A DNA stretch of 64,000 nt from Mobula hypostoma (GCF_963921235.1 NC_086108.1:18972001-19036000); one strand, 5' to 3'; positions 1 through 64,000 are shown, counted from the stretch's first letter. Numbers and translations: made by a program. Notes: generated by a model from the sequence alone, not told the origin.

Positions 1-600
1 TCCTTAGTACCTGGCACATTTTAGGATTGGGCTCACAGGATCAAGGAGCCTGCTGGCATTCTCAGCCAAGCAGACACTTTGGTGGTGAAGGGCCCAGGCA
101 CCCCAAAGGAGAGAGAAGAGAAAGCCAGTGTCACTTCACCCTGGGATCACAGGGTAACCGACCAACAACAGTCAATGATCTCTGGAGTTCAGAAACATGC
201 AGAGCTAAAGGAATGCAATCCCACGTGAAGTGCTCTCTGAAGTTCTATGTCATTGCATGGATGGAGTGCTTCACAGTCGTTTACCATTCGGATTAAGGGC
301 CTCTTGAGCAGATTACACCAACATTGAGGGGCTTTAAAGTGGGGTTAGTACACAGAGACAGCCAGGCTCCAGTCGCCTGTTCTCACTCTCAGTTGTCATG
401 GACACTCTTGAGTACTTTGGTAATTGCAACTCCCAGGAGGTCTCTACAAACTTCAATCAGTTCCAGTCCTTGCACTCAGCAGTGTGGAAGAGTGGGAAGA
501 TTGCACGATTCAGAGCCAATTAACCTATTCTCAAAGCTGCTTCTGTTACATAGAGACCACTATTTGCAGCACCTGACTTTCTGGGTGTGTGCCCACCAGC

Positions 601-1115
601 TGTACTCTGTCCCTGTTCTGAGAGTGTGTGACCAGATACTAGTGTAGAGGGAGCTTTACTGTGTGTCTATCCCTGCCCTGTAAATGTGTGATAGGACAGG
701 AAGTTTACTCTGTATCTAATCTGTAGAGGGAGCTTCTGTCCTTCACTGGGAGTGTGTGATGGGACAGTGTAGAGGGCTTTTTACTCTGTATCTAACCACT
801 TTGTCTCTCCCTACCCCAGAAGTGTTGATGGAACAGTGTAGAAGGAGTTTTACTGTGTCTAATCCCTCTGTACCTGCACTGTGAGTGTGTGATGGGACAG
901 TTCAGGCAGGGATTGTCAACCTTTTTTATGCCATGGACTGATACCATTAAGCAAAGGGTCCATGGACTCCAGGTTGGGAACCCTTGGGAGGTTCTGCGTC
1001 TAACCACTCTGTCTCTGCCCTGGAAGTGTTTGATGGGACAGTGTAAAGGGATCTTTACTCTGTATCTAACCCATCTGTCCCTACCCTGGAGATTATTGGA
1101 GGGGACTTTATGGAG
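601..1115. repeat. Degenerate minisatellite, ~65-70 bp unit (GTGTGATGGGACAGTGTAGAGGGAGCTTTACTCTGTATCTAACC...)
   Basis: Core GATGGGACAGTGTAGAGG / TTTACTCTGTATCTAA recurs near 645, 705, 758, 827, 891 and 1032; interrupted by a MITE at 907-986. Confidence 0.85.
907..986. mobile_element. ~80-bp hAT-type MITE
   Basis: Imperfect TIRs CAGGGATTGTCAACC / GGTTGGGAACCCTTG; related copies at 1516-1568 and 29263-29342; no clean TSD. Confidence 0.7.
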
Positions 1116-1515
1116 AAGTTAGCGCAGGATGCACATTCTCTGGGAGCCCTCGGCATTGAAATCAGATGACTGAAATGAAAAATGTTCGGTTGCAAGATTT
1201 ATGTTATACAGCAATAATTTATCGCTGTAAATTATGCAGTTGATCAAGCATTTTATTTCACCCACTTGTGAAAATAGGGGCAGTTCGACCAAGCCATGGC
1301 ATTTGGAAAAATCAAACAGAAGTTTTATTCCTTTCATTTGCTGCCAGTATTAGGTGTAACCGTGGAAACCATCTTCCACTGGAGACTGGTAGGCATTTTG
1401 GATCAGCCACACAGTAAAACTCTCAGTGAGGGAGGTCAAACACCAACTTACTGCTTGTCGCAGTGCTACCAAACACTGCAGTCAGAGGAGGCCTGATTCA
1501 ATTCTCCCATTACCT

Positions 1516-1568
1516 CAGAGGTCCTTTTTATGCCAAGGGGTCCGTGGACCCCACGTTGGGAACCCCTG
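1516..1568. mobile_element. Internally deleted copy of the 80-bp hAT-type MITE
   Basis: TTTTTATGCCA...GGGGTCCGTGGACCCC...GTTGGGAACCCCTG matches 907-986. Confidence 0.65.
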
Positions 1569-1984
1569 TCTTCACTGGTTTCAGGAAGGCTAACAGTAAG
1601 TTAGCCAGCCTGTAAGTCTGTGCATATTTGAAGTGTTTTCCAATCCTGTTGTAATACAAGACCCTTTCACTCTTACACCAGAAAATGTTTACTAAACATT
1701 AAATGAAACTATTAACTATTCCAATATCACTCACGAAGCCAGGTGAACGCTTGGTGCCCCACCTCTTCCTAATCTGAAGTGTAAAGGGTGCTACATGTGG
1801 TATGATAAGACTAATAATGCCTACTGTCCAAAGGGCAGATGGTTGATTGATGTTAAAAATGAAGTTGAGGTGAGATGTTGCTGCCTGTGGTACGCTTGGT
1901 AATGTGGGCAGAACACCTGATTTAAAGAACATAGGTAGGTATGTAATAAAAGAGAAATTATCCCTGTTTACATATTGCCTTTTC

Positions 1985-2290
1985 ATACATCACAGCTCCA
2001 TTGCCCCAAGTTCAATCCTGACCTTATTTTATATGACTGAATTTGCATATTCTCCCCGTGGCTGCATGGAATTTTCCTTAAGTGCTCCAGTTTTCTTCCA
2101 CGTCCTAGAGATCTGTCAGTTGGTAGGTTAACTGGCCACTGTAAATTCCCCCTGGTGTAAGCAGGTGGTAAAAGAATCAAAGGGGAACAGGTAAGCACGT
2201 TGTAGGGACACTGGGAAAATGGGAGGTAAACGTATGAGATGTTCTGGTGGAAGCTGGCTTGGACACAATATGGCCTCCTTGTACATCAGG
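1985..2290 (+). mobile_element. tRNA-derived SINE (V-SINE/HE1-like), decayed
   Basis: B-box-like GTTCAATCC followed by the V-domain-like TTTGCATATTCTCCCCGTG...GTGCTCCAGTTTTCTTCCAC...GGTTAACTGGCCACTGTAAATT; antisense relatives at ~18610-18795, ~23560-23705 and ~63700-63850. Confidence 0.65.
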
Positions 2291-2625
2291 AACAACACTC
2301 ACTCACAATCTGTCCTCTCCCCTTCTCACTGAGCTGAAGATACAAAAGCCTGAAAGCATGTACCACCAGGCTCAAGGACAGCTTCTATCCCAATGTTATA
2401 AGAATATTGAACAAATCCTTAGTAGAATAAAATGGACTCCTGACCTTACAATGTACCCTGTTATGATCCTGCACCTGGCACAGCACCTTCTCTGTAGCTT
2501 TATTCTGCATTCTGTTACTGTTTTCCCTCAATGCACTGTGTAATGATTTGGTCTGTATAACCATTATGTAAGACAATTTTTCAATGTACACCAATATATA
2601 TGACAATAATAAACCAATTTCAATT
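2290..2625 (+). mobile_element. 3' end of Rex1/Babar-type LINE (relic)
   Basis: ACCACCAGGCTCAAGGACAGCTTCTATCCC resembles the ORF end at 38920-38960; ends ACAATAATAAACCAATT. Confidence 0.5.
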
Positions 2626-2827
2626 CCTAAAGTATTATTCAGATTAAATGCTGCTGTCCCAAAGTTGACTGCCCCAGGGGTATGAGTCTCCCAACTTGGA
2701 CTATTTTCTCCAGAGCCTGAGAGACTGAAGGAGCACTTGAGAGGACTCTATAAGATTATGAGAGGCATAGATAGGGAAGAAAATTTGAATCAAGTACTCA
2801 ATATCAATACTCAAGGAGGGTGAGAGG

Positions 2828-3244
2828 GAGAAAGTTACAAGGAGATGATGAGAGGCATTGATCGTGTGGATAGTCAGAGGCTTTTCCCAGGGCTGAAATG
2901 GCTGCCACAAGAGGGCACAGGTTTAAGGTACACACATCAAAGTTGCTTGAATTTCCAGCATCTGCAGAATTCCTCGTGTTTACAGGTTTAAGGTGTTTGG
3001 GAGGAGGTACAGAGGAGATGTCAGGGGTAAGTTTTTTACGCAGAGAATGGTGAGTGCATGGAATGGGCTGCCGGCAACGGTGGTGGAGGCGGAAACGATA
3101 GGGTCTTTTAAGAGACTCCTGGATAGAGCTTAGAAAAATAGAGGGCTATGGGTAACCCTAGTAATTTCGAAGGTAGGGACATGTTCAGCTCAACTTTGTG
3201 GGCCGAAGGACCTGTATCGTGCTGTAAGTTTTCTATGTTTCTAT
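2828..3244 (+). mobile_element. CR1 LINE 3' fragment nested in an older CR1 3' fragment (~2740-3510)
   Basis: RT C-terminal RGH...F(T)QR...W pattern and TTCTATGTTTCTAT tail; near-identical to 44230-44570. Confidence 0.85.
2930..2981. mobile_element. 52-bp Penelope-like micro-insertion with internal inversion
   Basis: 13-bp TSD ACAGGTTTAAGGT (2917-2929 and 2982-2994); contains ACACACATCAAAGTTG fused to the reverse-oriented PLE terminus ...GAATTCCTCGTGTTT. Confidence 0.85.
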
Positions 3245-3559
3245 GAGATATGTGGGGTTGGTTTTATACAGAGAGGTGGATGTCTGGAAGGTGCCATGAG
3301 GGGCAGTGGTAGAAGCAGTTGTGGATGTGGCATTTAAGAGGCTGTTAGTATGACAGATGAACATGCAGAGAATGGGGATCGGGGTGGTGGAGAGACATAG
3401 ATCAGGCACTGTTCATGCAGAAAAGACTTACTTTAATTTGTTATCATGTTCAGTGCCCACATTGTGGGCTAAAGGACATGTTCCTGTGCGATGTTCTACG
3501 TTCTATGTAACTAAGCCCTGTTCACAATATCTATCACCAAAAACATGACTTTGTGAAAA

Positions 3560-3990
3560 AAGAACCTGTATTTGTAGGACACTTTTCAGCATCTCAGAAA
3601 ATAGATCGTAGCCATTAAATTAGTAACTGCATGGCAACCAACTTGCCCATGCTGGCAACAAGACAGTAAGCAGAAAAAGCACAGTAGCAATGAATGATCA
3701 AGAAAGTATATTGGAAAGCACAAAAAGAAATTCCTTCAGTTACCTTCAACTGATTGAATCCACAGGTCATCATTAATGGTCTGTGTGGACTCATTGAATC
3801 AAAGGGCCTGTTTCTGTGCTGTAGCTCTTTATGACTCAATGATACCTCATCGAAAACAGCACTGTTGACACTGCCGCACTCTGGTATCACTGCACTAGTT
3901 GTTCATATTGATTAAATGTCCCAAATATAGGGTGGGATTTGAAGCTGCAATCTTCTATCTCACAGACAACAGCACAGCTATACCAGTTAC
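3560..3990 (-). mobile_element. Ancient tRNA-derived SINE remnant (DeuSINE-like)
   Basis: Reverse B-box GGGATTTGAAGC near 3935 and a CACTGCACTAG motif recalled from the Deu domain; highly diverged. Confidence 0.35.
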
Positions 3991-4509
3991 CAGTTCCAGC
4001 CCTCCAAGAAGGCCCAAGAGTATTAAACCACTTGCATAACCTGTTTATCCATAGGACGCGCGCCCCCCCGCCCAACCCTCCAAGAGCTATCTATTAAGAT
4101 GCCTTTGCCTGTGGGTTATATTGATTCAGACTGGTCCTCTTAAGACAGGCTTCTCCCTACCCCTATGCCACAACCCACCAAGCAGCTTATCATCCACCCT
4201 AGACTCTGACCTTGCCTCAACCACCAATTTGTCAACTACTCCTGCCTACAACAGCTTGATTCCAAATCCAAGCCTCTGACAACCATTTAGCTGTCAAACT
4301 TAGGGGCTTTCAGACATATATTAAATTAAAAGTAATTTAATATGAATTCTTTGTGTTGGCAATACTGGGAAAAGTGCATATGACAATCTTGACAAAATGG
4401 GTCCGGACAAATGATCCATCAGAACATTATCTGTAAAAGACTGAAGTCTCCAGTATTAGACTGCCATCATGCATGTATCATCGGCTGTTTCAGAAGTGCA
4501 TATATTTCA

Positions 4510-4868
4510 CGACTGCAAGGCCTCTTCCAGGGATGCCTACAATGAAGAAGATGAAATCTTCTCTTCAATGGGAGTTTAGTGAAACCCTCCCTCACTGCTC
4601 CCTATCTGTAATTTCTTCGGCCCTTCAACTTTTCGACCACACGCTCACCCAGACCCGCTACTAAAGCCATATATCATTATTTCGGGTCTCCCCCTCCCCG
4701 TCCCTCTGACTATCGCTTTTTTCTGTTAGTCCTGACGAAGGGTCTCGACCCGAAACGTCGACTGTACTTCTTCCCAAAAAATGCTGCCTGGCCTGCTGCG
4801 TTCCACCAGCACTTTGTGTGTGTTGCTTGAATTCCCAGCATCTGCAGATTTTCTCATGTTTGTGTTTT
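4510..4868 (+). mobile_element. Penelope-like element fragment (pLTR with hammerhead; possible ORF N-terminal remnant upstream)
   Basis: 4720-4861 matches the termini of the GIY-YIG-containing insertions at 24838 and 45431; left boundary uncertain. Confidence 0.75.
4728..4763 (+). ncRNA. Minimal type I hammerhead ribozyme (motif intact)
   Basis: AGUC-CUGACGA-A-GGGU(CUCG)ACCC-GAAAC-GUC-GACU: stem I AGUC/GACU, core CUGANGA and GAAA, 4-bp stem II, palindromic ACGU stem III, GUC cleavage triplet. Confidence 0.85.
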
Positions 4869-5145
4869 TGGAGCCAGTTTTGCTCATGAGAACAGTCAGA
4901 AGAATGGGAGTGAATTGGTAGCACATGGGAAATTGAAAATTTGGCTCACCTGGAGCTTGCTAGTTAGCCATTAAGTAACAGCAGTACTTATGGTTGGCAA
5001 AAGGATCTTCACTAGTCTACAGGCAAAACAGATTCTATCAACAGCCACTTGTTTTCAGTAAGAGCCTAACAACCAGTCACCTAATTTCCAATACCATACA
5101 CTGTTATTGAATGATGATGACCCTGACCCAACAGTCTACCATTTA

Positions 5146-8100
5146 TAGAACATAGAACATAGAATCATACAGCACAGTACAGGCCCTTCGGCCCACAATG
5201 TTGTGCCGACCCTCAAACCCTGCCTCCCATATAAGCCCCCAACTTAAATTCCTCCATATACCTGTCTAGTAGTCTCTTAAACTTCACGAGTATATCTGCC
5301 TCCACCACTGACTCAGGCAGTGCATTCCACACACCAACCACTCTCTCAGTAAAAAACCTCCCTCTAATATCCCCCTTGAACTTCCCACCCCTTACCTTAA
5401 AGCCATGTCCTCTTGTATTGAGCAGTGGTGGCCTGGGGAAGAGGCGCTGGCTATCCACTCTATCTATTTCTCTTATTATCTTGTACACCTCTATCATGTC
5501 TCCTCTCATCCTTCTTCTCTCCAAAGAGTAAAGCGCTAGCTCCCTTAATCTCTGATCGTACTGCATACTTTCTAAACCAGGCAGCATCCTGGTAAATGTC
5601 CTCTGTACCCTTTCCAATGCTTCCCACATCCTTCCTATAGTGAGGTGACCAGAACTGGACACAGTACTCCAAGTGTGGCCTAACCAGAGTTTTATAGAGC
5701 TGCATCATTACATCGCGACTCTTAAACTCTATCCCTCGACTTATGAAAGCTTTCATAAGCTTTCTTAACTACCCTATCTACCTGTGAGGCAGCTTTCAGA
5801 GATCTGTGGACATGTACCCCCAGATCCCTCTGCTCCTCCACACTACCAAGTATCCTGCCATTTACTTTGTACTCTTCCTTGGAGTTTGTCCTTCCAAAGT
5901 GTACCACCTCACACTTCTCTGGGTTGAACTCCATCTGCCACTTCTCAGCCCACTCCTGCATCCTATCAATGTCTCTCTGCAATCTTTGACAATCTTCTAG
6001 ACTATCTACAACACCACCAACCTTTGTGTCGTTTGCAAACTTGCCAACCCACCCTTCTACCCCCACATCCAGGTCGTTAATAAAAATCACGAAAAGTAGA
6101 GGTCCCAGAACAGATCTTTGTGGAATACCACTAGTCACAATCCTCCAATCTGAATGTACTCACTCCACCACCACCCTCTGCCTTCTGCAGGCAAGCCAAT
6201 TCTGAATCCACCTGGCCAAACTTCCCTGGATCCCATGCCTTCTATCTTTCTGAATAAGCCTACCGTGTGGAACCTTGTCAAATGCCTTACTAAAATCCAT
6301 ATAGATCACATCCACTACACTACCCTCATCTATATGCCTGGTCACCTCCTCAAAGAACTCTATCAGGCTTGTTAGACACAATCTGCCCTTCACAAAGCCA
6401 TACTGACTGTCCCTGATCAGACCATGATTCTCTAAATGCCTATAGGTCCTATCTCTAAGAATCTTTTCCAACAGTTTTCCCACCACATTATAGACCATCA
6501 CTGGTCTATAATTACATGGACTATCCCTACTACCTTTTTTGAACAAGGGGACAACATTCGCCTCCCTCCAATCCTCCAGTACCATTCCCGTGGACAACGA
6601 GGATATAAAGATCCTAGCCAGAGGCTCAGCAATCTCTTCTCTCGCCTCGTGGAGCAGCCTGGGGAATATTCCGTCAGGTCCCGGGGACTTATCTGTCCGA
6701 ATGTATTTTAACAACTCCAACACCTCCTCTCCCTTAATATCAACATGCTCCAGAACATCAACCTCACTTATTGTCCTCACCATCATCAAGTTCCCTCTCG
6801 TTGGTGAATACTGAAGAGAAGTATTCATTGAGGACCTCGCTCACTTCCACAGCCTCCAGGCACATCTTCCCACTTTTATCTCTAATCAGTCCTACCTTCA
6901 CTCCTGTCATCCTTTTTTTCTTAACATAATTGAAGAATGCCTTGGGGTTTTCCTTTACCCTACTCACCAAGGCCTTCTCATGTCCCCCGCTTGCTCTTCT
7001 CAGCCCCTTCTTAAGCTCCTTTCTTGCTTCCCTATATTCCTTAATAGACCCATCTGATCCTTGCTTCCTAATCCTCATGTATGCTGCCTTCTTCCACCTG
7101 ACTAGATTTTCCACCTCATTTGTCACCCATGGTTCCTTCACCCTACCATTTTTTATCTTCCTCACCAGGACAAATTTATCCCTAACATCCCAAAAGAGAT
7201 CTCTAAACATCAACCACATGTCCATAGTACATTTCCCTGCAAAAACATCATCCCAATTCACCCCCGCAAGTTCTAGCCTTATAGCCTCATAATTTGCCTT
7301 TCCCCAATTAAAAATTTTTCTGTCCTCTCTGATTCTATCCTTTTCCATGATAATGCTAAAGACCAGGGAGCGGTGGTCACTGTCCCCCAGATGCTCACCC
7401 ACTGAGAGATCTGCGACCTGACCCGGTTCATTACCTAGTACTAGATCTAGCATGGCATTCCCCCTGGTCGGCCTGTCCACATAATGTGACAGGAATCCAT
7501 CCTGGACACACTTAACAAACTCTGCCCCATCTAAACCCTTGGAACTAATCAGGTGCCAATCAATATTAGGGAAGTTAAAGTCACCCATGATAACAACCCT
7601 GTTATTTTTGCACCTTTCCAAAATCTGCCTCCCAATCTGCTCCTCTGTATCTCTGCTGCTACCAGGGGGCCTATAGAATAGCCCCAATAGAGTAACTGCT
7701 CCCTTCCTGTTCCTGACTTCCACCCATATTGACTCAAAAGAGGATCCTGCTACATTACCCACCCTTTCTGTAGCTGTAATAGTATCCCTGACCAGTAATG
7801 CCACCCCTCCTCCCCTTTTTCCACCCTCTCTATCCCTCTTAAAACACTGAAATCCAGGAATATTGAGAATCCATTCCTGCCCTGGTGCCAGCCAAGTCTC
7901 TGTAATGGCCACTACATCATAATTCCATGTATGTGTCCAAGCTCTGAGTTCATCACCTTTGTTCCTGATGCTTCTTGCATTGAGGTACACACATTTCAGC
8001 CCTTCTACCTTACTGTCTTTACTCCGTTTATTCTGCTTCTCTTTCCTCAAAGCCTCTCTATATGTTAGATCTGGCTTTACTCCATGCACTTCTTTCACTG

Positions 8101-8260
8101 CTCTATCGCTCTGGGTCCCCTCCCCCTCGCAAATTAGTTTAAACCCTCCCGAACCATGATAGCAAACCTACCTGCAAGGATATTCTGGTTGCTTTCCCTC
8201 TCGTACCAGGACGTCGTGCACCCAGTCAGAGACATCCCGGAGCCTGGCACCTGGGAGGCC
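5146..8260 (-). mobile_element. 5'-truncated CR1 LINE; ORF2 (APE endonuclease + RT) broken by frameshifts, plus a short deleted ORF1 remnant
   Basis: ORFs 6764-8098 (NARS, ITETW, GDFN, SDH), 6160-6828 (KSPGPDG, DFSKAFD), 5722-6138 (KFANDT), 5213-5756; (CTATGTT)n tail at 5146-5165; LPGARLRDVSD esterase remnant at 8190-8260. Confidence 0.95.
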
Positions 8261-9229
8261 AGTGGGTTGGAGTGTTTTGCCCAATTACTGCTTTACTTTC
8301 CCAACTCAGTGCAGCATACAGAAACTCAGCTCTGCTGCCTAATATATTAACTTCCCATGTTCCTGCACCATTTTCACTCCACACTTGTCCATGTCTCTGA
8401 TGGTTTTGTCGGGCCACGTTTGTTGTAACATTCCAAGGCTGGTTACAGGAATATCTTCCGTATGCCCAAGGCCCAAAAGTAGTTTCAACACATAATTAAA
8501 GATTATAATTCCTGACTTCTCGACTCGACACACGCTGCCTACCCCTCCCCCCTACTTGTTGTTTCATTCCATCCCAGTGCAAGTTGCTTCATTATCCCAC
8601 CACTTGAGGAGCTGCACACTGAATAATGTACAGCCCAAGGCTTTATGTCAAGGGACTCGTTGCTCAGTGTTACAATACTGAATTCCTGATCAATATCGAT
8701 TTTTGTTTACTTAATTTTTGTAAAGTCTGGTGTCTGGGCAGCTCAAAGAATGTTTCTATTCTGGGATTCTCTTTCACTTTGACCTCAATCAATAGGCTGA
8801 AAGCAGGCTGATTTTATAATGAGATGGATTGTGAAGGTCAATGTGATGCCCTCTACAACCTAATCACAAACACATGTCATTTTTTTTCCCCATCTTACAC
8901 CCGGTTGTAATTATTAAAACATCCTATTTTAAATGGTTGTTTAAAGTGAAAACTCACCAGGCTGAGAAGCAATAGTTAAAAGGAGTGGCTGGATGTACCA
9001 CTACAAGACATTTTGTTTATAGTCCCTTGATGGAGTTTGAAGAAAAGGCAGAAGTGCTATTCATTGTAATCTGAATTTGGAGAACTAAATCTATTCATAG
9101 TATTGAACTCTGTGGAAACGGCCTTCCATTCTTGCAAATGTAACCACATTCTGAAAGTACAGTATTTTGTGAAACACATGGGAGCTCATGAAAGGTGGTG
9201 AGAAGTTGAGATCTTTGCATCACATGTAT

Positions 9230-9960
9230 AAAGTGGGGATGCTGGCTGATGGTTGCACAACATTCAATTCCATTTATAACTCCTCACCATATTCAAGTAT
9301 GGATTGATCAGTAAAAGGCAGAATCAGACCTCTAATGACCAGCTCCAACAAGACAGAGTCACCTACCCTTGATATTTAATGGTATTGCCATCGCTGATTC
9401 CCCCACCACCAATATTCTTGGGGTCACCATCACCAGCAACTCAACTGGAACAGCCACAAAAGCAAAGTGGCTGCAAAGAGCAGGGTAACCCCACCATGAG
9501 TGACTCACTTCCCAAGACCTTTCCACTATCTACAAGGTACCTGTCAGTAGTGTGACAGAACACTCCCCACTTCCTTGATGGAGTGCAGCTCCAGTAAGTC
9601 TCAGGAAGCTTGATACCATTCAGGACAAGGCAAGCTATTTGATTGGCACCCTGTTCATGACATAAAACATTCACCTGCTCCACTGTCAGTGCCCAGTGGC
9701 TGCAGTATGGACTGTCCACAAAATACATCACAGCAAATCTCCTGTAGCTTTCTTCAACAGATCAGAACAGAGAAGGACAGGGCTAAACAGGAGCTCCATA
9801 CCTACAAGACCTTCTGCAAGTAGAACTCATACCTGACATGGAAATATATCGCTTTTCTTTCAGTGTCACTGGGTCTAACCGCTTACCCCAGCCCTGCTCA
9901 ACAGTACCACAGAACTACCTTCATCATCAGGAATACAGCAGTTGAAGAAGGGCGCTCAGC
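9230..9960 (+). mobile_element. Ancient CR1/L2-group LINE 3' relic
   Basis: Decayed RT C-terminal peptides readable across frames (NILGVTI, KLDTIQDKA). Confidence 0.55.
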
Positions 9961-10402
9961 AATAAAGAGGGAAACAATTAAGATGTTCAAAAGACCTTTG
10001 GACGGGTAGAAAAAGGACATTGGTCAAATGTAGGCAAATGGGACTAGCTCATATAGACAACTTGATTTGCATGGGTGTTGTCATGGTGAGTGCTAACAAT
10101 GATGGAACCCAGTGACAGAGGAAAGACAGATTCCCATGGCAACCAGAATTTATACATTGGAGCACCAATAGAGTATCAGTGGCTCCACCAAACAACACCA
10201 TGAGACAAAACATTCTCAAAACTAGGATCCCGTGATAAGCACTAAGCATCTGCTTAAATATTATAACATATGGAATCCCTGAGACTATCAAAATAAACTT
10301 AACAAAGTTAAACAATTAATGACTCTCATTAAACAACAATTAACCAATATATTTGCTCAAGAAACCTTGGAATCCAATGCTCTCTAGCTCCCCGCACAGG
10401 TC

Positions 10403-11364
10403 TATATCAATGATCTAGATGATGATGTGGTAAATTGGATCAGCAAGTTTGCTGATGACACTAAGATTGGAGGCGTTGTGGACAGCGAGGAAGGCTTTCA
10501 AAGCTTGCAGAGGGATCTGGACCAACTGGAAAAATGGGCCAGAAAATGGCAGATGGAATTTAATGCAGACAAGTGTGAGGTGTTGCATTTTGGAAGGACA
10601 AATCAAGGTAGAATATACACAGTAAATGGTAGGGCACTGAGGAGTGCGGAGGAACAAAGGGATCTGGGAGTTCAGATACATAATTCCCTGAAAGTGGCAT
10701 CACAGGTAGACAGGGTTGTAAAGGTGGCTTTTGGCATCCTGACATTCATAAATCAAAGTACTGAGTATAGGAGTTGGGATGTTATGGTGAGGTTGTATAA
10801 GACATTGGTGAGGCCAAATTTGGAGTATTGTGTGCAGTTCTGGTCACCTATCTATAGGAAGTATATCAGTAAAACTGAAAGAGTGCAGAGAAGATTTACT
10901 AGGATGTTGCCGGGTCTTCAGGAGTTGAGTTACAGGGAAAGATTGAACAGGTTAGGACTTTATTCCTTGGAGTGTAGAAGAATGAGGGGGGATTTGATAG
11001 AGGTTTACGAAATTATGAGGGGTATAGACAGATTAAATGCGAGTAGGCTCTTTCTACTTAGATTAGGAGAGATAAGTATGAGAGGACATGGCTTTAGGGT
11101 GAAAGGGGAAAGGTTTAGGGGGAACATTAGGGGGAACTTCTTCCCTCAGAGAGTGGTGGGAGTGTGGAATGAGCTGCCAACTAGCATGGTAAATGTGGGC
11201 TCACTCTTAAGTTTTAAGAATAAATTGAATAGATACATGGATGGGAGAGGTCTGGAGGGTTACGGACTGGGAGCATGTCAATGGGACTAGCGGAATAAAG
11301 TTTCAGCACAGACTAGGAGGGCCGAATGGCCTGTTTTCTGTGCTGTAGTGTTCTATGGTTCTAT
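10403..11364 (+). mobile_element. CR1 LINE 3' fragment with uninterrupted RT C-terminal ORF (10427-11290, 287 aa)
   Basis: KFADDT, RPNLEYCVQFWSP, QRVVGVWN; tail GTTCTATGGTTCTAT; same subfamily group as 33969-38240. Confidence 0.95.
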
Positions 11365-11399
11365 AGAGAGCTCATTAAAGATGTGGGGCCAAAGGGCTG

Positions 11400-12780
11400 T
11401 TTCAAGTTCAAGTTTATTGTTATCTCACGGTACATATATACAACCAAATGAAATAAAGTTCCTCCGAACCATGGTGCATTCACAAAACATATATCACACA
11501 CAGCAAATAAAAAAATCTTACCACAACTAAGTTAATGAAATATAATTCAAAATGCATGTAGTGCACAGCTCAAGTAAACAGTAAGCACTAAACAGCTCGA
11601 CCTCGATGCTGCAGGATATTCACTAATTCTCAAAGCCTGGAGGAAGAATGTTACAGGTCTGGCAGTCCCAATCCTGATGCTCCTGTACTTCCTCCTGATG
11701 GTAGTGGGTCAAAGAGATTGTGGGATCAGTGACAGGGATACTCAACAATGCTTCAGACCCTTTGTACACAATGCTCCCAGTAAATGGCACAAATAATGGC
11801 GAGGGAGACGCTGGTCATCTTCTTGGCGGTTTTTACTATGTTCTGTAAGGTCTTAAATCTACTACCTAGCAGCTTCTGTACCACACAATGCTGCAGCCAG
11901 ACAGGATATCCTTGATGGTGATGCCACTGTACCTTCTTGACTAATGAGGAGGTGTTGTGGGTCCAGGTTAGATCGTCCATTATGTGCACATCAAGGAACT
12001 TGGTGCTCTTCACTCTCTCCACGGCACAGCCATTGATGTGCAATGGAGAGTGGTCGACCTGCACCCTCCTGAAGTCCACAATCATCACTCAGGTTGTTGT
12101 TCTCACACCACTTGACAAGCTTCCTCACCTCTTCACCGTATGGCAATTCATCATTGTTGCTAATGAGGTCAACCACTGTTGAATCATCAGTGAACTTGAT
12201 GATGCAGTTTGAACTGGATTTGGTAGTGCAGTCATGAGTCAGCAGCGTGAACAGAAGTGGGTTGAACACACAAATCCCAGGTGAGGGGAAGGGCACCAGC
12301 ACTCAGTGGTATGGAGCTTGAGATGTTACTCCCAACTCAAACTGTGTTTCTGTCAATAAGTCCAAGATCCAGTACAGAGAGCAGTGTTGAGTCCCAATGA
12401 GGGCAGTTTACCCACCGGCCTCTGAGAGATGATCACATGAAACACCGAGCCGAAATCAGTGAGTCATATCTTGGAGTATAATGCACCAGTTTCTAGGTGC
12501 AACAGAACAGGTTGGAGGGCCGAAGCTAAGGCATCATCAGGTTTGAGCAGTGGGCAAACTGGAAAGGGTCCAACATATCTGGAAGGCGGGATTTCATACG
12601 ATCTATTACCAGAAGCAGATGCTCAAAGCATCATGATTGTTGATGTCAGTGCTACGGGATGATAATCATTTAGTTCAGTTACCACACTTTCTTGGGCACT
12701 GGAATGATGGTGGTTACCTTAAAGCCTACAGGGACAGTAACAAAGACTTGTAACAATGTCTGTTAAGGCGTCTTGACGAC
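11400..12780 (-). mobile_element. Rex1/Babar-type LINE relic
   Basis: ORFs 11991-12302 (PLLFTLLTHDC, IIKFTDDSTVV, WCENNNLS) and 11753-12088 (IVDFRR, KFLDVHI..DLTW); reverse tail TTCAAGTTCAAGTTTATT. Confidence 0.8.
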
Positions 12781-13189
12781 ATCTATTTCCAATCTGTCCC
12801 TATGTTGTATGACTCGATGACTCCACAACTCTGTAGGTATGGACAATACATGCTGTCTTTGATGGCACTTACATCCCAAATGAATTTCTGCAAGACCACA
12901 GCAGTGTCTGCTATTCTGATTTGCTCCAAAGAGGGCAATGCAGCTCCTCTTTATGAAACAGTTGTCATAGGCTGTGGTTCCTAGCTTGCTCTATAGGTGG
13001 AGCTCTTGCTGTTCTCTGCTTCTTCCTCCACCTATGGGTGACCTAACGGGGCACATTTAACTTTTCAATCCTTGTCAAAGTACAATTCTTGCCAAAGTAA
13101 AACATTCATTTGGGTGATGAAAGTTTTTCTTTTAGACATATGGATTGATGGAGATGGGAATTAACATTCACTTGATTGAGGAAAAGTTA

Positions 13190-13860
13190 TCTCCTCATTA
13201 TCTCCTCAAAACTCATTACTAACCTCCAAGACTTAGGCCTCAGTAACTCCCTGTGCAAATGGATCTTCATTTTCCTCATTGGCAGACCACTGTTAGTATG
13301 GACTGGCAACATCCTCCACAATCACCATCTGCACAGATGCACCAAAGGCTGTATGATTTACACCCCCCGCCCCACTCGATTTAAGAACAAATCCAATGCC
13401 ATGCTTAAGTTTGCGGATGACACCACTGTTATTGGCCAAATCAAAATGGTGATGAATCGTCACATAGGAGAGTGAATGAAAATCTAGTTGAGTGGTGCCA
13501 CAACATCTCACTCAATGTCAGTAAAACCAAAGAGCTGATTATCGGCAACAGGTGAAAGAAGCCTGAAGTCCATCAGCCAGTCCTCATTAGGTGATTAGAG
13601 ATGGAAAGGGTTAATAGCTATACATTCTTTATGTCCTTGGCGACAACATATCAGAATTTATGCCCTTGGACATAAGAGTCATCACAAAGAAGACATGACT
13701 GCAATTCTACTCTCTTAGATGTTTGTGTAGATTTGGCATGTCACCAAAACCTAGGACAAACTCCTGTGCACAGTGGAGAGTATCCTAACAGGTTTATATT
13801 GCAGCCTGACATGGAAACAGTAACACCAAGGAACAGAAAAGGCTGCAGATAGTGGTGGTT
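13190..13860 (+). mobile_element. Rex1/Babar-type LINE relic
   Basis: KLITNLQDLGLSNSLCKWI..FL and LKFADDTTVIG in ORF 13176-13475; KTKELII downstream. Confidence 0.75.
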
Positions 13861-14223
13861 TTGAGAGATTTTACAGAATCAGGCAGCATGGAGGAGGTCT
13901 ATATCTCATAGTTGTCTATGAGTTAGGAAGAGGACATTTAGCCAGCTTTGACTATGGTAGCTCTTAGAATAACTTCTACCCTCCCACCTATGCACATACA
14001 CAGTTCTTTAATCCCAGGACAGGCCTGCAGTCTCCAGTTCCGATCAACTCAGGCCTACAGACATTAAGGCATCACCAGCAGGCTCATTGAGGTTTGCAGA
14101 TTCGAACATCCTAAGCTCTGATTTACAATATTTCAAGGTTCAAGATTTAAGTTTATTTGTCACGCATACATGGAAACATACAGTGAAATGTGTTGCTTGT
14201 GTTAGCAGTCAACACACCCGAGG

Positions 14224-15165
14224 ATGTGTTGGGGGGCAACTCACAGGTGTTGTTCTCGGTGTCGGATGTGGGAGGCCCCGGAGTCTCTAAGCCTCCCGGA
14301 CGTCTACATCTGCACCAAGTGCATCGAGATGCAGCTCCTAAGGGACCGCGTTACGGAACTGGAGCTGCAGCTCGATGACCTTTGTCTGGTCAGGGAGAGT
14401 GAGGAGTTGATAGAGAGGAGTTATAGGCAGGTGGTCACACCGGGGCCACAGGAGGCAGACAAGTGGGTCACGGTTAGGAGGGAGAAGGGGAAGGGTCAGG
14501 TAATAGAGAGTACCCCGGTAGCTGTGCCCCTTAGCAATAGGTACTCCTGTTTGAGTACTGTTGGGGGGGACAGCTTACCCGGGGGAAGCGACAGTGGCCA
14601 TGCCTCCGGTACAGAGTCCGGCCCTGTAGCTCAGAAGAGTAGGGAAAGGAAGAGGAGGGCAGTTGCGATAGGGGACTCGATAGTAAGGGGGTCAGATAGG
14701 CGATTCTGTGGACGCAGTCCAGAGACCCGGATGGTAGTTTGCCTCCCTGGTGCCAGGGTCCGGGATATTTCTGATCGTGTTCAAGATATCCTGAAGTGGG
14801 AGGGTGAGGAGCCAGAGGTCGTGGTACATATAGGTACCAATGACATAGGTAGGAAAAGGGAAGAGGTCCTGAAAGGAGAATATAGGGAGCTAGGAAGGGA
14901 GTTGAGAAAAAGGACCGCAAAGGTAGTAATCTCGGGATTACTGCCTGTGCCACGCGACAGTGAGAGTAGGAATGCGATGAGGTGGAGGATAAATGCGTGG
15001 CTGAGGGATTGGAGCAGGAGGGAGGGATTCAAGTTTTTGGATCATTGGGACCTCTTTTGGCGCAGGCGTGACCTGTACAAAAAGGACGGGTTACACTTGA
15101 ATCCTAGGGGGACCAATATCCTGGCAGGGAGATTAGCGAGGGCTACTGAGGTGACTTTAAACTAG
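14224..15165 (+). CDS. CR1 ORF1p: CxxC...CxxC finger, coiled coil, SGNH/GDSL esterase domain
   Basis: 313-aa open frame with IGDSIVRG, HIGTND and DGLH blocks; the first ~8 codons, including the ATG, come from flanking sequence. Confidence 0.85.
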   Translation: MCWGATHRCCSRCRMWEAPESLSLPDVYICTKCIEMQLLRDRVTELELQLDDLCLVRESEELIERSYRQVVTPGPQEADKWVTVRREKGKGQVIESTPVAVPLSNRYSCLSTVGGDSLPGGSDSGHASGTESGPVAQKSRERKRRAVAIGDSIVRGSDRRFCGRSPETRMVVCLPGARVRDISDRVQDILKWEGEEPEVVVHIGTNDIGRKREEVLKGEYRELGRELRKRTAKVVISGLLPVPRDSESRNAMRWRINAWLRDWSRREGFKFLDHWDLFWRRRDLYKKDGLHLNPRGTNILAGRLARATEVTLN

Positions 15166-18100
15166 AATGGTTGGGGGGTGGGAATCAAATTAAAGAGGAT
15201 AGGCAGGAGGAGGTTAGTTCACAACAGGGGGATGGGAACCAGTGCAGAGAGACAGAGGGGTGTAAAGTGAGGGTAGAAGCAAAAAGTAGTAAGGTGAAAA
15301 GTAAAAGTGGCAGGCCGACAAATCCAGGGCAAGCATCAAAAAGGGCCACTTTTCAACATAATTGTATAAGGGCTAAGAGAGTTGTAAAAGAGCGCCTTAA
15401 GGCTTTGTGTGTCAATGCAAGGAGCATTTGTAACAAGGTGGATGAATTGAAAGTGCAGTTTGTTATTAATGATTATGATATAGTTGGGATCACAGAGACA
15501 TGGCTCCAGGGTGACCAGGGATGGGAGCTCAACGTTTGGGGATATTCAATATTCAGGAGGGATAGACATGAAAGAAAAGGAGGTGGGGTGGCGTTGCTGT
15601 TTAAAGATGAGATTAACGCAATAGAAAGGAAGGACATAAGCCGGGAAGATGTGGAATCGATATGGGTAGAGCTGCGTAACACCAAGGGGCAGAAGACACT
15701 GGTGGGAGTTGTGTACAGGCCACCTAACAGTAGTAGTGAGGTCGGAGATGGTAATAAACAGGAAATCAGAAATGTGTGCAATAAAGGAACAGCAGTTATA
15801 ATGGGTGACTTCAATCTACATGTAGATTGGGTGAACCAAATTGGTAAAGGTGCTGAGGAAGAGGATTTCTTGGAATGTATGCGGGATGGTTTTTTGAACC
15901 AACATGTCGAGGAACCAACTAGAGAGCAGGCTATTCTAGACTGGGTTTTGAGCAATGAGGAAGGGTTAATTAGCAATCTTGTCGTGAGAGGCCTCTTGGG
16001 TAAGAGTGACCATAATATGGTGGAATTCTTCATTAAGATGGAGAGTGACATAGTTAATTCAGAAACAAAGGTTCTGAATTTAAAGAGGGGTAACTTTGAA
16101 GGTATGAGACGTGAATTAGCTAAGATAGACTGGCAAATGACACTTAAAGGATTGACGGTGGATATGCAATGGCAAGCATTTAAGGATTGCATGGACGAAC
16201 TACAACAATTGTTCATCCCAGTTTGGCAAAAGAATAAATCAAGGAAGGTAGTGCACCCGTGGCTGACAAGAGAAATTAGGGATAGTATCAATTCCAAAGA
16301 AGAAGCATACAAATTAGCCAGAAAAAGTGGCTCACCTGAGGACTGGGAGAAATTCAGAGTTCAGCAGAGGAGGACAAAGGGCTTAATTAGGAAGGGGAGA
16401 AAAGATTATGAGAGAAAACTGGCAGGGAACATAAAAACTGACTGTAAAAGCTTTTATAGATATGTAAAAAGGAAAAGACTGGTAAAGACAAATGTAGGTC
16501 CCCTACTGACAGAAACAGGTGAACTGATTATGGGGAGCAGGGACATGGCAGACTAATTGAATAATTACTTTGGTTCTGTCTTCACTGAGGAGGACATAAA
16601 TAATCTTCCAGAAATAGTAGGGGACGGAGGGTCCAGTGAGATGGAGGAACTGAGCGAAATACATGTTAGTAGGGAAGTGGTGTTGGGTAAATTGAAGGGA
16701 TTAAAGGCAGATAAATCCCCAGGGCCAGATGGTCTGCATCCCAGAGTGCTTAAGGAAGTAGCTCAAGAAATAGTGGATGCATTAGTGATAATTTTTCAAA
16801 ACTCGTTAGATTCTGGACTAGTTCCTGAGGATTGGAGGGTGGCTAATGTAACCCCACTTTTTAAAAAAGGGAAAGAGAAACCGGGGAATTATAGACCGGT
16901 TAGCCTAACGTCAGTGGTGGGGAAACCGCTGGAGTCAGTTATCAAAGATGTGATAACAGCACATTTGGAAAGCGGTGAAATCATCGGATAAAGTCAGTAT
17001 GGATTTGTGAAAGGAAAATCATGTCTGACAAATCTCATAGAATTTTTTGAGGATGTAACTAGTAGAGTGGATAGGGGAGAACCAGTGGATGTGGTATATT
17101 TGGATTTTCAAAAGGCTTTTGACAAGGTCCCACATAGGAGATTAGTGTGCAAACTTAAAGCACGCGGTATTGGGGGTAAGGTATTGATGTGGATAGAGAA
17201 TTGGTTAGCAGACAGGAAGCAAAGAGTGGGAATAAACAGGACCTTTTCAGAATGGCAGGCAGTGACTAGTGGGGTACCGCAAGGCTCAGTGCTGGGACCC
17301 CAGTTGTTTACAATATATATTAATGACTTGGATGAGGGAATTAAATGCAGCATCTCCAAGTCTGCGGATGACACGAAGGTGGGCGGCAGTGTTAGCTGTG
17401 AGGAGGATGCTAAGAGGATGCAGGGTGACTTGGATAGGTTGGGTGAGTGGGCAAATTCATGGCAGATGCAACTTAATGTGGATAAATGTGAAGTTATCCA
17501 CTTTGGTGGCAAAAATAGGAAAACAGATTATTATCTGAATGGTGGCCGATTAGGAAAAGGGGAGGTGCAACGAGACCTGGGTGTCATTATACACCAGTCA
17601 TTGAAAGTGGACATGCAGGTACAGCAGGCGGTGAAAAAGGCGAATGGTATGCTGGCATTGATAGCAAGAGGATTCGAGTACAGGAGCAGGGAGGTACTAC
17701 TGCAGTTGTACAAGGCCTTGGTGAGACCACACCTGGAGTATTGTGGGCAGTTTTGGTCCCCTAATCTGAGGAAAGACATCCTTGCCGTAGAGGGAGTACA
17801 AAGAAGGTTCACCAGATTGATTCCTGGGATGGCAGGACTTTCATATGATGAAAGACTGGATGAACTAGGCTTATACTCGTTGGAATTTAGAAGATTGAGG
17901 GGGGGATCTGATTGAAACGTATAAAATCCTAAAGGGATTGGACAGGCTAGATGCAGGAAGATTGTTCCCGATGTTGGGGAAGTCCAGAATGAGGGGTCAC
18001 AGTTTGAGGGTAAAGGGGAAGCCTTTTAGGACCGAGATGAGGAAAAACTTCTTCACACAGAGAGTGGTGAATCTGTGGAATTCTCTGCCACAGGAAACAG

Positions 18101-18297
18101 TTGAGGCCAGTTCATTGGCTATATTTAAGAGGGAGTTAGATATGGCCCTTGTGGCTAAAGGGATCAGGGGGTATGGAGGGAAGGCTGGTGCAGGGTTCTG
18201 AGTTGGTTGATCAGCCATGATCATAATAAATGGCGGTGCAGGCTCGAAGGGCCGAATGGCCTACTCCTGCACCTATTTTCTATGTTTCTATGTTTCT
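14246..18297 (+). mobile_element. Near-full-length young CR1 LINE (5' end truncated at the start of ORF1)
   Basis: ORF1 + ORF2 + 3'UTR with (TTTCTATG)n tail; sits inside an antisense SINE-like element (14130-14245 / 18298-18490). Confidence 0.95.
15171..18201 (+). pseudogene. CR1 ORF2 (APE endonuclease + reverse transcriptase), disrupted
   Basis: In-frame TAA at 16554-16556 and 16989-16991 (Gln codons in the 59414-62126 paralog) and a frameshift in the G-run near 17900; [23 protein letters not shown] motifs. Confidence 0.93.
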
Positions 18298-19389
18298 ACA
18301 TTCCAGCACCAACATAGCTTCACAGAACACAGAACACAACAAGCAACAAAACAACAGGAGCGAAAAACAAGCCTTGTTCCTCTCTCCCACCCATACTCAT
18401 ACACAGTCCTTTAACCCCAGGGCAGGTCCCGACTCAATCCAGCCAAAGGGCCTCAATTTCCAGACTTTTGATGGATGTTCAGACTTCAATCCTCAGCATC
18501 AAGGCTGATGCAGAGCTTCAATCCAAAGTGTCAACAGTACTTTTCCTCCCATAGATGTTGCTCAACCTCCTGAGTTCCTCCAGCAGATTGTTTGTACTCT
18601 CTCAGCAATTGCCCAGTTCTCCTGTCACCCAGCTATACTAGAGGTAGCTTACAGCGACCAATTAACCAACCAACCCACAGTTCCTTGGAATGTGGGAGGA
18701 AACTGAAGCACCCAGAGGAAACCTATGCAGTCACAGGGAGAGCATGCAAACTCCACACAGGCAACACTGGAATTCAGGATTGATCTAAGTCTCTGGCTGT
18801 ATTTCTCAATAAACCATCATTCTTTCTGTAACCATTATGTCCTATTGAAAACAATCCCAGTTTCTGCTTAACTAGGTTCTGAACATCCCATATTATATAA
18901 AAGACCACTCAGCCCATCAAGTTTATGCCAGCCCTCTGAACTATTTTATTCCCCACTTGGTTCCCTGTAACCCATTCCTTCTCATGTGCCTATCAGTTCC
19001 TGATTCTAGCACTACGCGCCCACACTTGGGATAATTATCGACAGCCAATTAAGCTACTAACCAGCATATGTCTGTGATCTGGGAGGAAACTGGGGAAAAT
19101 CTTCCTGAATCTTCAAACTGTTTCATTCTCTTCTAATGCATATTCTTGGCAAAAGTTCTGTTTTATTCTGCCCTAAAAGCAGTATGTGTCACACACTAGG
19201 AATTCAGCCTATACTTTTGACTATCTGGGTATACAAAATCTTGATTCAAAGATAATGAGTTTTGGCACCTGGTTACTCTTTACACAGGCAGCTTCTATTA
19301 TAAATACAGACAGACTGTTTCAAAGGTGATAAAGCTGACAGCAGGAGTAATGCTTTGTGAATTAGGATTGCCGTGGATGTGGTTGCCCT

Positions 19390-19650
19390 TGAACAGAAAA
19401 GCCTACAAAAAGTAAATAAATATCACACTGAGTAATATTTAGTACTGATTTTTTTCTTTTGTTGTATTTGCACAATTTGTTGTCTTTTACACATTGGTTG
19501 TTTGTCAATCTTTGCTGTGTGCAGTTTTCCATTGACTTTATTACATTTCTTTGTATTTACTGTGAATGCCCACAAGAAAATGAATTGCAGGGTAGTATAT
19601 GGTGACATATATGTACTTTGATAATAAACTCAATTGCACTTTGAACACTT
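19390..19650 (+). mobile_element. 3'UTR/tail of Rex1-type LINE or dependent SINE
   Basis: CAAGAAAATGAATTGCAGGGTAGTATATGGTGACATATATGTACTTTGATAATAAA matches 39205-39270. Confidence 0.65.
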
Positions 19651-20974
19651 TAAAATTCTTGAAGGTAAACATATCCAGGCAGAACATTTTTGTTGCCTGT
19701 GTTCTCTGCTGTCAGAGCCAGAATGAGTCAAAGGCAGTGAAAGAGTTAAAGGAAACAAACAGATTTGAAAATAGGCAAGTTTGTCTGGTGTTTCCAGAAT
19801 TCCTCCTTTGCTGAGAGAACAAACATGCCACTTCTTGCTCTCCCTCTGATGTGCCTTCATTCAGCTCCTGGTCCCTCCATTTACCCAGCCATAAAAGCAA
19901 GAGCCTTACCTTCTATGAGGAGCATTTTGCAGCTTCCTGACTTGACAGGTATTCCACTTGCCCACAGCAAGAGGATTAGTTTTCACAGGCTAGTAAAGAG
20001 GCAGGCTCCACAGACACGCCATGCTGAGTTGCTGCCTATCTGCTTTGGTATCTTTGATCAACTGACCATCAATCGCTCTCACTTTCTCCCCAGTCTGAGT
20101 TATGTCAATCTTTAAGAGGGGGAGAAGCATGTGCTTAAGAAAACAGACCAGCATCCAGCACACTCAGACACCAATATATTGCATTTAAAGATAGGATTTA
20201 TTTTTGCCATGTGGGTACACAACTTCATTACAATCTAAAGACCTATCCAAACACTAACACCACACATACGTGTTGCAATGTCAGCAGCACTGGAAGCGCA
20301 TCAGTGAAATCCAGTCCCCATCACATTAAAATATCTACTCTATCCATACCACTTACTCTTCTCACCTTACACAGGCTAACAATGAACACTCAAATTCCAC
20401 CAACCAGAAATGTATTGTTAAAACTGAGACATAAATTAAGACCAGGCACTAATAGGCATCCATCGGTAATTAACAGCTAAAGCAAAAGTTGACTTTCAGT
20501 TCCAGAGCTCACACTGGTCAGTTAATAAGACTTGGCACCTATTTAAGAGATTAGTTTTATTGACGAAGAGAATCCCTAATTGTCCTTAGTCTGTGTTTAG
20601 AACGTGAATATAGGACAATGTCCAGTTCATTGGATTTGAGTCAGATGGCTGGATGTTCCTTCCATAGAAATGTTGTTGAAACAAGGCATCCTACTCAGTG
20701 GCTGTAGTAGTGCCGGATTTAAATGTTACAGAACATCACTGTCCTACTAAATACCAGAAAAAACTATTGCTGGAGTCCCTATTCATTTTCAGCAGCACAG
20801 AATTCATTATTAGAATCCAACACTAATACTGTAGAGAACGTCAGTCCAACTGAACAATGCTGATAGTTTGACACAATATTACATTGCACATTCTAACAGC
20901 ACTTAATAATGTTAAGTAACAGTGAACATTAATGTCATAAGACCATGGGAACACAGGGACAGGAGTGGACTATT

Positions 20975-21640
20975 TCAAATTTCAAAGATTAAATGTATTA
21001 TCAGTGTATATCATGTACAACCTTGAGATTCACCTTCTTGCAGGGACTCACAAAACAAAGAAACACAATAGAATTCACTAAAAAAATACACACAAGACCA
21101 CCACATATCCAAAGTACAAAAGAGGATAAATCATGTGAATAGTAAAAAACAAATAAAAACACATGGAACATGAACTGCAGAGTCTCCAAAAGCGAGTCCA
21201 GAACTGTGGATCCCGTTCAGTGCAGAGGCATGTGAAGCCTGTCTAGGAGCCCGATGGCTGCAGGACAACGACTGCTCCCGAACCTGGCGGAGTGGACCCA
21301 AGACACCTGTACCTCCCCCCCAACGGTAGTAGCAAGACGAAAGGCATCGCTGAACGGCTGTTTGTTTTCTGTTTTCATCCTCAACGATTTTAATCTTCTT
21401 CGACATTTTAATCAGTACGGACTTATTGAACTGACCACGGGTTTATCTCGTTATTAGGCCTCGGCACAGCATCCACCTTGGCTGCCCTGGCCGTACCTGC
21501 ACTCTCAAGAGTCTACTTTGCCAAATCTGGCAAAAATGCCAGATCATTTAGTCGGTTCAAAAGTACATCCTTAAAAGGGAAATTACAGGCTGCAGACTGC
21601 AGCGATCACAGATCAGAAGAATATCTCCCAGAGTATCAGT
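20975..21640 (-). mobile_element. Non-autonomous LINE-derived/SINE element with Rex1-type 3' tail
   Basis: Reverse of the tail at 39205-39277 (ACAACCTTGAGATTCACCTTCTTGCAGG); CpG-richer body. Confidence 0.5.
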
Positions 21641-21689
21641 TTTATGAGCTTTCTGCCATATGTTGTCATTGATCACTGCCAACATTTTG

Positions 21690-22233
21690 CCAATATGTAC
21701 CTAATAAAGTGGCCACTGATTATGTTCATGGTCTTCTGCTGCTGTAGCCCATCCACCTCAAGGTTCAATGTGTTGTGCATTCAAAGATGCTCTTCTGCAC
21801 ACCACTGTTGTAACACATGGTTATTTGAGAGTTACTGTCACCTTCCTGTCAGCTTGAACCAGTCTGGCCATTCTCCTCTACCCTCTCTCATTTATAAGGC
21901 CTTTTCACCACAGAACTGTCACTCACTAGATAGATTTTGTTTATTGCAGCATTCTCTATAAACTCTAGAGATTGTTGTGGGTGAAAATCCCAGGAGATCA
22001 ACAGTTTCTGAGATACTCAAACCACCCTGTCTGGAACCAACAATCATTCCATGGTCAAAGTCACTTAGATTACATTTCTTCCTATTCTAATACTTGGTTT
22101 GAACAAGAACTGAACCTCTTGACCATGTCTGCAGGCTTCTATGCATTGACTTGCTGCTACATAATTGGCTGATTCAATACTTACATTAGCAAGTAGGGGT
22201 ACAGCTGTACCTAATAAAGTGACCATTGGGTAT
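21690..22233. mobile_element. Tc1/mariner IR-DR type terminus (single arm)
   Basis: Direct repeat TGTACCTAATAAAGTG(G/A)CCA at ~21696 and ~22206, the outer one ending at a TA; opposite arm not found. Confidence 0.65.
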
Positions 22234-23899
22234 AGTTATTTATTTTGAAAACTTAGATCTTATCATCTTTTAATCTACCAAATTCTGGGGGGTATATAAA
22301 GCCCTACGTTGGAGGCCAGGTATTATTCTGATAAATATCTCCTCTGATCTCGCCAAGGATATACATTCTCCATGAGTGTAAAGTACAAGACTGTTCACTA
22401 ATGCCAAGTGATCTAACCAGGTTTAATCCACAGCCCTTTGGATACAGAAGTCAGCAGTTAAACAGCCTTTTTATCCATGAGATTTCAATCTACTTTATCT
22501 TTCTGAAATGTAATCTTTTCATCTACACTCCTCAAGGTCACTGGCAGACCATGTTATGTGACTTTCTTCCATAGCACCTAAATTGTTTATGACCATTTGA
22601 AAGGTTGTGGCTCCAACATGGCCCCTTATAGGTCACTTCATGCATGTTCTTCCATTCTGAGTACTTGCCCAGTATCTATAAGCAGAATATTAACATGTAC
22701 GCACACTCTGGCCGAGAACATTAATGTCGAGAAAGGCAAGTTATCATGCAACCTATACAATAGATATTAAAACTCTCCGTGTGTGTCTGTATTTGTGTGC
22801 CCTACACATGTAGTCATACATGTACTCTCTACACATATGAATGCACACATACATTCACACCCACAAACTCCTTTCCTAGAAAACTGCAGGCTTAGGGCAA
22901 TCTAATAGAAACTCATAAATTTATGAAATAGTTTCATAAGATGCTGCAGAGAAAATGGATCCCAAGCTAGAGGGTCTAAGCCACTGATAAACCAGTGAGA
23001 AAGTAGAGAGAAACGTCTTCACTCAGTGAGTGATTACAAGTGGAACTCTATGGTCTTGGAGTAGTTGAGTAGATGACACTTAAGGAGCAGATGGATAACC
23101 CTTTGAGAAGAGAGATAAGAGAGGGTGATGCTGAAAAAGTAAAGTGGGAAGTATCTACAGTATAAGAAGCTAAGCTCAATACTATGCTTTCTGAGGCAAA
23201 AATTGGAAGTAATGCAATGTAACAAACATTGCACAATAATGTCTATCAGCACAGTAGATTGGACTGTGTGTAATCTAACAGTCAACATGCCAGCTGATAA
23301 AATGAATCATCAGGGTACAACAGATATCTATGTTCAATCCAAGATAATACACCAGTACCTCTCATCTCAGCATTCATGGCAATATTCAGTCTATACACTC
23401 GATAATATGGAAGGTGCTTGGAGTGAGTTACAGTGGTGCAGTCAAACAGCATAGAAACAGTCTCTTCAATCCACTGAGTATGTGCCAACCATCAACCACC
23501 TGTTTTTATCACAATCTGACACTAATCCCTTATTTATTCTCTTTAGATCTCATCAACTCCCCGGATTCTTTCACCCATCTACACAATAGAGGCAATTTAC
23601 AGCAACCAGTTAAGCTGCCACCAACACATTTTTGGGACAGGGGACGAAATTGGAGCACTGAAAGGAAACCTATGCAGTCACAGGGAGAATATGCAGGTTC
23701 CACAGTACGTCTTTGGACTGTGGGATATTCATTTGGACAATCAGTTTTCTAAATTATCACATTCTCTGTGCATTCTCTATGGGTACATTCTGCAGTATAA
23801 CTCCAGTATTCTGACACCCTCAGTCTTCAATGGTGTTAGACTGGTAGGTTTGCCAGACTATTGACTGTTTCTTCAAAGATATTACACAATAGTGTAGTA

Positions 23900-24530
23900 A
23901 CAATTCCACTCACGCTGGTCAGTTTAAAGCATAGAAAATAAGGTCCTAGTGAGCATAGCGGGTGTGGGAGCCAGGGCTCTGGTGAGTTTAAAGGGAGCAT
24001 AGAAAACAAGGCCCTAGTGAGCATAGTAAGTTTGGGAGCCAGGGTTCCAGTGAGTTTAAAGGGAGCACAGAAAACAAGGCCCTAGTGAGCATAGTAAGTT
24101 TGGGAGCCAGGGCTCCAGTGAGCTTAAAGGGACTGCAGGACTGAGGTACCAGTGTACAAAAGTGAGCAGGACACCGACCTATAAGTATCCAGCACAGTGA
24201 GGTGTCTGTAAGGAAAGACGCCTGCAAGAGAATGCTGCCGAATAGCAGGAGTACATGCTGAGGAATGTGCTGAAGCTTGGTACAGCCAATACAAAGGCTC
24301 TGTAGGGAAGGTCCACAGTCTAGGCTCCTTTTGCAATAGACCATGGAGGGCTGAGTTGGGTGGGGAAGGCCCTCAAACAACAAAAGGTTATATCACCCCA
24401 GAGGGATGCATGACTGGCAATGGTTCAAGAAAAGTGTTAACACTACTGAATGTATTGAGGGAATAATTATAAAGAGATTTGCACTTTTTTGTGTATCTTA
24501 TGAATAAGGTTTATTTTAATTTTTTTTAAA
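23900..24530 (+). mobile_element. Internally deleted Tx1/L1-clade element (5' tandem repeats joined to ORF2 C-terminus and 3'UTR)
   Basis: 24246-24323 reads QEYMLRNVLKLGTANTKAL*GRSTV*, resembling the Tx1-type ORF2 end as recalled; terminal TATGAATAAGGTTTATTTT. Confidence 0.55.
23921..24135 (+). repeat. 68-bp tandem repeat, ~3 copies
   Basis: AG(T/C)TTAAAG starts at 23921, 23985, 24053 and 24121; units share AGAAAA(C/T)AAGG(C/T)CCTAGTGAGCATAG...GGGAGCCAGGG. Confidence 0.92.
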
Positions 24531-24837
24531 TGGATAGCAAATTAAGGGTGTTTGCTTGCATGCCTTCATCTATGATCTCCAGCATTTCATTCACAGCCAG
24601 GGAGTTTGAAGTGCCCAAGGGTCGCTTTCCTCCAGAAACCTCCAGTACTTCTTATTGGACTTGATACACAATGCAGGACTGCATATGTGCTCCAGTTGTT
24701 ACTAAATCTACTTCCTCATACGTTTGGCCCCTCTCATTTATGAGATTATCATTCTAGCAGTATTTCTGACCACGATTTGGACTTGACCAGTGTACCTAAT
24801 GTCTCCCTTTAATCCTGTCTGAACTTCCACTTTTCCA

Positions 24838-25066
24838 AACAACAGGAATTCTGCAGATGCTGGAAATTCAAGCAACACACATCAAAGTTGCTGGTGAATT
24901 CAGCAAAGCGGTCTCCCAGTCTGCGTCGGGTCTCGCCAATATATAAAAGGCCACATCGGGAGCACCGGACGCAGTATATCACCCCAGTTGACTCACAGGT
25001 GAAGTGTTGCCTCACCTGGAAGGACTGTTTGGGGCCCTGAACTTTCACCAGCAACTTTGATGTGTG
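24838..25066 (-). mobile_element. 229-bp Penelope-like insertion with GIY-YIG fragment
   Basis: 13-bp TSD TTCCACTTTTCCA (24825-24837 and 25067-25079); FTCESTGVIYCVRCSRCGLLYIGETRRRLGDRFAE; PLE terminus on one side, inverted terminus piece on the other. Confidence 0.92.
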
Positions 25067-26630
25067 TTCCACTTTTCCAGTCTTTTTACAATTATTAGAA
25101 TTTCTCCAAGCTATCACAGTCTGATGAACTCTCACTTAGCTGTTCTGAAATCCAGCTGCCATAGTTAAGTTCACTCTCTCTCTGTATATCTTGTGCTGAT
25201 AGCCAATAGTTCAGTGTTTGATTGTGTCAATGTTCTAGCAGATGCCAATATTCATTCAGGTAGAATGCTTCAGCATCCATATCATACAGACTAATTATTA
25301 CTGTTTAATGTTCAATTCTGTGAGCTTTCTTGTTGTATGAATGTGGTTATTAGTGTTACCTGTTAAATTCTGTATGAGTATTAATGTGGTGAATGGAACA
25401 GAATGTAAAATCTGACCATCGTTTAATTCTGTGTTAGCTCTCTAAAACAAGTTTCCCAGTGATACTATTAACCCACTCCTACTCCATAGCCAGGAATATT
25501 TCTTATAACAGATTATATATCCATTTCCCTTTTGGGAGTCACTATTAGATCTGTTTCCACAACCACCCGAAGCAGTGCGTTACAGATCAATACAATTTGC
25601 TGTATAAAAAACTTTCCCTGTTGTCTGCTGGTTATTGAACTAGTTAACCAAAATTAGTTTAAATCTCTACACTGCACATTCACTCAAATATTGCAATCCA
25701 TAGATCAATTCGGAGAATTGGGATTACAATCTAAAAAGTAGAGCCGGTGGATTCAGGAGAGAGTTTGGGGAACAGCTCTTTCTGTAAATGATGATGTGAT
25801 ACCATATATCCATTCTTAACTTTAACTCTGAGATCAGGACATCTTGTTGTATGTGAGCTATGAAGCTAAGTGTCATGGTTGGATATAATGTAAGTCAGCT
25901 ATAATTCCACTGAAAGAGTTGGAAGACATAATGTCTTCTGAAGATACACAACAATGGACTGTGTCCAATTTTTCCAAAAATAGCAGTTGGTGTACAGCCA
26001 CTCAAAGACTGGCATCTATACATAAAGTTCAGCACTAAGTGACATACTAGGGGATATGAGCAAAAGAGGGGCTTTTAAAACTGAGATATTGCCAGACATG
26101 TGACCGTTGTAGATCAGTGAGCATGGGGTAGCTGATGGACTGAGTGAGTTTATGGACTACGCTTGACGGGCAACGGTACCTAGAAAACTGGGCAAAATCT
26201 CTTAGCCCCTAAAGCCTGAGATTATAGCTTCTGCCTTTTAGGCAAATCATCATTTAAACTTCTAAACTGCAGAATGCACTGTTCTAGTTTGCCTCACCTT
26301 TCTGTGGAATTCATCTGCAGTGGTTTGTAAATCCACATTGCACTCTTTCTGGGGTCAATGCACCCTAAGGCACATTGGTTAGAATCTCACAGCTTTCAAG
26401 GTGTGTTTTTTTGTAACCAGAGACTCATTCTGTTACAGCAAACAGCTCGAATTAAAAGGTCAGAATTTCAATAGATCCTTTGATTCTGGTTTGTACTTGT
26501 CTAAGATACTTCAGAGGTCTATGTTTGTTGTCACCCTACATTTCCACTGATTTTAACTTTACACCATTTAGAAAGTATTCTGTTCCATCCTATTTAAATC
26601 CAAAGTGGGTGACTTCACATTATCTTCACA

Positions 26631-27138
26631 TGATGTCAACAAAATTGAGAGAGTACAGAGAAGATTTACTAGAATGTTACCTGGGTTTCATCTCCTAAGT
26701 TACAGAGGAAGTTTGAACAAGTTGAACCTCTATTCCTTGGAGCGTAGAAGGTTGAGGAGGGACTTGATAGAGGTATTTAAAATTATGAGGGGGATAGATA
26801 GAGTTGACGTGGCTTTTTCCATTGAGAGTGGGAGAGATTCAAACAGGAGGACATGAGTTGAGAGTTAAGGGCAAAAGTTTAGGGGTAACATGAGGGGGAA
26901 CTCCTTTACTCAGAGGGTGGTAGCTGTGTGGAACGAGCTTCCAGCAGAAGTGATTGAGGCAGGTTCAATGTTGTCATTTAAAGTTAAATTGGATAGCTCT
27001 ATGGACAGGAAAGGAATGGAGGGTTATGGGCTGAGTGCAGGTTGGTGGAACTAGGTGAGAGTAAGATTTCAGCACAGACCAGAAGGGCCGAGATAGCCTG
27101 TTTCTGTGCTGTAATTGTTATATGGTTATATGGTTATA
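26631..27138 (+). mobile_element. CR1 LINE 3' fragment, (GGTTATAT)n-tailed subfamily
   Basis: KIERVQRRFTRMLPG...LERRRLRRDLIEV; tail GTTATATGGTTATATGGTTATAT. Confidence 0.9.
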
Positions 27139-29262
27139 TCTGTATTAGAATCTACCAACCTATGTTCCTGTTTTTTAATATTCCATTAATACCTCCCTAT
27201 AATTGAAAGGTAGCTCCCAATGTCACCCAGCTCAGTGTTCTGGACTAACTTAGATCCATGGCTTTCTAGCTCATCCGTTCATCATTAATAATTACAGTGC
27301 AGAACTGCACTAGATCCACAAGTTACACCCTATCAGTTGAAGGACCTTTTCTGTCCAACTTGCTAACCTTCCCTTGTTCCATCCACTTCTGTTCACAATC
27401 TTTTAAAAGGGATGTTACCAATTACTTCCTGGCCTATAAATAACATGACAGACATTTCCTCTCCACTATTCTATCACTTCCTCAAAGATGCTCAGGTTCA
27501 TATATCCATTTTAGGGCTCACCAACTAACTAGAAAGTTTCAGGTTCTGGAACTCTTCCCTTAATTACACACTCAAGTAAATTCCTTATGGATTTAAACCA
27601 AACTTTGCTCTGTAATTCCTTTCCCCAATTTACCACATTGAATTCACTTTCAGAATCTAGAATATGGGGAATTATTCCTTGTTTCCCCCTTTGGAAAGAT
27701 TTTCCTTTTACGTGTGACTACTTGAGCAGAAGGCTGCCTGTGAACATTGGGGATCCACTCAACATCCAGTAGACCACTGCTGAAAGACATGATCTGAGCC
27801 ATGGTCTGAAAGGACAGTCCCAATCACAGTTCATACTAATTATCACGGTCCACTTTCCCACTTCTTCCCCAGCTCTTCCTCAAATGGTTGAAACTGGTTC
27901 ACGTTTTTCCAAGAGATTTCAGTATCATGCACTGCACCGGACTGTTATTGGTGAAGTGCCAGTCATCCCAAAACCTGGGCCATCAATATGAGAAGTGGTC
28001 CTGTCTGACTCCATGAGGCTGGACTGTGATCCAACGTGATCTGAGCTGCATTCAAGGAGATTGTCTGAGGTCCTTGGTTCCTGCTGTTTTCCAACCATAC
28101 TTTCTGTAGGAGGTATCAGGGCATTTGAAGAATGATCATACAAGAAGCTACTATCATACCATCCTAGTTCAAACACAGTTTGCCTCAGTGCTCCCGGGCA
28201 AGGAAGTCTTCCCCTATTTACTTGCATTTTTGCTCCTGATCTAATTCCCTTTTGTATATTTGCTATCCCTTCTGGTAATACCAATCCTACATGTTCCACA
28301 AAATAAACATTTCCCCTGGGCTTTTATTTTGCTCATAGCATCTGGTTATTGATCCTTCAGCCATTTATACGTTCAGAGTTCAATGTCCCTGTCACACCTT
28401 TCTCTCTCCCTCCCCTCCTCCAAGATATAACACTGAAACATTATGCCTGACCCTCTGAGCCATTCCAGCCTTTTCTGATTCTATCCCAGCTCGTCTTGTC
28501 TTCCCTGGAGTCATTCCGTTAAATCTTTTCTGTTCCTTCACTAGAACCTTCATGTCTTGGTAGCGGTGCCCTTCTCCATCTGGGGCCAAGCTATATTTTA
28601 TATGGATTTAGCCCCACTTCCTGCCCTCTTGAACTCTCTGCCTCTGTTTACGATGCCTAATATCCTGTATTATTTATTGGCTCCTTTGTTAAACATGCCG
28701 TCGCTTGCACCTTTAAAGATTTTCGCACAGCCACACACAGAGTTTTCTGTTCATATGTCCAATCTTTCCTGCTAAATTGTATCATCTAAGTGCATTCCTG
28801 TATTGAATGTCGAAAGCCATCTACCTGCTTATTATGTGTCTCTTGAAGTCTCTTACAACCTCACTTTTTATTACACATTCTTGTCTTCTGCAAAATTGTG
28901 CTCTGGACCCCCAGAATTTAAGGTCATGACTATTTACCAAAAACTCCAGCAATAGCTGGGAGGACAACACCGTGTACCTCTCACTCATCCAGAATTCAAC
29001 CACGTACCACAGCCTCCTATTTCCGATCAAGCCAGTTGTGCATCTAACCTATTACTGCCCTGTTTTTCCAGGCAAACAAGCCTGCTGGGTGAAACCAAAT
29101 CTGGAGGGTGTGAGTTTATGGGGAAAGGGGAAAAATTTAAAGGACAAGGATTTCACAGAGAAGAATGGTGAGTATATTGAATGGGCTCTCAGGTGAAGTG
29201 GTAGACATGGGTACAACTACAATGCTTATGATGCACTTGGACAGGTAGATAGGAAAGGTTTA

Positions 29263-29342
29263 CAGGGGTTCCCAACTCAGGGTACACCAACCCCTTGGTT
29301 AATGGTAGGGATCCATGGCATAAAAAAGGTTGGAAACACCTG
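29263..29342. mobile_element. 80-bp hAT-type MITE in an old CR1 3' end
   Basis: TIRs CAGGGGTTCCCAAC / GTTGGAAACACCTG; reverse orientation of 907-986. Confidence 0.75.
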
Positions 29343-29587
29343 GTCTGGAGGGATTTGAGCCAAACAGGGGTTCAGGTAGGCACCTTGGTCAGCAAGGACA
29401 ATTTGGACTGAAGAGCCAGCTGTACAACTGTATAACTCTATGACTCTGTGAGAAGCAGGAGTAAACCATTCCTCAATATCATTCAATATGTTCATGGCTG
29501 ATCTGCCCCAGACCTAATCTCCTGCTTTGTGCCAGATCCTCAATTCTCTGATTGTTCAAAAATGTATATGCCCCTTTAAATACGCCC

Positions 29588-32328
29588 CGTGATTCTCAAT
29601 ATTCCTGGATTTCAGTGCTTTAAAAGGGATAGAGAGGGTGGAAAAAGGGGAGGAGGGGTGGCATTACTGGTCAGGGATACTATTACAACTACAGAAAGGG
29701 TGGGTAATGTAGCACGATCCTCTTTTGAGTCAATATGGGTGGAAGTCAGGAACAGGAAGGGAGCAGTTACTCTATTGGGGCTATTCTATAGGCCCCCTGG
29801 TAGCAGCAGAGATACAGAGGAGCAGATGGGGAGGCAGATTTTGGAAAGGTGCAAAAATAACAGGGTTGTTATCATGGGTGACTTTAACTTCCCTAATATT
29901 GATTGGAACCTGATTAGTTCCAAGGGTTTAGATGGGGCAGAGTTTGTTAAGTGTGTCCAGGACGGATTCCTGTCACAGTATGTGGACAGGCTGACCGGGG
30001 AAATGCCATACTAGATCTAGTATGAGGTAATGAACTGGGTCAGGTCACAGATCTCTCAGTGGGTGAGCATCTGGGGGACAGTGACCACTGCTCCCTGGTC
30101 TTTAGCATTATCATGGAAAAGGATAGAATCAGAGAGGACAGGAAAATTTTTAAATGGGGAAGGCAAATTATGAGGCTATAAGGCTAGAACTTGCGGGGGT
30201 GAATTGGGATGATCTTTTTGCAGGGAAATGTGTTATGGACATGTGGTCGATGTTTAGAGATCTCTCACGGGATGTTAGGGATAAATTTGTCCCGGCGAGG
30301 AAGATAAAGAATGGTAGGGTGAAGGAACCATGGGTGACAAATGAGGTGGAAAATCTAGTCAGGTGGAAGAAGGCAGCATACATGAGATTTAGGAAGCAAG
30401 AATCAGATGGGTCTATTGAGGAATACAGGGAAGCAAGAAAGGAGGTTAAGGAGGGGCTGAGAAGAGCAAGAAGGGGACATGAGAAGGCCTTGGTGAGTAG
30501 GGTAAAGGAAAACCCCAAGCCATTCTTCAATTATGTGAAGAAAAAAAGGATGACAGGAGTGAAGGTAGGACCGATTGGAGATAAAGGTGGGAAGATGTGC
30601 CTGGAGGCTGTGGAAGTGAGCGAGGTCCTCAATGAATACTTCTCTTCGATATTCACCAATGAGAGGGAACTTGATTATGGTGAGGACAATATGAGTGAGG
30701 TTGATGTTCTGGAGCATGTTGATATTAAGGGAGAGGAGGTGTTGGAGTTGTTAAAATACATTCGGACAGATAAGTCCCCGGGGCCTGACGGAATATTCCC
30801 CAGACTGCTCCACGAGGCAAGAGAAGAGATTGCTGAGCTTCTGGCTAGGTTCTTTATATACTCGTTGTCCACGGGAATGGTACTGGAGGATTGGAGGGAG
30901 GCAAATGTTGTCCCCTTGTTCAAAAAAGGTAGTAGGGATAGTCCGTGTAATTATAGACCAGTGAGCCTTACGTCTGTGGTGGGAAAGCTGTTGGAAAAGA
31001 TTCTTAGAGATAGGATCTATAGGCATTTAGATGGTCTGGGGAAGAGGTCATGATCTGATCAGGGACAGTCAGCATGGCTTTGTGAAGGGCAGATCGTGTC
31101 TAACCAGCCTGATAGAGTTCTTTGACGAGGTGACCAGGCATATAGATGAGGGTAGTGCAGTGGATGTGATCTAAATGGATTTTAGTAAGGCATTTGACAA
31201 GGTTCCACACGGTAGGCTCATTCAGAAAGTCAGAAGGCATGGGATCCGGGGAAGTTTGGCCAGGTGGATTCAGAATTGGCTTGCCTGCAGAAGGCAGAGG
31301 GTGGTGGTGGAGGGAGTACATTCAGATTGGAGGATTGTGACTAGTGGTGTCCCACAAGGATCTGTTCTGGGACCTCGACTTTTCGTGATTTTTATTAACG
31401 ACCTGGATGTGAGGGTAGAAGGGTGGGTTGGCAAGTTTGCAGACAACACAAAGGTTGGTGGTGTTGTAGATAGTGTAGAGGATTATCAAAGATTGCAGGG
31501 GGACATTGATAGGATGCAGAAGTAGGCTGAGAAGTGGCAGATGGAGTTCAACCCGGAGAAGTGTGAGGTGGTACACTTTGGAAGGACAAACTCCAAGGCA
31601 GAGTACAAAGTAAATGGTAGGATACTTGGTAGCGTGGAGGAGCAGAGGGATCTCCGGGTACATGTCCACAGATCCCTGAAAGTTGCCTCACAGGTGGATA
31701 GGGTAGTTAAGAAATCTTATGGGGTGTTAGCTGTCATAAGTCGAGGGATGGAGTTTAAGAGTCGCGATGTGATGATGCAGCTCTATCAAACTCTGGTTAG
31801 GCCACACTTGGAGTACTGTGTCCAGTTCTGGTCACCTCACTATAGGAAGGATGTGGAAGCATTGGAAAGGGTACAGAGGAGATTTACCAGGATGCTGCCT
31901 GGTTTAGAAAGTATGCATTATGATCAGAGATTAAGGGAGCTAGGGCTTTACTCTTTGGAGAGAAGGAGGATGAGAGGAGACATGATAGAGGTGTACAAGA
32001 TAATAAGAGGAATAGATAGAGTGGATAGCCAGTGCCTCTTCCCCAGGGCACCACTGCTCAATACAAGAGGACATAGCTTTAAGGTAAGGGGTGGGAAGTT
32101 CAAGGGGGATATTCGAGGAAGGTTTTTTACTCAGAGAGTGGTTGGTGCGTGGAATGCACTGCCTGAGTCAGTGGTGGAGGCAGATACACTAGTGAAGTTT
32201 GAGAGACTACTAGACAGGTATATGGAGGAATTTAAGTTGGGGGCTTATATGGGAGGCAGGGTTTGAGGGTCGGCACAACACTGTGGGCCGAAGGGCCTGT
32301 ACTGTGCTGTACTATTCTATGTTCTATG
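29588..32328 (+). mobile_element. 5'-truncated CR1 LINE, ORF2 broken; sister of 5146-8260
   Basis: ORFs 29589-30014, 30154-31053, 31175-31525 and 31541-32266 nearly identical in protein to the minus-strand copy; TTCTATGTTCTATG tail. Confidence 0.95.
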
Positions 32329-32924
32329 TGATCTAAATTCCAGAAGTGTCCAGGATAGAGAACAACAATCTCTGTAAGAAGTTCTCACACAGCTCCACTT
32401 TCACGACCATCCTGTTACTTGTAACTATGTTCCCTCATTCAAGATCTCACTACAATCTACTGGACATTGAGAACATGGAGAGTAACACTGTTCCGTTTGG
32501 TCACATTCATGGGTATTTATGTATGGTTGAATGACAATTAAACTTAAACTTAAACTTGAAGAGGTTTCCACTAATATGAGATTCTGGGATATAAGGAAGC
32601 AGCTTCAGGAAAATGTGACATCCTGCTAAAACTGAAATGAGGAGAAATTTCTTTAGCCAACGTATGATGAATCTGTGGAATTCATTGCCGCATTTGGCTG
32701 TGAAAGCCAAGTCAGTGGGTGTATTTAAGACAGAGACTGATAAGGTTTTGAGTGGTAAAGGGGCTAAGGCTTATAAGGAAAAGGTGGTAGAATGGGGTTG
32801 CAAAAGTAAAAGTCAGTGTCAATTGAATGGCTGAGTCGATTCAATGAGAAAAATGGTATAATCTCACTCCTGTATCTTATGACCTAAGACTCTCCAGGAA
32901 ACAAAAGCAGATTTATTATTATAG

Positions 32925-33237
32925 TTTCCACTGAAGCAAGGGGAGAAAAAAACCAGAGGACATGGGTTAAGGGTGAGGGGGGAAAAGTTTAAAGGGAACA
33001 TTAGGGGGGGCTTCTTCACACAGAGAGTGGTGGGAGTATGGAATGAGCTGCCAGACGAGGTGGTAAATGCAGGTTCTTTTTTAACATTTAAGAATAAATT
33101 GGACAGATACATGGATGGGAGGTGTATGGAGGGATATGGTCTGTGTGCAGGTCAGTGGGACTAGGCAGAAAATGGTTCGGCACAGCCAAGGAGGGCCAAA
33201 AGGCCTGTTTCCGTGCTGTGGTTTCTATGGTTTTATG
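32925..33237 (+). mobile_element. CR1 3' fragment, near-identical to the 3' end of 33969-38240
   Basis: Reverse complement of 33969-34280 with few substitutions. Confidence 0.92.
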
Positions 33238-34039
33238 TGTGGATTTTCAGAAGTTCTTTGACAAGGTGCCACACATGAAGCAGCTATACAAGATAAGAGC
33301 CCATGATGCTCACTTCTATGTGAGCCCATGCTTCTATGCTCACTTTAATTGTCAAAATATGGAGGAACCTTCACAAACTCCCACAGCCACCGATAGCCCT
33401 GTGATATCAGTCCCTGAAGTCTGTTATAGCATCCTTCAGGAGGGTGAAACCACGGAAAGCATCCGGCCAAGATGGGGTACCTGGCCGAGTACTAAAGACC
33501 TGTGCTGGAGTGTTCACCAACATCTTTAACCTCTCACTTTGACAGTCTGAAGTACCCACCTGCTTCAAGCAGGCCTCAGAAGAGGTGCCTAAGAAGAACA
33601 TGGTAACCTGCCTCAATGATTATCATCCAGCAGTCACTGATGAAGTGTTTTGAGAGGTTGGTAATGAAATATTACAGAGAAGTGACTTGGATTGCTCCAA
33701 TTTGCCTGCTGGTACAACAAGTCCACAGCATTAGCCCATTTCATTGGCTCTTCTCTGAACCCTGGAAGATTTGGACAGCAAAGATGGATACAATAGGATG
33801 CTCTTTATCAACACATCCTCTCAAAACTAATCAATAAGCCTCAATCCATCCACGTAGAATTGGAGCCTTGATTTCCTCACTTGTAAACCCCAGTCAGTTT
33901 GGATTGGCAACAATATCTCCTCCACAGTCTCCATCAGAACAGGTGCATCGCAAAGCTGTGTGCTTAGCCATAGAACCATAGAAACTACAGCACGGAAACA
34001 GGCCTTTTGGCCCTTCTTGGCTGTGCCAAACCATTTCCT

Positions 34040-36925
34040 GCCTAGTCCCACTGACCTGCACACGGACCATATCCCTCCATACACCTCCCATCCATGTATC
34101 TGTCCAATTTATTCTTAAATGTTAAAAAAGAACCCGCATTTACCACCTCGTCTGGCAGCTCATTCCATACTCCCACCACTCTCTGTGTGAAGAAACCCCT
34201 CCAATGTTCCCTTTAAACTTTTCCCCCCTCACCCTTAACCCATGTCCTCTGGTTTTTTTCTCCCCTTGCCTCAGTGGAAAAAGCCTGCTTGCATTCACTC
34301 TATCTATACCCATTATAATTTTATATACCTCTATCAAATCTCCCCTCATTCTTCTACGCTCCAGGGAATAAAGTCCTAACCTATTCAACCTTTCTCTGTA
34401 ACTGAGTTTCTCAAGTCCCGGCAACATCCTTGTAAACCTTCTCTGCACTCTTTCAACCTTATTTATATCCTTCCTGTAATTTGGTGACCAAAACTGAACA
34501 CAATACTCCAGATTTGGCCTCACCAATGCCTTATACAACCTCATCATAACATTCCAGCTCTTATACTCAATACTTTGATTAATAAAGGCCAATGTACCAA
34601 AAGCTCTCTTTACGACCCTATCTACCTGTGACGCCACTTTAGGGAATTTTGTATCTGTATTCCCAGATCCCTCTGTTCCACTGCACTCTTCAGTGCCTTA
34701 GCATTAACCCTGTATGTTCTACCTTGGTTTGTCCTTCCAACGTGCAATACCTCACACTTGTCAGTATTAAACACCATCTGCCATTTTTCAGCCCAGTTTT
34801 CCAGCTGGTCCAAGTCCCTCTGCAGGCTCTGAAAACCTTCCTCACTGTCTACTACACCTCCAATCTTTGTATCATCAGCAAATTTGCTGATCCAATTTAC
34901 CACATTATCATCCAGATCATTGATATAGATGACAAATAACAATGGACCCAGCACTGATCCCTGTGGCACACCATTAGTCACAGCCCTCCACTCGGAGAAG
35001 CAATTCTCTACTACCACTCTTTGGCTTCTTCCATTGAGCCAATGTCTAATCCAATTTACCACCTCTCCATGTATACCTAGCAACTGAATTTTCCTAACTA
35101 ACCTCCCATGCGGGACCTTGTCAAAGGCCTTACTGAAGTCCATGTAGACAATATCCACTGCCTTCCCTTCATCCACTTTCCTGGTAACCTCCTCGAAAAA
35201 CTCCAACAGATTGGTCAAACATGACCTACCACGCACAAAGCCATGTTGACTCTCCCTAATAAGTCCCTGTCTATCCAAATGCTTGTAGATTCTGTCTCTT
35301 AGTACTCCCTCCAATAACTTACCTACTACCGACGTTAAATTTATTGGCCTATAATTTCCCGGATTACTTTTCGATCCTTTTTTAAACAATGGAACAACAT
35401 GAGCCACTCTCCAATCCTCCGGCACCTCACCTGTAGACAGCGACATTTTAAATATTTCTGCCAGGGCCCCTGAAATTTCAACACTAGTCTCCTTCAAGGT
35501 CTGAGGGAACACCCTGTCAGGTCCCAGGGAGTTATCCACTTTAATTTTCCTCAAGACAGCAAGCACCTCCTCCTTTTCGATCTGTACAGTTTCCATGATC
35601 TCACTACTTGTTTCCCTTAATGCCATAGACTTCATGCCAGTTTCCTTAGTAAATACAGACACAAAAAACCTATTTAAGATCTTCCCCATTTCCTTTGGTT
35701 CCGCACACAGCCGACCACTCTGATCTTCAAGAGGACCAATTTTATCCCTTACAATCCTTTTGCTCTTAATATACCTGTAAAAGCTCTTTGGATTATCCTT
35801 CACTTTGACTGCCAAGGCAACCTCATGTCTTCTTTTAGCCCTCCTGATTTCTTTAAGTATTTTCTTGCACTTCTTATACTCCTCAAGCACCTTATTTACT
35901 CCCTGCTTCCTATATAGGTCATACAACTCCCTCTTCTTCTTTATCAGAGTTGCAATATCCCTTGAGAACCAAGGTTCCTTATTCCTATTCACTTTGCCTT
36001 TAATCCTGACAGGAACATACAAATTCTGCACTCTCAAAATTTCTCCTTTGAAGGTTTCCCACCTACCGATCACATCCTTGCCAGAGAACAACCTGTCCCA
36101 ATCCATGCTTTTTAGATCCTTTCTCATTTCTTCAAATTTGGCCTTCTTCCAGTTAAGAACCTCAACCCTGGGACCAGATCTATCTTTGTCCATGATCAAG
36201 TTGAAACTAATGGTGTTATGATCACTGGAGCCAAAGTGCTCCCCTACACAGACTTCCGTCACTTGTCCTAACTCGTTTCCTAACAGGAAATCCAATATTG
36301 CCTCCCCTCTAGTTGGTCCCTCTATATATTGATTTAGAAAACTTTCCTGAACACATTTTACAAACTCTAAACCATCTAGACCCCTAACAGTATGGGAGTC
36401 CCAATCAATATATGGAAAATTAAAATCCCCTACCACCACAACTTTATGTTTCCTGCAGTTGCCTGTTATCTCTCTGCAGATTTGCTCTTCCAATTCTCGT
36501 TGACTATTGGGTAGTCTGTAATACAATCCCACTAATGTGGCCATACCTTTCCTGTTTCTCAGCTCCACCCATAAGGACTCAGTAGACAAGCCCTCTAATC
36601 TGTCCTGCCTGAGCACTGCTGTAATATTTTCCCTAACAAGGAATGCTACTCCCCCACCTTTCATTCTTCTGCCTCGATCACATCTGAAACATCGGAACCC
36701 TAGAATATTAAGCTGCCAGTCCTGCCCCTCCTGTAGCAAGGTTTCACTAATTGCTATAACGTCATAATTCCATGTGTCAATCCACGCCCTCAACTCATCC
36801 GCCTTCCCCGCAATACTCCTAGTATTGAAATATATATACCTCAGAAGATTTTTACCACCACTCACAACCTTTCTATTAGCGGATTTGCTTGAACTTTTAA
36901 CATCATTTATTTTCACCCCAGCCAC
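34040..36925 (-). pseudogene. CR1 ORF2 (APE + RT), two late frameshifts
   Basis: 767-aa open frame through FADD; frameshifts near 34636 (KWRHR vs KVASQ) and near 34198. Confidence 0.93.
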
Positions 36926-36966
36926 ACTGTCAGCTCTGGCACTCTGGTTCCCATCCCCCTACAAAT

Positions 36967-37899
36967 CTAGTTTAAAGCCTCCCCAATAGCACTAACAAAC
37001 CTCCCTGAAAGGATATTGGTCCCCCTGTAGTTCAAGTGTAACCCGTCTCTCTTGTACAGGTCCCACCTGCCCCAGAAAAGGTCCCAATTATCCTGAAATC
37101 TGAAACCCTGCCCCCTACACCAGTCCCTCAGCCACTTGTTCATCCTCCAGAGCATCCTATTCCTACCCGCACTGGCATGTAGCACAGGTAGCAATCCTGA
37201 GATTACCACCCTCGAGGTCCTGCTTTTCAACTTCCTACCAAACTCTCTATACTCACTCTCCAGGACCTCCTCACTCTTCCTTGCTATGTCATTGGTACCG
37301 ATGTGCACCACGACATCTGGCTGATCACCCTCCCACTTCAGAATGTCATGCAATCGATCAGAGACATCCTTGATCCTGGCACCCGGGAGGCAACAAACCA
37401 TCCTGGATTCTCTGTCACGACCACAGAACCTCCTATCTGCACCTCTAACTATCGAGTCCCCAATCACTACCACTCTCCTCTTTTTTCCCCCTCCCTTCTG
37501 CACTGCAGAGCCAGACTCAGTGCCAGAGATCCAGCTACTGCAGCTTGTCCCAGGTAAGTCATCCCCCCCAACAGTATCCAATGCGGTATACTTGTTGTGA
37601 GGGTAATGGCCACAGGGGAACCCTGCTCTGCCTGCCCTTTCCTCTTCCCTCGCCTGACAGTGACCTGACAGTGTCCTCTGCTCCTTTGGCGTAACTACCT
37701 CCCTGTAGCTACTATCTATAATCTCCTCATTCTCCCGAATGATCCGCAGGTCATCCAGCTCCTGCTCCAGTTCCCTAACGCGGTTTGTTAGGAGCTGCAG
37801 CTGGATGCACTTCTTGCAGGTGTCGTTGTCAGGGACACCGGAGGGTTCCCTGACTTCCCACATCCTGCAAGAGGAGCATTCCAACATCCTGCCTGGCAT
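36967..37899 (-). CDS. CR1 ORF1p with Cys finger, coiled coil and SGNH esterase
   Basis: MPGRMLECSSC...CKKC, IGDSIVRG, HIGTND, DGLH; frame stays open but is locally shifted around 37595-37680. Confidence 0.85.
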   Translation of the reverse strand: MPGRMLECSSCRMWEVREPSGVPDNDTCKKCIQLQLLTNRVRELEQELDDLRIIRENEEIIDSSYREVVTPKEQRTLSGHCQAREEERAGRAGFPCGHYPHNKYTALDTVGGDDLPGTSCSSWISGTESGSAVQKGGGKKRRVVVIGDSIVRGADRRFCGRDRESRMVCCLPGARIKDVSDRLHDILKWEGDQPDVVVHIGTNDIARKSEEVLESEYREFGRKLKSRTSRVVISGLLPVLHASAGRNRMLWRMNKWLRDWCRGQGFRFQDNWDLFWGRWDLYKRDGLHLNYRGTNILSGRFVSAIGEALN

Positions 37900-40800
37900 T
37901 CTCTCTACTCTAAAACAATCTGAACAAAAAAAAAACTTACCAGAACCTACCCTGGCCTTTGCCTGTTCTCGCCAAAGCCTGTTAGAGCCAAAGCTGTCCC
38001 ACTCTGACACAGTCCACTCCGATGATGGCCGCTACAACGATGGCCACTGTATGTGGCGGTCTGCCTTTAAACCTTGGCGCGCTACGTCACGCAGTGCAGA
38101 CCCTTCTCCCCGAGCAGTGTTTAAAAAAAAAATGACTTTTTCTACCCGAGTTCTTCACTCCCTTCTCAGCTGCTTGCTTCATCTGAAACAAGAACCGTTG
38201 AAAATATTCTCTTTTTAAACCTTGGCGCTACATCACGCGCCTGCTCTAATTGCTTTACTCTTATGAAGCCCAGCTCTAGTGCCATATTTAAGTTTGCTGA
38301 GGATGCCACAGTTAATGGCCAAATCAAAAGTGGTGATGAATCAGCATACAGGAAGGAGAATGAAAACCTGGCTGAGTGTGGTGCTACAACAACAATCTCT
38401 CACTCAGTATCAGCAAGACCAAGGAGCTGATTATTGACTTCAGGAGGAGGAAACTGGAGGTTCAAGAGCCAGTCCTCATCAACAGATCAGGGTGGAGAAT
38501 GTCAGCAACTTTAAATTCCTCCGTATTATCATTTCGGAGGACCTGTCCTGCGCCCAGCACACAAGTGGAATTATGAAAAAAAAGCATGTCAGTACCTCTA
38601 TTTCCTTAGATGTTTTTCAAAGATTCAACAGGACACCTAATATTTGACAAACTACTATAGATGTGTGATGTAGAGTATATTGTCTGGTTGCACACAGCCT
38701 GATATGGAAACATCTATGTCCTTGAATGGGAAATCCTACAAAATGTAGTGGATATGGCCCAGACCATCATGGGTAAAGCCCTCACCACCATTAAGCATAT
38801 TTGCACGGAACGCTGTTGCAAGGAAGCAGCATCCATTATCAGGAACCTCCTCCACCCAGATCATTCTCTCTTCTCGCTGCTGCCATCAGGAAGAAGGTAC
38901 AGGAGCCTCAGGACTCACACCACCAGGTTCAGGAACAGTTATTACACCTCAGCCATCAGGTTCTTAAACCAGTGGGGATAACTTCACCTAACTTGACTTG
39001 CCTCACTACTGAACTGTTCCCACAACCTATTGACTCACTTTCAAGGACTCTTCATCTGATGTTCTCTATATTTATTGCTTATTTTCTTTTCTGTTTTGTA
39101 TTTACACAGTTTGTTGTTTTTTTTTGTACGTTGGTTGTTTGTCTGCCCTGTTGGATGCAGTCTTACATTGATCCTATTATGATCCTTGGATTTACTGAGT
39201 GTACCCGCTAGAAAACAAATCTCAGGATTGTATATGGTGAAATATATGCACTTTGATAATAAATTTACTTTGAATTTTGGTAGTACAGGAAAGATACTAG
39301 CAGGGATAGAAGAGCAACTGACTGGCAGGAGACAGAGTGGGAATAAAGGGGTCTTTTGTGGTTGGCTGTTGGTGACTAGTGTTGTTCTGCAGGTGTTATA
39401 CTGCTTCTTTTCACATAGTATGTCAGTAATTTGTTTTTGTAGCCAAGTTTGTGGATTATATGAATAGTTGGAAGGGCAGGTAGTGTTGAGGAAGCAGGGA
39501 GTCTGCAAAAGGACTTAGACAGATTAGGAGAATGGGCAAAGAAGTAGCAGATGGATTATAGTGTAGGAAGGTGTATGGCCATGCACTTTGGTAGAAGGAA
39601 TAAATGCATATATTATTTTCTAAAAGGGGACAATATTCAAAAATCAGAGGCACAAAGGGACTAGGAAGTCCTTGTACAGGATTCCCTAAAAGTTAATTTG
39701 CAGGTTGAGTCACTGATAAGGAAGGCAAATGCAATGTTAGCATTCATTTCGAGAGGACTAGAATATAAAAGGAAGGACATGATGCCAAGGCTTCATAAGG
39801 CATCATTCAGTCCACACTATTGTGAGCAGTTTTGGGCCCTTATCCAAAAAAAGATGTGCTAGCATTGGAGAAAGTCCAGAGGAGGTTCATGAGAATGATA
39901 CCCAGAGTGAAAGGGTAGTAGGAGTATTTGATGGCTTTGGGCCTGCACTCTCTAAGAGTTTAGAAGAATGAGGGGGAGATCACATTGAAACCTATCAAAT
40001 ATTGAAAGGCCTGGATAGAGTGGATGTGGAAAGGATGTTTCTTATAGAGGGTGATTCTAGGACCAGAGGGCACAGAATCTGAATAAAGGGACATCCATTT
40101 AGAACAGAGATGAGGAGGAATTTCTTTAGCCAGAAGGTGTGGAATTCATTGCCACAGGTTGCTGTGGAGGCCAGGTCATTGAGTATGTTTATAGCAGAGT
40201 TTGGCAGATTCTTGATTAGTCACGGTGTCAAAGGTTATGGAGAAAAGTCAAGAGAAAGGGGTTGAGAGGGACAGTAAATCAGTCATGATTGATTGGCAGA
40301 GCAGACCCGATGGGTCGAATGACCTAATTCCGCTCCTACGTCTTCTGGTCTTATATAATGTTGTTTGTTGTTTTGCGGCAGCAGTAATACAATGCAAAAC
40401 AGCAACTCTGCACTAGCAGAAATGTCCCAAAACCTATTTCCTCCTGGCCCCGTAAGGATCGCAAACTGCACAGAATAATGGTCTTATTAGTTTGGCCAAG
40501 AGTAACCCTTGTTCCAACTACTTTTGATGCCATTTACCTTGAGGCATGTATCAACACTACAGCATCTCCTACAGCAGTGAGGCTTGTTTCCCTTCTGGGA
40601 CTGATCAATTACAACTTGGTGCAAAGCCTGTTAAATGACTAAGAGCCTCGTTTCAACTCGGCACAGCCCCCACCCAGTTCCATGCTCCCTCTCACAGCTG
40701 TAGGAAGAGCTGCAGAACAACAGCAAGGTTGTCATGGAAATAATGAGGGGGTAGGGGATACAGCATAGGAGATATGACTTCAATGGGAAGGAGCAATGAA

Positions 40801-41487
40801 ATAGGGTGTGCTATCAGCTGCATAGTACACGAGAACATTCCCTCATTTTGTGATTCTTATTTTCCCAAAACTATCTGGCATGGAAGTTCTATTGTACACT
40901 GCCAAGGAACATGATGAAAAATCCCTACTCTATTTCTCACTGCATTGTTTGACATTGCACTAAATTTGTAGAACCATCATACGAGGCACTTAAGACTCTC
41001 AGTTACTTTGGCATCAGGTTGGGTGTAACACATAGTCAAAGTGCAATACAGCACAGAAACAGGCCACTTGGCCCACCAAATCTACACCAATAAGTGGGCA
41101 CCCATCCATATTAATCCCACCTTCCAGCACTTGGCTCATAGCATTCTATACCTAGGCAAATCAAATTTTCACCTAGACAATTTTAACTACTGTCAGTAAC
41201 TCAACTTCAACCAATCTCTCCAGCAGTGTGTTCCAGGTACTTATCACACTCTGTAAGAAAAAGATCTCCTCTAAATCTTTTACCCTTTACCCTAAATCTA
41301 TGGCCACGGTTTTATCTACCTCTGTTATGGAGAAAGGTTTCTGGCAGTCTGCACTATCAATTCTTCACATAATTTTATATATCTTAATCATGTCCCCTCA
41401 TATCCTCTTCTGCTTCAGGGAACAAACTTACCTACAGCAGCCTCTCTTCTTAATTGAAACTCTCCATCCCAGGCAACATCCTGGTGC

Positions 41488-43321
41488 TTGACTAATCTTC
41501 TGGAATTTTTTGAGGATGTAACTATGAAAATGGACAAGGGAGAGCCAGTGGATGTAGTGTACCTGGAATTGCAGAAAGTCTTTGATAAAGTCCCACATAG
41601 GAGATTAGTGGGCAAAATTAGAACACATGGTATTGGGGACAGGGTACTGACATGGATTGAAAATTGGCTGGCTGACAGAAAACAGAGTAGCGATTAACGG
41701 GTCCCTTTCGGAATAGCAGGCAGTGACCAGTGGGGTACCGCAGGGTTCAGTGCTGGGACCGCAGCTGTTTACAATATACATTAATGATTTAGATGAGGGA
41801 ATTAAAAGTAACATTGCAAATTTGCCGATGACACATAGAAACATAGAAAATAGGTGCAGGAGTAGGCCATTCGGCCCTTCAAGCCTGCACCACCATTCAG
41901 TATGATCATGGCTGATCATCCAACTCAGAACCCTGCACCAGCCTTCCCTCCATACCCCCTGATCCCTTTAGCCACAAGGGCCATATCTAACTCCCTCTTA
42001 AATATAGCCAATGAACTGGCCTCAACTGTTTCCTGTGGCAGAGAATTCCACAGATTCACCACTCTCTGTGTGAAGAAGTTTTTCCTCATCTCAGTCCTAA
42101 AAGGCTTCCCCTTTACCCTCAAACTGTGACCTCTCGTTCTGGACTTCCCCAACATCAGGAACAATCTTCCTGCATCTAGCCTGTCTAATCCCTTTAGGAT
42201 TTTATATGTTTCAATCAGATCCCCCCTCAATCTTCTGAATTCCAACGAGTATAAGCCTAGTTCATCCAGTCTTTCATCATATGAAAGTCCTGCCATCCCA
42301 GGAATCAATCTGGTGAACCTTCTTTGTACTCCCTCTATGACAAGGATGTCTTTCCTCAGATTAGGGGACCAACACTGCACACAATACTCCAGGTGTGGTC
42401 TTACCAAGGCCACAAAGCTGGGTGGCAGTGTGAAATGTGAGGAGGATGTTATGAGAATGCAGGGTGACTTGGACAGGCTGGGTGAGTGGGCAGATGTGTG
42501 GCAGATGCAGTTTAATGTGGATAAATGTGAGGTTATCCACTTTGGTGGTAAGAACGGGAAGGCAGATTATTATCTAAGTGGAGTCAAATTAGGAAAAGGG
42601 GAAGCACAACAAGATCTAGGTGTTCTTGTACATCAGTCACTGAAAGCAAGCATGCAAGTACAGCAGGCAGTGAAGAAAGTTCATGGCATGCTGGCCTTCA
42701 TAACAAGGGAAATTGAGTATAAGAGCAAAGACATCGTTCTGCAGCTGTACAGGGCCCTGGTGAGACCACACCTGGAGTACGGTGTGCAGTTTTGATCTCC
42801 AAATTTGAGGAAGGACATTCTTGCTATTGAGGGAGTGCAGCATAGGTTCACAAGGTTAATTCCCAAGATGGTGGGACGGTCATATGTTGAAAGATTGGAG
42901 CAACTGGGCTTGCATCCTCTGGAATTTAGAAGGCTGAGAGGGGATCTTATTGAAACATATAAGATTATTAAGGGATTGGACACACTGGAGGCAGGAAGCA
43001 TGTTCCCGCTGATGGGTGAGTCCAGAACCAGAGGCCACAGTTTAAGAATAAGGGGTAGGCCATTTAGAGCGGAGTTGAGGAAAACCTTGTTCACCCAAAG
43101 AGTGGTGGATATATGGAATGCTCTGCCCCAGAAGACTGTGGAGGCCAAGTCTCTTTCAACAAAGAGATGGATAGAGATCTTAAAGATAGCGGAATCAAAG
43201 GTTGTGGGGATAAGGCAGGAACTGGATACTGATTGTGGATGATCAGCCATGATCACAGTGAATGGCGGTGCTGGCTCGAAGGGCCGAATGGCGTACTCCT
43301 GCACCTATTGTCTATTGTCTA
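41488..43321 (+). mobile_element. CR1 RT 3' half, (CTATTGT)n-tailed, interrupted at KFADDT by an antisense CR1
   Basis: ORFs 41488-41697, 41723-41905, 42411-42795 and 42805-43242. Confidence 0.92.
41835..42410 (-). mobile_element. Young CR1 3' fragment (14246-18297 subfamily) inserted antisense into another CR1
   Basis: ORF 41925-42413 nearly identical to the C-terminus of 59509-60519; GATGACAC|...|CACAAAGCTG restores the host DDTKL, with a short CAC(A) duplication. Confidence 0.93.
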
Positions 43322-43402
43322 TTAAACCTCCAACACTATCTCATCAATCCTATAGTGGGGTGGTCAAAACTGCAGCCAATGTCTCACCAAAGTTTTACAA
43401 AC

Positions 43403-44571
43403 TTTTATTTCAGCAAGGCATTTGATAAGGTACCCCATGCAAGGCTTATTGAGAAAGTAAGGAGGCGTGGGATCCAAGCGAACATTGCTTTGTGGATCCA
43501 GAACTGGCTTGCCCACAGAAGGCAAAGAGTGGTTGTAGATGGTTCATATTCTGCATGAAGGCCGGTGACTAGTGGTGTGCCACAGAGATCTGTTCTGGGA
43601 CACCTTCTCTTTGTGATTTTTATAAATAACCTGGATGAGGAAGTGGAGGGATGGGTTAGTAAATTTGCTGATGACACAAAAGTTGGAAGTGTTGTGGATA
43701 GTGTGGAGGGCTGTCAGAGGTTACAGCGGGACATAGACAGGATGCAAAACTGGGCTGAGAAGTGGCAGATGGAGATCAACCCAGATAAGTGTGAGGTGGT
43801 TCATTTTGGTAGGTCAAATATGATGACAGAATATAGTATTAATGGCAAAACTCTTGACAGCGTGGAGGATCAGAGGGATTTTGGGGTCCGAGTCCATAGG
43901 ACACTCAAAGCTGATACGCAGGTTGACTCTGTGGTTAAGAAGGCATACGGTGCATTGGTCTTCATCAATCATGGGAGTGAGTTTAAGAGCTGAGAGGTAA
44001 TGTTGCAGCTATATAGAACCCTGGTCAGACCCCACTTGGAGTACTATGCTCAGTTCTGGTCACCTCACTACAGGAAGGATGTGGAAACCACAGAAAGGGT
44101 GCAGAGGAGATTTACAAGGATGTTGTCTGGATTGGGGAGCATGCCTTATGAGAATAGGTTGAGTGAACTCGGCCTTTTCTCCTTGGAGCAATGGAGGATG
44201 AGAGGTGACCTGATAGAGGTGTACAAGATAAGAAGAGGCATTAATCGAGTGGATAGTCAGACGCTTTTTCCCAGGGTTGAAATGTCTAGCACGAGAGGGC
44301 ATAGTTTTATAGTGCTTGGAAGCAGGTGCAGAGGAGATGTCAGGAGTAAGTTTTTTATGCAAGAGAGTGGTGAGTGCATGGAATGGGCTGCCAGCAGTGG
44401 CGGTGGAGGCGGATACAATAGGGTCTTTTAAGAGACTCCTGGATAGGAGCTTAGAAAAATAGAGGGCTATGGGTAACCCGAGGTAATTTCTAAGGTAAGG
44501 ACATGTTCAGCACAGCTTTGTGGGCCGAAGGGCCTATATTGTGCTGTAGGATTTCTATGTTTCTATGTTTC
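43403..44571 (+). mobile_element. CR1 RT 3' fragment
   Basis: [30 protein letters not shown]; (TTTCTATG)n tail. Confidence 0.93.
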
Positions 44572-45528
44572 TAAAGTTAGAGCATAACTTCCATCATTAT
44601 GCACAAATACATTCAATGTCCCTACTAATGAAAGTCGGCATCCCATATGCCTTCCCTGACCACGTTATCTACCTGCACTGTCACCTTCAAGGCTCTTTGG
44701 GCTTGTACGTATTTAGTGTTACAGGGGTGAACGGCTCAGGCCATCAAACAAGAGGCCATCACAAGATGGTATGCAAGACTTGAACGGGACCAATCTGGCC
44801 CAGGTGGTAGCCTTGGATATGAATCTTCCTTCAGCAATGTCTCCTTTAAGACTTATATTTGCTGCTTGTTCCTCTCTTCCCCTTTCCCCCCCTTCCCACC
44901 ACTGCCCCCATTTCTTCTTGCAATTGGTATCCTTCACTTCCCCACCACTGCACCCTGCACCATTTGTGACCCTGACTCAACCCACTAACAGAAACTCTGC
45001 TCCCAATTACAAACCCCTAGATCCCCACACTCCTGGAGTTGGCAGCCATTGTAGAAACATAACATTCTTCTTAAAAGCTGAAAGCAGGCTCACTCTCTTT
45101 CCATCTGGAGATTGTAAAGTACCGGAGCTTAGTGGGTTATTCATCCCTGACAAGTACATTGCAGACCTCAAGGACTGATACACCAGGGATCTGAGGACAT
45201 TCAACAAGGTGTGCATGGTTTCTTAAGAACTCCTGGAATATGAAGGGTTTCTGGTACTTTCATGTTGCACAGTACCACAGCTGATGGTTTTGCAGCCCCA
45301 CATCTCCAGCGAAGTGGTTCAATCCGAACCTCCAGTGCATGTTCTAGGATAACCATGTGGTTTTCCTTTTGTCACCTCCAACATTTCAAAGATCTGGAAG
45401 TTGGGTGGTTAATTGGTCACTGTAAAATGTAAACACAAGGAAATCTGCAGATGCTGGAATTTCAAGCAACACACATAAAAGTTGCTGGTGAACGCAACAG
45501 GTCAGGCAGCATCTCTAGGAAGAGGTAT

Positions 45529-45564
45529 AGTCGACGTTTCGGGCTGAGACCTTTCGTCAGGACT
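45529..45564 (-). ncRNA. Minimal type I hammerhead ribozyme (core intact, stem II weakened)
   Basis: Reverse complement AGUC-CUGACGA-A-AGGU(CUCA)GCCC-GAAAC-GUC-GACU. Confidence 0.7.
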
Positions 45565-46726
45565 AACTGAAGGAAGAGCGAGTAAGGGATTTGAAAGTTG
45601 GAGGGGGAGAGGGAGATCCAAAATGATAGGAGAAGATAGGAGGGGAGGGATGGAGCCAAGAGCTGGACAGGTGATAGGCAAAAGGGATAGGAGAGGATCA
45701 TGGGACAGGAGGTCCGGGAAGAAAGACAAGGGGGGGGGGACTCAGAGGATGGGCAAGGGGTATATACAGAGGGACAGAGGGAGAAAAAGGAGAGTGAGAG
45801 AAAGAATGTGTGTATAAAAATAAGTAACAGATGGGGTACGAGGGGGAGGTGGGGCATTAGCGGAAGTTAGAGAAGTTGATGTTCATGCCATCAGGTTGGA
45901 GGCTACCCAGACGGAATATAAGGTGTTGTTCCTCCAACCTGAGTGTGGCTTCACCTTTATAGTAGAGGAGGCCGTGGATAGACATATCAGAATGGGAATG
46001 GGATGTGGAATTAAAATGTGTGGCCACTGGGAGATCCTGCTTTCTCTGGCGGACAGAGAACATCTGCTCTCACTCCATCCTCCTGCCACTCCACTAGGAA
46101 TAGGGTTCCCCTTGTCCTCACCTACCACCCCACCAGCCTTCAGGTCCAACGTATAATTCTCCGTAACTTCCGCCACCTCCAACGGGATCCCACTACTAAG
46201 CACATCTTCCCCCCCCTCCCCCCCCCGCTTTCCGCAGGGATCGCTCCCTTCACAACTCCCTGGTCCATTCGTTTCCCCCGCCCCATCCCTCCCCATCGAT
46301 CTCCCTCCTGGCACTTATCCTTGTATGCAGAACAAGTGCTACACATGCCCTTACACTTCCTCCCTCACTACCATTCAGGGCACCAGACAGTCCTTCCAGG
46401 TGAGGCGATACTTCACCTGTGAGTCGGCTGGGAAGATATACTGCATCCAGTGCTCCCAATGCAGCTTTCTATATATTGGCGAGACCCGAGGCAGACTGGG
46501 AGATCGTTTCGCTGAACACATACACTCTGTCCTTACCCATCCTCTGGGCTTCCCCTGCCCTTGTCTTTCTCCCTAGGCCTTCTGTCCCATGATCCTCTCA
46601 TATCCCTTTTGCCAATCACCTGTCCAGCTCTTGGCTCCATCCCTCCACCTCCTGTCTTCTCCTATCATTTCGAATCTCCTCCTCCCCCTCCCACTTTCAA
46701 ATCTCTTAATAGCTCTTCTTTCACTT

Positions 46727-46762
46727 AGTCCTGACAAAGGGTCACGGCCCGAAACGTCGACT
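46727..46762 (+). ncRNA. Hammerhead ribozyme copy with mutated core (CUGACAA), probably inactive
   Basis: AGUC-CUGACAA-A-GGGU(CACG)GCCC-GAAAC-GUC-GACU. Confidence 0.65.
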
Positions 46763-47554
46763 GTACCTCTTCCTAGAGATGCTGCCTGACCTACTGCGTT
46801 CACCAACAACTTTTATGTGTATCACTGTAAAATGTCCCTAGTTTGGATCAGTGGTAGAATCAGTGGGCAGCTGCTTCTTGGAGAACAGTTCATGCTTCTG
46901 GGTTACAGGAAGATTCTCTGTCACTTCCAGATTCCCAACCTTACCACTTAGTTTTGTTTTTCTGCTTCTGCACACATGCAGTACCACGGAAATGTCTTGA
47001 TGGCTGCGTCCTCTGATCCCCTGACTTGGGACCTCGCTGCCTGCCACACCTGCCTCCAAGCTGGATAAGAATTCACTGCTGCTCAGTGCCCACACCATCC
47101 CACATCAACTCTACCTAGCCTTTAAAGTTATACCCTAACCTCCCCATTCCCTGGCAATCTTCCAGAATGTATATGCCACAATCATTGTTAACTTACATGT
47201 GGACATAAGAAAATGGCAGCCAACACAATGTGCACACCCCTCCATTTTCTACACATCCATGTGCCTATCTAAGAAGTTTTTAAATGCCTCTACCATATTT
47301 GCTTCCACTACCACCCCAGGCAGTACATCCCAGGCACCCACCACTTACTGTATAAAAAAACTTGCCCCACATAATGCCTTTGAGCTTAGCTCCTCACACC
47401 TTATCTGCATACCCTCTAATATTAGACATTTTTATCCCGGGAGAAAGATACCAATTGTTTACTCATCTGTGCCTCCCATCTTATAAACTTCTTCCAGGTC
47501 TCCTCTCAGCCTCTGCTGTTCCGGAAAAACAACCCAAGTTGGTCCTACCTCTCT

Positions 47555-49030
47555 AGACACTAGAATACTACGGCACAGTACAGGCCCTTCGGCCCTCGAT
47601 GTTGTGCCGACCCATATATTTCTTAAAAATGTACTAAATGCACACTACCCCGTAACCCTCTATTTTTCTTTCATCTATGTGCCTGTCCAAGAGGCTCTTA
47701 AGTACTTCTAATGTTTTAGCCTCCACCACCATACCTGGCAAGTCATTCCAGGCTGTCACAACCCTGGGTGTAAAAAAAAACTTACCCCTGATGTCTCCCC
47801 TAAACTTCCCTCCCTTAACTTTGTACATATGCCCTCTGGTGTTTGCTATCCATGCTGTGGGAAACAGGTACTGGCTATCCACTTTATCTATGCCTCTCAT
47901 AATCTTGTAGACCTCTATCAAGTCCCCTCTTATCCTTCTACGCTCCAAAGAGACAAGTCCCAGCTCTGCTAACCTTGCCTCATAAGACTTGTTTTCCAAT
48001 CCAGGCAACATCCTGGTAAATCTCCTCTGCACCCTCTCCATAGCTTCCACATCCTTCGTATAATGAGGTGACCAGAACTGAACACAATACTCGAAGTGTG
48101 GTCTCACTAGAGATTTGTAGAATTGCAACATGACCTCTCTACTCTTGAACTCAATCCTCCTAGCATCCCATAGGCCTTCTTAACTATCCTATCAACCTAT
48201 GCAGCGACCTTGAGGGATGTATGGATTTGAACCCCAAGGTCCCTCTGTTCATCCACACTCTTAAGTAACCAACCATTAACCCTGTACTCAGTCTTCTGGT
48301 TTGTCCTTCCAAAATGCATCACCTCACACTTATCCGGATTGAACTCCATCTGCCACTTTTCTGCCCAAATCTGCATCCCGTCTATATCCTCTTGTAACCT
48401 TCGACAACCTACAGCTCCATCCACAACTCCTCCGATCTTCATGTCATCCGCAAACTTGCTCACCTATCCTTCTGCCCCTTCATCCAGGTCATTTATAAAA
48501 ATCACAAAGAGCAAGGGTCGCAGGATAGATCCTTGCGGCACTCCAGTAGTCACCGACCTCCAGGTAGGATACTTTCCTTGCACTACTACCCTCTGCTTTC
48601 TTGCTTTAAGCCAATGTTTTATCTAAACAGCCAAGGTTCCACTGATCCCATGCCTCATGACTTCCTGGATGAGACTCTAGTGGGGGACCTTGTCAAATGC
48701 CTTGCTAAAATCCATGTAGACCACATCTACCGCCCTACCCTCATCAATTTCTTTTGTTACCTCTTCAAAAAACTCAATTAGGCTCGTGAGGCACGACCTT
48801 CCCTTCACAAAGCCATGTTGACTATCCTTGAGTAGACTGTACTTCTCCAAGTGCTCGTAGATCCTATTCTTAAGAATCCTTTCCAATAGTCCGCAGACCA
48901 CCGACATAAGACTCGCCGGTCTATAGTTCCCAGGATTTTCCCTATTACCTTTTTTAAACAAGGGAACTATATTTGCCATTCTCCAGTCCTCCAGCACCTC
49001 CCCTGCAGCCAAAGAGGATTCAAAGAGCCC
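47555..49030 (-). mobile_element. CR1 RT 3' part nested in an older antisense CR1 (~47200-47554, ~49035-49250)
   Basis: ORFs 48677-49012, 48197-48463 (KFADDMK) and 47634-48131. Confidence 0.92.
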
Positions 49031-50717
49031 ATGGACTCCAAACCAGTCAGTATCCTGGTAAACCTCTTCTGCACCCTCTCCAAAGCCTCCATGACTTTCC
49101 TATAATGGGGTGACCAGAACTGAATGCAGTACCCCTGATGGGCCCTAGTCAAAGTTTTATAAAGCTGAAATTTATAACCAAGTTTTATAAAGAACCTTCC
49201 TGACTCTTGAACTCAATGTTTCAACTAATAAAAGCAAGTATGCCATTTAATTATTATAAATTTCCCTGGTGGGATTTGAACTAATATCTCTGATTCACTG
49301 GTCCAGAGCATTTTTCAATTTGAGCAACTACCACTATATTATGCCCCTGCTGTCATTGTATTCCTCCCTTGCCTCTATATCCAATAAATTCCCATCCTCT
49401 GAGATATTATCTTAATTTGCAATCCCACTCTTTCTTCTGAATTCATCCCTCCATACCCACCTAGAAGCCTATATGAATATACTGTACCATTGCACACAAC
49501 CTGTTCCCTCCCATCACCCAGCGCACAGGATAAACCACCCAAACCATTTGCTAGTGCTATACTGTACTCTGCTCACATACACTTCCTTTTCTCTCCACTC
49601 CTGGAAGAACCTTGCTCCCAACAGACTTACATCTACCTCTGAGAAGTCCAGCTGTTGGTGCTGTTCACATCTTTCTTGCAGGTGCCAATTGCATCTATTG
49701 AAATCTTCACCTTCTCCTTAATTGGCCATTTTATTCCCTGGGTTCACCAACTGATGCAGAGCCTCAGCCTCAGAGACACATACCTGTCTGAGTGCATAAA
49801 GTTTAGAGCTCTCTGCTCTCAGCTGCCATTGCCTTTTACTACTCCAAGCTCTTCCAAATTCCTACAATTTTACTGAAACCCTCTTCTTCCCTGTTTCTTA
49901 AATCCTCTTCTCCATCATCGGTAAAAGAAAGCCCATGAATTCACCGTCATCTGTTTAGCTCCTTGTGTTTGCTGTGTTCTTCTGTTCCCCTAGCCCATCC
50001 ATTCAAGTTTTTCTGCAGGCTCCAGCACCTCTCCATCATAGTGCAGTCAAGTGAGGCTGTACTCATCTGGTCCCACTCTTATCCATCTGTCACAACCAGA
50101 GAGTTGCCTGTTAAAAAACAGGCCCTTGATGGTTGCCATGCATCTGCGAGTTAAATGGCCTGTTCCTGTATGGTATGATTCGATAACTCCTGGAAGAGTG
50201 TGTAACAGCCAACACTAATGGGACCATTCGTGCTATCTAAGAGCCAAATATATAGAGAAGTTTCCAAATGCAGTAACAAGCAGCACCAAAGCACAATACA
50301 CTTGAGAGCATCTAACACAGCAACTGTCACCTACAGTCATTGCCTGCCAGTATTAAAGGGACTCAGTGTATTCAGTAGAAGCCAACAACAAACAAATTGT
50401 GTACAAACTGTGTACAAAGCAAACATAAGAAAACAAGGCACTTTCATTAACTGCCAACACGGCAGGGTCAATGTACATTCAGTGACAGCCAAAACCATAG
50501 GGCTGAGTATACTCTGTAACAGGTGCAACCTCGTGAACTATGTACAAACAGTAAGAGCCAAATTATGGAGACTGTGCATATCCAGAACAGCTAATACCAG
50601 GGAGACTATGTATGTTCACTGGCAATCAGCACTAGAGAGAGAAAGTGTATTTAATACTAGATGATTGTGCATATTTAACAAAAGTCAACAGTACAGGGAG
50701 CCTGTTTAGTCACCAGC

Positions 50718-53700
50718 CATAAGACCTAGGAGCAGAATTAGGTCATTCAGCCCATCGAGTCTGCTCCACCATTCCATCAAGACTGATTTATTATCCCCTT
50801 CAACCCCATTCTCCAGCCTTCTCACCTGTAACCTTTGACACTCTGATTAATCAAGAACCTTTTAACCTTCACCTTAAATATACCCAATGACTTGACCTGC
50901 ACAGCCGTCTGTGGCAATGAATCCTACAGATTCACCATCGTCTGGCTAAAGAAATTTTCTATCTTTGTTCCTCAATTCTGACGCTATGCTCTCTGGTCCT
51001 AGACTCCCCCACCACAGGAAATATCCTCTCCACATTGACTCTACATAGACCTTTCAATATTTGATAGGCTTCAATAAGATTCCCCCTCATTCTTCTAAAC
51101 CCCATGAGTACAGGCCCAGAGCCATCAAACGCACTTCATATGTTAACCCTTTCATTTCTGGAACTATTCTTCTGAACCTCCTCTGGACTCTCTCCAATGC
51201 TAGCATATCCTTTCTCAGATAAGAGACCAAATACTCTAAGTCTGGTCTGACTTAATATCTTATAACGCCTCAGCATTACATCCTTGCTTTTACATTCTAG
51301 TCCTCTCAAAATGAATGCTAGCATTGCATTTGCCTCCTTACCACTGACTCAACTGCAAGTTACCCTTTAGGGAATACTGCATGAGGACTACCAGATCCCT
51401 CTGCACCTCTGATCTTTGAATTTTCTCCTCATTTAGAAAGTAGTCCTCACCTTTATTACTTCTGCCAAAGTGCATAACCATACACTTCCCTTCACTATAT
51501 TCCATCTTCTACTTCTTTGTCCATTCCTCCAATCTATCTGTCCTTCTGCTGACACTCTGCTTCCTCAACACTACCTGCCCTACCACCTATCTTCGTATCA
51601 TCTGCAAACTTAGCTACAAAGCCATCAATCCCTTCATCCAAATCATTGACATACAACGTAAAAAGAAGGGGTCCCTTTGCCTCCTGCTGCCTCTCGGTCA
51701 GCCAATTCTCCATCCATTCTAGTACCTTTCCTTAATACCATGAGCTCTTATTTTGTTAAGCAACCTCATGTGCAACACCTTGTCAAAGGCCTTCTGAAAA
51801 TCCAAATAAACAACATCCACTGATTCTTCTTTGTCTACCCTGTCTGTTATTTCCCCAAAGAATACCAACAGATTTATCAGGCAAGATTTCCTCTTCAGAA
51901 AACCATGCTTACTTTGGCCTATTTTATCATGTGCCTCCAAGCAACCGAAACCTCATCTTTCATAATAGACTCCACCACCTTTCCAATCACTGAAGTCAAC
52001 CTACCTGGCCTACGATTTATTTTCTTCTGATCCCCTCCCTTCTTAAACAGTGGAGAGATATTTGGAATTTTCCAGTCCTCAGGAACCATTCCAGAATCCA
52101 GTGATTCTTGAAAGATCATTACCAATGCCTCCAGAATCCAGAATGGATGTAGTCCATCTGGTGCAGGTGACTTATCTACCTTCAGACTTTCCAGTTTCCT
52201 AAGCACTTTCTCAATAATAGCACTACATTCTCTTCTGCTTCTTGTCACTCTTGCATCTCCAGCATTCCGCTATTATCTTCCACAGTGAAGACTAAAACAA
52301 AATACTTATTCTGATCTGCCGGATTTCTTCGCCTCCAATTACTTCCATTCCAGCATAATTTTCCAGCGGTCTGATATTCACTTTCATCTCTCTTTACTCC
52401 CTATATACCTGAAAAAACTTTGTCTCCACTTTTATATTATTGGCTAGCTTACCTTTATATTTCATCTTTTCTCTCATTATGTCTTTTTTAGTTGCCACCT
52501 GTTGTTTTTTAAAAGCTTCCCAATCCTCTACCTTCCCACAAATTTTTGATGTATTATATTCCCTCTCTTTTGTTTTTATGCTGTCTTTCATTTCCCTTGA
52601 CAGCCACTGTCACCTCATCCTCCCTTAAGAATACTTCATCTTTAGGATGTATCATTCCTGTGCCTTCCAAATTTCCCCCAGAAATACCAGCCATTGCTGT
52701 TCTGCTGCCATCCTTGCTTGTGCACTTTTCCAATCAGCTTTAGCCAGCTTCTCTCTCATGCCTCTGTAATTCCCTTTATTCCACCACTGTAATATTAATA
52801 CATTTAACTTTATCTTCTCCTTTTCTAACCTCAGGGTGAATTCTATCATATTATGATCACTGTCTCCTTAGGGTCTCTTTACCTTAAGCTTCCAAATCAA
52901 ATCAGCTTCATTGCACAACACCTAATCCAGAACTGCCTTTCCATTACTGGGCTCAACTACAAGCTGCTCTAAAAAGCCATCTTGCAGCCATTCTACAAAT
53001 TCCTTCTCTTGTGATCCAGCACCAACCTGATTTTCCCAGTCTACCTGTATATTGAAATCCTCCATGATTATAGTAATATTGCCCTTTTGCCTTTTCTTTC
53101 TCCCATTGTAATTTGTATCCCATATCCTGGCTCCATCAGGGTCTTTTTACCATTGCAGTTTCTGAACCACACTCACAAGCATTCTACATTTCCCAATTTT
53201 ATATCACCTCTTCCTAAGGATTTGCCAACAGAGCCACGAACGCCCTCAGCTACCTGCCCGCCCTTTTGATACAATGTGTATCCTTGGATGTTAAGCTCCC
53301 AACTATGATTTCCTTTCTGCTATGGATCAGTGATGCTCTCAACGTCATACCTGCTAATCCCTAACTGTGTTACAAGATCATCTACCTTTTTCCATATACT
53401 GTATGCATTCAAATATAACACCTTCAGTCCTGAATACTTCACCCTCTTTGAATTTCACCTCCTGTTACAATTTATCTCATCCCACTGACTGCAATTTTGC
53501 CCTCCTTCCTCACAACCTCACTACACACTGCATCTAGTTATATACCTGCTTCTCTCTTCAGGACTTCCTCCTTTTTCCTACCTATGTTGTTGGTACCAAA
53601 ACATAACATGATTTCCAGCTATTCACCCTCCACCTTTAGAATGCCGTGGACCTGATCTGAAACATGGTTGACCCCACCACCAGGGAAGCAACATATTGGA

Positions 53701-54960
53701 CGGCGGGAGGAGAGAGAGCAGCGCGCCACACGTGCACAGCCCTCCGGTGAAAATGATATCATAGCCGTTAAATAGGGGCCGTGGACAATTCTGATTTGAT
53801 GCAGATGGATGTGAAAGCACAGAGGAACATCTGGAGAAATTTCTGAAACGCCAATTCGCTGCTGTTGTTACTGCACGATCTAGAATCTTCCAGAGGGAAG
53901 GCCTCAAAATTCCCGGCTTTGCCTGCTGCTGGCGACCAAGATTGAGGTCAAATCGTTCGGATAGAGATGGTGCTCGGTACTCGGTGTCGGGAGCTAATCG
54001 GAGGCTCAAAGTTTTCAGATGACTCTGAGTCGGACTATGGTCGGGCATGGCAGGGAGAGTTTTTCTTCCTTCTCCCGTCTGCGTGAGATGTGGGACATTT
54101 GAGAAACTTTGAACTTTTTACTGTGCTCATGGACTGTTCTTCATCAAGTTACAGTATTGTTGCACTATTGTAACTATATGTTATAATTACGTGGTTTTGT
54201 TAGTTTTTTCAGTCTTGGTCTGTCCTGTGTTTTGCGATATCACACCAGAGGAAATATTGTATCATTTCTTAATGCATGCATTACTAAATGACAATAAAAG
54301 AGGACTGCATGTCTTCATAATCTAATCATATGGGTGTCTCTTTCACGTTCACAGAATCTGCTTTTCGCGCCTCTAATTATGGAATCTCCTATCACTACTG
54401 CACTCCTCTCTCCCCCTTCCCTTCTATACCACAGAGCCAAACTCAATGTCAGAGACCTGGTCGCTGTGGCTTCCCCCGTTAAGTTGTCCCCACCAACAGT
54501 ATCCAAAGAGGTATCATTATTATTGAGGGGAATGGCACAGGGCTTCTCTGCTCTAGCTGCCCATTTCCATTCCCTCTTTTGACAGTCACCCTGGTACCTG
54601 CCTCCTGCATCTTAGGGGTGACTACCTGCCTGTAGCTCCTACCTATTACCTCCTCATTCACCCCATGAGCCAAAAATCATTGAGCTGCAGCTCCAAGTCT
54701 CTAAGGAGCTGCAGCTCAAAGCACATCTCATACAAGGAACATGCGTACCACTACCACCAGATATAGTCTCAGCGCACTAGCCAGGTACTAACAAAAAAAA
54801 ACTTACTAGAATCTTTCTTACTTACTAAGAATTTCCACCTATTCTCAGCTAAACCTGATGAGCCACTCCAACAGTGGCTGCTCCATTTACACATCCTTTC
54901 TTTTTATTGGCCCCATGCTGTTGCTGCCCATCAAAAGGTGCCTGAACTCTTTTTAAACCT
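50718..54960 (-). mobile_element. Old, heavily decayed full-length CR1 LINE
   Basis: RT pieces 51719-51940 and 51919-52248, linker 52394-52849, ORF1 remnants 54315-54673 (VIGDSIIRG, SYRQVVTP). Confidence 0.88.
53697..54326 (+). mobile_element. 630-bp young non-coding retroposon (SINE / non-autonomous LINE derivative) inserted in CR1 ORF1
   Basis: 5-bp TSD CATAT (53692-53696 and 54327-54331); CpG-rich head; ACAATAAAA plus (TAATC)n tail; removing it rejoins the esterase CCFPG region. Confidence 0.8.
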
Positions 54961-55079
54961 CAGACTATATCACCAACAAATGATCTATCAATTGCTGGAC
55001 ACTGAGAAAAAACATCCAACATAGTGGGAATATGAATATTTAGTTATGGTCAAAACTGCCAGAACTACATACAATCTGT

Positions 55080-56039
55080 GGCTACGTCTTACACTATGCC
55101 GAATAATTTTGAAAACGCCAGTTTCAAGTAAAAACGATACACACTAAGCATCCACACTAAGCGTTTTTCAAAATATCTCTGTCCACATTAGACGGATATT
55201 TGGGTGAATCTCCTCCTACTGGGTATGCGCAGGACACACAGAAAACAAGCGAAGAGGAAACGATATACTTGGTGTGCGTTTGTCCAGTTACAGAGTAGAA
55301 AAACTTAAAAGGAATTGCTCTTGGCTCTCGCGCAGGAGGACTTAAAACTAAAAAAAATGAATACTGGAGCGTATGGAGGCAACCAACAGGGAGTTCACAG
55401 ACAGTATGACCCAGCTGACGACGAACATTGAAAAACTGTTGCATTAATAAAGCACCTTGTTAAATGTATAAAACATGTCTGCATCAGTGCTATCTTGTAT
55501 TTCCATACAATGTTACATTAGGCTGTTACACACCTATTGTCAGAGAAGTACTTGCATAAATAGGTAAAGCACCTTCATACAAGCAAGGACAGAAAACAGG
55601 GCAGTGAGTATACTTATATATTCAGTAAGCTATGGGTCAAAGTATTTGGTGAGTAAATTTCTAACTCTTCTGACTTCAGTCTCGTTGCTGTCTGTTCTGA
55701 AATTGTTAGGTTCTGCGAAGCACAGAAACAATATCGCTGTGATGATTCTATGCTCTTTTTGGCGACAATAAAGTAGTAATAATAATAAGAAGAAAATAAT
55801 GAAATGTCACGCTGTCACCATATGTTCCGGCACGTCATGACAACGGTTTTAAAAAGCTCCGGTTACCCCGTACACACTGCAACGGAAATTAGGCGTTTTC
55901 AGATTTATTCACTCTGGAGACTGTTTCTGAAAACCTCCATTTTCAGGGGCTGAAAATGCCGTTTCAGTGCGGACAGAAGATCAAAATGAAGAGAAAAGGC
56001 TTCATTTTCAAAATTATCCGGCGTAGTGTGGACGTAGCC
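55080..56039. mobile_element. Non-autonomous PIF/Harbinger-type DNA transposon (~960 bp)
   Basis: ~36-bp TIRs GGCTACGTCTTACACTATGCCGAATAATTTTGAAAA / TTTTCAAAATTATCCGGCGTAGTGTGGACGTAGCC; right flank TTA; subterminal CACACT repeats. Confidence 0.8.
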
Positions 56040-56104
56040 TTAAACTGTTAACACTGCAGGCAATAACTAAGTGAGGCTACGTCCACACTAACACGGATAT
56101 CCTC

Positions 56105-57022
56105 CCCACACGGGGGGGGGGGGGTGTTAATCTATACTGGAATATAGGCGATAAGTGGGTAATACACTCAATTTTGTTTCTAAAAGGGTTTATCTAACGA
56201 ACACACAGCGCATATTTTCCTCGCATGAATATAGTGATAAGTCAATTATCGGGGAGCTTGAAGTAGGTGTTGAACTAACTTCCAATAGAAGTGGCAGAAG
56301 CAGGTTCGATATTATCATTTAAATTAAAATTGGATAGGTATATGGACAGGAAAGGAATGGAAGGTTATGGGCTGTGTGCAGGTCGGCGGGATTAGGTGAG
56401 AGTAGCGTTCGGCACGGACTAGAAGGGCCGAGATGGCCTGTTTCCGTGCTATAATTGTTATACAGTCACTTATAAGTCAATAGCATCATAACATTTTAAG
56501 TAACATTCGGATATTAAACACGCAGCACATATTTTCCCCGTATAAATATATAAAATCATTGCAACACACCAATATCGCTGAATCAGTGGGAGCCCTGGGC
56601 TTGTTTCCCTGCAATAACACGGTCCTATCAAGGGGTGATGGGAGACAGCGATACTCGAAGGGGGTTCCTTATGTCCAGTCTATTCCGCAGTTTAGTTTTC
56701 GTTGCATTCATTGCAGAAAAATCCGCTTCGCAGAAAAATGTTGGAAATGAAAGCAACGTTTTCAGTGCTTCCGTGGCTATCTCAGGATATTCAGCCTTGA
56801 CTTTGATCCAAAATGCCGACAGAGATGTTATGTCAAACATACTTTTCAGCCTGTCGTCATTTGCAAGCTCCAGCAGTTGATCTCCTTCCCAACCTGACAC
56901 GGATGATCTGCGGGTTACGACCTCGCGTGCGTGGTGGCTGATCAGTGGCCGTGACAGGGAATGAGGAAAGGTGCAGCTGACTCATATCGCATGCTCTGCG
57001 GCCCGGTAGTTGGGGACCGCTG
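56105..57022 (-). mobile_element. Truncated hAT (Buster/Charlie-type) element with transposase dimerization-domain remnant
   Basis: ORF 56628-56900 FWIKVKAEYPEIATEALKTLLSFPT..CEADFSAMNATKTKLRNRL; TIR CAGCGGTCCCCAAC at 57022-57009; flank GTGTAGAG fits the nnnTAnnn target preference. Confidence 0.88.
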
Positions 57023-57645
57023 GTGTAGAGGATTGCCGAAGATTGCAGAGAGACATTGACAGGATGCAGAAATGGGCTGAGAAGTGGCAGATGGAGTTCA
57101 ACCCGAAGAAGTGTGAGGTGGTACACTTTGGAAGGACATACTCCAAGGCAGGGTACAAAGTAAATGGCAGGATACTTGGTAGTGTGGAGGAGCAGAGGGA
57201 TCTGGGGATACAGAGGAGATTTACCAGGATGCTGTCTGGTTTAGAGAGATCAGAGATTAAGGGAGAGAAGGAGGATGAGAAGAGACATGATAGAGGTATA
57301 TAAGATATTAAGAGGAGTAGATAGAGTGGACAGCCAGCACCTCTTCCCCAGGGCACCACTGCTCAGTACAAGAGGATACAGCTTTAAGGTAAGGGGTGGG
57401 AAGTTCAAGGGGAATATTAGACAAAGGTTTTTTACTCAGAGAGTGGTTGGTGCGTGGAATGCACTGCCTGAGTCAGTGGTGGAGGCAGATACACTAGTGA
57501 AATTTAAGAGACTACTAGACAGGTATATGGAGGAATTTAAGGTGGGGGGGGTTATATGGGAGGCAGGGTTTAAGGGTCGGCACAACATTGTGGGCCAAAG
57601 AGCCTGTACTGTGCTGTACTATTCTATGTTCTACGTTCCATGTTA
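57023..57645 (+). mobile_element. CR1 3' fragment with internal deletions (29588-32328 subfamily)
   Basis: ORFs 57010-57303 and 57275-57646; EQRDLG joined directly to QRRFTRML. Confidence 0.9.
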
Positions 57646-58284
57646 ACGAGATTCCTGTGATTGCACCAGATTTTAAAGATGAGCGGATGAGCAGGTCAAT
57701 TTAAGAGGGAGTGCCTCAATAAGCTGGCATCAGTCACTAGGGGATCTGGGACAAACCCTCTTCTTGTTACCGCTGTCCGGGAGGAAGATATTTTAGAAAC
57801 AGCTTCTCCCCCTCCGCCATCAGATTTCTGAACTATACACATACCTCATTAATCCTCTTCTACACTACTCATTTTTGTAAGTTATAGTAATTTTGTACTG
57901 AACTGCTGATGCAAAACAACAAATTTCACAACATATTCCAGTGATAATAATTCTCATCTTGATAACGTGACAATAATAAATCAATTCCGATTCCCCCATA
58001 TGTAGGTGAGTGGTGGAGTCGGGAGGGTGTTGGTGGGAATGTGGGGAGAATGGGATTAATGCAGCATTAGTGCTTGACAGTTGGCACAGGCTCAGCGGGT
58101 TAAAGGTCATGTTTCTGGGCTGTATGGTCCATGATCCCCATGACATCAGTGACATCATATACAGAGCAAGAACCAAGAATTATTTTGGGTGCAGCTGAAG
58201 GGATGAAGGGTCATCAACTGATACCTTGACTTGGTTTGCCTCTCCACACTTGCTGCCTAGCTTGCTGAGAATCCACAACATTCT

Positions 58285-58900
58285 CAGACTCAGAATCAGG
58301 CTTAATATCACTGACATATGTCATGAAATGTGTTCGTTTTGCGGGAGCAGTACAATGCTGACAGTTGAGCTGTGCCTAGCCACACAGTCATGGGTGTAGA
58401 GGGAGAAGAGCATGCAGATCAGAAAAACATCTCCTCACTGACAATGTTGGAGTTGGAGATATTATTTCCGATCTACACAGTCTGTGAGAAAGTCAAGGAT
58501 CCAATTGCAGAGGGACATACAGAGGCCCAGGTTTTGGAGCTTGTTGATTAGAACTGAAGATATGATTATGTTGAACACTGAGCTGTAATCAATCAACAGC
58601 AGCTTGTCATAAGAATTACTATTGTCCAGGTGATCCAAGGCTGAGTGGAGAGCCAGTGAGAATGCATCCACTGTAGATCTGTTGAGGCAATAGACAAATT
58701 GCAGGGGATCCAGGGCATTCATTAGGCAGGAGTTGATTACCTCCCAAAGCAGTAGATGTGAGTGACACTGGTGATAGGTGTTAAGGCAGCTCACCCTGGT
58801 CTCCTTAGGCATTGTTGCCCTTTTGAAGCAGAAGGGAACTCTGACCGCAGCAGTGAGAGATTGAAGATGGTTGGGACAGGTTTTCAGAGCCCTACCGGGT
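58285..58900 (-). mobile_element. Rex1/Babar-type LINE relic with deletions
   Basis: ORF 58462-58812 LDPLQFVY..NRSTVDA..LDHLD..LLIDYSSVFN..LCNWILDFLT. Confidence 0.8.
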
Positions 58901-59413
58901 ACACTGTTTTTACCTCAGAGTTCCAGCATCTGCAGTTTTTATTTTGCTTTCCAATGATCATAAAGACTGAAGTTCAACAAGAACAAACTCTGCAAAAACT
59001 GAACATAATCAGTTTAGTTTTCTTTGTTTGGACTGTGTGTACTCAGCAACAACCTACTTGCCCTGAAGACTTGAAGGATTAGTGATTTATGTTCAGAATC
59101 TCAAGAGGTAGAACACACTTTTAAAGATTGTGAGGTCTTCCTTCCATTTCCTTTAACATTATGTTTGTTACTGAAAGCTAAAAATATCATCAAGAGAGGA
59201 TGTCAAGGATTACCCAGTTGTGAACCAGTTTCAGGGATGAGACAAGAGTGGATGGGTCACATGACCAATGGCATGAGAGTGGGAATGAGATGGGTGCGCA
59301 GTTACTCAACTATACTGCCCGACATTCAATCCTTCCAGTATTATTGTCTCTCTACTGGATCATGGCGTACATGTACCTCATCTCCATTCACATCTGGTAT
59401 CACTTTTCTGATA

Positions 59414-62126
59414 GAAACATAGAAACATAGAAAATAGGTGCAGGAGTAGGCCATTCGGCCCTTCGAGCCTGCACCGCCATTCAGTATGATCATGGCTGAT
59501 CATCCAACTCAGGACCCTGTACCAGCCTTCCCTCCATATCCCCTGATCCCTTTAGCCACAAGGGCTATATCTAACCCCCTCTTAAATATAGCCAATGAAC
59601 TGGCCTCAACTGTTTCCTGTGGCAGAGAATTCCACAGATTCACCACTCTCTGTGTGAAGAAGTTTTTCCTCATCTCAGTCCTAAAAGGCTTCCCCTTTAT
59701 CCTCAAACTGTGACCCCTCGTTCTGGACTTCCCCAACATTGGGAACAATCTTCCTGCATCTAGCCTGTCCAATCCCCTTAGGATTTTATACGTTTCAATA
59801 AGATCCCCCCTCAATCTTCTAAATTCCAGAGAGTATGAATCTAGTCGATCCAGTCTTTCCTCATATGAAAGTCCTGCCATCCCAGGAATCAATCTGGTGA
59901 ACCTTCTTTGTACTCCCTCTACGGCAAGGATGTCTTTCCTCAGATTAGGGGACCAAAACTGCACACAATACTCCAGGTGTGGTCTCACCAAGGCCTTGTA
60001 CAACTGCAGTAGTACCTCCCTGCTCCTGTACTCGAATCCTCTCGCTATAAATGCCAGCATACCATTTGCCTTTTTCATCGCCTGCTGTACCTGCATGTCC
60101 ACTTTCAATGACTGGTGTATAATGACACCCAGGTCTCGTTGCACCTCCCCTTTTCCTAATCGGCCACCATTCAGATAATAATCTGTTTTCCTGTTTTTGC
60201 CACCAAAGTGGATAACCTCACATTTATCCACATTAAATTGCATCTGCCATGAATTTGCCCACTCACCTAACCTATCCAAGTCACCCTGCATCCTCTTAGC
60301 ATCCTCCTCACAGCTAACACTGCCGCCCAGCTTCGTGTCATCCGCAAACTTGGAGATGCTGCATTTAATTCCCTCATCCAAGTCATTAATATATATTGTA
60401 AACAACTGGGATCCCGGCACTGAGCCTTGCGGTACCCCACTAGTCACTGCCTGCCATTCTGAAAAGGTCCCATTTATTCCCACTCTTTGCTTCCTGTCTG
60501 CCAACAATTCTCTATCCACATCAATACCTTACCCCCAATACCGTGTGCTTTAAGTTTGCACACTAATCTCCTGTGTGGGACCTTGTTAAAAGCCTTTTGA
60601 AAGTCCAAATATATCACATCCACTGGTTCTCCCCTATCCACTCTACTAGTTACATCCTCAAAAAATTCTATGAGATGCCTCAGACATGATTTTCCTTTCA
60701 CAAATCCATGCTGACTTTGTCCGATGATTTCACCGTATTCCAAATGTGCTGTTACCACATCTTTGATAACTGACTCGAGCATTTTCCCCACCACTGATGT
60801 TAGGCTAACCGGTCTATAATTCCCCGGTTTCTCTCTCCCTCCTTTTTTAAAAAGTGGGGTTACATTAGCCACCCTCCAATCCTCAGGAACTAGTCCAGAA
60901 TCTAAAGAGTTTTGAAAAATTATCACTAATGCATCCACTATTTCTTGGGCTACTTCCTTAAACACTCTGGGATGCAAACCATCTGGCCTTGGGGATTTAT
61001 CTGCCTTTAATCCCTTCAATTTACCCAACACCACTTCCCTACTAACATGTATTTCCCTCAGTTCCTCCATCTCACTGGACCCTCTGTCCCCTACTATTTC
61101 TGGAAGATTATTTATGTCCTCCTTAGTGAAGACAGAACCAAAGTAGTTATTCAATTGGTCTGCCATGTCCTTGCTCCCCATAATCAATTCATGTTTCTGT
61201 CTGTAGGGGACCTACATTTGTCTTAACCAATCTTTTTCTTTTCACATATCTATAAAAGCTTTTACAGTCAGTTTTTATGTTCCCTGCCAGTTTTCTCTCA
61301 TAATCTTTTTTCCCTTTCCTAATTAAGCCCTTTGTCCTCCTCTGCTGGACTCTGAATTTCTCCCAGTCCTCAGGTGAGCCACTTTTTCTGGCTAATCTGT
61401 ATGCTTCATCTTTGGAATTGATACTATCCCTAACTTCCCTTGTCAGCCACGGGTGCACTACCTTCCCTGATTTATTTTTTTGCAAAACTGGAATGAACAA
61501 TTGTTGTAGTTCATCCATGCGATCTTTAAATGCTTGCCATTGCATAACCACCGTCAACCCTTTAAGTGTCATTGACCAGTCTATCTTAGCTAATTCACGT
61601 CTCATACCTTCAAAGTTACCCATCTTTAAGTTCAGAACCTTTGTTTCTGAATTAACTATGCCATTCTCCATCTTAATGAAGAATTCCACCATATTATGGT
61701 CACTCTTACCCAAGGGGTCTCTCACGACAAGATTGCTAATTATCCCTTCCTCATTGCTCAATACCCAGTCTAGAATAGCCTGCTCTCTAGTTGGTTCCTC
61801 GACATGTTGATTCAAAAAACCGTCCCGCATACATTCCAAGAAATCCTCTTCCTCAGCACCCTTACCAATTTGGTTCACCCAATCTATATGTAGATTGAAG
61901 TCACCCATTATAACTGTTGTTCCTTTATTGCACGCATTTCTAATTTCCTGTTTAATACCATCTCCAACCTCACTACTACTGTTAGGTGGCCTGTACACAA
62001 CTCCCACCAGTGTTTTCTGCCCCTTAGTGTTATGCAGCTCTACCCATATCGATTCCACATCCTCCCGGCTAATGTCCTTCCTTTCTATTGCGTTAATCTC
62101 CTCTCTAACCAGCAATGCTACCCCAC
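59414..62126 (-). mobile_element. 5'-truncated young CR1 LINE; sister of 14246-18297
   Basis: ORFs 61189-62115, 60474-61187 and 59509-60519 (two frameshifts); 6-bp TSD CTGATA (59408-59413 and 62127-62132); (TTTCTATG)n tail. Confidence 0.96.
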
Positions 62127-62199
62127 CTGATAATATCCCCTTTCCAACAAAAATCTACTAAACTTGGGTCTGGAATTTTCAATGTTTCCTCAAGATGCC

Positions 62200-62510
62200 C
62201 AGTCAGTGGGAGAACATGCAGGAAACACTCATCAGGTCAGGCAGCATCAGTGGAAGGAGGGACAGTTAATGTTTCAGGCTGGGAAAGAGAAAACAAACTG
62301 GTTTTAAGTCACAAAGAAGGTGGCAGGAGAAATAGATACAGCACAGGGACTATCTGTGATAGGGTGAGACTAGGTCAAATGTGTCAATAGGATATCACTG
62401 CCAGTCCAGCTGAAGTCAATATGTTGACTACTTTTCTTGGTCTGTGTTATCTGACTTTATTTTCTATTTTTGTCTCAGATTCCTAGCATCTGCAGTTACT
62501 TTGATCTTGT
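62200..62510. mobile_element. Decayed Penelope-like terminus pieces in opposite orientations
   Basis: CAGGTCAGGCAGCATC...GTTAATGTTTCAGGC resembles 45500-45545; AGATTCCTAGCATCTGCAG at ~62477 is the opposite orientation. Confidence 0.5.
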
Positions 62511-64000
62511 TGACTCTGGGAGGGTAGATTTCCAATCAGCCATTGATCTTTATTCCGTTGAAAGCTTCCAGTTTCAACCACTGCCCCTTGGTTTGCACTC
62601 CCTCAGCAGCAGATGTAGTCTTGCTTTACCTACCCTGATACATTTTTCACCATGGCTCTGTTGGTTCGCCCCACTGACTGGGAGGTACCCAGGATGAGCA
62701 ATGTTGGTGCCACACTTTTGGGGTGCTGAGGGTTAACTTCATTTCCCCACTACCAAACTCCCCCTGCATCTGAGCAGCTGTTCGGTGTCAGTCCAGGTTG
62801 ACATGCCTTCCCGATTAGCAGCAGTGTGTAGACCCCGCCTCCTGTAACAACTACAACTGACCCCTGACACCTCTAGTGTAAGGGGCTGCCAGGCAACATG
62901 CAGCCAGCTGGAAATGGAAGGCAGAAACCAGCCACAAGGTATGAGGCCAGCATTTCTCTAAGTGACTGGAACTCATTGGCCAGGATGCAGAGCTGCTCCA
63001 CCACCAGGCAAATGAGATTTAGTAATTTGAATCATGCAATTTAATTTTCTAGTACATGTCTCTGTGACATCAGCAGCTAATCAAAATGGCTTCAACATCA
63101 TCTGGATAATTTTAAAATACAATTTATTAATTCTATTTATTTCCCCTTTTCCTGTCAGACTTTGATTACTCATCACACTCTGAACCCTACCCTGCCCTCC
63201 ATTGACATCCATGGCCGAGAGTAAATGAAGGGATACAGCGGCATTGGTAAGAGGGATTGGAAGCTCTGCCCCTCCACAGTCCAGGGAGGGTGTTGATATG
63301 ATTGCCAGTCCAGCTGAAGTCAATCACCTCCACCTATCAGGAATGAACTGAGTGGCTCAATTATGTATGGAACAAATACAACAACTTATTAATCATTTTA
63401 TTTCAAATTACTTCACAGAAAAAGGACATTCAGCCTATCACAGGGGGGGATGTGTACATGGAATGAGGAAGTAGTTGATGGAGGTACAATTAATATTTAA
63501 AAGACATTTGGACAGGTATATGGATAGGAAAAGTGAAGAGAAATGGTCCAAATGAGAGCAAATGGGATGAGCTTGCATGGATATCTTGGTCGGCATGGAC
63601 AAATAGGGCTGTGTTACTCCATGGCTCTATGTCCATCAGTCTCATCTCCCCTTTCCTTACCTCTCTGTTGCCCTACAATTTCTGCACTCACAGGCATGGC
63701 AATTCCACTGAGATTCTTCTGACATTTACCTACACAATGAGGTAATTTACCCTAGCTAGTTAACCCAAAGAATGTCATGGGGAGAACATGCAAACTCCAC
63801 ACAGAGAGCATCAAATGACAGAATCTAAGGTCCCTGGAACTGCAAAGGTTTTTGCTCTCTCTCAGATAGTCCTAAAGTAAGGAAGTAATGTAAAACCTTC
63901 ACAATCACTGTCTCCAATCCTTACCCACCTCATTTCGTTAAGAACATCAAGAAATTTTTTATTTATTTATTGATTAATTGATTGAGATACTGTATAGAAT

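Follow-up and report, generated by a model that had tools for sequence, protein, structure and literature searches.

Known Insertions of Penelope-Like Elements

The transposition cycle of Penelope-like elements (PLEs) has so far been only partly worked out. Insertions with an inverted pLTR, a one-sided tail and a target site duplication (TSD) were described in 2013 (PMC3846280), and a general scheme has been drawn (PMC8557442, Fig. 2). In endonuclease-bearing (EN+) PLEs a tail of 30–40 bp is often confined to a single end and the whole unit lies inside one TSD (PMC3846280; PMC8557442). The tail of Pen2a_Av from Adineta vaga measures 31 bp (PMC3846280), and the repeat of Penelope from D. virilis measures 34–37 bp (PMC2377424). 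Self-priming or endonuclease resolution is the explanation given for this structure (PMC3846280; PMC8557442).

Biochemical data are available for PAc, the Poseidon element of Anolis carolinensis, for which in vitro target-primed reverse transcription (TPRT) is reported with cleavage and extension of both target strands (PMC11167929). According to the same report, reverse transcription has two neighbouring internal start sites in a stem-loop that follows a hammerhead, the tail is the sequence between them, a dimer is predicted, and the two strands show no apparent difference in start site. The main text of that paper does not discuss inverted insertions or TSDs, and it describes the PLE steps after RT initiation as still unvalidated. 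A comparable outcome is known from the twin priming of L1 (Ostertag and Kazazian 2001, as described in PMC2246262), where both sides of the break prime reverse transcription and an inversion results inside the TSD.

The insertion signature found in the ray is itself already published, and the ray copies are mostly an ordinary instance of it. As in Pen2a_Av and Pen2_Av of A. vaga and Penelope of D. virilis, an inverted 5'-truncated copy bounds the insert, the tail is one-sided and there is one TSD. The tail is 38–40 nt in all three two-armed inserts, which is inside the published range for EN+ PLEs. Unlike the A. vaga elements, which have TSDs of 8–10 bp, the ray inserts have TSDs of 13–14 bp, and they differ from both the A. 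vaga and the D. virilis elements in their host and in being short, down to 52 bp. The ray element also resembles PAc in having two likely priming positions that bound the tail near a hairpin after the hammerhead, a structural likeness based on the text of the PAc paper. Yet PAc belongs to the Poseidon clade without the CX2-5CxxC linker, whereas the ray element has the linker, and the start sites of PAc are AC-rich in the RNA, whereas the RNA at both ends of the ray element is GU-rich.

Three Inserts With Perfect Target Site Duplications

Three inserts are present in the window (the whole 64-kb stretch of DNA that was analysed): insert 1 at 2930–2981 (52 bp), insert 2 at 24838–25066 (229 bp) and insert 3 at 45431–46821 (1391 bp). 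The longest exact repeats flanking them are the following:

2917–2929, + strand: left TSD copy of insert 1, 13 nt, inside a CR1-like repeat
2982–2994, + strand: right TSD copy of insert 1
24825–24837, + strand: left TSD copy of insert 2, 13 nt
25067–25079, + strand: right TSD copy of insert 2
45417–45430, + strand: left TSD copy of insert 3, 14 nt
46822–46835, + strand: right TSD copy of insert 3

These recomputed repeats agree in full with the coordinates, lengths and perfect TSDs of 13, 13 and 14 bp given in the first-pass annotation. An exact repeat of at least 13 nt arose by chance in 82 of 200,000 trials with random window positions and ±3 nt of slack at both ends, a rate that is an upper bound as the real inserts were left in among the random positions.

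Insert 1 is located within a CR1-like repeat, and paralogues of this repeat without the insert could be identified. The closest (~44200–44460) has 88% identity over the right flank of insert 1 and differs from the insertion site by a single 63-nt gap, where 65 nt are expected (insert plus one TSD copy). Three remoter paralogues show gaps of 45–53 nt with less trustworthy edges. No paralogous empty site for insert 2 or insert 3 was found inside the 64-kb window, and no joint spanning insert 3 is seen among the 15 joints listed, beyond which there are 2,434 more. One X15 contig follows the left flank of insert 3 up to 45416 and then continues unaligned. The differing flanks, the differing internal junctions and the paralogue without insert 1 bear out the earlier proposal that the three insertions are independent, and the signature is confirmed as real.

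Identity of the Element

The three inserts are 5'-truncated insertions of a Penelope-like element. Judged from the encoded protein and its ray homologues, this element, which is abundant, is an EN+ PLE with a C-terminal GIY-YIG endonuclease. The window frame contains IYCIQCSQCSFLYIGET...R...EH followed by H...E...N in the C-terminal half, which are the motifs of GIY-YIG endonucleases. The Pfam GIY-YIG model matches the window frame with E 0.009 and four of six homologues with E 0.0005–0.002, all under the curated cut-off. The RT core is missing by truncation from every window copy, and homologues with 77–80% identity to the window piece have a YIDD-type motif upstream within the same protein. 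An RT that is N-terminal to the endonuclease in one ORF thus holds for the family, as read from these homologues. The 64-kb window contains no full-length copy, the form in which partial-tandem (direct) pLTRs would be seen.

Both the window and the homologues have a C-x4-C-x2-C linker ahead of the endonuclease. Neptune and Nematis have a CX2-5CxxC linker between RT and EN, which Penelope/Poseidon elements lack (PMC8557442). Since the linker is present, membership of the Penelope/Poseidon clade (PAc-type) can be discarded. The element is probably a Neptune, which is favoured over Nematis by the vertebrate distribution as described in a preprint (bioRxiv 10.64898/2026.07.22.740005).

A candidate hammerhead core was found by pattern on the pLTR sense strand in two copies and in mutated form in a third. 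Its conserved core boxes are accompanied by a 4-bp closing helix I, a helix II and a palindromic helix III of minimal size, as seen for the minimal hammerheads of PLE pLTRs (PMC4209133). Rfam reported no hammerhead at gathering or E-value thresholds and 0 gathering-score matches of any kind in the window, and with E up to 10 around two copies it gave unrelated chance matches only. Hammerhead cleavage was rejected as the origin of either end of the inserts: the presumed cut site lies 102 nt from the distal end and 62–64 nt from the inner ends, and at this distance it has no part in setting them. The sense of the element is known because the endonuclease frame and the hammerhead motif lie on one strand.

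Further copies of the family were sought in viral contigs (0, 5 and 0 loci with three patterns, and none of three protein-query candidates confirmed), metagenome contigs (6 loci) and prokaryote genomes (0 and 0). The 11 pattern loci in viral and metagenome contigs were discarded as chance matches: each aligns over 16–32 nt only, and no related protein is encoded at any of them.

Outer Ends of the Inserts

One end of each insert is the family terminus, and the opposite end is an inverted copy that begins 38–40 nt inside it; the description given in the first-pass annotation holds for all three. Any two of the three termini have 2–4 differences within their first 38 nt. The inverted end starts at position 39 of the terminus copy in insert 1, at position 40 in insert 2 (38–40 allowing a 2-nt overlap with the TSD) and at position 40–41 in insert 3, where one base is non-matching. 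Hence, 38–40 nt of tail are absent from the inverted arm. With a uniform spread over 60–3000 nt, three independent ends would fall inside a 3-nt span with p ~2e-3 to 8e-7, a value for n = 3 inserts selected for likeness to one another. The clustering of the inner end at 38–40 nt is that of three inserts of one window.

Three of the four tail-bearing copies in the window are two-armed. The remaining copy is:

4676–4861, + strand: fourth, more diverged family copy with pLTR end, hammerhead motif (core 4732–4759) and tail

This copy has no inverted arm, and no TSD was found within 2.5 kb upstream of it.

Contigs from 4 of 23 listed sequencing runs were aligned to insert 3. In each of the four runs, the six loose contig ends listed include the terminus at 45431 (520, 375, 446 and 381 contigs), and the contigs ending there continue into AT-rich unrelated flanks (agreement 0.40–0.42). 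The distal end is therefore fixed across many copies. Small shifts of its position, by a few nt, may occur: in 4/4 runs the loose contig letters outside 45431 have a consensus ending in CGC. The 24 loose ends listed, beyond which there are 6,886 more (two runs are saturated), do not include the inner end. Ends in that region are divided between two arms and several positions, so this absence speaks neither for nor against a fixed inner end.

Internal Structure of the Inserts

The inserts are composed of the following pieces:

2930–2947, − strand: inverted tail-less arm of insert 1, 18 nt, element sense on −, beginning at the inner site (position 39)
2942–2981, + strand: tail arm of insert 1, 40 nt, element sense on +, ending at the family terminus
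24838–24898, − strand: tail arm of insert 2, 61 nt, tail plus 23 nt of pLTR
24899–25041, − strand: internal piece of insert 2 from the endonuclease-coding region (~aa 250–300 of homologue P0002), oriented as the tail arm
25044–25066, + strand: inverted tail-less arm of insert 2, 23 nt
45431–46058, − strand: arm A of insert 3, 628 nt, with the C-terminal half of the GIY-YIG endonuclease, stop codon, 3' UTR, hammerhead motif, long hairpin and tail
46059–46532, + strand: middle segment M of insert 3, a decayed ORF covering the end of the RT region, the CX4CxxC linker and the N-terminal half of the GIY-YIG endonuclease
46531–46821, + strand: arm B of insert 3, 290 nt plus one base, a tail-less inverted pLTR with a mutated hammerhead core (46731–46758)

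The unit in insert 1 consists of the tail and 12 further nt only. Its arms are adjoining pieces of the element in opposite orientation, and 6 nt (2942–2947) are common to the end of the inverted arm and the tail arm. The turn between them falls in the hairpin stem, at a 6-nt inverted match. In insert 2, both arms stop at one and the same pLTR base and overlap on the element by 23 nt, and the internal piece between them is reached through a jump along the element. The junctions show little exact microhomology, with a filler of 2 nt (25042–25043) before the inverted arm that match neither side.

Arm A of insert 3 has its hammerhead core at 45560–45533 and its tail at 45431–45468. Segment M represents aa 151–305 of P0002. 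In the family it immediately precedes arm A, the two sharing 8 nt, whereas in insert 3 it is inverted. M and A are contiguous in the family, with the protein junction at aa 305. A joint of 46058 with 46524 on opposite strands was found in all four runs (3, 1, 1 and 3 contigs), and past 46058 the contigs of these runs carry unrearranged family sequence and not the junction of insert 3.

Arm B overlaps arm A on the element by 290 nt and has 88.6% identity to the matching part, the 290 aligned columns containing 31 substitutions and 2 gaps. Runs from two organisms contain the left as well as the right outer junction of insert 3, and the insert is therefore old enough for divergence in place. The arms differ at two sites where either allele is common in the family. 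Two RNA templates for A and B are a hint only, because the arms carry the same alleles at five other listed family-variable sites and the comparison drew on 40 of ~1,046 difference rows.

Probable Two-Ended Priming and Its Alternatives

All six ends of the three inserts represent a cDNA strand running on from a target 3' end. In each case the strand that continues the target 3' end is the complement of the sense RNA, from one of two positions 38–40 nt apart, which matches priming by both strands at two RNA sites. Two-ended TPRT is the best explanation for the three independent insertions, and we regard it as probable. The first-pass annotation had already proposed that both target strands prime at two RNA positions; the six ends fit this, but it is not new, as it has been seen in vitro for the anole PLE (PMC11167929).

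The GIY-YIG endonuclease would nick both strands 13–14 nt apart and leave 3' overhangs, as suggested by the TSDs; two-strand cleavage has been demonstrated in vitro in the anole work (PMC11167929). Each 3'-OH would then prime cDNA synthesis on the sense RNA, from an internal position close to the end of the pLTR. Folding predicts a long imperfect RNA hairpin; the tail-end site would lie immediately 3' of its base and the other site 38–40 nt upstream, at the 3' edge of the apical loop. Both cDNAs would extend inward, halt or jump at variable points and join via short sequence matches (6 nt long at the internal junction of insert 1 and 8 nt long at that of insert 3). Fill-in would complete an inverted-arm insert with a tail on one side and a TSD, an anatomy that is observed, while the order of events is our reconstruction. 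The adjoining arms of insert 1 could both come from one RNA. In inserts 2 and 3 the arms overlap by 23 and 290 nt, so this region would have been copied twice, with two RNAs, or else a tandem RNA that has two pLTR units, as the template.

The hairpin at the element end is weakly supported by folding. Both ends map to one predicted hairpin in the two copies that contain it whole, and the stability of the 85-nt end gave z −2.0 (11/300 shuffles as stable) and −1.2 (29/300), with z −1.6 to +0.3 for five other stretches. The pairing between primer and template at the six junctions is mixed and cannot be taken as an established feature of the inserts.

All three inserts fit the use of one site per strand. 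An obligatory inner site for one strand and outer site for the other is not established, because free choice gives this with p = 1/8 and there is no apparent strand difference in vitro. A wider rule can be offered only tentatively: PLE integration might be intrinsically two-ended and asymmetric, with a dimeric RNP that uses a single pLTR hairpin to prime one strand from its base and the other from its apical loop, at sites set by RNA structure and not by sequence, which is GU-rich in the ray and AC-rich in the anole element. Two RNA copies might be usable, the inner-site cDNA might be able to move over to the partner RNA and then cap the first cDNA, for which insert 3 would be an example, and the 52-bp insert might be the minimal single-RNA product. 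If true, one rule would take the place of the self-priming and endonuclease-resolution accounts of inverted pLTRs. In the literature searched we found no statement of an obligatory one-site-per-strand rule, of two templates per event or of a structure-set asymmetric rule; Arkhipova (2006), Evgen'ev and Arkhipova (2005) and Pyatkov (2004) were outside that search and may already state a one-site-per-end rule. The three inserts illustrate the question of two-ended priming without settling it. The ray family is very abundant, its TSDs are clean and its inserts can be as short as 52 bp, which makes it good material for a census that could separate two-ended priming from self-priming and endonuclease resolution and address asymmetric site use and the use of two RNAs.

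The earlier published model has a single strand priming at the tail end. The cDNA, or else an antisense template, would fold back and prime its own copying into the inverted arm, and resolution of the intermediate by the endonuclease would fix the tail-less end. Self-priming from palindromes at inverted junctions is argued for in the Discussion of PMC3846280, and the tail is held to come most likely from EN-mediated resolution (PMC8557442). The turn of insert 1 in a hairpin stem and the single pLTR base where both arms of insert 2 end would agree with this. However, the inverted arm of insert 1 is neighbouring sequence and no copy of the tail arm, and fold-back copying is therefore unable to make it. 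Likewise, segment M beside the turn of insert 3 is the RNA upstream of arm A and not a copy of it, and arms A and B differ at the two family-polymorphic sites. The two edges of the tail are moreover RT start sites in the in vitro assays reported for PAc (PMC11167929). Self-priming thus seems an unlikely source of the three inserts.

Ordinary twin priming of the L1 type would let the second target end anneal at any short match, so that the fixed position would reflect an easily paired, exposed U/G-rich loop and the selection of three alike cases. In the L1 process, the second priming site is as a rule variable and the arms non-overlapping. The interior of insert 3 does have the abutting-inversion geometry of that model (as described in PMC2246262), and its segments M and A, like the arms of insert 1, are adjoining RNA segments in opposite orientation. 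The target ends at the inner junctions also pair partially with the RNA just outside the start, over 2 nt exactly in insert 2 and over 5 nt with wobbles in insert 3, but the primer of insert 1 is mismatched at its last two bases. Unlike in L1, abutment is absent in insert 2, the second end is clustered (within 3 nt in 3/3 inserts) and the arms overlap in two of three inserts, whereas arms produced from a single RNA by twin priming are free of overlap. The one-sided tail of 30–40 bp is also recurrent across PLE clades, and ordinary twin priming appears quite unlikely. Of the view in the first-pass annotation that insertion is programmed and not random, the fixed outer ends stand, but the inner joints follow matches of 6 and 8 nt and insert 3 looks like L1 twin priming.

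Descent from a pre-rearranged master, or inverted arms made after insertion by recombination or gene conversion between separate copies, is very improbable: later conversion could have added to the divergence between arms A and B, but insert 3 is old enough to have diverged in place, every insert is enclosed by a single perfect TSD pair, and the contigs of 4/4 runs keep unrearranged family sequence past 46058. The single master, which the first-pass annotation had raised against its own proposal, is largely refuted, as the three internal junctions are all different.

Three Inserts of One Family End at a Fixed Terminus

Three inserts in the window belong to one Penelope-like element (PLE) family:

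2930–2981, insert 1, 52 bp
24838–25066, insert 2, 229 bp
45431–46821, insert 3, 1391 bp

The inserts are flanked by exact repeats of 13, 13 and 14 nt, in agreement with the perfect target site duplications (TSDs) reported in the first-pass annotation. Flanking repeats of such length arose by chance at 82 of 200,000 random window positions with a slack of ±3 nt, which is an upper bound. The fixed end and the inverted second end claimed earlier were also found. One end of every insert coincides with the family terminus (distal end), and the inverted arm starts at terminus-copy position 39, 40 or 40–41 (inserts 1, 2 and 3; inner end), leaving out the terminal 38–40 nt, or tail. The first 38 nt of the terminus differ at 2–4 positions among the inserts.

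Insert 1 splits a repeat that we take to be CR1-like. The nearest window paralogue spans the site with a single 63-nt gap (65 expected), and three remoter paralogues have gaps of 45–53 nt with rough edges. Searches of the window found neither tail/tail nor tail-less/tail-less pairs. A fourth family copy (4676–4861) has the terminus but neither an inverted arm nor, within 2.5 kb, a TSD; it is more diverged and carries the hammerhead and tail. Older, remoter PLE-end fragments lie at 18505–18595, 58921–58949 and 62227–62284 (68–83% identity to the family end).

Identity of the Element

The ORF end in insert 3 is decayed: the + strand carries a C-x4-C-x2-C linker followed by IYCIQCSQCSFLYIGET and the R/E/H segment, and the − strand carries the C-terminal nuclease half and the stop codon. 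The Pfam GIY-YIG match to a window ORF was weak (E 0.009, below cut-off). A protein search gave 10 matches among 24 candidates, nine of the matches being assigned by name to Hypanus sabinus or Mobula hypostoma, and the best homologues (77–80% identity) have a YIDD-type RT motif upstream. Judged by its linker/nuclease ORF and by these ray homologues with the upstream RT motif, the element is a C-terminal EN+ PLE of a ray-like genome. According to PMC8557442, the linker motif rules out Penelope/Poseidon and agrees with a candidate placement in Neptune or Nematis. A minimal hammerhead core, not detected by Rfam, lies in the pLTR on the same strand as the ORF; minimal hammerheads are a motif class of PLE pLTRs (PMC4209133).

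Contigs from four sequencing runs aligned to insert 3 with summed depths of up to millions, against 0–181 in flanking bins; summed depth is not copy number, and it falls in part of the bins for the two remoter runs. In each of the four organisms the element is thus a highly abundant repeat. Its ORF also lies inside ray gene models for mucin-2, divergent protein kinase domain 1C and chitinase domain-containing protein 1 (proteins P0004, P0005 and P0007), which are probably annotation artefacts or exonised repeats.

Internal Anatomy of the Inserts

The arms of inserts 1 and 3 are as follows:

2942–2981, tail arm of insert 1
2930–2947, inverted arm of insert 1, 18 nt
45431–46058 (−), arm A of insert 3, 628 nt, tail into nuclease
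46059–46532 (+), middle segment M of insert 3
46531–46821 (+), arm B of insert 3, tail-less, 290 nt

The two arms of insert 1 are adjoining pieces of the element RNA, and an inverted match of 6 nt that they share forms the stem of a small hairpin. From its 61-nt tail arm, insert 2 jumps to a nuclease-coding piece of 143 nt with unchanged orientation; 2 filler nt and an inverted arm of 23 nt follow, and the same pLTR base ends both arms. The jumps at 24899 (insert 2) and 46532 (insert 3) land no more than about 16 nt apart in the nuclease-coding region. These near-coincident sites, and the common arm stop in insert 2, may reflect chance or local similarity.

In the family, M lies immediately upstream of A: the two abut at aa 305 of the homologue, and in all four runs contigs link 46058 with 46524, on opposite strands. 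Insert 3 has M inverted, after B on the second strand. This interior has the geometry of twin priming, the model described in PMC2246262, with a pLTR arm in front. A microhomology switch is possible, since an 8-mer of the M/A overlap recurs in the 3′ UTR, 15 nt past the end of B. Arms A and B are 88.6% identical, which agrees with the presence of both outer junctions in runs of two organisms (X1 possibly being the window's own source). Among the 40 difference rows listed, of about 1,046, the arms differ at two sites, 45572/46719 and 45599/46692, and agree at five other variable sites. Both alleles are common in the family at the two discordant sites, where arm B has the allele dominant in run X15, a hint that two related templates were used.

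Many Copies Share the Distal End

Six loose ends, where contigs leave insert 3, were listed for each of four runs (of 23 listed). Position 45431 was among them in all four (520, 375, 446 and 381 contigs), with contigs entering unrelated AT-rich DNA (agreement 0.40–0.42), and at the remaining listed ends they run into element-like sequence. The distal end is thus fixed in many copies. The inner end was not among the 24 rows listed (6,886 more rows were unlisted, and X1 and X5 were saturated), so that its fixed position is based on the three inserts.

The loose consensus at 45431 finishes in CGC in four of four runs: either some copies are about 3 nt longer, or there is a preference for targets able to pair with the RNA. 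Bases immediately past the terminus of the copy at 4676–4861 resemble these few extra letters. The target ends that would act as primers at the tail site in inserts 1 and 3, 2992–2982 (−) and 45417–45430, finish in TGT, which could wobble-pair with the three bases that CGC implies in the RNA; insert 2 does not fit. Short primer–template pairing at the tail site is possible on this reading.

Probable Priming at Two Sites on Two Strands

At all six insert ends, the strand continuing from the target 3′ end reads as cDNA of the sense RNA. Priming on two strands at two sites is the simplest account of the three inserts and a probable one. Staggered nicks 13–14 nt apart would provide two 3′ overhangs, both of which would prime at internal RNA sites; synthesis would proceed inward for variable lengths, and the cDNAs would be joined through short matches. 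In weakly supported folding predictions (z −2.0 and −1.2), the RNA forms a long, imperfect hairpin whose base lies 9 nt 5′ of the distal end and whose apical loop has the inner end at its 3′ edge, so that the tail would be the hairpin's 3′ arm. All three two-armed inserts pair tail with no tail (p = 1/8 if strands choose their site freely). Obligatory asymmetry with two templates agrees with these data as a tentative candidate reading. What the inserts show is their anatomy, TSDs, independence and fixed distal end; how the nicks lie, the priming, the part played by the hairpin and the template number are inferred.

Self-priming, proposed in PMC3846280, with resolution by the endonuclease seems unlikely, as it leaves unexplained both segment M of insert 3 and the arms of insert 1, which are not duplicates. 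Ordinary twin priming at an exposed loop we also consider improbable. A master element or later recombination can hardly be the source. No two inserts have like internal junctions, which supports the independence claimed for them, and they therefore have no common rearranged master.

Comparison With Published Systems

PMC3846280 describes inserts completed by an inverted pLTR, with an optional 31-bp tail at one inverted pLTR and TSDs of 8–10 bp, shorter than the 13–14 nt seen here; PLEs in general have an inverted copy and a tail of 30–40 bp that is often confined to one end (PMC8557442); and D. virilis has inverted terminal repeats plus a 34–37 bp repeat (PMC2377424). PMC11167929 reports that a PLE protein, predicted to form a dimer, cleaves and extends both strands, with RT starts at two neighbouring internal positions that delimit the tail and no strand difference apparent there. 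The programmed two-primer mechanism, put forward in the first-pass annotation over random twin priming, agrees with the sense-RNA reading of all six ends; for the most part it combines results already in print. An explicit statement that one strand per site builds inverted inserts was not found in the literature searched, which did not reach several older papers. In this ray-like genome the three inserts give a real, clean example of an integration signature known for PLEs.

Other Repeats in the Window

Long dispersed repeats with ORFs of 200–778 aa lie at about 5141–7871, 14200–18300, 29591–32338, 34100–38000, 41400–44450, 47680–49200 and 59400–62150. Some pairs are 94–98% identical, and the repeats are probably CR1-like LINEs of several subfamilies. 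Two close inverted LINE-like pairs, 42017–42411/42753–43147 (78% complementary, 341 nt apart) and 32978–33237/33969–34228 (93%, 731 nt apart), are possibly 5′-inverted insertions or adjoining opposite ones.
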